From Asterias rubens (lineage: Eukaryota): a stretch of DNA of 64,000 nucleotides. The notes under the pieces were generated by a model. The model made no database searches. It was given only the letters and a program-made list of their open reading frames with translations, and had not been told where the DNA came from. A program made the translations under genes and the position numbers. Location: assembly GCF_902459465.1 (NCBI RefSeq), contig NC_047062.1, positions 558,001 to 622,000 on the forward strand. Direction: 5' to 3'. This document shows, in pieces, positions 1 to 64,000 of this stretch (position 1 is its first letter; every line of letters starts with the position of its first letter).

Positions 1-3000
1 CAGACTATGTTTCAAGGAGCTGGAAAAGTTGTCCTTATAGCAATTGCAATGTAAGTTAATCTCAAAGATTCTTCATCATTTATTGTAAATGGTTTATTCT
101 CTATTTGAGCAATATGTGTTAATATGTGATTTATTTATTTAGTTATATATTTACTTGTCCTCTTTGAAGAAGTTGTGTTAACTCTTTCTTTACCATGGGG
201 GACTTCAACGAGACAGCTTCCATAGCTTGACTGCAACTTATTATCATTGGAGTGATAATAGAGTTTGCAACTTAAGCCTCTAAATACATCATGCAGGCTG
301 TTTTGTAATAACTTATGGATGATACAACAGTTCGGGATCCTCCAAAGAAAGAAGCACAATAAAAGCTTGGAATTACCGGTATGAAGAAGAAGATGAATAA
401 ATGTTCAGTTTGAGTTTTTGGAGGCAAACCCCAAAAGAAGGAAAACACACGTAATTGGTTGGGACTCAATCCACATAAGTTGTGTTCATTGTGGGAGTGG
501 GTCCATAGAGGAGAAGGCAAGGCTAGGAGCCAATATGATCCCTGCTTCAATCTTCTTTTGGGCATAAATCATCTATGTTCTCTTTCTCTTTCAGTAACTC
601 AGCTAATTTCCTGTTCAAGCTGGTAGCCTGGATGTACAGTGGTTCTTCCAGTATGTTTGTAAATCATCTATGTTCTCATTCTCTTTCAGTAACTCAGCTA
701 ATTTCCTGTGCAAGTTGGTAGCCTGGATGTACAGTGGTTTTTCCAGTATGTTTGTAAATCATCTATGTTCTCATTCTCTTTCAGTAACTCAGCTAATTTC
801 CTGTGCAAGTTGGTAGCCTGGCTGTACAGTGGTTCTTCCAGTATGTTTGTAAATCATCTATGTTCTCATTCTCTTTCAGTAACTCGGCTAATTTCCTGTT
901 CAAGCTGGTAGCCTGGATGTACAGTGGTTCTTCCAGTATGTTTGTAAATCATCTATGTTCTCATTCTCTTTCAGTAACTCGGCTAATTTCCTGTTCAAGC
1001 TGGTAGCCTGGATGTACAGTGGTTCTTCCAGTATGTTTGTAAATCATCTATGTTCTCATTCTCTTTCAGTAACTCGGCTAATTTCCTGTTCAAGCTGGTA
1101 GCCTGGATGTACAGTGGTTCTTCCAGTATGTTTGTAAATCATCTATGTTCTCTTTCTCTTTCAGTAACTCAGCTAATTTCCTGTGCAAGTTGGTAGCCTG
1201 GATGTACAGTGGATCTTCCAGTATGTTTGTAAATCATCTATGTTCTCATTCTCTTTCAGTAACTCGGCTAATTTCCTGTGCAAGTTGGTAGCCTGGATGT
1301 ACAGTGGTTCTTCCAGTATGTTTGTAAATCATCTATGTTCTCATTCTCTTTCAGTAACTCGGCTAATTTCCTGTTCAAGTTGGTAGCCTGGATGTACAGT
1401 GGATCTTCCAGTATGTTTGTAAATCATCTATGTTCTCATTCTCTTTCAGTAACTCGGCTAATTTCCTGTGCAAGTTGGTAGCCTGGATGTACAGTGGTTC
1501 TTCCAGTATGTTTGTAAATCATCTATGTTCTCATTCTCTTTCAGTAACTCGGCTAATTTCCTGTTCAAGCTGGTAGCCTGGATGTACAGTGGTTCTTCCA
1601 GTATGTTTGTAAATCATCTATGTTCTCATTCTCTTTCAGTAACTCAGCTAATTTCCTGTTCAAGCTGGTAGCCTGGATGTACAGTGGTTCTTCCAGTATG
1701 TTTGTAAATCATCTATGTTCTCATTCTCTTTCAGTAGCTCAGCTAATTTCCTGTTCAAGCTGGTAGCCTGGATGTACAGTGGATCTTCCAGTATGTTTGT
1801 AAATCATCTATGTTCTCATTCTCTTTCAGTAACTCGGCTAATTTCCTGTTCAAGCTGGTAGCCTGGATGTACAGTGGTTCTTCCAGTATGTTTGTAAATC
1901 ATCTATGTTCTCATTCTCTTTCAGTAACTCAGCTAATTTCCTGTGCAAGTTGGTAGCCTGGATGTACAGTGGTTGTTCCAGTATGTTTGTAAATCATCTA
2001 TGTTCTCTTTCTCTTTCAGTAACTCAGCTAATTTCCTGTGCAAGTTGGTAGCCTGGATGTACAGTGGTTCTTCCAGTATGTTTGTAAATCATCTATGTTC
2101 TCATTCTCTTTCAGTAACTCAGCTAATTTCCTGTTCAAGCTGGTAGCCTGGATGTACAGTGGTTCTTCCAGTATGTTTGTAAATCATCTATGTTCTCTTT
2201 CTCTTTCAGTAACTCAGCTAATTTCCTGTTCAAGCTGGTAGCCTGGATGTACAGTGGTTCTTCCAGTATGTTTGTAAATCATCTATGTTCTCATTCTCTT
2301 TCAGTAACTCAGCTAATTTCCTGTTCAAGCTGGTAGCCTGGATGTACAGTGGTTTTTCCAGTATGTTTGTAAATCATCTATGTTCTCATTCTCTTTCAGT
2401 AACTCAGCTAATTTCCTGTTCAAGCTGGTAGCCTGGATGTACAGTGGTTCTTCCAGTATGTTTGTAAATCATCTATGTTCTCATTCTCTTTCAGTAACTC
2501 AGCTAATTTCCTGTTCAAGCTGGTAGCCTGGATGTACAGTGGTTCTTCCAGTATGTTTGTAAATCATCTATGTTCTCATTCTCTTTCAGTAACTCAGCTA
2601 ATTTCCTGTTCAAGCTGGTAGCCTGGATGTACAGTGGTTCTTCCAGTATGTTTGTAAATCATCTATGTTCTCTTTCTCTTTCAGTAACTCAGCTAATTTC
2701 CTGTGCAAGTTGGTAGCCTGGATGTACAGTGGATCTTCCAGTATGTTTGTAAATCATCTATGTACTCTTTCTCTTTCAGTAACTCGGCTAATTTCCTGTT
2801 CAAGCTGGTAGCCTGGATGTACAGTGGTTCTTCCAGTATGTTTGTAAATCATCTATGTTCTCATTCTCTTTCAGTAACTCAGCTAATTTCCTGTTCAAGC
2901 TGGTAGCCTGGATGTACAGTGGATCTTCCAGTATGTTTGTAAATCATCTATGTTCTCATTCTCTTTCAGTAACTCAGCTAATTTCCTGTTCAAGCTGGTA

Positions 3001-6000
3001 GCCTGGATGTACAGTGGTTCTTCCAGTATGTTTGTAAATCATCTATGTTCTCTTTCTCTTTCAGTAACTCGGCTAATTTCCTGTTCAAGCTGGTAGCCTG
3101 GATGTACAGTGGATCTTCCAGTATGTTTGTAAATCATCTATGTTCTCATTCTCTTTCAGTAACTCAGCTAATTTCCTGTTCAAGCTGGTAGCCTGGATGT
3201 ACAGTGGTTCTTCCAGTATGTTTGTAAATCATCTATGTTCTCATTCTCTTTCAGTAACTCAGCTAATTTCCTGTTCAAGTTGGTAGCCTGGATGTACAGT
3301 GGTTCTTCCAGTATGTTTTCTGAAGCAATTCACTCGGCTGCCGATGTTTGTAATCAGGTCATTCTTGCCTTAGGAATCAGACAGTCCATCAAGAGACCTT
3401 CAGCGGATCATCCGTGAGTTTTCTTTATCACAATATTCAACCAACAATATTTAGGCATAATATTTGAATTACTTTAGTCTGATTTTGTTTGGGAAAACCC
3501 CCAGACAAATTATGAATGATTAAAGTTTCCTATATCATAATATTCAACATAATACTCAACAATATTTAGTCTGATTTCTACAAATTGTGATTAAACAGTA
3601 TAGCCTGGAAAGTTTAATAAAGCCTGTACCATGTGAACATGTAGGTCAGCCCCTGTACTCAATAAAATGTTACTACTTGTTTCCAAGGAAATGCCTGAAT
3701 ATGTTGTCAGTTCAAATATAGGTAACCAAAAGTAGCATGTAAGCAGCACACAAGTTTTAAAGTGCACAAATGTGACATATTTTCTAAATAATTTGGATTT
3801 GCAAATGAAACCAATGCTGAGTAAAGGGGCATATCTCAGAGCTTGCTAAGCTAGTGTATTCTTACAACTCTTAATTTGTATTTGTAACTAAGAGATGTTT
3901 TTAAAAATGCCCAGTGTAGCATCTTGCCTGCTAGAAAAGGTCCTGGAGTGTGCAAGGTTACTCATTTTCTAATGGTAGTCTATTCTGGGTTTTTACAGGT
4001 ATGGATTCAGCAGTATTCGATATGTCTCTTCACTCATCAGCGGAGTCGCCATTTTCTGTATCGGTGCTGGCTTTTCTTGTTACCATGGTTTCATGGGATT
4101 AATCCATCCCGAGCCAATGGAATCTCTCTTCTGGTCATACTGTATTCTGGCTGGATCACTTCTAACAGAGGGAGGTAGGTTTATTTCTGCCACCCAAGAG
4201 GGCCCTCAATTCCTGCTCAATGGTTCTGACACAAGCTGTGGTTCAAGCACAGGTATAAGTTCTTGTTCCTGCTATAGTTTTGGCTCTGGTGCAGGCTGTG
4301 GGTCCTCTTCTGGTTCCAGTTTTTTGTTTCAGTTTTGGCTCTATTGCTGGTTACACCTCTGGTCTAGTGCCGTTTCCAGCTCTGTGAGCCCTAACCACTT
4401 CACATGGTATTTTTAGAACATTTCCATGCATTTATAAGTTCTTGTTCTTGCTATAGTTTTGGCTCTGGTGCAGGCTCTGGGTCCTCTTCTGGTTCCAGTT
4501 TTTATTTCATTTCATTTCATTTTTATTTCATTTTATCACAGCATGCAAAAGAAAGATCTCATTTTCCTTTGTGCCGGTAACTCCTCGAGCCGGGCTACGT
4601 CCCGTAGCCTTAGATCTCAAGGGTCTTTCTCAGGATCCTCGCTGTTCCCAAAAGCGCTGCCTTCTGTAATAGATCTACCCTCACATTTGTCCCTATTTCA
4701 TCTAGATGTTTCCCCAGTGCTTTGGGAATGGTGCCAAGTGCTCCAACCACCACGGGGACTACTTTTACCTTTACCTGCCAAATTATTATTATTAGCTGTT
4801 TCGCTAGCAGCGAAACAGCTCTTGTTTTTGTTAAAGTTTTTGTTATTGTTTTTTATTTTTTTATTTTTTTTATTTGTCTGTTTCAGTACTCGCAATTTTT
4901 TGCATACATGTAGTTCCCAAAGATCAATTGCAATGAAACTTTCAGGGATTGAAGGTTATGGTGCAATAATGATCCTAAAGCAAGGATGTCATGATGACGT
5001 CATCACTGGTCACGTGACGTCATCTTAAAGGTGTTTTATGTTAAATGTTTGAAAATCTATATCAAATCAGCCAAACGAAACCGTAGGTTTCTGTTTGCGG
5101 GATGTGGTAGGGATAAATTAGGTCTTCATTTTGTTTTGTGTGCGTGACCTCACATGACCTCTACTTCTGGTTGAAACGGGCCAAAAACGGAAGTGCCCTG
5201 TAACTCAAAAGTGGTAAAAGTTATGAAGATGCTTTCCAAGGACGTAAGTGTCTAGCAAGGGTGGGCAGTTCAAAAAAAATATTGATGACGTCACAAATTG
5301 CAACAGCGCCCTCTAGCGGCAGGTTGAAAAATCGTCAAAATGGACTTTTTTGAAGATGTGTGTGGTGAAGTTTTTTGTAATCACTTTAAATTTTACACAC
5401 ATGTTTACGGTCAGCCAGCCATCATGCGTGTGAAGTTTCAGATCAATGACGTCATCGGGGGTCACGTGACGTGTCCTCAAAGGTGCACTTTTTGAATTAA
5501 TATAACTCCCTAAGTAATTATGCGATCATGTTGAAACTTGGTAGGTTGGTGGATATTGACAAGTTCTTATGAAATGCGACATGACGTCATGATGACGTCA
5601 TCACATGATTTTTTATGATTTTTTCAATTTTTGCACCTTTAACATATAAATTGCTATCTGAATATGGTATAATCCAAATTATTTTTTTATTTATGCCACA
5701 TTGGGCAAATTGCTTTGAATACCCAACAAATTTAAAACTCAGTTGAGAAATTTGAAATTTTTATTGACGAAACAGCTCTGCATTTGTGCACAAATGCAAT
5801 TTAGCTCTAGTTATTATTATTATTATTATTGTTATTATTATTATTATTATTATTATTTATTTGACCTCAACAAATACCACATTGCCACATTGGAACCCTG
5901 ACTTTTATCTTAAATGATGTGATTTTGTGTTTCAGCTACCTTAATGATTGCCATCAATGCTATTAAGAAAGGAGCTAAAGCTAAACAACAGACCTTCATG

Positions 6001-9000
6001 GAATATGGTAAGTCACTTCAACTCAAGTCATCATCACAATAATCATGATTGCCAAGGAGTCAATGTCCCCGTGTGTTTTACAGTAAAGAGGGCATTTTAC
6101 ATGACACCGTATTTACAAGTTTACCGTCATTTTCGTGTGCAATTTGTGCATTGGTTTGATTAATTTTGCCATACAGGCTCATCACATGGTATTGGTGTGC
6201 ACAGCAGATGCAGATAACAATTGAACCCAACACTATTTCTGTTCTAATTCTATGGTTCAGTATTATTACAAGTCATTGTGCTGCCACCCACCCATCTAAA
6301 GTCTCTCATTACAACCAGTAAAAACTGAGAGATATTTCAATGCATAACAAGTCAACACTATTCCTTTTTTTGTTTCCTCAGTGCTGCGTAGCCGAGACCC
6401 AAGTATCAACGTTGTGTTATTAGAAGATGCAGCTGCAGTATTAGGTGTAATGGTTGCTGCTGGATGTATGGGATTGACATCATACACCGGTAACCCTATG
6501 TATGATGCCATGGGATCCATCGCTATTGGAGCTATCTTAGGTTTGTCTTAAATAAGCTAAGACTCTTTAAGGACTGGTCTGAAGATTTGCCTCAATCTTT
6601 AAATATCAAGTAGTAAACAATAAGGAAAACTGACTGGGTAAATTTAAGTTATTTTAGATAATAATAAAAAAAATTCTTAGATCGGGACTTGAAACAACGA
6701 CATCTGGTTTAGCCTGCTGGTGCTTTACTAACTGACCTATCTAGTCTTGAAACAATGACCTCTGGTTTAGCCTGCTGGTGCTCTACTAACTGACCTATCT
6801 AGTCTTGAAACAATGACATCTGGTTTAGCCTGCTGGTACTCTACTAACTGACCTATCTAGTCTTGAAACAACGACATCTGGTTTAGCCTGCTGGTACTCT
6901 ACTAACTGACCTATCTAGTCTTAATGTTGGCTGTCTCTTTATTTTGCCAATATCTCTTTTCAATCTTAATTTCTAAGCACAGTTTGCATATTATTACAAT
7001 ACAAATCTCTAATGATGATATTGGCAACTCATGCTCAGGTCCATGAATGTTATCATAACTTTACCATTTATTTTGTTGCCAGGATGTGTGTCAGGGTTTT
7101 TAATTTACAGTAACACAGAAGCACTATTGGGCCGCTCCATACCAGAGAGTGAACTGATGAGAATAAGCAGTATGCTGGAAAATGATGTCATGGTCAGGTA
7201 AGCAAATAGATATCAAGTTGTTGTTTTATTAAACCTCGACCCTTTTCGCTGGAAAATGAAGTCTGGAATTTGCCAAACAGCTTAAAAATTGTAACATGAA
7301 TTACCTCAAAGCAGGTATGTAAAAGTCCTATACACTCAGCATTCTCTGGGTTCTATTTTTATGGGAATTTCTGACAATTTGGAAGTTCAACCTTTCATTT
7401 TTACTTTTGATTGAAGAAAATAGAGCTTGGTTTGTGTTGGAATTTGATTGGAGTTGAATTGTATTTTGCCTGATTGTTTCTCTGTTGTTGACATAATAGG
7501 GGTGTTTACGATGTAAAGGCTACAGACATGGGAGTTGATACAATCCGATTCAAGGCAGAGGTTGACTTTGATGGAAGAGAAGTGACAAGATCCTACCTTG
7601 ATGGCCAAGATCTAGAGAGTTTACTACAGGTTAGATAAATAAACACTTTCCATCTAGAGATGGAAGGACACCAGGGTCTACATAACTTTGATTGTGGCTG
7701 CCTGGCCAAACAGTTTAGATCCCAATTTCATTGTTCTGTTTAATGTCGGACTCTGTGCTTACCACCTCCATTCTGTGCTTACCACCTCCATTCTGTGCTT
7801 ACCACCTCCATTCTGTGCTTACCACCTCCATTCTGTGCTTACCACCTCCATTCTGTGCTTACCACCTCCATTCTGTGCTTACCACCTCCATTCTGTGCTT
7901 ACCACCTCCATTCTGTGCTTACCACCTCCATTATGTGCGTACCAACTCCATTATGTGCTTACCGCCTCCATTCTGTGCTTACCGCCTCCATTTTGTGCTT
8001 ACCGCCTCCATTCTGTGCTTACCGCCTCCATTCTGTGCTTACCACCTCCATTCTGTGCTTACCACCTCCATTCTGTGCTTACCACCTCCATTCTGTGCTT
8101 ACCACCTCCATTCTGTGCTTACCACCTCCATTCTGTGCTTACCACCTCCATTCTGTGCTTACCACCTCCATTCTGTGCTTACCACCTCCATTCTGTGCTT
8201 ACCACCTCCATTCTGTGCTTACCATCTCCATTCTGTGCTCACTGTGCAAGTGCCAAATTTCTGATGCATACATACATGCAAAAATTGCTGCTAACCTGTG
8301 AAATGCACTTGACTTAAACCCTGGGCCCAATGTCATGGCTCTGCTTACCGCCGAATTCTGCGCTTACGATCGCGATTCCCCGCTTACGTGCAAGCGCCGA
8401 ATTTCTGTGCTAGCCTTCTAAGCATAGAATGCCTAGTAAGGTGAAGTACGCACGCGCAGAAGCCAAAATTCGCCGCTAACCTGTGAAATACGATTGCCGT
8501 AAGCACAGAATTCCCTGCTTCCGCAAGTGCTGATTCTGTGCTTACGGTAAGCAGAGCCATGAAATTGGGCCCTGATTCTTTGCTTATTGTAAGCAGATGC
8601 ATGAATTGGGCGCCTGTCTTTACTCCACTTGGCACTGGTCTATGTTTTAAAGTTGTATTCAATTCAATTTAATTGTTTTATTGTCACACATATATATACA
8701 TATTCACTTCTGTACCTGAGGATAAAGCAATGCAGAGGTTTGGATGTAGCTATGGGAGCAATAAATTAGCTAATTGCACAAATGGACTGTGCAAGTCTTG
8801 CGTTTACTCGATGTACTTGGGACCAAAGAGGTCACAAAAAATGTCTATAGGTGCGATTTTTACCACTCCTCTGGTGTTTCAACCAGAATTCTGCATTTCT
8901 AGAATTCCTGAAAAAGTGTCTGCAACCTTGCAAACTTTGAAGTGGTATTATCCGCTATTGGATGCCATGCCATATAATAGTTTGATTCTTGCTTTGACTT

Positions 9001-12000
9001 GATAGGAGTTGAAGACTTACACAACGATGGAAGAGATTGAAGGATTCATGTTGAAACATGGAGAGAAGATTATTGATTCACTTGGAGCTGAGGTAGACAG
9101 GATAGAAAAGGAAATCAAGGTAATTATAGTTCTATTATTTCTACTGCATGTATTGATGATAATTACTGAGAGTTTTTTTATTGTTGATATCTGTAGACAA
9201 CTTTTTATTCCAGGAATATTTGAAATGTTATTAGCATGGTTTCCCTTGTAGTCAATAGACGATGTGACCTATGTTTACATTTAAACCGCCCTCTGTTGAC
9301 AAAACACTGTATACGTCATGTTTCGCTGGGCAAAAAGACGCGTAGTCGTGGTAAGATTGCATACACTTTCTAGCTGGCTGCCAAAACACAAAGGTTTTGC
9401 CCGGCGGTATGCGCGCGAATCATGTTATGGTTTTCGAGTGACGTCAGAGGTCACATCGTCTATAGAAGGGGCTGCTTACCTGAAGCAAGTATACTGTTTG
9501 AAACGTCGAGACCAGACCAACTATTTTCAGAGCCAACACTACTCCCAATAGAGGACCAGATTTAGACATTTTTTCATGTCGAGTCACACAAATTGCAAAA
9601 GTTTGTTTTATTGTTGATTCTTGTTTATTGGGTGGTTATTGATGACATATCCAAAATCAGACATGAGTTTCAAGCCAGAAGTGACCTAATTTGCATATTT
9701 AAATTAGGTGGTAATTAGCAATCTTTAAAGTCAATTATCTCTAAAACTATTCATTTTATGGACAAGTTTTGTGTTAGAGGTGAATAGAAACCCGACCCTG
9801 AGAATCTAAAAAACATATTTGTATTCTCGATTGACCCTTTACAAATAACTAGGTCAAAGGTCAAGAGGTTAAACATGGTTTAATTGGTTTTCTCCACTCA
9901 AATGCATTTACATGGCATATCATGACAGTGTAATAAATACCATGAACAAATTCTTCGGGTTGAATGATTCCCCCTGTACCAATTGACTTTTATCAATGAC
10001 ATTCAATGAAATAAAACTCACTCAAATGACCTCTCTAACCAGCTAGGTCAAAGGTAAAGTTGTCAACTTCATGTATTTCAACAATTGACCTGAGCTGGAT
10101 TGTTGTCCCTTTTCTCTTGTAGCAAACCTTTAACATCCCCGCCTCCCCACTGTTGCCTCCTCTTGCCCCCCCCCACTCTTTGTTGCCTATAACGGTTGTT
10201 GCCTCCCCAGTTGTTTGGTCCTAAGTTGTTGCCTCCCCATGTTTGCCTCTCCCCCCCCCCCCCCCCCCCCCCCCCCCCGCCTCCCCAGTTGTTGTCTCCC
10301 CTGTTGTTGCCTCCCGTTGCCAACACTGTTGTTGCCTCCCCTATTTTTGTCTCATCTGATTGTCTCCGTTGTTGCCTCCCCTGTTGTTGACTCCCCTGAT
10401 GTTGCCTCCTCTGATGTTGCCTTGCCTGTTGTAGTCTCTCCTGCTGTTGCCTCCCTTGCTGTTTTCTCCCCTGATTGTCTCCCCTGTTGTTGCTTCCCGT
10501 TATGTTGCCTACCCTGTTGTTGCCTCCCCTGCTTTGGCCCCCTGGTTGTTGCCTCCCCTGTTGTTGCCTCCCCTAGTTTTGCTTCCTCTGATTGTCTCTC
10601 ATGATGTTGCCCCTCCCACGCCCCCCCCTTGTTGTTGCATCACCTGATGTTGCCTCCCCATGTGTCCTCCTCCATGTTGCCTCCCCAGGTAGTACCTCCT
10701 CAGGTATTGCTTCCCCTGCTGGTTCATCCTTCTCTGGTGCCTCCCGTTGTTACCTCCCAACCTGTGCCTCCCTAGTTGTTGCCCCCTGTTGTTGCCAGCC
10801 TGTTGTTGCCTCCCTGTTGTTGCCTCTCTGTTGTTGACTCCCAATGTTGCCTCCTCAGCTGGTACCTTCTCAGGTGCCCCCCCCCCCTGGATCCTCCCAA
10901 CTTGTGCCTCCCTCGTTGTTGCCTCTTCCGATTGTCTCCCCTGAAGTTGCCTCCCGTTGCCTACCATGTTGTTGCCTCCCCTATTTTTGCCTCCCCTGAT
11001 GTCTCCCCTGTTGTTGCCTCCCGTTGGCTACACCCTGTTGGTGCCTCCCCTATTTTTTCCTCCTCTGCTTTGGCCCCTTGTTGTTGCCTCCCCTGATGTT
11101 GCCTCCCAACGTGTCCTCCCCCATGTTGCCTCCCCAGCTGGTACCTCGTCAGGTATGGCTTCCCCCGCTGGTTCATCCTCCTCTAGTGCCTCTCGTTGTT
11201 ACCTTCCCAGGTGGTACCTTCTCAAGTGTCCCCCCCCCCCCCCCCCCGCTGGTTCCTCCCAAACTTGTGTCTCCCTTGCTGCTGACTCTATCGTTTAGAG
11301 CACTGTTAACTATAGTTGTTCTGCGGTCGTCTTCTTCACAAGAATTGTATCATGTAGAGCACCATCCGCTATACGCCTTCCCACTGAGCATAATAGGTGA
11401 CCGTATTTTTACCAGCATAGGTCCTCTCTGCCGTCAATGGTTATTTTGCTATACTTTGGAAACTACCTTGGAGGTTATTAGAGGCTCACGCCCCGGTGTT
11501 TGCTTGACGTCCTTATGTAGTTTAGCTTTATCATAGAACAGACAAAGCCTTTTCTCCTACAACCTGAGTTTCATGACATACCAAACATAAAATCGAGTAC
11601 TTTGGCAAATTTTCTGATACACTCATGCGGATACTAAACCGCAATGAAATTAGCTATGCTGTTTAGGGCACATCGCAACTAAGTGGTCTTTATACATTTG
11701 CTGACACATTGACCTTTGACCTAGATGATGACTATTATAGGTCATTTGGGACAGGGTGGAATCATTCAACCTGAAGAATTAATTAATTATTTGTTACACT
11801 GTTATGGTACCACGTACAATGCATTTGAGTGGAGAAAACCAATTAAACGCATGTTTAACCCCTTACAAATATGTTTTTTAGATTCTCAAGGTCAGGTTTC
11901 TATTCACTTCTAACACAAACCTTGTCCATAAAATGAATAGTTTTAGAGATAATTGACCTTAAAGATTGCTAATTACCACCTAATTTAAATATGCAAATTA

Positions 12001-12422
12001 GGTCACTTCTGGCTTGAAACTCTTGTCCAATTTTGGATATGTTATCAATAACCACCCAATAAACAAGAATCAACAATAAAACAAACTTTTGCAATTTGTG
12101 TGACTCAAAAGTCTAAATCTGGTCCTCTACAATCGAAATTTACACTTGGTTCTACTGGCAAGTTCACTAGTTAAATGAGTTACTTCTTAAGTTCCACAAT
12201 GCAAAGCTTCAAACATCACTTAAACCTTTTGGTTGCATGCACAGTCTAGCACATGGTGAAGTGTACAAAACATTTTGTAGTCGGGGCATGAGACATGAAA
12301 TTGAAAACTCATGAAAAATACCAAGTTACCCAATTTCACTGTTTCATAAAATGTTTTATATTTTGTTTGTATCCTAGACATTGAACCCAGAGGTGCGACA
12401 TGTTGACTTGGAGATCTTATGA
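1..12422 (+). CDS. SLC30A9: Zinc transporter 9 (ZnT9, CDF family), 3' part of gene; 5' exons lie upstream of the window
   Basis: GT-AG exons <1-50, 3255-3413, 3999-4174, 5936-6007, 6382-6540, 7083-7197, 7500-7629, 9006-9119, 12378-12422(TGA) join in frame. They read GAGKVVLIAIAINSANFLFKLVAWMYSGSSSMFSEAIHSAADVCNQ...HPYGFSSIRYVSSLISGVAIF...RDPSINVVLLEDAAAVLG...DVKATDMGVDTIRFKAEVDFDGREVTRSYL...NPEVRHVDLEIL*, matching recalled ZnT9 throughout. Confidence 0.97.
566..3318 (+). repeat. 95-bp tandem array, 29 copies, of SLC30A9 3' splice site plus first 64 nt of exon
   Basis: Acceptor TCTCTTTCAG|TAACTC recurs at 595+95n up to 3255 (n=0-28). Only the last copy continues as TTTTCTGAAGCAATTCAC and reaches the donor at 3414. 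Confidence 0.97.
4500..4780 (-). mobile_element. 5'-truncated non-LTR retrotransposon with RLE-type C-terminus (R4/Dong-like)
   Basis: Minus strand 4780-4610 reads WQVKVKVVPVVVGALGTIPKALGKHLDEIGTNVRVDLLQKAALLGTARILRKTLEI*. It is followed by a short 3' UTR and a (TGAAA)n-like tail, and the truncated end abuts (TAA)n. Confidence 0.75.
4794..5810 (+). mobile_element. Non-autonomous Helentron/Helitron-type element (HINE/DINE-1-like)
   Basis: 5' AGCTGTTTCGCT with adjacent inverted AGCGAAACAGCT (4794-4820). 3' subterminal CGAAACAGCT (5768-5777), perfect palindrome GCATTTGTGCACAAATGC (5780-5797), then CTAG, flanked by (TTA)n. Confidence 0.7.
6684..6960 (-). repeat. Degenerate tRNA-derived SINE with its head amplified as a ~55-bp tandem (x4)
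   Basis: Unit CTTGAAACAACGACATCTGGTTTAGCCTGCTGGTACTCTACTAACTGACCTATCTAGT and its tail resemble the SINE at 26649-27290. Confidence 0.6.
7750..8240. repeat. 20-bp minisatellite (TTCTGTGCTTACCACCTCCA), ~24 copies
   Basis: Direct reading. It shares TTCTGTGCTTAC with the adjacent MITE. Confidence 0.95.
8323..8572. mobile_element. MITE with ~28-bp TIRs
   Basis: GGGCCCAATGTCATGGCTCTGCTTACCG ... CGGTAAGCAGAGCCATGAAATTGGGCCC. Confidence 0.85.
9256..9462. mobile_element. Short MITE
   Basis: TIR TAGACGATGTGACCT ... AGGTCACATCGTCTA. Confidence 0.7.
9549..12129. mobile_element. Non-autonomous long-TIR DNA transposon (Academ-like), copy 1
   Basis: TAGAGGACCAG...CTGGTCCTCTA termini, TIRs over 200 bp, 3-bp TSD CAA (9546-9548 and 12130-12132). 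Interior is degenerate GTTGTTGCCTCCCC repeats with no transposase. Confidence 0.8.
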
Positions 12423-12532
12423 GGTGTGGAATTAGAGTCTGCTGTAATATTGATTGATGTGCAATACATTCTTAAAGGGATAGAGAGACGAAGGGTAGGG
12501 GCATCAGGGTTGGTAAATGGATTATTGTTGGC

Positions 12533-13460
12533 TGGAACCATTATAGGAACCACTGTAAGAACCACTGCAGAAACTACATCAGGAACCATTATATGAACCA
12601 CTGCAGGAACCACTGCAGGAACTACATCAGGAACCATTATAGGAACCACTGCAGGAACCACTGCAGGAACTACATCAGGAACCATTATATGAACCACTGC
12701 AGGAACCACTGCAGGAACTACATCAGGAACCATTATATGAACCACTGCAGGAACCACTGCAGGAACTACATCAGGAACCATTATATGAACCACTGCAGGA
12801 ACCACTGCAGGAACTACATCAGGAACCACTGCAGGAACCACTGCAGGAACTACATCAGGAACCATTATATGAACCACTGCAGGAACCACTGCAGGAACTA
12901 CATCAGGAACCACTGCAGGAACCACTGCAGGAACTACATCAGGAACCATTATATGAACCACTGCAGGAACCACTGCAGGAACTACATCAGGAACCATTAT
13001 ATGAACCACTGCAGGAACCACTGCAGGAACTACATCAGGAACCACTGCAGGAACCACTGCAGGAACTACATCAGGAACCATTATATGAACCACTGCAGGA
13101 ACCACTGCAGGAACTACATCAGGAACCATTATATGAACCACTGCAGGAACCACTGCAGGAACTACATCAGGAACCATTATATGAACCACTGCAGGAACCA
13201 CTGCAGGAACCACTGCAGGAACTACATCAGGAACCATTATATGAAGCACTGCAGGAACCACTGCAGGAACTATTATAGGAACTATTGCAGGAACCACTGC
13301 AGGAACCACATTATATGAACCACTGCAGGAACCACTGCAGGAACCACTGCAGGAACTACATCAGGAACTACATCAGGAACCATTATATGAACCACTGCAG
13401 GAACCACTGCAGGAACTATTATAGGAACTATTGCAGTAACCCCTGCAGGAACCACTACAA
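12533..13460. repeat. 12-bp-unit higher-order tandem array just after the SLC30A9 stop
   Basis: Units GAACCACTGCAG (A), GAACTACATCAG (B), GAACCATTATAT (C), arranged mainly as AABC and AAB. Confidence 0.95.
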
Positions 13461-13477
13461 GAACATTGTGTACTGTA

Positions 13478-14150
13478 CTGTATTAGATGCATTCACCACA
13501 TGATATCCTATTGCAGGCTGGCATTGTACATCTAACATTTAAAACCACAGCGGATGATATTGAATGGTCAGACAGTAGGAGAGTTGACTGTGAACTGTGT
13601 TAGATGCATTCACCACATGGTATCATATTGCAGGCTGGCATAGTACATCTAACATTTAAAACCACAGTGGATGATATTGAATGGTTAGACAGTAGGAGGG
13701 TTGACTGTGTACTGTGTAGATGCATCACCACATGATATCCTATTGCAGGCTGGCATAGTACATCTAACATTTAAAACCACAGTGGATGATATTGAATGGT
13801 TAGACAGTAGGAGGGTTGACTGTGTACTGTGTAGATGCATTCACCACATGGTATCATATTGCAGCATGACATAGTACATCTTACATTTTAAACTACAGTG
13901 GATGATATTGAATGGTCAGACAGTAGGAGGGTTGACTGTGTACTGTGTAGATGCATCACCACATGATATCATATTGCAGCATGACATAGTACATCTTACA
14001 TTTTAAACCACAGTGGACGATATTGAATGGTTAGACAGTAGGAGGGTTGACTGTGTACTGTGTAGATGCATTCACCACATGGTATCATATTGCAGCCTGG
14101 CATAGTTCACAACCTTAGTGGATAAAATTGAATGGTCAGACAGTGGGAGA
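13478..14150. repeat. ~119-bp tandem array (~5.5 copies) of a dispersed repeat
   Basis: Unit contains AAACCACAGTGGATGATATTGAATGGTTAGACAGTAGGAGGGTTGACTGTGTACTGTGTAGATGCA. Inverted diverged copies lie at ~22570-22800 and ~39130-39260. Confidence 0.9.
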
Positions 14151-14709
14151 GTTTTAATGCAAATTGTTTGTATAATTGTTCAAATATTGTGTAAAAACAA
14201 CTCTTAGTCAATATTATAAGTCACAACTGCATGAACAATCAAATGAAACATTTAAATATAAACAATTAACTAAAATTAAAGAAGACCAACCAAATTGTGG
14301 GTACCTTATTTGTGGAAATTGAATAATTATTGATTTTGTGGTATTGTTAAAACCATGACCCTGTCATACATGCATGTGTGTAGTTATATTCCAGTATGGT
14401 CATACTACGGCTGTCCTCCTCAAAGGTCGATGCAACTTGACCAAACGCCTTCTGTTTTAGAAAATAGATCTCTTGTTTATAAAGCGAAGTTGTCTGGTTA
14501 ATTGGGCGGGCTGGCTTAGACTCAAAAGAGAGTGGAGTCAACACAAATATTAGCAAGCAGGAAGACAGTTCTGGTTGTTATCATTTTATAAACTCCAATA
14601 GCTTAACAGCTGGTCTCTTATTAACTCTCTTATGTATATCAACTCAAGCATATGTAAACGTGTGCACTTTCCCCCCCAACTTGATTGTGCAGCGCCTCTC
14701 ATTGTCATG

Positions 14710-15125
14710 CGACTTGCTGCTGCAGTACAACTTGCTACAGCAGCATGACTTGCTGCTGAAGCATGACTTGCTGCTGCAGTACAATTGCTACAGCAGCATG
14801 ACTTGCTGCTGCAGTACAACTTGCTACAGCAGCATGACTTGCTGCTGCAGTACAACTTGCTACAGCAGCATGACTTGCTGCTGCAGTACAACTTGCTACA
14901 GCAGCATGACTTGCTGCTGCAGTACAACTTGCTACAGCAGCATGACTTGCTACAGCAGCATGACTTGCTGCTGCAGTACAACTTGCTACAGCAGCATGAC
15001 TTGCTGCTGCAGTACAACTTGCTACAGCTGCTGCAGTACAACTTGCTACAGCAGCATGACTTGCTGCTGCAGTACAACTTGCTACAGCAGCATGACTTGC
15101 TGCTGAAGCATGATTTGCTGCTTTG
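14710..15125. repeat. 36-bp tandem array (two related 18-mers)
   Basis: CAGCATGACTTGCTGCTG + CAGTACAACTTGCTACAG, ~11 units. Confidence 0.95.
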
Positions 15126-16189
15126 CTACGGAAAAGCTACTACCACTATACTGCCGGCACTTGCAAAACAATGTATTAGTACTTAAGAAGGTATACATCT
15201 ATGAGAATATATATTGTGTAGGTATTCCGCATCGAACCTGGAAATCTTTTCAGTGTTTCTGTAATACCTTTAAGTGATTGTTAGCCATGTACACTTTAAG
15301 TAAAATATTGTTAAAAGTGTGTATAGAGTCCGGAGGTTAACAAGCTGGTCTGAAAGCTAATGATATAGTCCTCAATGGCAATCTAAGTCGCCCAAGAAAT
15401 CTTAGTAACAAAGATAACGAAATATTGAAATAAATAAAGACCACAGAAGAGAAAAGGAGATCTCTTTGGTTGAGCTGCAAAGATACCCAGTCTCTCCCTC
15501 TGCTTACTGTTCCCCTTCCCAACAACCTTCAGTTTTCTGCACGGCTTAGGAACTATAAGAAGCAATGCAGAAACAAACAGCGTGACTTATAAACGGATTT
15601 TACTTTGTGATAAAAATACTTTGCAATTGTATATTGTACTTAACTTGTTTGATAACAGTTAGGCTACCGGTAATGTCAATGTGACCCAAGTATTTAGCTG
15701 TCTTCCACCCTGTACAGACTATAGCAAGCCATGGGTGTGTGGCTTTTACCAAAGCATAGGGCCCTCAAATGGCTGTAAGAGTTGACCCACTACCATAACA
15801 CGAAAAGGTAACGGCTTGACAACTGTCATTCTTTCCATGTTAACAAACATCTGCCATTGTATGTTGGACAGAAAGCTGTAGTCTCTACAGGTACATATAT
15901 TCAACAACTGAAATAGATAGCAGCTGGTGTTACTATTGATTCTTTCTTGTAAATAATGGTGTTCTGTTATGGTTTGTCAATAAATTCTGTATTTAATACA
16001 GTTATGCAACAAACATTATGGAGCATTTCAGTTCATTTAAATTTATCCTGTTTAAGTTATGGTTTGCGCTTATCTGGTTATTAGTGTCTGACTGGTGGTT
16101 GCGAATGGGAAGGTGGAGTTATTTGAAGAAAAAAAAAGAGTTATTTTTATACGGTATAAATGTACCAAAGTTTAAATATAAAAAATCTC

Positions 16190-16800
16190 ATCGCATTCTC
16201 GGCCTCCTGCGCAGGGCACTTTTACCATGTACAACAGAGGCCAATAAAAAACCTTTAAAGCTCTTGTTAAACCCCAACTAGACTAAGCATGTGAGGCATG
16301 GAATCCCTTTAAAGCTCTTGTTAAACCCCAACTAGACTAAGCATGTGAGGCATGGAATCCCTTTAAAGCTCTTGTTAAACCCCAACTAGACTAAGCATGT
16401 GAGGCATGGAATCCCTTTAAAGCTCTTGTTAAACCCCAACTAGACTAAGCATGTGAGGCATGGAATCCCTTTAAAGCTCTTGTTAAACCCCAACTAGACT
16501 AAGCATGTGAGGCATGGAATCCATCAACCATCACTGATATAAACCGGCATCTTGAACAGGTCCAGCGGCACGGAGCACGGTTTGCCTGTGCTAAATACCA
16601 GATGGCTATTATTCAGCCACCAACCTCCCGGTCGTTGAGACATGATCACTACCTAAAATATGGCATGCCCTCTGTCTCCCTGGACTGCTACAAATATTCA
16701 TTCTACCCTCGTACCATCAGGATCTGGTATAGATTATCTTCTACTGTCGTCAGTGCACCCTCCATCTAAGCATTTAGGCTTGCAGCCCTTCCAGAGATCT
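16190..16800 (+). mobile_element. Decayed LINE (CR1/L2-type) ORF2 C-terminal fragment containing a 54-bp x5 tandem (16252-16522)
   Basis: Frameshifted fragments read RILGLLRRAL, FKALVKPQLD, EQVQRHGARF, YKYSFYPRTIRIWY, typical of the post-RT region of CR1/L2 ORF2. Confidence 0.75.
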
Positions 16801-17540
16801 GGGTAATGGGCCTGCAAGTGTCCGACAGATTCCTCTAGTTTCTCCCTCCAATGCACAGTGTATATAATGTTCATTTTGTCTTGTCCTACACTTTTATTAC
16901 TGGTCACAGCGTCATGCACAGCACATATCCCAGTTTAGCTCTTACCAGCTTTAAGTGTAAAGGGATTACTCCATCAAGTATCAAGTATCTTACTTAGTAT
17001 AGCCATGGAGGTAGAAATAAAATAATTTTGTTCCCCATTTAGTGGGTCCATGTGCCTGTTTGGGGTTTCCCTTTTGCAAAACATCTTGATAAAGGTAATA
17101 AACTAATCTACATGTAAATACAATTTATTTTTATTTTTAAACAAAATTTAAAGTGTTTGTATTCCTAAATAGTTGCATGACATTTGGTGGGGGCGGGGCT
17201 GGAAAGTAACCTTGGATGGGTTATTAGTCGGGTGCTTTGCTTTTGGTATCGAAAACAAAATAATAACCGGCCGGATGTCCGTGTGCTGTATTGGCTTTAC
17301 ATAAGAATCGATACTCAAAGTAAGTCTGGTACCGAGAATAACGAGAGATCGTGTGATATTCGTGAATCTGTGCATTGTTTACTGTATGCAGCATATCGTG
17401 TGTTCGTGATGCTCTTGTTTGATGCTGATTTCATCGCTTTATATCAACAAGAAAACACACTTCTTCTTCGTTTTGGAGAACTATGGAAGTGTGAAATCTA
17501 TTTACAAAACTGTATACGGTAAGATGAGCTAAATTTAAGG

Positions 17541-17676
17541 AAAAGTTTCCGTATGTCGCCACCACTTTTTCAATTGATTTGAAATATAGTATAATTAGTA
17601 TCTAATTTACCTCAAAATGAGATATCCCTTGTTGTAAAAATGAGTGAAAAAGTGGTGGCGCGAAACGGAAAGTTAT
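17541..17676. mobile_element. ~130-bp MITE family (TIR TTTCCGTATGGCGCCACCACTTTTT); other copies 50221-50352, 56631-56763, partial ~36865-36900 and ~57925-57990
   Basis: Inverted termini and similar interiors seen in three full copies. Confidence 0.85.
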
Positions 17677-19389
17677 CCCTTCTTCTTTTTCTTCCTTGAA
17701 AAGTGCAGCCTTCAATTATTGAAGATGTACGCACTGCGTGTGAGCGCATGCATTGACTTAGGGCATCTTCTTTATTATGTGGACCATTTGTAAGTCTGAA
17801 ATTCGGACCCTGATATTTAGTGAAAGCTATTTTGTTTATTTATACATTGTAATAAACTAAGAGTAAGAGGTACCTAGCAAGATATTATACACAATTTTGA
17901 CAGCCCATGCCTTTCAAATAAATCAAGGTAGAAGATTTCGAGTTCCTGACATCAGCATTTTTGACAGACCTCAACAACCTGTTAGATAATTGAGGTATTT
18001 AAATGATCAAAACTTCATATTTGCAGGGCATTTATTTAAGTTTTGAATGCGCAGGTGGTGGGGGATGTTGACAAGTAATTTAACAGCAAAAAGACAATCA
18101 AAGTCGGACAATAAAAAAAATAAAAATAAAAAAAACAGTAATTTTCCGTGCGTCTTTTTTTTTCCGTCAAAAATATCAACAATAAGAAACACGTGAGTTA
18201 ACCAATTTTTAAGACATTCAATAAGTTCGAAAAAATACAAAGAAAACACGTTTAAATAATGGTTATTTTGTTACAATGATTGCTGCGATACCTGGTCAAC
18301 TATCAGAGTAATCAGTTTTTCAAATCTCCAGCGATGTAATTTTTCCTTGTCTACCATTTACTTCCGCGCGACGTTCATGAATTTTCTGATCGGCCTGTAA
18401 GTTGACCTTTGACACGAGACGTACCCCCTCAAACGTCTGCTTGTAGTCAGGCACCCTCAGTGTTTTTACGGAACGCGATCAGCACATGTTTTTCTGCGCG
18501 ATCTTATACTCGGGCAAAATAATTCTGTCAAGAAAATGACGTTGGCATTTACTGCCGTTCGACAATCCATCGGACAGCTCCACACGAAAAACCAAAACAT
18601 CTTTCAGATGATTTACAACAGAAATACTTTCTTCAGAACGCTAGTTTTTGGAAACTAAATCAACTTCCGTTCAGGTACGTTTGATGTGGATTGTGCAGAT
18701 AATAAAGTCTGGAACGTCATTTTGCAATTAAGTCCGTCTATTTTCTGGAACGTCATGCAAATCTGTCATTTTTTGGCGATCGTCACTTAAAATCTGTTCA
18801 AAATTACTGACGTTTTTTACCTAAAAAAATAAATGTGGACGCTTGAGTTTTTATTTTTGATAGATATTAGGTATGAGAGGCTGCAATAATCAGCGAAATT
18901 ACAGTAGTCTTGTGCCAGAAAAAAAATAATTACAGACAATATTTGCTTTGTTTTTCTGTCAACCTTATGCCCTCCTCTGTCGGGCTTATATTTTCTGTGT
19001 TTGGTGTTTTGTTGATTTTTTTACTGATTTTATTTGAAAGTACATCTGTTGGACCTCATTATAGTAAACAATGAAGTACCTAGTGATTTACTTAAGCTAG
19101 TTTTGAATTAATAAAAAAATAACCACAGGTTTGACTGCTGCAGACTCTACACTTTTAAAATGAACACAACACATTTAAAATTAACTGCTCTATCCTTATA
19201 TGAACATTTTAATAAACCTTAATACGTATACAATTATTTGAAATATCTGAAAAGGTCAAAAATAATTTTTTGAAAAATGACATTTGAGGTTGTAAAATGG
19301 TCCATATTTCAAAGAAGATGCAACAAGCCAACAGGAATTTGAATCAGGTGCAGATAGAATTATGTACAGGTGCGAGTAAAAAGGCTGGA

Positions 19390-21240
19390 GATGGGGTTAC
19401 TTCAGTCGTGGGTCCCTTAACACCAGCTTAAAGGCGTCAAGGGACGGTTACGGGCTGGCGTACACTGAACTGAAGACCTGGTATGTGGGATTGTGAATCT
19501 AGAGCCATGACCTCTTGTTTATGAGGTTGACTGTGTCAGATGGGTGCTCAAGGGGATGCCGACCAAGTTGAATCTTATTTTGTACATCATTTGAAGGCGA
19601 CTTTGGTGACGACGTTCCTGTAGAGAAGGCCACTCGAGGTGATCTAGCATGACGGTAATGTTGGGCGCTATCGGTCAATCTGCGCGATCAACTGATCGCG
19701 CTGCGCTATCGACCGATCGCGCTGCGCTGTAGAATAAGCTTGGGCGATATCACGATATTATCGAACATCGCGATATTAATTTGGAAACGATTTCGATATC
19801 GGATGGATTTGGTTTTAATCGAAATATCGATATATCGCGATAATCGCGATATATTGCTAGCTGTATTTGCTAGCTGAGACATCTTGCACCCCCTAGGTTT
19901 GGAGTAAAACCAGAAGAATAGGTCATTAGAACACCTCTCTTATGCTATGACCGCTCTTCTACAACTTTCACTTGGAGTTTGAAGACTGATGATGTCAAAT
20001 TTAACTAATCGACAATCGGTCGATCGCGCAACATTCCTGCACGATCGGTCGATCGCGCAAAACTTTTCCTGCACGATCGGTCGATCGCGCAAAGCCTTTC
20101 CTGCACGATCGGCTGATCACGGAAAAAATACTCGCAGCGCGATCGGTCAATCGCGCAAAAATGTTCATTGCGCGATCGACCGATTGTTGGGCGATCGACC
20201 GATTGCTGCGCGACCAAATTGATCTTTCAATAGCGCAGTGCGATCGGTTGATCGCGCAGATTGACCGATTGTGCCCAACAGTAACACTGCTTGTTCTTCT
20301 ATAATCTCCAATGACAAAACAAGCGTAGCTTCATTGGACTTGCTCTAGCTTCAATCTTGATGTTACGTTGCGTGTTGGGATCCCTTGAAGTTGACTGCTG
20401 GTCGAATAAAGGTGGTATAGACAGCTTCTTTAGTTTTGTGGCTGCTGTGGCTAATAGGAGAAGAAGCCCCTGGTGCAAGTGGCTTTTTTTGTGATGTTGT
20501 CAACATGGGTGTTGAAGCTTAGCCTCGGATCAAGGTGGCTCTGACTACTTGGCACTTTGTTGCATTGAAGCGCATCAGCCATTTCATTTCCCAGTCTTGG
20601 AGGGCATCGATATCCTTATGAAGGCTGACGGATTGTAGAGATGTGTCTGTAAACAACACTGTTGTCTTGGAATAGCCTGGACGTAGTTGTTGAGCTTGAG
20701 AGACAGTCAGGCAGGTCATTAATGTACACTAGAAAGAGTAGAGTGTCGAGTACGCTGCCTTGTGGGACTCCGGATGTGACGCTAGTGGAGGAAGTCTGTG
20801 ATCCATTCCAGTGTCATACCTCTGACACCGTAATGATGGACTTTGTCGAACGCCTTCTCATAATCCAGCAGTACCACAACGATTTGCGAACGATTTGCGA
20901 CTTGGTGTCCAACCCCTTAGCGAGGTTGTCTAGCGTGCAGATGTTTCACAGGATCGATGTTTCCAAAAACCATGCTGAGCATTAGACAGGATCTTGTTGT
21001 CGGCAAGGTTGGATCACAGCACAATGGATGATATGCTCGCACAGTTTACACAGCACTGATGTTAGGGAGATGGGTCTATAGTTAGCTGCGTCGCACCGGC
21101 TTCCCTTTTTGAATAGGGGGACGACATGGGCTCTCTTCGATAAGGATGGTACCTTCCGTTGATTTATTGAGGCCTGGCAGATTAGGCTTACTGCAGGAGC
21201 AATCTTATGGGCATGCAGCAAAAGCTTGTACAAGGATTGA
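19390..21240 (-). mobile_element. Decayed LINE (CR1/L2-type) reverse transcriptase
   Basis: Fragments read HVVPLFKKGSRCDAANYRPISLTSVLCKLCEHII, SGVPQGSVLDTLLFLVYINDLPDC, KWLMRFNATKCQV, MLDHLEWPSLQERRHQSRLQMMYKI, with frameshifts and stops. Confidence 0.92.
19659..20280. mobile_element. TGT...ACA TIR element (Ginger-like MITE) inserted in the LINE
   Basis: TGTTGGGCGCTATCGGTCAATCTGCGCGATCAAC ... GTTGATCGCGCAGATTGACCGATTGTGCCCAACA with 4-bp TSD GTAA (19655-19658, 20281-20284). Removing it restores the LINE frame SSVTVMLDHL. Confidence 0.8.
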
Positions 21241-21697
21241 AATTTGCGTAGAGTATCTGGTATGCAGCCAGAGGGTTAAACCTGCATGCACAAATTTAGA
21301 TCAGGCCATCAAGTTTGCGTGCTCAGCAAAGGCTGAAGTTTATGCGAGAATTGAAGTTTGCGCCCAACAATACTACTGAATTAGATGCATTGTTTCTAAT
21401 AAACAAATCAGGCAAATTTAGGAATGTTCACATAGAAAAAGTTTTGATCAGGGTGTTTATTTTGACAGCGGCTCCAGGAGGAGTCAAAGAGCTTGTGACA
21501 TTTGCTCTATTTATTTTACTCACAATGCAGAAGATTGTGAATTTTATGATATCAATTGAAATAAAGATATTTTGTTCACAAACAATTCCTTATATGTTTA
21601 TTTTTTGCAGTCTGGTTAACTGGTTACCATTCTACACTGAGATGTTAGAATGTTTTGAACTACGACAAATGTTGTGGTAACCAACCATCTGGTCATT

Positions 21698-24600
21698 ATG
21701 GATTCATCACACGAAATGGACGGCCATCGATGCAGCACAGAGAACCTAAGACCACAGAAGCTGCTCCAAACAAAAGTCTGGTCTAATATCTTACTTTACA
21801 AATGTTTTTTTCAGTTAGTTGTTTTAGTTACTTTCATTTGCCTTTCAATAGTCAGTGGGAGAGATGTCCAACCCCAACATGAACATTACACACCAGATTA
21901 CAAAAATTATCACAATTTGTCACAGATAGCAACTCAACTTCATGACCTTGTCGCTAAAAATCCAAACTACATTAAATTAGACTTGAAATACACGTCACGT
22001 ATCGGCAATCCGCAATATATCCTTCATCTTTCAAATTTCTCTAACTCAAGAACAGCGAGTGGATTAGTTGGTCTAGCCGCAGCAAAACCAAAGATACTTT
22101 TATCCTACGGTGAACACGCCCGCGAGTTCTTCCCAGTAGAGAGCTTGTTTCATCTTCTACGCAATATAACCGGTGGGTTGAGGGCGTTGCATGGCTCACC
22201 AGCCGAGAGTTTCTCTCGTATGATTCTCACAAGGTTTGATATTTATATTATCGCCATGGCAAACCCAGATGGGAGGCAATATGTGGAGAGGAATAAGAAC
22301 TATTGCTGGAGAGGGACCAGTGTTGGAGTCGATTTAAATCGGAACTTTGATTGGAGTTTTGGAGGAGTAGGAAGTTCTGGTGACCCTAAAGATGAAGAGT
22401 ACAGAGGGGAATTTGCTCACTCCGGTAAGACATCTATTGCATACATTATTAACCCTAACCACAACAAATGATCCTAGTGCATGTTGTGGCTAAGCTGAAC
22501 AAATTTATAACCCGCATATTGTCTAATCATTATGACCATCCACTTAGCCAGTTTGCATATTGATATAATGTTTTAAAATGCATCTACACAGTACACAGTC
22601 AACTCTCCTAGTTTCTGACCATTCCATATCCTTCAATGTGTTTTGAATGATAGATTCACTATGCCAATCTGTAATGTGAAATTGCATTGAATGTACTACA
22701 CAGTACACAGTCAACCCTCCTACTGTCTGTCCATTAAATCTCATCTACTGTGGTAACAATACATAAACTATGCCAGCCTGCAATATGATGAAGTTGTGAA
22801 TAAAGCCACACACGTACACAGTTACTTCGGTACACAGTTGTGCCACAATACACAACCAATGCAGTGAGTTGAATGGTTTCAAATGATTGGTTTACTCTCT
22901 GGAAAATGTTACCAAAAGTAGGAGGGTTAAAGGGACATGTTGCTTTGGATCGGTCAAGTTGGTCTTGAAACATTTTGTTATGAAATGTATTGGGTTAGAA
23001 AGATGTTTTGAAAGTGGAATTAATGATCCACACAAACATGCCTCGAAACTGCGTGGTTTTAATTTTACTTTGATAACTAACACAGTTGGCTATTTTATGG
23101 AATCAAAACCTGGACTTCAGAAATGGCATGCCGTGTTAGTCACGACGCATCAGGAAAACCATGACATTTTGCATATTTGTGTGGAACGCTGTCAGAAACA
23201 ACTATTTTGTGAAGATTTTACTTTGATGTTGACATTTTTGTTATTGTTGTACGTTTCAGAGCCAGAGTGTGGAGTATACCTTGACCTAACAGCAACTCAT
23301 ATATTTGATGCCTTCGTATCTCTACATTCAGGAATCAAGCAAATCTATTTGCCCTTCGCTGGTAAGTGGAGATCAATCATTGGTCAAAGGTACCCATGTG
23401 ATGCATAAAACTTAATGAAATAGAATTTGTTGGAAGCTTTAATTATGTATTACTTCACCAACATCAAAGAAGTTTTTAAAAGGTTCAGTGAAATGATGAA
23501 CTGGTTATTAAATCAATACACATCAAAACAACAAGCGGAAAAAAAATACAACCACTCACCTGTTAAGGTTTTTTCTGGAAAATCTTTTGCCTACATCTAA
23601 GAACATCAAACAAAATAATGAAACTTGTATCTTTACATTTAAATTGCAGACTCCAAGTCCAAGAAAGCCAAAGCCAAGCCGGTAAACATAGATGAGCAAA
23701 TGGACTTAGCTAAGAAGATGGCTGCGGCTACTCATAACTCATTTTCTTATGGTGTTGGCTACAATATCAATGACTACCCTGCTGATGGGGCTGTCTTTGA
23801 CTACATGGCTGGTGTAAAAAAAGTAAGAACTTTGATCACTTATTGAGAATGTTACTGGACCTAGCAGAGGAAGATGGGTTCTTTAAACGCTCCTACTCTT
23901 GGTATAAAACAGTGACCAACAATTTGAAACCAGTAATAAGGACCTAGGCTGGGAAAGTGAGAAGGTGGGCCAGGGTAACCTTGGGTTAAAAGCACTGATG
24001 CTGCAAGACGGCTCTACACCAACCACTATTTTGTGATATGCAGCGCTGGATCATTTGCAGCAAGTTGTTGCCGCTTGACTGTGGACATTGTGTTACATAC
24101 ACCACACCAGGTGTTCTGTGGTAATTTCACTCAATATGTACAAATCTTTTATATTATTGTACTTTGTTGTTTCAGATTCCTTTTTCCCTCGCCATTGAGC
24201 TTTGGGGTGAGGGAAATACAAAGAATGGAAAGTGCTTTGACCTCTTCAACCCACCTCATCAGAACTTGCAGGTAATTAGTACTCATTTTGTTTCACATAC
24301 ATTAAAAGTTATCCACTGCCAAGTTTCAAGGGAATTGTAAATTAAATTATAGGTTCCATTGTAGATTCCAGCTGAATACAGTGTCTACTTTTTGAGAAAT
24401 CAACGAAAATATGTCAAGGTATTTTCATCAAAAATGTTGATTGCCACATTTTGTGAGGTGAGGTAGGTACCAATCTCATCTCTGTCTGCAGCATTATTTA
24501 GCTGACACCACAGAATTTAAATGATCTCCAAAAATGTATAAGATTCAAAGTTTATGACATACTTTTATTGATTTCTAATCAACAGAGACAATTGAGTTAT

Positions 24601-26014
24601 TGATTTCTAATCAACAGAGACAATTGAGTTATTGATTTCTAATCAACAGAGACAACTGAGTTATTGATTTCTAATCAACAGAGACAATTGAGAAACAAAC
24701 AGATTTTAACAAGATGCTTACTACCGTTACAATCTTTAAAAAAACTTAAAAGCCTCTTTTGGGGGGCGGGGGGGGGGGGGGGTGGTTCGTAACCAAAGTT
24801 CAATCCTACCTTGAAAAAGAAACATACCAGCATCTACCAAACAAATAGTTTGAGGTAACCAAGAAAGAAATGATTGTACATGTATGTATCAATAGTTTTA
24901 TTAGTGAAATAAGAACAATGAAGTAAGAACAAAATAAGTAAGTAAGAAATAAGTAGGTCTTTGGAAGGATTCCAACCCCCCTATAGTGACATATTAAGTT
25001 GAGTCAATTAATCTCTTTCAGAGATGGTAAAGGCCATTATTGCCAAAAGGCAATAGTTCTGTTTCAAATTTATTTCTCAAGAATTTTATACTGAACAAAA
25101 TTCAAAATGAAATAATGTGTATACTCTGTCAATAGTATAATAACATGTCATGTCCACATACTATTTTGTCTTTGTAGAGTGCACTTGAGTCTGTGATGCC
25201 TATTTATGAGACATTATTCACATATCTTATACATTGGAAGGAGAAACAAGTACATAAGATGTTTCATCAAGATGAGGTAAGATCCTTTCACTATAGTTAG
25301 CTATCTAATGACCCTTGCATTAATATAGTTGAAAAATAAAAGGTTCTAGTTGAAAAGACATATGAAGTAGGATCTTATCTTTATATTTTATACATTGGTG
25401 ACACTAGAAAGTATTTTTGGAGCATACCATACATTTATATAATATTTGATTTGGTATGATGCCTAATCACCATAGAAGTGAAATACCCAAACATGGTCTG
25501 AGAGAAAAGTCAAATGGTCCTCATTGGGATTGAACCCAAGACCCCTGACACTATTTGATCTGGTATCAAATATTGTGTATGTTACTTTGCCTTGTAGCGC
25601 ATCCATCCAACGCCGAGAAAAAAATGTGGTTTTTAGGGGAAATGTAAGGGAGTAAACTGCTGTGCCTTAAAGCACAGTTGGTAGAGCATCTGCCCAGAGT
25701 GTCAGGGGTCTTGGGTTCATATCCCAATGAAGACCATTTGATTGTTCTCTCATCCCATGTTTGGTTTGATGTGACTCTGTAATAAGTTTTGTCACATAAT
25801 TATTTATGTTCATACTATTTTTTGTCCCAAGGAGCCTGTGTTTGGTCTGCCTCTTGGTTATATCCTAGTTGGAATCACATTCTGTCTCTTCCTTCTGATG
25901 ATGTGTCAACAATACAAGCCATATGGACTTAATTTCTATCAACGTAAGAGGGTCGTCAGTTTACGATCTTTGAGTTCATCTTTTGCAGCAGCAAGTGGAA
26001 TTAAAATGACGTAA
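21698..26014 (+). CDS. M14-family zinc carboxypeptidase, ~459 aa, N-terminal hydrophobic segment and C-terminal transmembrane anchor
   Basis: Exons 21698-22424, 23260-23361, 23650-23822, 24176-24271, 25178-25276, 25832-26014(TAA) total 1380 nt in frame. Motifs GEHARE (Zn ligands), NPDG, DLNRNFD, SLHSG (third Zn His), AIELW (catalytic Glu), TM LPLGYILVGITFCLFLLMMC. Confidence 0.9.
22926..23110. mobile_element. Partial TTAA-flanked MITE, same family as 47462-47847
   Basis: TTAAAGGGACATGTTGCTTTGGATCGGTCAAGTTGGTC matches the left TIR of the full copy. Confidence 0.75.
24574..24692. repeat. 32-bp tandem x4
   Basis: TTATTGATTTCTAATCAACAGAGACAATTGAG repeated in carboxypeptidase intron 4. Confidence 0.9.
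25485..25770. repeat. Inverted pair of tRNA-like SINE heads
   Basis: CAAATGGTCCTCATTGGGATTGAACCCAAGACCCCTGACACT is near reverse-complementary to AGTGTCAGGGGTCTTGGGTTCATATCCCAATGAAGACCATTTG. Confidence 0.75.
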
Positions 26015-26648
26015 CAGACGGAATGACACACTTAGGTTTTACATTCATTATTTGTTTGCTCTCCGAGTGTCTGTATTAAGCCCTTGCATTGTCCGCCATC
26101 GATGATTAAACTTGCATGAGGCTACCAGTGGCTGAGAGGCATGCACTTTTCCATTGTTTATTATCAAAGGTGGTGGTCAATGATGTCATGTGCAACCCTT
26201 CTATTAAACCAGATCTTTCTCCAGTTGAAAAGTCAACCATTCTTGACCCATCTGATGAAACTATGGCTGCTGTTTTTAACTGAGGCTATTCATTTAAACC
26301 CTATGGACTATTTAGAGGTTTGGTAAAGGTTCATTTTATTAATTGGAGGTTTGATGTCGTCTAACTCTTTGATGAGTTTTAGACATTTGAGAAACAGAAT
26401 AAGCTTATGGAAGCTGTAGAGGTCGTGCTTGCAGCTTACTCGTCTGGCTTTGAACTATGTCACCTCTTTAGTTTGTACAGTTGAAGATGCTAGACCTTGT
26501 TCCAATTTGATGGCTCTGCTTAACGTGTAGTTTGGGGGATATCATCTAGTTATCACCATTCTGTGCTTACTGGGTTAGTGCAAAGTTTCTGTGTTATATG
26601 AAGTATGCACCAGCACAAGAAAAACATATACTTTTTTGGGGTTGATTA

Positions 26649-27290
26649 AAGAATTGACTAGAGTGGGGTTCGAACCAACGAGCTCCGGATTAAAATGCCG
26701 GCGCTCTACCAACTGAGCTACATGTATCTAGCCCTATCCTGGCAGTGTCCCTATTTTGTCAATATTTTTGTTCAGGGGTGCCAGTCAGAAGCCATTGAAC
26801 AGTTAACTGCTGTATAGCCAGGGATCACACCCAAATTATGATACAACCTGGGAAGCGGCAGCCAGGGGATCACCTTAAGGGGATGCGACTTTTTGTTTCA
26901 GATATCAATATAAACCACAAGGGAAACTGACTAGGTAAATTTTGAAATGATTTTTGGGGTTGAACAAAGAATTGACTAGAGTGGGATTCGAACCAACGAC
27001 CTCCGGTTTAACGTGCCGGCGCTCGACCAACTGAGCTATCTAGCCCTATGTTGGCAGTGTCCCTATTATGTCAATATCTTTGTTCAGGGGTGCCAGTCAG
27101 AAGCCATTGAACAGTTAACTGCCGTGTAGCCAGGGATCACACCCAAATTATGATACAACCTGGGAAGCAGCAGCCAGGGGATCACCTTAAGGGGATGCGA
27201 CTTTTTGTTTCAGATATCAATACAAACCACAAGGGAAACTGACTGGGTAAATTTTGAAATGATTATTGGGGTTGAACAAAGAATTTACTA
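26649..27290 (-). mobile_element. tRNA-derived SINE, ~319-bp unit duplicated in tandem
   Basis: Minus strand head GCTAGATAGCTCAGTTGGTCGAGCGCCGGCACGTTAAACCGGAGGTCGTTGGTTCGAATCCCACTCTAGT has A/B boxes and is linked to an identical non-tRNA body in both units. Confidence 0.8.
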
Positions 27291-27334
27291 GATTTACTTA
27301 TGTACATTACGGAACCCATTGCTAAAATACAAGA

Positions 27335-27600
27335 TTCGAACTGCCTCTAGCTACCAGGCAATCTCGGTAGTCTAGTTGGTAAGACACTGCTCTAGAATTG
27401 CAAGGGCCGTGGGTTCGAACTGCCTCTAGCTACCAGGCAATCTTGATAGTCTAGTTGGTAAGACACTGCTCTAGAATTGCAAGGGCCGTGGGTTTGAATC
27501 CCATCCCAGTAATATGCCTGTATTTTCCTTTTCACAGAGCTCTGAAAAGTAGTGAGTAAACATGCCTAACACACATTGGTGTATGTTGGTAAAACCATAA
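27335..27600 (+). mobile_element. Second tRNA-derived SINE family, head duplicated; degenerate relative at ~63720-63850
   Basis: GGTAGTCTAGTTGGTAAGACACTGCTCTAGAATTGCAAGGGCCGTGGGTTCGAA occurs twice. The tail CACACATTGGTGTA is shared with 63817-63830. Confidence 0.7.
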
Positions 27601-27779
27601 TGTTATTAGTACATCTGTCATTTCTCAAAAGGGAATTTCTGCACAAATGTAGAAAGACTGTTGGAAACAGTCATGAATACAGTGAGATGATCATTACTAT
27701 AGCAACATAATATATGACCTCTTTGACCTCTATGGAATTCATGGGTTGGTAAGTAAAGGTGAGCAAAGGGCACATCACA

Positions 27780-28135
27780 GTAAGAATCAATTGGCATAAA
27801 GCAAACTATGTAAGAAACACAGCAGGATGTCTGGTCATGTAAGAATCAATTGGCACAAAGCAAACTATGTAAGAATCAATTGGCATAAAGCAAACTATGT
27901 AAGAATCAATTGGCATAAAGCAAACTATGTAAGAATCAATTGGCATAAAGCAAACTATGTAAGAAACAGCAGGATGTCTGGTCATGTAAGAATCAATTGG
28001 CATAAAGCAAACTATGTAAGAAACAATTGGCATAAAGCAAACTATGTAAGAAACACAGCAGGATGTCTGGTCATGTAAGAATCAATTGGCATAAAGCAAA
28101 CTATGTAAGAAACACAGCAGGATGTCTGGTCATGT
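27780..28135. repeat. Composite tandem array of a 30-bp and a ~29-bp unit
   Basis: GTAAGAATCAATTGGCATAAAGCAAACTAT interleaved with GTAAGAAACACAGCAGGATGTCTGGTCAT. Confidence 0.9.
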
Positions 28136-31100
28136 TTGTACTCTTTTAACAGGTGTCACATTGACATCCAAGTAATATACACGTACATGTATCCGGACAC
28201 TACCATCGTGCTCACATGTTAAAAGTAACCAATTATTTTCAATTTCTGTATTTTGTAAAAGTTTTTTTAATTCCCTGTTTACAAACAGAGAGTTTATTAC
28301 TTTTGATGTTATGATTTCAGCATCGAACTGTAAGTATTTAGAGAATTTAACATCTAAATTGGTCATATAAGTCTGTCATGTTTTCTGTAAAGCAACGATG
28401 TGTGGGATTTTGGTTTGCCAATGCAGGTAACTAGAATCAAGTAATTATGAGGTTAATGTTCTTGCTGAATTCCGACAATTAATTTTCCTTGTGTTATCCT
28501 GGTATAAAGATTTAAAAGTTAATTTCTACAACATTGACAAAGATTACACACTTGCATTGTCTTTATGCCACGTTAGCGATGGAGTGTGATCTGTGAAATT
28601 TTAAACATTAAGAGAATAGTTGTTTACCTTTTATATCAATGAGAGAAAACCAGGGAAAATGCAAAGTGTGATCTTTCTGAACATTGTACAAGCATTAACT
28701 TTCAAGTCGTGAACTAAAACAGATCATTGAGTCTGAAAATGCATGAGACTAATAACAGAAACTAGGTTTGGGTTTGTATTTCCGACATCTTTTTTTGACA
28801 TGAAATGTAACTACAACTGTACATGTACTAATTCTAATGCCCGTCTTTACAACATGTGTATCTACACAAGGTACAGTGTTGTATAATTATGAACCAACAG
28901 TACATGTACATACCTTCATGATATTTGGCCTTGGGGGTTGCAAATAAGTATGTCAGGTTTCAACTCATGTTGCAGTTTCACACCCTCACATACAATGTGA
29001 GGAATGGCTAATTTCAAAATCTCCTTTTTTTTTCCCCATGTGCATTCTGTACCAATTCAAAGTTCTATCCTACGCACCATATTTGTTGTATTGTGTTTTG
29101 TTGGCGTTTTTCATACATGTACGTGCTTGGGTGCACCAATTTGGAACAATAGTTGCAAAGGTTTTCTCGCTCAGTGATTTTCAATGTGGAAAAGCTCCAA
29201 GGTAGCAGGGTATTATGTGTTGATAATGAAGTGCAAAGGAGTTTAGACCTGTGCAAAGGCTTTCATTTGAACACACAGGCAGTTTGAAGGACATGTTTTC
29301 AAGTGAACAACAACTGTCATACCTTTCTAACAGTTTATCCAACAGTTAGGCCACTTCTACGTATCATCAACAAAGTCAATGGAATGTTTGTGGTGAAGGA
29401 CATGTACACAATTCTTATCAGAAAAGGTTCAAAAGTAACTTCCTCTGCAGAGGTGTAAAACAACCTTGAAGTTTTTGTTTTGTTGGCTTAGTGTGATTTA
29501 CCTCTTGATTTGTAAATCTTTAAATTGGTACAGGGTTATATGCCTATTATTTTCAACTTCATTTGCCTTATTCACTTTTCAATATTTAAATTCTGTAGCA
29601 ATCTCTACTTTAATTTGTCAAATTTTCAATTCGAGCTTTAACATATTGGGGATAAAATTACATGTTTTCAGTTAATATTTCACACAAAGTCTTACGCCAA
29701 ATGCCAGCAAACAGATGCAAAGAATTGTTTACAAAGTTTTAAAAATGACTTTGTGCCCCAGTTGGATGTGTATGGGTTTAAAAATTAATATGCTGTATAA
29801 TATTTAAAATATTTATTTGTAAGATAATTAAGTTGGTGTGGAGGTTTTCATTTATTTTGTCCTGGTGGTGTTGTGTATACACATGATGTTTGAAACAATG
29901 TGGTTGGATATTAAGCTAATAAATTCAAGTAGTTTACGTAATAAGAGGCTTTTCTATTGGCTTGGAGTTTATTCAATTAATATTGAGGTGAAAATGGAAG
30001 TAAATTTAGGTAAAGTAGATAAGGTAAATTAGGAAGAACTTCACAATTTGTAGGTAAAACATGTACCAGTGGAGCATTAAGTATTTCCCAACTCGTAATT
30101 TATAGTAAAATATGTAGGAACTGAAGTTGACACAAAATCGTGAGAGGAGTATAAGGTTGGGTTTTGATTTCAGAAGTTATTAAAATGTATTTAAATGTTT
30201 TAAAAAGTGATGTTGTTCATATATTAATTTTGTCCTTATTAAATTTATTATTTTATAGGCCATATTATCTCTATTATTCGTCGTTTGTCTAAAAGTTTGT
30301 ATCGTTGTTTGGTCGTGAAAAAAAACCACCTTGGAAACCACAGGCACACTAAAAAAACTAAGAAAAATACGTTTGCAAATTTTGTTTTGTAAATTCACAT
30401 CGTTTCCTTTTTAAGACAAATTTTCTTTACGAGTTGACCTGGCTTGTATTTTTATACAAGCCTTGAAAACAAAACAATATAGAGGAATTAGTGGGTACCA
30501 CCTTGGCCATAGAAAACCAAACCCATATCAGACGTGATATCATGAAACGATCCAGACGTTCAAAGTTGGGTCAACTTTTTGTGGTGAACTTGAGTATTGT
30601 TCACACAGTGACAACCGAAGCCTTTTAATAACTACGTCACACAGAGCGCAAGGTCCCAAGTTTGGGGTTTAGTAAAGCGCGACCAACAAATTGCAATCCT
30701 TGATTGAAAAAAGGTCATAACTCTCGATGCATTCGCTTGTCACTTTTGATCGTCTGACGAGTTCAGAAAGTCAGAGTAGTATTTTAACGCAAAGTTACCC
30801 CCTGTCCAATATTTGCATAAGAGAGTGAACATAATGTAAACTATGCCAAGTTCATAACTTCAGGCTGGCGTCTTGTTAACAGACAATAGTTTTAAAAAAA
30901 TCAAGTGTTGTTTTTTAATAAATAAAACTTTATTTGTTATTCCAACATAAAAACAATTTATTACATTATGCAAAATATGGACTCGTCCAGGTTTGGAATG
31001 ACTCTCCTTAGAAAATAATAATTAAAAAACTTACGTTGTGAAAGTTTGTGTTTTCTTGCTCCTACCAGTAAACCGTTACAAATAAAGTTAAAGTTTAGTC

Positions 31101-31672
31101 CTGTTTTCAGAAATCATTATCATTTCGTTTGGAACACAAGCAGAATAAATAACGGATGTAGTTTGCATATGAGTTTCTGATTTAATAGAACGCAACTTTG
31201 TTCTTAAATTTATCTATGATGTAGGCCTTTGATTTCTTTACGAGTTGTTATGTATTTCTGAACAACCGAGAGCATAGATTTGTCCACTCTTCCTAAACAA
31301 CGGCAAAGAAAGGCTAACGATAAATCCCTAATAACAATAACATGAACATAATTATTGGAGGATTATAATTATAAGTGATTTTACTTTCCCATTACACTTT
31401 TTATGATTGACCAAAAATCCCAACACGGTTGTTGTACTAGCATTTGTGTGAACATTGCATTATGCACGATATTTTGCTAAAATATTTCAGTGGTTTCAGT
31501 TTTTAGTCATGATTGAAAGTTTGTTCAACAAAATATGGAATGAGTAAACGGAATTCTCAAATAAAGGCAGCTATACAAATGCCCATGATAGTGTTTGGAA
31601 GTTGGTATTCCCGCCGTGAGTTCATAAACCAGTCGTCTGGGTTTTTGCAACCGAGAGTTTTTGCAACTTTAG

Positions 31673-34024
31673 CTATCGCACCTGATGATTTAGAGTTTTT
31701 CTCCCATTTGCGATCTTTTCCTGGGCACTCCAGCTTCTTATCCGTTCTTTCTCCAGCACAAGGAGTTCTTCTGGAGCAATCTGTAAGATGTCTGTGATGG
31801 TGCTAAGGAGACCCGATCGTTTATGTCTTACTAATGTGGTAGCATCCTTGGATAAGAGAAGACAGGCACGACAAGGTCTGCCGTTCGAATCCCGCCTAAA
31901 GCGTAACCTTGCCACGTTCATATACAGCAAGTTGTAGACATGAGATTGCAAAGACATTACCCACGTTATGTGCAGCCCCTCAGTGGTGGTGAAAAATGAC
32001 CTGAAGATGCAGATAAGGAGATGGGTCTTCAGTTCGCATAGATGTGTATTGGGTGGAACTTGGATGTAGATCTTAACATACACAGTTGGGACATTCCTTG
32101 AAGCTACTGTAAGATACGTCTCAATATCTGACTCTATTCCGGGAGGGATCCACCTCAAAGGAGGTTTAACAGCGATGTAGTTATCGGGCCATTCAAACGA
32201 CTCGTAAGATTCACTGTGTCTTAAAGTGTCTGCTTTCATCTTGATATTCTCCTTATGTTTCCCTCTAACATGTTTCCCTGTTCGTTTTAGAGTTTGTTTC
32301 AGGGTCTGTTTCGTGGTTTTACTGGGAGTGTCGTCGCAGTTTTCAGATCCCAGTATTCTTGGCCGATACTTTTGGTTCGGGGTCAAAGTAAAATGAACTT
32401 TTTTATTCTTGAGGATCTTTGGCATTCTGAGAGTTCCTGTCCTACTTCTCCTGTTGAGTCGACTTGGCACATCTTCCTTTTGTCTGCAGTTTCCGTTAAT
32501 GTTCCCGTTAGGAAGTCTAGCCTCCATGAACTCTGTGCTAAGTGGGCTGGTGATGAAACTGCTTGACTCTGCATCCACTGAGCATCCATCTTCGGCGATG
32601 TTGTTGGAGAATCTCGTACAGGCACAGTTGTTGTGCTCAAAGTCCTGAATTAATACTGTTTCTATTACCTTTTCTTCATCTTCTTCAACCTCATCCTCAT
32701 CCTCGCTGTCAACACATTCAATGATCACAAGACTTTCTGATGAGGTTGTTATAGCACACTGTCCTCTCATGTCACCCGATGTGCCCCGGTGTAGAGAACG
32801 GCTGGGCTTGGGGCTCGTTATGGGAACACTAGTGCAAGTATAGTCCGTACCGTCGGAGTTGTAGTGAAAGAAAGTTACCTCGCCGTGCTGGTCGTCTGTG
32901 GTCCTTTCTCTATGGTTGAAGGCTGGTGGTGGGTTATCTTCGGTTGACTCAGTTTCTTTAAGGAATGGATCACACTGGGAGAAATCGCTAGGCAAGTATG
33001 AACTCATGTCCTGTAGTTCCACGTCAGCCGGCTCCTTCTTGAAGCTAGCCAGTAAATGTTTAATCAGAGGGTGCCGAGACAGCCTGCTGCCCGCCATGAC
33101 ATGTTGCCCGTGAATGCCATGATTTACATCAATACATTTCTTCCTTCGTCGTTCCACTGAACCGGAACGGCCTGCAGTTTTGGCATTCTTCCCCTTGTTC
33201 AATGGTTTGTAGTCTTTAGTTTTGGAACTTGATACAGGCGCTACCAAATCCTCATTGACGGTGACAATAGGGGGCTTTGGGGAGCTCGTGCTTCTCTCGG
33301 GGCCAGCTTCATCTGAATATTGCCTCCAAATCGATGCCATAACACTGGGAACAAATAAAGCCGCTGAGGTGCCAGGACTTTTCTTATACCGCGGTTGCAT
33401 TATTGTCGGCATATTACTCTCGCTAGTTGGGTTAAATACATCAAGGAGGACACTCTTAAGATGGCCAGACCATTGTTGAGATATTCCGACTGAAGGAATA
33501 TTAAATCCCCAGTCTAATCCATCCGTCCATCCGGATGAGCCAATAGATGTACTTGATCCAGAGCTGTTGATGTGGTAAAAAGATTGAGGTTTCTGTAACT
33601 CTGGTATCAAATCCAAAACAGATGGACTCGAGCTGTAACAGTGGAAATCACTCGAAGTTGTCGATTGGTGACTTTCTTCAATAATGGCGTCTAATATCGG
33701 GTGGTTTGGATGGTTTATATTATTCTCGAGTTCCTGGCACTCCGGGGATGCTGTTCCCCAGCTCCCTGCCGCAATAAAGCCCACACACTGCGGGTCAGAT
33801 TGCTCCCCAGCTTGACTCGTAACCTCATTCCTGGTGTCTTCGTGAGCTAACTCTGGGATGTGAGTGTGGATTGGTTGATGATCAAAGGTTGAATGGGGGT
33901 GTGTGTGGTAAATCGTTGCTGATGGGCTCAGCCAAGACGGTCCTACAAGATGTTGTCTGCTGTCACTGATTTTATAGATGACCCGTTTCTTTGTCCCAAT
34001 ACGTGGACGGTCGCTTGTAGTCAT
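31673..34024 (-). CDS. Uncharacterised ~783-aa protein, single coding exon, mostly low-complexity
   Basis: Stop-free 2.4-kb ORF in AT-rich DNA. Acceptor TTTATTTATTCAG ends at 34039, 14 nt before the ATG at 34024. Ser/Thr-rich, with acidic tract EDEDEVEEDEEK and basic RRRKK. No family recognised. Confidence 0.8.
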   Translation of the reverse strand: MTTSDRPRIGTKKRVIYKISDSRQHLVGPSWLSPSATIYHTHPHSTFDHQPIHTHIPELAHEDTRNEVTSQAGEQSDPQCVGFIAAGSWGTASPECQELENNINHPNHPILDAIIEESHQSTTSSDFHCYSSSPSVLDLIPELQKPQSFYHINSSGSSTSIGSSGWTDGLDWGFNIPSVGISQQWSGHLKSVLLDVFNPTSESNMPTIMQPRYKKSPGTSAALFVPSVMASIWRQYSDEAGPERSTSSPKPPIVTVNEDLVAPVSSSKTKDYKPLNKGKNAKTAGRSGSVERRRKKCIDVNHGIHGQHVMAGSRLSRHPLIKHLLASFKKEPADVELQDMSSYLPSDFSQCDPFLKETESTEDNPPPAFNHRERTTDDQHGEVTFFHYNSDGTDYTCTSVPITSPKPSRSLHRGTSGDMRGQCAITTSSESLVIIECVDSEDEDEVEEDEEKVIETVLIQDFEHNNCACTRFSNNIAEDGCSVDAESSSFITSPLSTEFMEARLPNGNINGNCRQKEDVPSRLNRRSRTGTLRMPKILKNKKVHFTLTPNQKYRPRILGSENCDDTPSKTTKQTLKQTLKRTGKHVRGKHKENIKMKADTLRHSESYESFEWPDNYIAVKPPLRWIPPGIESDIETYLTVASRNVPTVYVKIYIQVPPNTHLCELKTHLLICIFRSFFTTTEGLHITWVMSLQSHVYNLLYMNVARLRFRRDSNGRPCRACLLLSKDATTLVRHKRSGLLSTITDILQIAPEELLVLEKERIRSWSAQEKIANGRKTLNHQVR

Positions 34025-35490
34025 TACGATAGTAATTTCTGAATAAAATAAATAAACAAAGATCAAAATTTCAATCGCTTTATTCAAGCATGGAGGTATT
34101 CCTCCATGATTTAGGTAGCAAAATTGTAATGCATGTCAACATTATCCTTGGTTTAAATTCACCCCTCTGATGGTACGGGACTACTGCCCAACCTCAAGCC
34201 CCGAACTTAGACAGCTGGTGTTTTTATGATATTGCGACAATTTCTTTTTCTTTCAATTCACTGAAATTTTCTTTAAGAAACAGTTTTCGTTTTTTTGAAA
34301 AGCCCACCATGTTTGCTCATTTTTGTGTACGTCGCAAATAAAAAAGTATAACACAACTATTATAGGGACAGTTAAGTTTACTCTGATGAAAACAATTTCA
34401 GATTGGAAAGAAGAAGCTTTTAGATAAAATGCACATTGTTACACTAGTTTTTTTTCTCCCAGCTCATGGGGGCCTACCGAAGATTTTGTCGGTTAACCTA
34501 CTTCTTATTATAGTCCTAGCCTAACTATTTGTATATTTATCCCGAGTGGAGTTTGTGTTCAGTACCGAACAGATACAGATGACCAAGGCTACATTCAACG
34601 TCAAAATGTTGAAGTCTGCTTTGAAGTTAGTAAACAAATAGTACACGAGGACATGTCATGAAGCTCTTCAAGAAAAGCTAAGGGCTCAATCTCATGCAAC
34701 GCTTCTTCACACAGTGATATGGATTATAACTGGAACAGCCTCCCAGCCCAAAGTGGTAAAACAGCCGGACAACCAATCACTTCAAAATAGCTTTGTGAGT
34801 CATGGATATGGGGTGTTAATGAAAAGGCATAAGCCTAGGCCCCTAAGCCTACACTAGTAAACAAAAATCCCAACTTCAAGTTTAGGTATAGTATAAATCA
34901 AAGTGTACTGTAAGTGTAAGTGGAACTTTAACAGAGTGCCCAAACGTGTCATAAAACAACAAAAACACATTTTAGTAAACACACATTCAAACAATTATTA
35001 AGATGTTTTATTTACTAAAATTAAATGCCATAACAAAACTAAATACACATGTAGTTCCTTTCTTGATTAGCTCAAATGGTGGTAGGCTGCCCTACTCTTG
35101 TTTTACACGTAGGCCTACCACTATTAGTATTAGGCCTAATGGAGGCATAGTCCTTTTCTCCAGAAAGGTGCACTTGCCACAACAAAGTTATAACTTTTAA
35201 TCAAAGATATTACAACAAAGCAATAAATACTTACAAAATGTATGATCTGTTGTTATAAAAGATTCAACTGACTTGTTAAAATAATATTCCATTTTTCCCC
35301 CTTTTTTTTGCGCGGCAGCCTGTGGTCCTATAATAATTAGCGCGTGTTTTTTAAAGAATAGTTTAGGCGCTTTAATTTGTTGGAGGAATAAAACACACTC
35401 AAACAAACAAAGCATAGAGGTCACAAAGGTCAAATCCCACATGCGCGCAGCAGACACTTGGTAAAATCTGTGTGTTTTGCATGCAGAAAT

Positions 35491-49300: not shown

Positions 49301-50470
49301 CAGTATTGTGGTTTGTGGTTAGGTATTTGTGGTAGCATCAGGTCCAGAGATTGTTGTTTGTAGTGACAGTCACTACAGTGATACTAGTTGTAGTGTTAGA
49401 GACAGTATCAGTGACAGGTAGTGACAGTTGTAGTTTACTCACGGTGATACATGACTGTTTCTTCCCCATCTTCATCAGTGTCTGTGTGCTTGTTCAGGAT
49501 TTTGATAACTTGCCTGCTATGACAACTTGCACATTCCTGGAAATTGAAAAGGTAAGACCCATTTTCCAAGCAGACACTTCCCTGATTAAAAAGAAAACAA
49601 GAAATTTGATACAAAAAATCATAGTTTTAGGGTTAGTCATAAAATAGGCTAGGTCATACCGCCGATCTTGGCTACACAAGTTTTGTGACAAACTAATAAT
49701 TTCTGTGCTCATGTTTGGGTTTGATGAAGTGTTGAAAATCATGCAAAATTTCACACCACTCCCCAGGTTACCCCACATCAGTGTGATTGAACTCTTCTTG
49801 GCAAAACTATGAACTCCTATTGCTGCAGTCATAAGGTTTATCGCGAATAGCAAAATATCAAGAGAGGGCGCTGTTGAACCCACACAAAGATTTATAGGCG
49901 ATGCGTGCGCGAGTTGTGCATGACAACATACACCGCCTAGCAAACTGCCCCATCTGCCTACCCACAATGCATTGCGGTTCTGAATCGCGATAAACCTTAT
50001 TTATGATATAGTATTCCGCAGAACAAAAAACTCAATGAAGAGCACCATCACATTCCTCGAAAGGTTGTTGGTTCAAATCCCACTGCAGTCAATTTGTCTT
50101 TTGTTCGACAACCACAAATCATTTTTATTTTTGTGGTGTGATTTTTTGTGCGGTTCATTTTATTTGATCAGATTTATTTATAAATTAGATTAGACTATTA
50201 GAGACTAGTTATTTTATTTTGGAAAAGTTTCCGTATGGCGCCACCACTTTTTCATTCGAAATAAAATAATATAGTATCTAATATACCTGATTGATATATC
50301 CCTTTTTGTCAAAATGAGTGAAAAAGTGGTGGCGCCATACGGAAAGTTATCCTTTATTTTTAATATATAAATGTTTCAAAAGATCAAAATTGATTACTGG
50401 AGTGCATAATGACAAATCTGAGCAAACTTACCCTGTCTGGACACTTCACTTTCACACATCCAACACACAT
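46373..50470 (-). CDS. CHURC1: Churchill zinc-binding protein, 113 aa
   Basis: Minus exons 50470-50432, 49581-49443, 48785-48715, 46465-46373 give MCVGCVKVKCPDRGSVCLENGSYLFNFQECASCHSRQVIKILNKHTDTDEDGEETVMYHHVCAVCEHLIAEHQYEFRIDGEYQEYSMVCILCGSAQDTRSILPDDPGKQMHLF*, with the conserved Churchill Cys/His pattern. Confidence 0.97.
46493..47386. mobile_element. TTAA-flanked MITE (Kolobok-like) with a nested LINE-like 3' tail (~46660-47170)
   Basis: TTAA|AAGCAGTGGACACTATTGGTAATT ... AATTACCAATAGTGTCTACTGCCT|TTAA, interrupted relative to the 43436 copy. Confidence 0.8.
47462..47847. mobile_element. Near-palindromic TTAA-flanked MITE (Kolobok-like)
   Basis: TTAA|AGGAACACGTTGCTTTGGATCGG ... CCAATCCAAAGCAACGTGTTCCT|TTAA. 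The arms pair almost to the centre. Confidence 0.88.
48055..48740 (-). repeat. 62-bp tandem x11 of CHURC1 exon 3 end plus donor
   Basis: Minus unit TTTAGAATAGATGGTGAATACCAG|GTAAGCATATTAGCCTCATGAATGGGTGTACAATCCAG. Donors from 48713 (native) down to 48092. Confidence 0.95.
48838..49045. repeat. 14-bp minisatellite (AGATTTGGTACCCT), ~14 copies
   Basis: Direct reading; lies in CHURC1 intron 2 near the exon 3 acceptor. Confidence 0.95.
49831..50000. mobile_element. Short MITE
   Basis: TIR ATAAGGTTTATCGCGA ... TCGCGATAAACCTTAT. Confidence 0.7.
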
Positions 50471-52485
50471 CTTGCTTTGTACTTAATTCACTTGCGGTAA
50501 ACCTTGTAACCTTTGCACGTTTATCAGTTGAGTTAGTTCATTATTTACTGCCCGCACATTGTTTTGAAATGGCGCCACCATGTGGTCATTTATGGCCAAC
50601 CTTATTTACAACCACTACCATTACATTGTAGTACAGAGCGCTACCGTGATAACACATTTTTAAAGCCTTTTTAGACTAAAGACGCATGAATAAAGGCCCT
50701 AAACTTCCTGCTGTGACGATTCAAACACAGCTCAACAGAAGTAATCGGGGAAAATTATGTTTTGGAGACGGCACTGCCTAACATTTAGCAACATTTGATG
50801 TGATGAAATGGGGGACAGTCACATCTCAAAACTTGTTCAGCTGGTATTTTAAATAACTATTGGATTTATGTGAAAAGTACGACATCGACACAAAATGTAG
50901 AATTTCCCATAAAATATGACCAGTCTACATAGTATCCTGCCTAGTAGAAAAGCAAAAAAATGTACAAAGTCACACTTATTGTAAACAGAAGTGACAAGAG
51001 TTTGAAATAATAAACGCCAAGAATTGAGGTGCAACTTTGGTACATTACATTTCCCCCAGTGCAAAATTATCAACATGGTACATTAATTTGTCGTCTCCAA
51101 CTAAATTTTGTTTGTAAATTAAACTTAATTACTAATGTCAATTTACACTAGTTATGTACAGTCTGCCTCTTCTTTTACCCTTCTACATTTTTACAAAAAT
51201 GATTCCAGGGACAAGCTACAACAAAACAGTTGTTGAGTCCATTTAAAGTTTATAAAAGGAAATAGTTTATTCAACACCACTACACTAAATACTAACAATG
51301 AAATATACAGTAACACAAACTAAGACTGCTATAGCTACACCCCTCAAAAAACACAGACAATTCTACCAAGAAAACTAAGAAAGTCAAAATGTCACTTTGC
51401 ACACATAGTTAAAGCTGTGTCGTGAATTTTAAAGTCCTTATCTCATATCATTTTCAAAACAGGACACAATGTTTGCAGCAATTAAGTTAAATTTTTTTTA
51501 CTAGAAAAAACTGTTTGTCATTCCAATTATTACCCATGTCTGGGCAAAATGCAATTGAACAGAATCAAATGATCTCCAAAGCTTTACCGATATCCAAAAT
51601 GACTTACACACTAACTTTGCTTGCATTATCTGATACTGTAGAAGTATTTGCAAAATGAATGTCTAAGTTTAATTTAAAAAGTTGTCAAAGATTGAAAGTG
51701 CAAGTTTTTTTAATCAAGCAGAACTATTAGATTTACAGCACGCACCTGATTCTGTGGGTTGTACTAAAAGACTTGTTCAGTAAACTAAGATTTTAAAAAA
51801 GGGACAATAAAAATCCAGCATGATTCTGGTCAATAACCAGCTTATAGTTCTCCAAAACGATACAGAGACTGACTACGGATAACAAATAAATTGTTTTTAA
51901 ATACTGCAGAAAAGTAACATTTAGTTGGCTACCACTGGTTCTACAGAAATAAGACATAGGTTGAAGTGTAAAAAATTATGTACAAAAGTTATCTTACATT
52001 ACCACAACAAAGACTTCTTAAATCAATGGTTGAGCATCACATCAACTTGGGATACAAAGACTTTGTCAACGTATTGGCAAACCTTAAGAAAAACAAAATT
52101 ATCAATAGTCTAGGGGTCTAGGGTCATGACAAATTGAGAAATTTAGCTTTTGAATACAACTCCCTTAGGTGATTTACAAGGTTCGTTATTCATTTTAATA
52201 AATGCCAAGCTGAAATAGGTACTAAACAAAATAACCTGCTAAATACAAATAATCCAGGAAGCAGTAATGAATATGATCCATTCAAGGTCTTGAACAGGTA
52301 ACTCAATCCCGCTAAGCAAAATATTTCTGAATGCAATCAGTTTGTATACATGCTTACTGGCATTTTGTGAAACCAATGTTCAATACCAGAGTGAAATGGC
52401 CACCAGTTGTTAACATGGACACATATTGCGGTAAAAACGTCAAACAGGAAGAATTTTGTAGACAGGTAAGGACTGCGATCAACGT

Positions 52486-55400
52486 CTATCTGCTTGCCTG
52501 CTCCTTCAGCTGCTTGTAAATCTGTTCCTTAAAAAAGTCTTTGTTGTGCGGACGATACGATGTGGTCTTCCTATCAAATCTGCAATTACAAGAGAAGAAA
52601 CACAATCAATCTTAAGAAAATGAAAACCCTTGAAACATAAAGACTGAAGATGATAGAAAAGGGAACAGGATGGAAACGGGAGAAGGCTGAAGTGAAAGGT
52701 TGATTCAAATAAAATAAGCTGTGCTCTTTCAAATATAAAACAATATAAATTTGATGTTTGTGTTTTCTTTCCTTTTCCAAGGGTGACTGTTTTGTTTAAT
52801 GATAATGTTTAAAGTAAACAAAATAAAAATGCATTGTGAATACACTTACTTCAACAATGCCAAGTAACTGCAAACATGGCACAATTAAACACCTTTTCAT
52901 TAAATTATTGCATAAAATCACAACAAATAAACATAAACCAAAGTTGCTTTTGTCTAGAAGCAGCCTCTTTTTTGGGATTTCAAAGAAGTATTAAATTCGA
53001 ACTCATTAATATCTTAACTTGAGGCCTTGTATTCACCAGGAATAAAAACTATATCAACCATCAAGTACGATACCAAAATAAAAGTGCACCAACCAAAGCA
53101 AATAGTGGCGCATTGGATAATTAATAAACAAGTACAAACAAAAACATGCAAAACACATTTTGCACAAAAGTCTCGCATAAAACTAAAGCAAATTTGCCGA
53201 GGACAAAGGGAATGTGCAAACATGATGACTGATAACAAAACAAACACAAAAGCTGTTAGATATGGTTGATGGAAAAAACAAATTACAGCAAATAAAACAG
53301 ACTGTGGCCACTAACAAAATGATTTTGAAATGAAAGCCCACAAAAGCTAAAGACTTGTGATTCATATTCATGCATCAAGTGATATTCGAGATGAAAAATA
53401 ATGGGCGTAATGTTTTGATTTGCCATGCCACACACAGTGCATTATTGAGCAGTTCCCCTTAAGTTGATTCTAACCCTCACCCGTTTCATGATCATTTGAG
53501 GGCCTGCCTCCGCAATAGAACATAGATCTTCTCTTTGACCCAGTCTTTGTTGCAAGGAAGATACGTCATTGTCTTCTTATCCAACCTGCCGGAATGGGAA
53601 CAGCCAAATAGAGAAGTCACTAAAGTGAACACTTATTCCTCGTGGTTCAATACAAGCCACAGTCACATACATGTACATGTATCAACCACAAAATCAAAGA
53701 TTTGGGTCTTCATTTTATGAAAGATGTTATGAAAACGATGCTTTCCCACAAAACAGAAACAAATTAAAATAGATAAATTTATATCGATATGCATGGGGGG
53801 AAAACGAATGCTAAAAAAATAAAAAATAAATAAAAGGCCCTGTAACATAACGATGCTTCATGCTATGCTTGAATTCAATAAAAAAAACTTGAAGTTTTTG
53901 GTTTGTAGAAAACATTAGTTCGTCTGTGAGTAAATTTGGTGTAATAGTCTGTGGAACTTGATGGGTTAATGTGCATAGGATAAATGACTTGAGAGTAACA
54001 GCCAGGAGTTAGTAAAATGCATGAAATGGAGTCTGATATGCGGTTATTTTTCAGCAGAATGGCTCTTTATAGTTTTTTTATGTAAGGTGTCAATATTTGG
54101 TGCGATGTCAATTTAAAAAAATTGCTCATCTACAATGAAAGTTTTTATAGTAAATACTAAAATTTTGCATATCAAAAAATATGTATATATGTATATAAAA
54201 AAAATAAGTAAATGGAAGCTGATTCTGATTGGCTCTGGTAAATATAATTTATGGAAATATTCAGAAATAATATAAATATTCTCAGGCCTGTATGCTTCGT
54301 TTTTGAAAGGGCAAGGGCACCAAGGCATTTTCTCTTTAAGAAAGGGCACCCTATGAGGAAATTGTAAATTTCTACTTGAGCATTTCAAGGGCACCAAGGC
54401 AATGGCAAGGGGCAATGGAGGCAATCGCCTTCGTTGCCTCCGTGAAGTATCAGGCCTGTACAGGGCTGTATGCTTCGTTTTTGAAAGGGCAAGGGCACCA
54501 AGGCATTTTCTTCTTGGTAAAGGGCACCCTATGATGAAATTGCAAATTTGTACTGGAGCATTTCAAGGGCACCAAGGCAATGACCAGGGGACACGGAGGC
54601 AATCGCCTTCGTTGCCTCCGTGAAGTATCAGGCCTGCATAATTCTTTTAACAGAAGATAACAGGTCATCATTATGATCATATCAATGACAAATGAGGTTC
54701 GCAAAGATAATGTTACAACAATGTTATTATGGATAGCTAATATTATGAATGAGTTTGTGAATAAGTTAATTATGTAACAACTGTTAAGAAAGACTCTAGT
54801 GTGTGCATCTGGTTTTACAGAAGGAATTTTTTTAAATGATTGCATGTATTTTGACGGGTCGCTTCAGGAACATTAAAGATTATCCACAACCAAGTTAACA
54901 GCCCAACATACCAGCAGTAATAGAAAACAAAAGAATCAATTGATGAATTAAAGCTTTGCTGGGAGAGGGGGGGGGGGGGAGGATGTGAAACAGAGGATGG
55001 TGGGAACGAGTGTTCAATCCGTTATGTGAAGAATAACTTGTAAATATATTAATGACAAGTTAACAGAATAATAGAGGACTTTAAGTCTTGAATCAAAGTA
55101 AATCTTAGCTACAAGTAGACTGCAGATCCACATGTACATGTACATGTACATGTATCTCAAAATGTTGTCAAGACCATAGCTAGGGGCCTATTGTTTTCTT
55201 ATTTCCTAATTGCTATACTTGTAGTAGGAGGTTCATACACAGTATTAAAACTGTAAAAGCAGGTGAGAGATGGGTAGGTCTGAGGTCAGAGGTCGGAGGT
55301 GGGGCTATACTCACACTAGAGAGGTGTGTATTTCAAGTCATCAATGAATGAATTGGAATAGACAAGACGATCAATGCCACAGGTGAAAGAGGGTGGATGG

Positions 55401-56992
55401 TGGGAGGTTGGGCCAGGGGGAGGGGGCGGGGTTGGCTATACATACTTACACTAGAAAGCTAAAATCTTTCAGGTCATCAATAAATTGAGACAGATGACCC
55501 ATGTCACATGTGGTGGAGGGTGTGAGGGTGGGGCCCAGGGGAGAGGGGGACCGTAATTACACCACACAGCTAAGATCTTTCAAGTCATCAATGAATTAGA
55601 CCATAATATTGAAGGGTGCATGGGTGGGAGGTGGGGCCTGGAAGGTTGTGGGGGGGATATACTTACACAAGACAGCTGAGATCCTTCAAATCATCGATGA
55701 ATTGAAACAGATGACCAATGTCATAGGTGATTGAGGGACTGTTGGGGTTACATCTCTTCAGATGCTCTTCATAAATCTTGCAAACTCCTGAAACAAAATT
55801 TGATAAATTAAGAGTTTGTTTTTAAAACTTTCATTAAAGGATTTAATTGTTGTATGCTTTACCTCAAACAGGACAAAGCAACGATAGTTATTGGTCAAGA
55901 AATTTTCATCAAACAGGTTAACCAAAAGGTGAGGCTGATGCCCTAGAGTAGATTGTTTTGCAAAAGTAATGAAGTCAGATTTTTTTTTTGCGATAACCGT
56001 AACCCTTCATCCTCCTGACTGTCGCAGGATTGAGGTTACGATTAACGGAACTACTTATTCAGCTTCTCAGTCCTCACCTTCCATGCAATCTTTCACCGAG
56101 TCATAGTCAGAGTAGGTTCTTGTTTCTGCTGGGCCTGGCTGGATAAGGAGAATAGTGTGTGCCTGAAGTGATAAACAAAGAAAGATTCAATGAATTAATA
56201 TAAAAGGTAGAACGGTAAAAAAAAACACCAAAATACAACTTTAAGAAAAAAATTGTTTTTCACAACTCGTCCATACCCCAACTTCTATGTTCACACTTTC
56301 ATTTCTTCCATGCTCCAACGAGCACTGTGTCATTGTAAGCTAAATCAGTCATATACATGGACCGTGCCAACCATTCTGAGTCAACTCAAAGATTTTTGTA
56401 CTCGGCAAAGCGATGTATACTTAATTTTATAAGAGCTGAGGCAGCTGAGCTGAGCTGCCTGAACCCGAGGATGAGGTACGGAATAAGCCATGATAAGCCA
56501 TTTTCTAATACTCCTAGAACTATGATGAGGAACGTTCGGCTAACGTCTCCCGTTAGGCGTTAATGCCTTGTAATGGAGACTATAGCCTAACGAACCTCAG
56601 TCATTAATTATAGTTATGAATATGTTGTGATGGATATTTTTCCGCATGGCGCCACCACTTTTTACCTCATATTTACAAAAAGGGATATCTCATTGAGGTA
56701 AATTAGATACTATATTATTTCATATCGAATTAAAAAGTGGTGGCGCCATATGGAAACTTTTCCGTACGTTATTTTTTACGAACTTAATACTAATTTTATT
56801 ATCCGTTAATTCTTACAATGTTGCAATGAAAATCAATCGGTTTCTAAATGAGTTTTTGCCAATGCAGAAAACAAATGAGAAAGCTTTCATTCACGGTCAG
56901 TTTCATTCACTATTCAGTTCAGTTTTTAATTGTTGTTTTTGCAAACGAGAATTGAGACAGAGAGCATTAAAATAAATCATCTTAATTACCAT
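52486..56992 (-). CDS. ERH: Enhancer of rudimentary homologue, 100 aa, divergent
   Basis: Minus exons 56992-56990 (ATG only), 56162-56078, 55787-55667, 52579-52486 give [100 protein letters not shown]. Confidence 0.96.
54282..54637. mobile_element. Tandemly duplicated ~180-bp CAGGCCTG-ended element (hAT-like MITE)
   Basis: TCAGGCCTG..TATGCTTCGTTTTTGAAAGGGCAAGGGCACC...GCCTCCGTGAAGTATCAGGCCTG occurs twice. Confidence 0.65.
55300..55790 (-). repeat. Old diverged tandem duplications of ERH exon 3 end plus donor (3 decoys)
   Basis: Minus copies read [17 protein letters not shown]|gtaagt (55449), [12 protein letters not shown]|gtaatt (55560) and a more decayed FIDDLK..V|gtgagt (55314). The native reads [17 protein letters not shown]|gtaagt (55666). 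Confidence 0.85.
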
Positions 56993-57379
56993 CTTGACTT
57001 GCCCCAACAGATGAAATCAATTCAGCCTTAGTTCTTTATTAAGAGCCTCTTCCAAACCACAAAAACTGCTTCCAAAATTTTCACTTCGAGGGTTCTAGGT
57101 AGCTAGATGAGGCGAAGCATGCGATCGAGCGAGTAGTAGTACTAGATAGAGAGAGTTTGGGACGTGGAAAATGGTTTATTGAACAACGCCACCAACGTTG
57201 GGCTTCTTGTAAGTGTATTGATAGTTGACGGCTGTTTCATCATTACTGAAAAAGGAAAAACAAAAACACTAAACTGACTACAAATTTTCCTTTTACAAAA
57301 AAAACAGCTTAATCAATTTAAAACCGATTTCATACATAGATTCAAACTGTTTGTTCCCTATTTGATAACAAATTTGAAA

Positions 57380-57671
57380 GGAGGAACCTGTATCCGTTAA
57401 TGAAACTTTTCGTAATAGTATTATTAAGATTACTGGATTATAGTCTCGCACCTAGAACTACACCACATATTCCATATTCCAGGTTTCACACTGCTGGGTT
57501 ATCAGACTATTTTGCAAAAACACTGAAAACTGATTGAGTACACGTTGACAGCGCACGGACCCACACGTACATTGGTAAATGTTGGAGCGCAGTGCCAGTA
57601 GTACGTTTTTCTCCCGTCAAATCAGCTTGGTTACTAATTATTTTTCACGAATTTGATTCCAATATTTGAAG
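57380..57671. promoter_or_regulatory. Probable bidirectional promoter region between ERH and SLC39A9
   Basis: Start codons diverge 680 bp apart (56992 and 57672), with a locally CpG-richer stretch at 57540-57620. Exact TSSs cannot be determined. Confidence 0.6.
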
Positions 57672-60600
57672 ATGGAGGATGCGTGGGGAATACTGGCCCT
57701 TTCTTTGGCCATGTTAGTTGGGTGTTTTGTTGCAGGAACAATACCACTCACGGTCCCCCTTTCAGAGGCAAGTAACATTTATAACATATCTTTTTGTATT
57801 GCTCTTGCTCAAAGTCAAGTTGCTCAATTTTGATAAAATATAATACAACTGTATTTGGACTTTTTTGTTTGATGAAGGCCTTTTTAAAAAATCTGTATTT
57901 ATATTACTCTTTGGGGAACCTGTCCGTATCCTGCCACCACTTTTTCACTCATTTCTACAAAAAGAAATATGTTGTTTGATTTTTTCGAGTAAATTTATAT
58001 TTTTATAGATTAGTTAGGCTACTTATTTTAATATATATTTTGATACAAGGCCCTAACTATTTTATTTCTGTCTTTTGACATGGATTTTAAATTGTTTTAT
58101 TATGTCCTTTTCCCGTCGTAACTTCTTGCCCTGTGTTATATAACGCCCAAATTTCCTCCCCCCACGCAGGTTTTTGTGTGTAACATTGTTGTGTTTTCAC
58201 TAAAAATCTGGGTTTTTTTTCAGTGCACATTTCCTTTTTTGTACAAATGCTGTTTTCCTTCCCCAGCCCAGCCCAGTTTATTTCTGACTTAATTAGCTTG
58301 CATTTCTATTGTTTTTCTCTACAGGATTGTTTCTGTTTGGTTTCCTTTTTTGACCATGTTTAACCAAAGTAGTTTTGATATTGAATCCTCCTCTCGAAGG
58401 CCGAGCTGAGGGTTGCATTATCGCCAAATAACCAAAGTTGAGTTCGCTTGTTTCAGGAACTTACAAAACTTTAAGAGAAAGCACTTTTTGGTATCATCTA
58501 GACACGTTCCGGGGACTGCGAGGGTCAAAGACCCGAGCTACAAATAACTTTATTCAAAAAAGCTGCCGGGTTGATCGATTGGGAGTGACAACCATTTCGC
58601 CCATAAGTCAACCCTTTTACAAATCAAACACACACAAAAAGGATCCAGGCTATAATGTAGCTCCTCCTCCTGCATCCACAAAGTGTATCTCGTGTACCTA
58701 TAGAGGACCAGGTTTAAAATTTTGAGTCAAAAAATTGCAAAAGTTTGTTTTATTGTAGATTCTTGTTAAGTGGGTAGTTATTGATGACATATCCAAAATG
58801 GGACAAGAGTTTCAACCCAGAAATGACCGAATTTGCATATTTAAATTAGGTCGTAATTATCAAACTTTAAGGTCAATTATCTCTAAAACTATCAATTTTT
58901 AGGAAAAATGTAGTTTTAGAGGTGAATAGAAACATGACCTTGGGAATCTAAAAAACATTTGTATACTCAAATGACCCTTTCCCAAACAACTAGGTCAAAG
59001 GTCAAGGGGTCAAACATACGTAAAGTTGGTTTTCTCCACTCAAATTCATCATTACATGGCTTCCCATTACATTGAAATTAATAATAAATGAATTATTTGG
59101 GATGAATGATTCCACCCTGTCCCAAATGACCTCTATTGATAACATTCAATAAAATCAAAGAAATTAACAATCAAATTCATCCGACGGAATCGTGGTGCAA
59201 ATGCCTTCTTCTAGTCATTTCCCAAGCGAATAGGTGCAAATTGAACCCATTTATTTTACACAAACATCATGGTATCAATAATCCTCTGGGGCTGGATGGT
59301 TGTACATTTTCTCTGGTAGCAAGCAAAGTTTCACACTGCCCCCCCCCCCCCTCCCGATCATTAGGTTGCATTTCTACATTGCTGTTCCAAACTTGGGCCT
59401 TCAAGTATACCCTGTATGCGTGTTACTTTGAAGCATCATCTGTTGAGTGTGGTCATTGGATTGAGACACTCTTGTGACTCTTTGCCGCCATGTTGAGTGA
59501 CAAATCAAGGTTTATTCTGACATTGGCTGAAAGATTGACTGCAAAAAGGTTTGCACATTATTTTGGTTTCACGTTGCTGATGTGTTGATAATCTGTCGGT
59601 ATGTTTGTCCCTGTGTCCATGGCAAACGTTGAAGACCAGACATTTTGACACACTATTTGATGCGATGCCTGATGACGTCTTAGAGACAGTGATTCTTTTC
59701 AAATGGATTATGGCTTTCTAGGTACTCAAGAATGATTGCTGTCTTTGCCATATTTGATTTAGCTTGTTGCGTTGTTGTAGCTACTCAGCTTCTCCTGCCC
59801 TCCCCTTTTGTTGCCCCCAGTTGATGCCACCCCAGTTGCTGCCTCCCCTGTTGCGCTGCCTCCCCGGTTGTTGCGTCCCTAGTTGTCAACTCCACTTTTG
59901 TTGCCTACCGTTTTGCTGCCTTCCATTTGCTGCCACCCCCATTGCTTCCATCGTTGTTGCCTCCCCAGTTGTTGCTTCTTAAGTTGTTGCCTCCTCGGTT
60001 GTTGCATCCGATGTTGTTGCCTCCCCAGTTGTTGCCTCCCTTGTTGTTGCCTCCACAGTTGTTGCCTCCACAGTTGTTGCCGCCCTAGTTGTTGCCTCCA
60101 CTTTTGTTGCCTCCCCTTTTGCTGCATCCCAGTTGTTGCCTACCCAGTTGCCTCTTCCCTTGTTGCCTCCCGGATCCCCTGTTGTTGCCTCCCCAGTTGT
60201 TGCTTCCCCTGCTGTTGCATTTCTGGGTTGAAACTCTTGTCCCATTTTGGATATGTCATCAATAACCACCCAATAAACAAGAATCAACAATAAAACAAAC
60301 TTTTGCAATTTGTTTGACTCAACATGAATTTTTTTTTCTAAATCTGGTCCTCTACTAGGGGGGTGTCATAATTATAATTTCTAGCAATATTCATATTTTT
60401 GATTTGTTTACATGTAACCTACCAACAACCAAGGAAGACTTCTTCTTTTTCTTTGGTTTTTGTGCCAAAGGACATTTAAAATACTACAACTATTTATGTT
60501 CAAGGCAGTTAAATTATCTTTTTCAGTAAAATTACAAATTGCATATATTCATTTTATACAAATTACATTTGCTTTAAATATTGAACTGTTTGAAACATTT

Positions 60601-63312
60601 AATTTGTTTGAAGGGAATTTGATTAAACCCAGGCTCTTTCTGTACTATTTGTTCTAACAGAGCAAGTTAAGATTTGTGACAGTTCTTGGAGCTGGTCTTC
60701 TTGTTGGAACTGCACTGGCTGTTATTATTCCAGAGGGTGTCCATGCTTTATTTGAAGGAACAGAAGGTAAACCTTGGAATACCAAGTAGCATAGACTTAA
60801 AGTACACTTTAGATGGACAGTAAGAATGCTGAGTTGTGTCAATATCTGAATTAGTTGACTGGGAGGGATGGTTTGAGCCAAAAAGGTACGAGACACACAC
60901 ACACACAGTCATTTTAAGAGACAATTAACAATTAATTGTGGTTGTCCAGTGTATTGTCACTGTCAGTTCGATAAAGTCTTTAATATTAACTAATTAGTTT
61001 TATCTTTAGAAGTCCAAATGTCCCCGACAAGTTTTGTTAAGAAAGACAAATAGTTTTGTAGAGGTGTTTTTTAACCAGTGGAATTTGTGAGCATTACGTT
61101 CCTATTATTATTATTATTATTTTATTTGCCATAACAGTACAAAACAAAATACATTGACAATATACCCCGAGATGGGCAAGGGACGACAAAAGCAAATACA
61201 TACTATGATCTGTAGATCTGTTGCCCCACACCTGGGAGGGTACACAATAAAATTAATATAGATTTAACGTACACAAAGCAATAATAAAAGCAGATAATTA
61301 TACAACCAATAGTAAATAATAAATATCTAATAAGAAAATATTAATTAAAAATCTAATAAGAATAAAAAATTAATTAAAAATAAATAAGTATAAGTAACAG
61401 ATAAGGTAAGGATAAAAAATAAAAGGAAATAAATAATAAAAAGTAAACTTGTAGATCAATTAAAACAGCTTAAAATATTGCACAAGTGATTGGGCTAAAG
61501 CTACTATTCAGTAGATTCATGAGATTGGCAGACAAAAAATGTAAGTGATTTGAGAAAGCTATGATCTACATGTACTCTAATATTCAACCCTTATCAAATC
61601 TATAATACATAGCTGAATAGCTATTTTAATACCATTGTTTGGTATTTAATATTAGAAAACACTTTTGTTTCTAATTTGATATTGCATTGATTTTGTTCAC
61701 CCTCAGACTCCCATGTTCACCGAGGTGTGAATCTCCCAGCAGTAGCTCCAGATGGTCAAGCACTTGTTGCACAACCAGCAGAAGGAAACCCCCCAGAAGC
61801 AAATGGTGACGCCCATCATCATAGTCATGGCAAGAGCAATGAGGAAGAGCTCCATTATGTAATAGGGGTGTCCTTAGTACTGGGGTTTGTTTTTATGCTG
61901 CTTGTGGATCAGATTGGAGGCTCCCATGCTCATTCACATTCACAGATGTCAGGTGAGTTTGCTCAGAAATAAACCATTAGAAATATGTTGCAAAGAATCA
62001 GTTTTTACAGTTGCCAAGTAAATTGACAATTTCTTCTGTATACAGTCTATAAACCCTTGCATATGACGGCAAAAGTCCAAAACAGCGCCCTCGTTGACTT
62101 CTGGTAAAACCTATGATTGGCTGAGAGTTGCGTGCAGCGCTTACACATTGTGCATGGGTGCCATTATCTTACCTCACCGATGGCGATCAATGCAAGGGGT
62201 TCAATTATATTATCAATGTTCTGGTGTTTATTTTTTGTTGTTGTGTTGAGTGCATACAAGTAACATACACTATTATGTATGCATTTACTCTTTAGGAGAA
62301 GGTGAAAATCAAGGGAGAACGAGTCGAGTTGGTTTCACAGCAACGTTAGGATTGGTTGTACATGCAGCAGGTATCGTAGTATTATCTTTTTGGTTATAAA
62401 ACTCTGTAAAATGCCTCGGAACCCCTTGGCATGAAGAGACCTGTGAAGAAAATTTAATAAATAAATGTAGATTTTCACTGTTCATGATACTAATCTTTTT
62501 TGGGACATGCCATATATTTTGTGGGTGAATTTATTGAAACGTTTGAGCCAATTTCTGTTAAAAATAACACATTTCTTACCATTTTTACTTTCAAACTTTC
62601 TATCAAAAGAAACTTGTGAATCAGAATTCATCACATTCTGCTAAGCGAAACGTAACTGTGCTAGGCTAATTTCAAGTTCTATGCAGCTCTGTGAAATTAA
62701 CACCTGTGTAAAGTTGTGGGTTTTAATGTTTTGTTGTTGTTTATTTCTTGCCAGCGGATGGAATTGCTATGGGAGCTGCAGCAATGGGTCGTACAGATGT
62801 TCAAATGATTGTATTTGTTGCCGTTATGCTGTTGTTTATTTCTTGCCAGCGGATGGAATTGCTATGGGAGCTGCAGCAATGGGTCGTACAGATGTTCAAA
62901 TGATTGTATTTGTTGCCATTATGCTGTTGTTTATTTCTTGCCAGCGGATGGAATTGCTATGGGAGCTGCAGCAATGGGTCGTACAGATGTTCAAATGATT
63001 GTATTTATTGCCATTATGCTGTTGTTTATTTCTTGCCAGCGGATGGAATTGCTATGGGAACTGCAGCAATGGGTTGTACAGATGTTTAAATGATTGTATT
63101 TATTGCCATTATGCTGTTGTTTATTTCTTGCCAGCGGATGGAATTGCTATGGGAGCTGCAGCAATGGGTCGTACAGATGTTCAAATGATTGTATTTATTG
63201 CCATTATGCTGTTGTTTATTTCTTGCCAGCGGATGGAATTGCTATGGGAGCTGCAGCAATGGGTCGTACAGATGTTCAAATGATTGTATTTGTTGCCATT
63301 ATGCTTCACAAG
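57672..63312 (+). CDS. SLC39A9: Zinc transporter ZIP9, 5' part; continues beyond the window
   Basis: Exons 57672-57767 (GC donor), 60661-60766, 61707-61952, 62296-62370, 63230-63312. They read [102 protein letters not shown]. Confidence 0.97.
58701..60354. mobile_element. Non-autonomous long-TIR DNA transposon (Academ-like), copy 2
   Basis: TAGAGGACCAG...CTGGTCCTCTA, 3-bp TSD CTA (58698-58700, 60355-60357). Same TIR family and GTTGTTGCCTCCCC interior as 9549-12129. Confidence 0.8.
61098..61560 (-). mobile_element. Probable LINE 3' tail ending in (TAA)n
   Basis: A-rich tract and (TTA)n at 61103-61120, plus a short decayed coding-like stretch. Assignment is loose. Confidence 0.4.
62736..63305 (+). 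repeat. 95-bp tandem x6 of SLC39A9 acceptor plus first 76 nt of exon
   Basis: GTTGTTTATTTCTTGCCAG|CGGATGGAATTGCTATGG... at 62755+95n up to 63230. Only the last copy continues CTTCACAAG|GTAAG. Confidence 0.97.
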
Positions 63313-64000
63313 GTAAGTTGCTCAATATGAGTTATAAAGAGCTTCATCATGTCAAAGTTTGGGTTGAGTAACTAGAGCTCCCATCTTTTTTTTTATTGTT
63401 TCCTTTTATAATCTAATATTTGATCCTCCAGCTCCATTCAGTATAATCCACTTTGGATATAAAAGGAAAGAAAAGGTAAACGTTTTAGATGTCAAATTGG
63501 AAATACATTTTAAAGGTGTGTTTAAGTTTACTGAATACGACTACACTCGGCCCCAAGTTCTTCAAAATCAATCAGGGGATTTTGATGATTTTGATAGATT
63601 GAGGCTTATTGAAATTCAACTAGTGGAAGATACCAGTGAAAACTGCTGTTATAAATTTGATATGCACTGTTAATTAAAAGATTTGAACTGGAAGTGGTCT
63701 TGCATTAAAACATCTTAATTCTATAACGCAGAAGTAGTGGGGTCAATTTCCATTCGAGTAGCCTGAGGACTTTTCCTCAAACATAGAAATGGCACTGAGT
63801 ATACATTGCTAATCACACATTGGTGTAAGGGTACAAAATAACAACTGTGATATTTTTATTTTAGTAGTACCCAAAGTTCCTTCGATAAACAAGATTATAC
63901 AGTTCTGTCCTGAGCATATTAAGAGTTATAGTTACTGTTCAGTCATTGTATACTTGCCATACTGTGGACTAGTTATAGTTACTGTTCAGTCATGGACTCA

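What the first reader, a model, noticed from the sequence alone, without database searches (positions are those of the whole stretch)
566..63312. Recurrent splice-site minisatellites: five of seven genes have tandemly amplified exon edges acting as decoy splice sites
Seen: SLC30A9 (95 bp x29) and SLC39A9 (95 bp x6) repeat acceptor plus exon start. TRMT6 (53 bp x7), CHURC1 (62 bp x11) and ERH (3 old decoys) repeat exon end plus donor. Each array grows into the intron and never copies a whole exon. The functional copy is always exon-proximal: last acceptor, first donor. Extending the exon to a decoy gives a quick stop: ...TCA AGC TGG TAG; ...TTC AAA TGA; GTA AGT TAA; ...GCC TCA TGA; GTG TAA. Young identical arrays and an old decayed one coexist, so the process recurs. 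Inference: either strong exon-definition splicing tolerates these arrays, or array length tunes unproductive splicing and NMD, acting as a heritable dosage control on housekeeping and zinc genes. I know of no named system like this, but could not check the literature.
Basis: partly seen in the sequence, partly recalled or inferred. Interest (0 to 1): 0.92.

Follow-up and report, generated by a model that had tools for sequence, protein, structure and literature searches.

The report
Minisatellites copying splice sites, sea star
Five housekeeping genes in this sea-star region carry tandem repeats that copy an exon edge and its splice signal into the intron. This is real, but the same kind of repeat is already known as amphioxus "mirages" and in several human genes, and their number here fits chance in a very repeat-rich genome.

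Summary
Four young arrays copy an exon edge plus its splice signal: a cation-efflux/ZnT9-like gene (95 bp x29), TRMT6 (53 bp x7), CHURC1 (62 bp x11) and a ZIP9-like gene (95 bp x6). ERH has three decayed copies. Only the exon-side copy keeps the reading frame, and every decoy leads to an early stop.

The window holds 28 minisatellite arrays covering 19.4% of its bases. With about 67 splice junctions in about 31 kb of genic DNA, random array birth predicts 2.0-3.5 edge arrays against 4-5 seen (P 0.04-0.47).

The "exon-proximal copy is functional" rule follows from geometry plus purifying selection. It does not indicate a device.

The kind is already described. Amphioxus has "mirages", and human F7, IFI6, CBS, LMNB2 and PDGFA carry minisatellites whose first unit spans an exon-intron boundary.

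The host is an echinoderm, most likely a sea star. I found no report of this kind of array for that group.

Short-read contigs support the arrays in one organism label. A close relative has only one TRMT6 unit.

Decoy use could not be tested, and the NMD dosage-control idea has no support.

First-stage readers of this scan noted the same kind of array at many other places in this genome. Those notes are unchecked.

The parts
1..50 (+). End of the upstream exon of the cation-efflux (ZnT9/SLC30A9-like) gene. The donor GT is at 51-52.
   Evidence: The frame joins ...IAI to NSANFLFKLVAW only through the last acceptor.
565..3318 (+). 95-bp x29 minisatellite. Each unit is the last 31 nt of the intron (polypyrimidine tract plus CAG) followed by the first 64 nt of the exon. 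It gives 28 decoy acceptors plus the functional last one (AG at 3253-3254).
   Evidence: There are 10 variable positions, none in the AG, and a mosaic variant pattern typical of unequal exchange.
3255..3413 (+). Authentic exon of the cation-efflux gene (159 nt), followed by the donor GTGAGT.
   Evidence: Pfam Cation_efflux E 8e-13 on 3256-3411. Sequence.
42480..42582 (+). TRMT6 exon whose last 34 nt begin the array. The authentic donor GTAAGT is at 42583.
   Evidence: PDB 5ccb_B (human TRM6) residues 372-405 align and end at the donor. Sequence.
42549..42919 (+). 53-bp x7 minisatellite, 100% identical. Each unit is 34 nt of exon end plus 19 nt of intron start. It gives 6 decoy donors.
   Evidence: Short-read contig depth is about 5x single copy in X1, and only one unit is present in X12.
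48715..48785 (-). CHURC1 exon 3 (71 nt). The authentic donor GTAAGC is at 48714.
   Evidence: Pfam Churchill E 4e-7. Sequence. RNA-contig depth is exon-only.
48055..48740 (-). 62-bp x11 minisatellite. Each unit is 25 nt of exon end plus 37 nt of intron start. It gives 10 decoy donors. The variants TATCAG, TACCAG and CACCAG just before the donor tell copies apart.
46373..46465 (-). CHURC1 last coding exon, the acceptor partner of the array-bearing donor.
   Evidence: peptide EYSMVCILCG.... RNA contig pieces end at 46464-46468.
55667..55787 (-). ERH exon 3. The authentic donor GTAAGT is at 55666.
   Evidence: Pfam ER E 2e-17. Sequence.
55285..55666 (-). Three decayed tandem copies (period about 107-127 nt) of the ERH exon-3 end plus donor, lying in the intron.
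   Evidence: Alignment A1, 67% mean column identity, GT retained in all three. Self-BLAST hits at 66-81% identity.
62735..63305 (+). 95-bp x6 minisatellite. Each unit is the last 20 nt of the intron plus the first 75 nt of the exon. It gives 5 decoy acceptors plus the functional last one (AG at 63228-63229).
63230..63312 (+). Authentic exon of the ZIP-family (ZIP9/SLC39A9-like) zinc transporter (83 nt), followed by the donor GTAAGT.
   Evidence: Pfam Zip is weak (E 0.056). Atlas hits are Zip clusters. The ZIP9 assignment rests on motifs I recall and on ERH/CHURC1 synteny.

Best explanation
These are ordinary local minisatellites that happened to arise across exon-intron junctions. The genome makes minisatellites at a very high rate.

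Geometry and selection. A tandem duplication that straddles a junction leaves one copy flush with the rest of the exon and puts every extra copy inside the intron. The normal mRNA can still be made from the first donor or the last acceptor. Such arrays therefore survive, while arrays inside coding exons or covering whole exons are removed by selection. Unequal exchange then expands and homogenises the arrays.

Splice-site choice (inferred, not shown here). The spliceosome picks the exon-side copy because only that copy sits in a complete exon context. For donors this matches the 5'-to-3' "most upstream site" choice shown for human F7. For acceptors, only the last copy is followed by the rest of the exon and a real donor. 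The decoys are thus largely silent passengers, at most with a small leak into the nearest decoy.

This is the architecture called "mirage" in amphioxus.
For: Shown here.
- Arrays and their junction content.
- Only the exon-side copy keeps the frame, and decoys give early stops.
- The window has 28 arrays, 19.4% of bases, 0.44 per kb. The orthologous loci have 5.3% (Patiria) and 0.8% (Acanthaster).
- Random placement of the 19 genic arrays over about 30.6 kb of collapsed genic span with about 67 junctions predicts 2.0-3.5 edge arrays. I saw 4-5 (P 0.04-0.47).
- Variant patterns are a mosaic, as expected from unequal exchange.
- Array ages range from 100% to about 67% identity.
- The TRMT6 array is multi-copy in organism A short-read contigs. 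The contig starts k-1 nt inside the array end, and depth is about 5x single copy. Organism D has a single unit.
- RNA contigs cover CHURC1 exon 3 at exon-only depth and have zero depth on the array.

From the literature.
- Human F7, LMNB2 and PDGFA use only the authentic donor. IFI6 and CBS also use the two nearest decoys (PMC1557585).
- Amphioxus mirages at both donors and acceptors do not disturb splicing and vary in copy number (PMC3087553; PMC3902484).
Against: - Splicing at these loci was not observed in an animal known to carry the arrays. One RNA run came from organism D, whose DNA contigs lack the TRMT6 array. The other came from organism B, whose array status is unknown.
- The point estimate is about a 1.5-2.5-fold excess of edge arrays. 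A real preference for junctions is therefore not excluded.
- My exon map is homology-based and approximate.
- For acceptor arrays, a co-transcriptional "first come, first served" rule would favour the first decoy. Silent decoys there need strong exon definition, which I have assumed and not shown.
Confidence: 0.75

Rival explanations
1. Tunable unproductive splicing. Decoys capture a share of splicing events that grows with copy number. The mis-spliced mRNAs carry early stops and are degraded by NMD, so array length acts as a selected, heritable dosage control.
For: - Every decoy leads to a premature stop.
- Decoy signals are identical to the authentic ones.
- Human IFI6 and CBS do use the two nearest decoys (PMC1557585).
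- Copy number differs between close relatives.
Against: - No decoy-spliced RNA was seen (though that test was weak).
- In F7 minigenes, changing the repeat number from 1 to 12 did not change site choice.
- The young arrays are absent or nearly so in a close relative, so they are not conserved regulators.
- Early stops are expected by chance when a unit length is not a multiple of 3 (95, 53 and 62 all leave remainder 2).
- The number of edge arrays fits random placement.
Confidence: 0.06
2. Mutational hotspot. Exon-intron junctions are preferred birthplaces of minisatellites in this genome, for example through transcription- or splicing-coupled DNA damage. Edge arrays would then be truly enriched without having a function.
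For: - Observed 4-5 against 2.0-3.5 expected.
- First-stage notes of many similar cases elsewhere in this genome (unchecked).
- Amphioxus authors also suspected a general phenomenon.
Against: - The excess is not significant in this window.
- Array density is the same between genes (about 0.5 per kb) as within them (about 0.4 per kb).
- First-stage notes are selected for being striking and carry no denominators.
Confidence: 0.12
3. Assembly artefact. The arrays are stutter or collapse/expansion errors of a long-read assembler.
For: The TRMT6 array is 100% identical, and contig-level data cannot confirm exact copy numbers.
Against: - Three arrays carry copy-specific variants in a mosaic pattern.
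- Short-read contigs of organism A break k-1 nt inside the TRMT6 array end and show about 5-fold depth there. They also cover the CHURC1 array.
- The ERH copies are diverged and cannot be stutter.
Confidence: 0.03

Closest known systems
Amphioxus "mirage" minisatellites (Adh3, globins BflGb6/BflGb9, TnC, PGBD5). Sources: Canestro et al. 2002 as cited in PMC3087553, and PMC3902484.
   Same: - Tandem repeats whose unit spans an exon-intron boundary, at donors and at acceptors.
- Units of tens to about 160 bp, with many copies keeping AG or GT.
- The authentic copy is flush with the exon.
- Copy number is polymorphic.
- Found in housekeeping genes of a marine invertebrate with a minisatellite-rich genome.
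   Different: - Here the host is an echinoderm, most likely a sea star, not a cephalochordate.
- Copy numbers reach 29 here, and more according to unchecked scan notes.
- Normal splicing was shown by RT-PCR in amphioxus but not here.
Human minisatellites whose first monomer spans an exon-intron boundary: F7 IVS7 (37 bp x5-9), IFI6/6-16 (25 pseudo-donors), CBS IVS13, LMNB2 (100 bp x10-15), PDGFA (81 bp x16-18). Source: PMC1557585.
   Same: - The exact donor sequence is repeated in the intron.
- The most upstream (exon-side) donor is used.
- The arrays are polymorphic in length.
   Different: - The human cases listed are donor arrays. Two of the five here are acceptor arrays.
- Human cases are rare single loci. 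Here there are five in 64 kb.
Intron gain or alternative introns from tandem duplication (Rogers 1989; Zhuo et al. 2007; Gao and Lynch 2009). These are cited in PMC3087553. I recall their content and could not read them here.
   Same: A tandem duplication containing splice signals creates extra usable splice sites inside a gene.
   Different: Those models concern duplicated sites that become new introns or exons. Here the copies appear to stay inside the existing intron.
Regulated unproductive splicing with NMD (poison exons of SR-protein genes). This is my own knowledge.
   Same: Use of an alternative site gives a premature stop and would lower productive mRNA.
   Different: Poison exons are deeply conserved and feedback-regulated. 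These arrays are young, variable between close relatives, and not shown to be spliced.

Membership tests
Mirage-type minisatellite (unit spans an exon-intron junction) | Head-to-tail tandem array of a unit of roughly 10-200 bp | tested here: met
   TRF. Unit tables.
Mirage-type minisatellite (unit spans an exon-intron junction) | The unit contains an authentic exon edge together with its AG or GT splice signal | tested here: met
   Exons verified by Pfam and PDB. The ZIP exon is verified only weakly.
Mirage-type minisatellite (unit spans an exon-intron junction) | Extra copies lie in the intron, and the copy flush with the exon is the only one giving the conserved reading frame | tested here: met
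Mirage-type minisatellite (unit spans an exon-intron junction) | Normal mRNA is made, with decoys silent or only the nearest ones used | tested here: inconclusive
   RNA contigs show exon-only depth and none on the CHURC1 array. However, one run is from organism D, which lacks the TRMT6 array, and the other is from an organism of unknown genotype.
Mirage-type minisatellite (unit spans an exon-intron junction) | Copy-number instability or polymorphism | tested here: met
   The TRMT6 array is multi-copy in X1 (organism A) and a single unit in X12 (organism D). CHURC1 array coverage is near zero in X12. One search shows mosaic variants. This is contig-level evidence only.
Regulated unproductive splicing (AS-NMD dosage control) | The PTC-generating splice event is seen in RNA and rises when NMD is blocked | not testable with these tools
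   The only read-laying run showed no such RNA. No NMD-inhibition data are available.
Regulated unproductive splicing (AS-NMD dosage control) | The regulatory element is conserved among related species | tested here: not met
   The TRMT6 array is absent, and the CHURC1 array has almost no coverage, in organism D DNA contigs. Young arrays are 95-100% identical between copies.

The most novel reading that the evidence does not exclude
In this sea-star lineage, junction-spanning minisatellites could be truly enriched at splice sites genome-wide. Their copy number could measurably change the share of productive mRNA through leak into the nearest decoys followed by NMD. That would give common, heritable, fast-mutating expression variation in housekeeping genes. 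It would also provide a natural mutagenesis series for testing how identical splice sites are chosen, especially the little-studied acceptor case.
Probability: 0.1. Interest if true: 0.7.

Novelty: new member of a known kind. Interest (0 to 1): 0.35.

Why it matters
Practical point: gene predictors and RNA aligners will mis-place splice sites at such arrays, so annotation of this genome needs care.

Biological point: this genome offers many natural constructs with 5 to 28 identical decoy donors or acceptors next to an authentic site. The acceptor arrays have little experimental precedent. They could be used to test exon-definition and scanning models of splice-site choice, and to ask whether minisatellite length contributes to variation in expression.

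As a new regulatory system the finding would matter much more, but nothing here supports that reading.

Tried and rejected
- My first guess for the host was amphioxus, because of the "mirage" literature and the synteny with human chromosome 14. I then guessed a coral from the run pattern. Both were rejected. The only named relatives of the 820-aa ORF are sea-star proteins, and gene order matches Patiria and Acanthaster.
- The single RNA/DNA read-laying run (30) was swamped by interspersed repeats at 43.4-43.8, 45.6-46.0, 46.4-46.8 and 47.2-48.0 kb. Splice joints of TRMT6 and CHURC1 were not among the rows shown, so only depth and contig-piece boundaries could be used.
- The plan to use the CHURC1 variants TATCAG, TACCAG and CACCAG to tell which donor is used could not be carried out.
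- The orthologous TRMT6 array exon in Patiria and Acanthaster lies beyond the 10-kb flank, so I made no cross-species check of that junction.
- Canestro 2002, Zhuo 2007 and Gao and Lynch 2009 are not held.
- No PDB relative was found for the ZIP exon.
- The scan notes contain neither "amphioxus" nor "mirage".
- A self-BLAST for further decayed exon-edge copies found only the ERH ones, plus one dispersed copy of the ERH exon-4 start.
- Unit boundaries show no clear microhomology. I read this by eye only.
- The shared 95-bp period of the two zinc-transporter arrays looks coincidental, because the units are local sequence of each gene.
Full report
**What is there**

- 565-3318: 95 bp x29.0, 97% matches
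- 42549-42919: 53 bp x7.0, 100%
- 48055-48740: 62 bp x11.0, 95%
- 62735-63305: 95 bp x6.0, 98%

Reading the sequence shows that each unit is a piece of intron plus a piece of exon joined at a real splice signal:
- Cation-efflux gene: 31 nt of intron end (pyrimidine tract, CAG) plus 64 nt of exon start.
- TRMT6: 34 nt of exon end plus GTAAGT and 13 more intron nt.
- CHURC1 (minus strand): 25 nt of exon end plus 37 nt of intron start.
- ZIP gene: 20 nt of intron end plus 75 of the 83 exon nt.

ERH (minus strand) has three decayed copies of the exon-3 end plus donor in the following intron. Their period is about 107-127 nt and mean column identity is 67%. All three keep a GT, as GTAATT, GTAAGT and GTGAGT.

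**Are the exons real**

Pfam scores the array-bearing exons as Cation_efflux (E 8e-13), Churchill (4e-7) and ER (2e-17). The Zip match is weak (0.02-0.06), and Gcd10p is weak on a neighbouring TRMT6 exon.

The TRMT6 array exon aligns to human TRM6 residues 372-405 (PDB 5ccb_B). The alignment stops exactly at the donor.

The names SLC30A9 and SLC39A9 rest on motifs I recall and on synteny. The tools support only the family level.

**Frame logic**

Only the last acceptor or the first donor continues the conserved protein.

All decoys keep AG or GT.

These two "rules" are not evidence of design. A tandem duplication that straddles a junction always leaves one copy flush with the rest of the exon and places the others in the intron. 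Alleles where that copy cannot be used, or where a whole exon or an exon interior is amplified, would be removed by selection. Early stops are also expected, because the unit lengths 95, 53 and 62 are not multiples of three.

The window contains 28 distinct minisatellite arrays with period of 10 or more. They cover 19.4% of its bases, at 0.44 arrays per kb, and are as dense between genes as within them.

I mapped exons by homology. Seven genes hold about 67 splice junctions in about 30.6 kb of genic span, once each array is collapsed to one unit.

I then placed the 19 genic arrays at random, each with its own unit length. This predicts 2.0-3.5 arrays spanning a junction. The range covers 60-90 junctions, with or without excluding exon-internal placements.

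I observed 4 young arrays plus 1 fossil. The P value for 4 or more, or 5 or more, ranges from 0.04 to 0.47.

So "five of seven genes" is roughly what a very minisatellite-rich, intron-dense region gives by chance. At most there is a two-fold excess. There is also no visible depletion, which argues that edge arrays cost little.

**Host**

The 820-aa single-exon ORF at 31676-34135 (minus strand) has only two named relatives. They are uncharacterised proteins of the sea stars Patiria miniata and Acanthaster planci, at 54-55% identity.

In both species that gene sits head-to-head with a Gcd10p/TRMT6 gene, and in Acanthaster next to an M14 peptidase. The window has the same arrangement.

An identical protein occurs on a marine metagenome contig.

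The host is therefore an echinoderm, most likely a sea star.

The orthologous 22-kb loci carry far fewer minisatellites: 5.3% of bases in Patiria and 0.8% in Acanthaster. The high load is thus lineage-specific.

**Public reads**

Interspersed repeats flooded the joint tables, so only depth and contig-piece boundaries were usable.

- **Organism A DNA (X1).** The unique contig leaving the TRMT6 array begins at 42890. That is k-1 nt inside the array end, as expected at a true repeat boundary. Depth over the array part is about 5 times single copy. The CHURC1 array is also covered.
- **Organism D DNA (X12).** The contig aligns from exactly 42867, which is one unit, and nothing lies on the preceding copy. 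The bin depth (7.1) is fully explained by that one contig. This animal therefore has a single TRMT6 unit. The CHURC1 array bins have depth 0.25-2, against 10-14 for single-copy sequence.
- **RNA runs (X15 from organism B, X25 from organism D).** Depth on the CHURC1 array is zero, or 0.28 in one bin of X25. Depth on exon 3 matches exon-only coverage.

Organism D lacks the TRMT6 array and has almost no coverage of the CHURC1 array. The array status of organism B is unknown. This therefore says nothing firm about decoy use.

Taken together, the arrays are not assembly artefacts, they are young, and they differ between close relatives.

**Array dynamics**

Variant positions in the 29-copy array form a mosaic of a few haplotypes. 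This is the signature of unequal exchange or gene conversion.

Identities run from 100% (TRMT6) through 95-98% to about 67% (ERH).

**What is known**

[quoted passage not shown] They occur at both acceptors and donors, in Adh3, globins, TnC and PGBD5. They vary in copy number and do not disturb normal splicing (PMC3087553; PMC3902484).
- **Human F7, LMNB2 and PDGFA.** These carry minisatellites whose first monomer spans the exon-intron boundary, and only the authentic donor is used.
- **Human IFI6 (25 pseudo-donors) and CBS.** The two nearest decoys are also used.
- **F7 minigenes.** The most upstream donor is chosen by a 5'-to-3' scanning-type process. Changing the repeat number from 1 to 12 did not alter the choice (PMC1557585).

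My literature searches found no report of this kind of array in echinoderms.

**Verdict**

These are real, correctly described arrays of a known kind in a new lineage and at unusual local density.

The most likely reading (about 0.75) is near-neutral passengers of a hyperactive minisatellite process, tolerated because the exon-side site is chosen.

The dosage-control idea is unsupported (about 0.06). A true junction hotspot remains possible (about 0.12). An assembly artefact is unlikely (about 0.03).

First-stage notes list many similar arrays elsewhere in this genome, including MRPS18A, ACSS2, RPP40, ATRX and U1-70K. They are unchecked and were selected for being striking. They suggest the pattern is genome-wide but do not show enrichment.

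Noticed in passing
window 44154-44757: A 104-bp x5.8 minisatellite starts 37 nt after the TRMT6 stop codon (44117). An RNA contig of TRMT6 runs 82 nt into it (X25 record 24), so it probably lies in the 3' UTR.
   Followed up: partly
window 41372-41441: An in-frame 30-bp x2.3 tandem duplication inside the large TRMT6 exon. It encodes a repeated GQDQVTVD(S/G) peptide in the poorly conserved linker. This is an example of an exon-internal array that survives because it is in frame.
   Followed up: no
window 52517-52583 vs 53523-53589: A 72%-identical copy of the ERH exon-4 acceptor plus exon start lies about 1 kb downstream of the gene end. This is a decayed, non-adjacent partial duplication.
   Followed up: partly
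window 26633-27498: A tRNA-Asn(GTT) gene (26973-27045) and two tRNA-like fragments sit inside a 312-bp x2.1 tandem duplication and a neighbouring 79-bp repeat. They may be tRNA-derived repeat elements.
   Followed up: partly
window 10195-11137 and 59799-60218: The same 15-bp minisatellite (GCCTCCCCAGTTGTT) occurs twice, each time next to a shared ORF-like segment (...[17 protein letters not shown]...). That segment is also seen at 9566-9715 and 58759-58899. A dispersed element appears to carry its own internal minisatellite.
   Followed up: no
window 43400-43800, 45600-46000, 46400-46800, 47200-48000: Very high-copy interspersed repeats. Contig word depth there is 10^5 to 10^7 in all four runs. 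An organism D contig lacks 46493-47849, which suggests insertion polymorphism in the CHURC1 intron.
   Followed up: no
window 31676-34135 (-), L001, L002: A fast-evolving, serine-rich, single-exon gene of about 784 aa with no Pfam domain. In the search it had named relatives only in sea stars. It is conserved head-to-head with TRMT6 in Patiria and Acanthaster.
   Followed up: partly
window 46300-64000: CHURC1, ERH and the ZIP9-like gene are neighbours here, as I recall they are on human 14q23-24. This looks like ancient conserved microsynteny.
   Followed up: no
window 48839-49046: A 14-bp x15 minisatellite ends only about 54 nt upstream of the CHURC1 exon-3 acceptor. It sits in the region where the branch point would be expected, yet the exon is present in RNA contigs.
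   Followed up: no

Follow-up and report, generated by a model that had tools for sequence, protein, structure and literature searches.

Mirage minisatellites are tandem repeats in which each unit reaches across an exon-intron boundary. They have been described in amphioxus, in Adh3, the globins BflGb6/BflGb9, troponin C and PGBD5 (PMC3087553; PMC3902484); the original report (pmid 12087171, PMC117041) is referred to here as cited in PMC3087553. In these genes splice signals and a piece of the exon are multiplied, the authentic site adjoins the exon remainder, 5' and 3' boundaries can both be affected, and the copies share a mosaic of variants typical of tandem-repeat turnover (PMC3087553; PMC3902484). 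Splicing is reported to be undisturbed, with regular products in RT-PCR (PMC3087553). A related situation exists in human F7. The first element of a 37-bp minisatellite in intron 7 spans the exon-intron boundary, which results in a row of identical functional donors, of which the exon-proximal one alone is used (PMC1557585); this minisatellite has served for studies of 5' splice-site choice. Duplication of AG/GT segments is also the basis of the Rogers model of intron gain (Hellsten et al. 2011, PMC3265369), and intron gain by tandem duplication has been discussed for mirages (PMC3087553).

We analyzed a 64,000-nucleotide stretch of sea-star DNA (the window), in which a 3' splice site of the ZnT9 gene lies in a tandem array. 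The array shares its architecture and its mosaic of variants with the amphioxus mirages. However, it occurs in another phylum, in an asteroid echinoderm, and with 29 copies in 2.75 kb it is much larger than the arrays of the amphioxus globins (2-6 copies). Whereas the amphioxus genes were seen by RT-PCR to splice normally, the ZnT9 array is known from sequence and contigs. A literature search found no description of echinoderm mirages, and the array extends this class from cephalochordates to echinoderms. Mirage arrays can break gene prediction, and annotators of such genomes should expect them.

The ZnT9 array mirrors the F7 minisatellite with opposite polarity. In F7 it is the donor that is multiplied, and the upstream-most site wins; in ZnT9 it is the acceptor, and the downstream-most site has to win. 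Scanning from 5' to 3', as proposed for F7, would end at the wrong site in ZnT9, and thus simple scanning cannot explain both. Either a different rule or a common rule, "exon-proximal wins", is needed. As in the Rogers model, extra splice signals arise and duplicated sequence would be removed as intron. In contrast to that model, the ZnT9 copies only add length to an intron that was already present, and at 31 nt the gaps between them are too short for introns.

The ZnT9 gene and its 95-bp array

Table 1. Features of the ZnT9 locus (window coordinates)
Feature	Position	Strand	Basis
Upstream ZnT9 exon, 3' end, cut by window start; donor AAT/GTAAGT at 50/51	1..50	+	tblastn to Diadema and Patiria SLC30A9
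Native non-repeated intron part, upstream of the array	51..563	+	Sequence reading; no repeat reported there
Mirage minisatellite, 95 bp x 29, head-to-tail	564..3318	+	Tandem Repeats Finder, in-register slicing, pattern match
28 decoy exon heads, first base 595 + 95k (k = 0-27)	595..3223	+	Each behind pyrimidine tract and CAG
Authentic ZnT9 exon, 159 nt; donor TCC/GTGAGT	3255..3413	+	Pfam PF01545, Patiria exon, RNA contig
Following ZnT9 exon	3999..4174	+	RNA contig joint 3413 to 3999; alignment to orthologue
Six remaining ZnT9 exons, all GT-AG	5936..12422	+	Gap-free alignment to Patiria SLC30A9
Exons of the preceding row (the last with stop)	5936-6007, 6382-6540, 7083-7197, 7500-7629, 9006-9119, 12378-12422	+	ZnT9 gene model

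Judged by homology, the gene is SLC30A9/ZnT9, a cation diffusion facilitator. Pfam Cation_efflux (PF01545) matched two of its exons with E values of 8e-13 and 1.1e-6, and both matches pass the curated cut-off. The nine GT-AG exons that lie in the window are predicted to give a product of 339 aa, and acceptor 3255 alone yields this open frame. Against Patiria miniata SLC30A9 the model aligned gap-free over residues 236-574, with ~88% identity; the Patiria protein is annotated "zinc transporter 9-like". Joining exon 1-50 in frame to 3255 reads ...AIAI/NSANF..., as in the orthologues. The exon behind acceptor 3255 encodes the start of the cation-efflux transmembrane domain, and its first 64 nt belong to array copy 29. 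The original prediction of an SLC30A9 exon was therefore supported (Pfam E 8e-13, ~88% gap-free identity). As read from the frame, the locus is intact only via acceptor 29.

The array itself was detected by Tandem Repeats Finder with a period of 95, 29.0 copies, 97% matches, 0% indels and a score of 5179 (reported at 565-3318; best phase 564-3318). This agrees with the exact 95-bp periodicity that had been claimed from 595 to 3255. The predicted array and exon structure also held, with small corrections, among them the extents of the array (564-3318) and of the exon (3255-3413). Each unit consists of 31 nt of intron tail, i.e., a pyrimidine tract and CAG, followed by 64 nt of ZnT9 exon head; this composition had been proposed and was seen in every copy. 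The native upstream intron adjoins copy 1, again as predicted. A 45-nt piece of the unit had 29 matches in the window, all of them inside the array, and none in 100 shuffles.

Sliced in register, the copies differ from the consensus by 0-4 letters each. Nine variable sites form a non-periodic mosaic in exact 95-bp register without indels, and the variants return in mosaic combinations in copies that are not neighbours. At the copy junction, copy 1 has the base A and copies 2-29 have G, and the combination of variants in copy 29 is unique among the copies. The array has thus undergone concerted evolution within itself, with the edge copies (1 and 29) set apart. It is a head-to-tail minisatellite, its unit spans an exon-intron boundary with a splice signal, and the authentic copy adjoins the exon remainder. 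The array is therefore real and a member of the described class of mirage minisatellites; the evidence so far does not make it a new mechanism. A coding array was considered and rejected: the period of 95 is not divisible by 3, and neither strand has a stretch of more than 81 aa free of stops. No Rfam family was found in window positions 1-13000.

The orthologous junction in Patiria shares the intron position and phase, and the exon there is also 159 nt long. This junction is single copy, and no tandem repeat lies across it. The exon part of the unit is identical to the start of the Patiria exon at 55/64 positions.

Decoy acceptors

Acceptors of the form CAG/TAACTC lie at 595 + 95k, the last one at 3255. 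The original prediction had spoken of 28 near-perfect decoys, and indeed 21/28 match the real acceptor in every one of the 31 intron letters; the remaining seven differ by 1-2. Behind each decoy stand 64 exon letters and then the pseudo-donor TTT/GTAAAT, which matches the CAG/GTAAGT consensus at 5/9 positions; the eight real donors that the window contains each match at 6-7/9. The 64-nt unit taken as a pseudo-exon would lead to an immediate TAA, and splicing to any of the 28 decoys to a stop 42 codons past the junction. The donor at 3413/3414 is reached in frame only from copy 29, which agrees with the earlier claim. The 31-nt spacers had been considered too short for normal splicing, and the shortest real intron of ZnT9 in the window measures 302 nt. 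With 28 complete upstream acceptors, mostly identical to the real one, the locus is a natural experiment on 3' splice-site choice.

Two further readings were examined and rejected. Masking by RNA structure did not separate the sites: the predicted unpaired probability was 0.61 for the real acceptor and 0.55-0.79 for decoys 21-28. Recursive splicing did not fit either, as TAAC and not GT stands directly 3' of the acceptors.

The decoys could instead be leaky, either the last few or the first, and act as a dosage brake, with early-stop transcripts being degraded and ZnT9 output lowered or tuned. We consider this unlikely. Every decoy is a complete acceptor, most of them identical to the real one, and elsewhere in the window another zinc-transporter-like exon has a 95-bp acceptor array as well. 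However, Patiria is without the array, which is thus not a conserved device, and for the same reason the array does not qualify as a regulated poison-exon or decay-coupled switch. The variants of the decoy copies are also unconstrained, five being amino-acid-changing and three silent; an amino-acid-changing variant is present in 10/28 decoys. Finally, the amphioxus mirages were spliced regularly when assayed by RT-PCR (PMC3087553).

RNA and DNA contigs

The sequencing evidence consisted of assembled contigs, which cannot span 2.7 kb of repeat, and covered window positions 2275-6000. In the RNA run X1, a 1,284-nt contig with a depth of 29.7 covers 3289-3413 joined to 3999-4172. The locus is thus transcribed, and it is spliced downstream of the array from 3413 to 3999. 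As far as testable, this contradicts an untranscribed duplicate. The contig ends at 3289, and 31 letters further on comes the first base to depart from the repeat. An assembly graph built from 31-letter words should break there, provided that the library also contains the junction between copies. Record 16 of the DNA contigs of run X19 begins at the same base.

In the DNA-type runs X19 and X12, array bins had depths of 2,700-11,000 and 50-530, compared with ~135 in the single-copy flanks of X19 and ~9-49 in the flanks of X12; these are contig depths and not copy numbers. Array words were thus many-fold deeper than the flanks in independent runs, which speaks against a single copy as far as this can be tested. 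The number 29 itself comes from one assembly. It might have been over- or under-called although the repeat is real, given that assembled contigs cannot span it. We regard this as scarcely probable: a non-periodic mosaic of nine sites in 95-bp register without indels would be unusual for collapse or stutter artefacts, and in X19 the depth of the array contigs is tens of times that of the flanks.

It is also highly improbable, in our view, that the array marks a null or crippled allele, which would be mis-spliced and heterozygous, with functional mRNA derived from a single-copy allele or another locus. The length of such minisatellites differs between haplotypes in amphioxus (PMC3087553), and the X1 RNA contig cannot reveal its allele of origin. 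However, signs of the array appeared in three differently labelled samples (the break at 3289 in X1 and X19, the raised depth in X19 and X12), and all nine exons are intact and conserved.

In the X1 RNA, two array bins had depths of 26.8 and 34.7, near that of the exon contig, and the single-copy intron bins had 0. This comparable depth is the point of the RNA data in favour of a dosage brake. It fits rare pre-mRNA multiplied by ~29 copies and is just as compatible with the last few decoys being used to an appreciable extent. No decoy-spliced RNA was found among the assembled contigs, which could not exclude such RNA. No RNA contig across the 50/3255 junction was seen, and metagenome contigs, when scanned for exact matches to this spliced junction, gave 0. 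Searches of protein collections with the Diadema and Patiria proteins found no transcripts or gene models of the same species; the closest were from Patiria.

Probable origin of the array and proposed choice of the last acceptor

We favour, with a probability of about 0.7, a lineage-specific mirage minisatellite in which the last acceptor is chosen by exon definition and the array is tolerated as near-neutral. It probably started when 95 bp across the 3' splice site of the ZnT9 exon were duplicated in tandem. Slippage or unequal exchange would then have expanded it to 29 copies, lengthening the intron by 2,660 nt. A tandem duplication spanning the junction always keeps one splice site next to the intact exon remainder, so the gene stays functional as long as the exon-proximal, i.e., last, acceptor is chosen.

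Reading frame and conservation suggest that acceptor 29 is used exclusively or predominantly. Exon definition would be the probable means by which the decoys are bypassed. The last acceptor alone sits 159 nt upstream of a good donor, TCC/GTGAGT. The decoys have only TTT/GTAAAT after 64 nt, followed by a 31-nt gap, and would therefore be passed over, as other pseudo-acceptors in introns are. If acceptors were taken first come, first served (intron definition), decoy 1 would be favoured, contrary to choice of the last acceptor. Any leaky use of decoys would give early-stop mRNA, which should be degraded. The array appears to be neutral, and most likely it is a near-neutral by-product of a minisatellite-rich genome rather than a regulatory device.

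A wider reading, that splice-junction minisatellites are far commoner in the sea-star genome than random seeding allows, seems to us very unlikely. If true, such an excess would imply duplication targeted to exon edges, or decoy arrays that set splicing efficiency genome-wide. Among such arrays the one in ZnT9, with its 29 acceptors, would then be the extreme, and a natural system for testing how splicing distinguishes between identical 3' splice sites. A common mobile element as the source of the ZnT9 array and the other 95-bp array in the window was rejected, as their units aligned with a score of 12 compared with a shuffle mean of 9.7 and a maximum of 16. Within the 64-kb window, at least three, perhaps five, genes carry a splice-junction minisatellite.

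Structure of the ZnT9 array

Inspection of window positions 1-3900 together with Tandem Repeats Finder revealed a single array at 565-3318 (best phasing 564-3318) with a period of 95 bp, 29.0 copies, 97% matches and no indels. When the array was sliced in register, the copies departed from the consensus at 0-4 positions each. A 45-nt fragment of the unit gave 29 matches, every one inside the array; the chance expectation is 0. The original prediction, an SLC30A9 exon preceded by 28 near-perfect decoy 3' splice sites, is thus borne out as an observation.

Each unit begins with 31 letters of intron, the last of them forming a pyrimidine tract and CAG, and continues with 64 letters of exon. In 21 of the 28 upstream copies, the whole intron part is the same as at the real acceptor, number 29. 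Copy 1 starts with A, the base native to the intron, and copies 2-29 start with G. Therefore, all internal copy junctions read TTT/GTAAAT. Variants of the array reappear in mosaic combinations among non-adjacent copies, and the edge copies are distinct.

The exon behind the last copy matches Pfam Cation_efflux (E 8e-13, exceeding the curated cut-off), and an exhaustive search with 52 residues of this exon returned SLC30A9/ZnT9 proteins. By tblastn, the protein nearest to the window is that of the sea star Patiria miniata (85%), which places the window in an asteroid echinoderm. Using the Patiria and Diadema proteins as guides, we placed nine exons in the window, with GT-AG borders throughout. 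Spliced together they encode 339 residues, which form a gap-free alignment with residues 236-574 of the Patiria protein and share its stop position. In a public collection, the ZnT9-like protein P0001 (440 aa) carries the segment around the array-side exon twice, apparently through a duplication introduced by the gene model or the assembly of another animal.

Exons of the ZnT9 gene model and further tandem arrays in the window
Feature	Position	Description
ZnT9 exon	1-50	
ZnT9 exon	3255-3413	
ZnT9 exon	3999-4174	
ZnT9 exon	5936-6007	
ZnT9 exon	6382-6540	
ZnT9 exon	7083-7197	
ZnT9 exon	7500-7629	
ZnT9 exon	9006-9119	
ZnT9 exon	12378-12422	
95-bp x 6.0 array	62735-63305	98% identity; over acceptor of ZIP-like exon (63230-63312)
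53-bp x 7.0 array	42549-42919	100% identical; donor-side, unit with TTGAG/GTAAGT
62-bp x 11 array	48055-48740	minus strand reads …GAATACCAG/GTAAGC (CAG/GTAAGC)

Decoy acceptors and the proposed choice of acceptor 29

Splicing of donor 50/51 to any of acceptors 1-28 in silico resulted in all cases in a stop 42 codons past the junction. Read as a small exon, the 64-nt part of the unit leads to TAA at once, and no open frame runs through the whole array on either strand. Only acceptor 29 yielded the ZnT9 reading frame. Usually, AG is absent between a branch point and its acceptor. Since the nearest upstream AG of every acceptor falls within the unit, the branch point of the real acceptor must also fall within the repeated unit. 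The decoys are thus complete 3' splice sites and more than stray AGs. The structural interpretation made at first reading, of a ZnT9 exon with near-perfect decoy acceptors and a single one in frame, was supported.

Acceptor 29 is not distinguishable from its neighbours by local sequence, and predicted RNA accessibility was equal for it and the neighbouring decoys. The difference lies downstream. A distance of 159 nt separates acceptor 29 from TCC/GTGAGT, whereas from each decoy it is 64 nt to TTT/GTAAAT, which fits the donor consensus less well than any other donor of the gene in the window. The gap behind each of these weak motifs is 31 nt, and the shortest real intron of the gene in the window is ten times longer. 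Based on this downstream difference, we propose exon definition, in which the good donor would pair with the closest upstream acceptor and the remaining array would be handled as intron. A single rule, that the exon-proximal copy wins, could then apply to donor- and acceptor-side arrays. Likewise, in the donor minisatellite of human F7 the donor adjoining the exon is the sole site used, though the others are functional (PMC1557585).

Representation in sequencing runs

All runs were analyzed as assembled contigs, which were compared with window positions 2275-6000. In the RNA run X1, a 1,284-nt contig (depth 29.7) spans 3289-3413 and then 3999-4172. This join demonstrates transcription from the ZnT9 locus, or from an identical one, and use of donor 3413/3414. 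The contig stops at 3289, exactly 31 letters short of the first non-repeat base, 3319, and an 846-nt contig of the DNA run X19 begins at 3289 too. Such contigs come from a graph of 31-letter words. Therefore, a break at 3289 is expected if the library holds both a copy-to-copy junction and the exit into the unique exon.

Array contigs reached a summed word depth of 2,700-11,000 in X19, compared with about 135 alongside, and of 50-530 in a further run, X12, compared with about 9-49; these depths are not copy numbers and were taken solely as evidence of a multi-copy unit in samples with three different organism labels. In X1, two array bins had depths of 26.8 and 34.7 and the single-copy intron bins 0. 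This is compatible with a low level of unspliced RNA in which the unit is present many times over, and some decoys may also be used. The spliced 50 to 3255 junction gave 0 matches in the metagenome scan, and no same-species transcript was found in the protein collections.

Lineage-specific origin and other repeats of the window

At the Patiria locus, the phase at the end of the upstream exon is that of its A. rubens counterpart. The orthologous exon has the same length of 159 nt, and over the first 64 of these, 55 positions are identical to the exon part of the unit. No tandem repeat covers the junction at this locus, where the copy number is one. Thus the array is a lineage-specific expansion, which enlarged the ZnT9 intron by 2,660 nt, from 544 nt.

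Tandem repeats across exon-intron boundaries were named "mirages" for amphioxus Adh3 (PMC3087553). In amphioxus, globins, troponin C and PGBD5 provide further cases; regular splicing proved undisturbed by RT-PCR, and copy number varied among haplotypes (PMC3087553; PMC3902484). The ZnT9 array shares the structural features of this class, and no paper on mirages in echinoderms was found in the literature searched. We conclude that the array is real, belongs to a known class, is unusually large for it and extends it to a new phylum. Most probably, minisatellite turnover produced it as a by-product that is tolerated. The array is a useful natural model of acceptor choice and gives no evidence for a new mechanism.

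Two more splice-junction arrays were confirmed in the window, the one at the ZIP-like exon and the 53-bp array. The unit of the former consists of 20 nt of intron tail (…TTCTTGCCAG) and 75 nt of exon, and shows no sequence relationship with the ZnT9 unit. Its final copy continues into CACAAG/GTAAGT. The 27 residues of the ZIP-like exon match Pfam Zip weakly (E 0.03, under the cut-off) and resemble ZIP9. The 62-bp array may be a fourth: on the minus strand, an open frame following an AG precedes its GTAAGC donor motif.

Other repeats were also observed. The ZnT9 intronic stretch 4525-5900 had word depths between 10^5 and almost 10^6 in DNA runs, compared with about 135 in single-copy flanks, and was found in RNA runs as well. 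The stretch is a dispersed repeat of very high copy number and presumably represents a transposable element. A degenerate 15-bp unit (GCCTCCCCAGTTGTT) is arrayed at two distant sites, 10279-11137 in the last ZnT9 intron and 59799-60218. The units of the tandem arrays at 6688-6922 and 26633-27498 look tRNA-derived (e.g. GGATTCGAACC…), which suggests SINE-like elements turned minisatellites.
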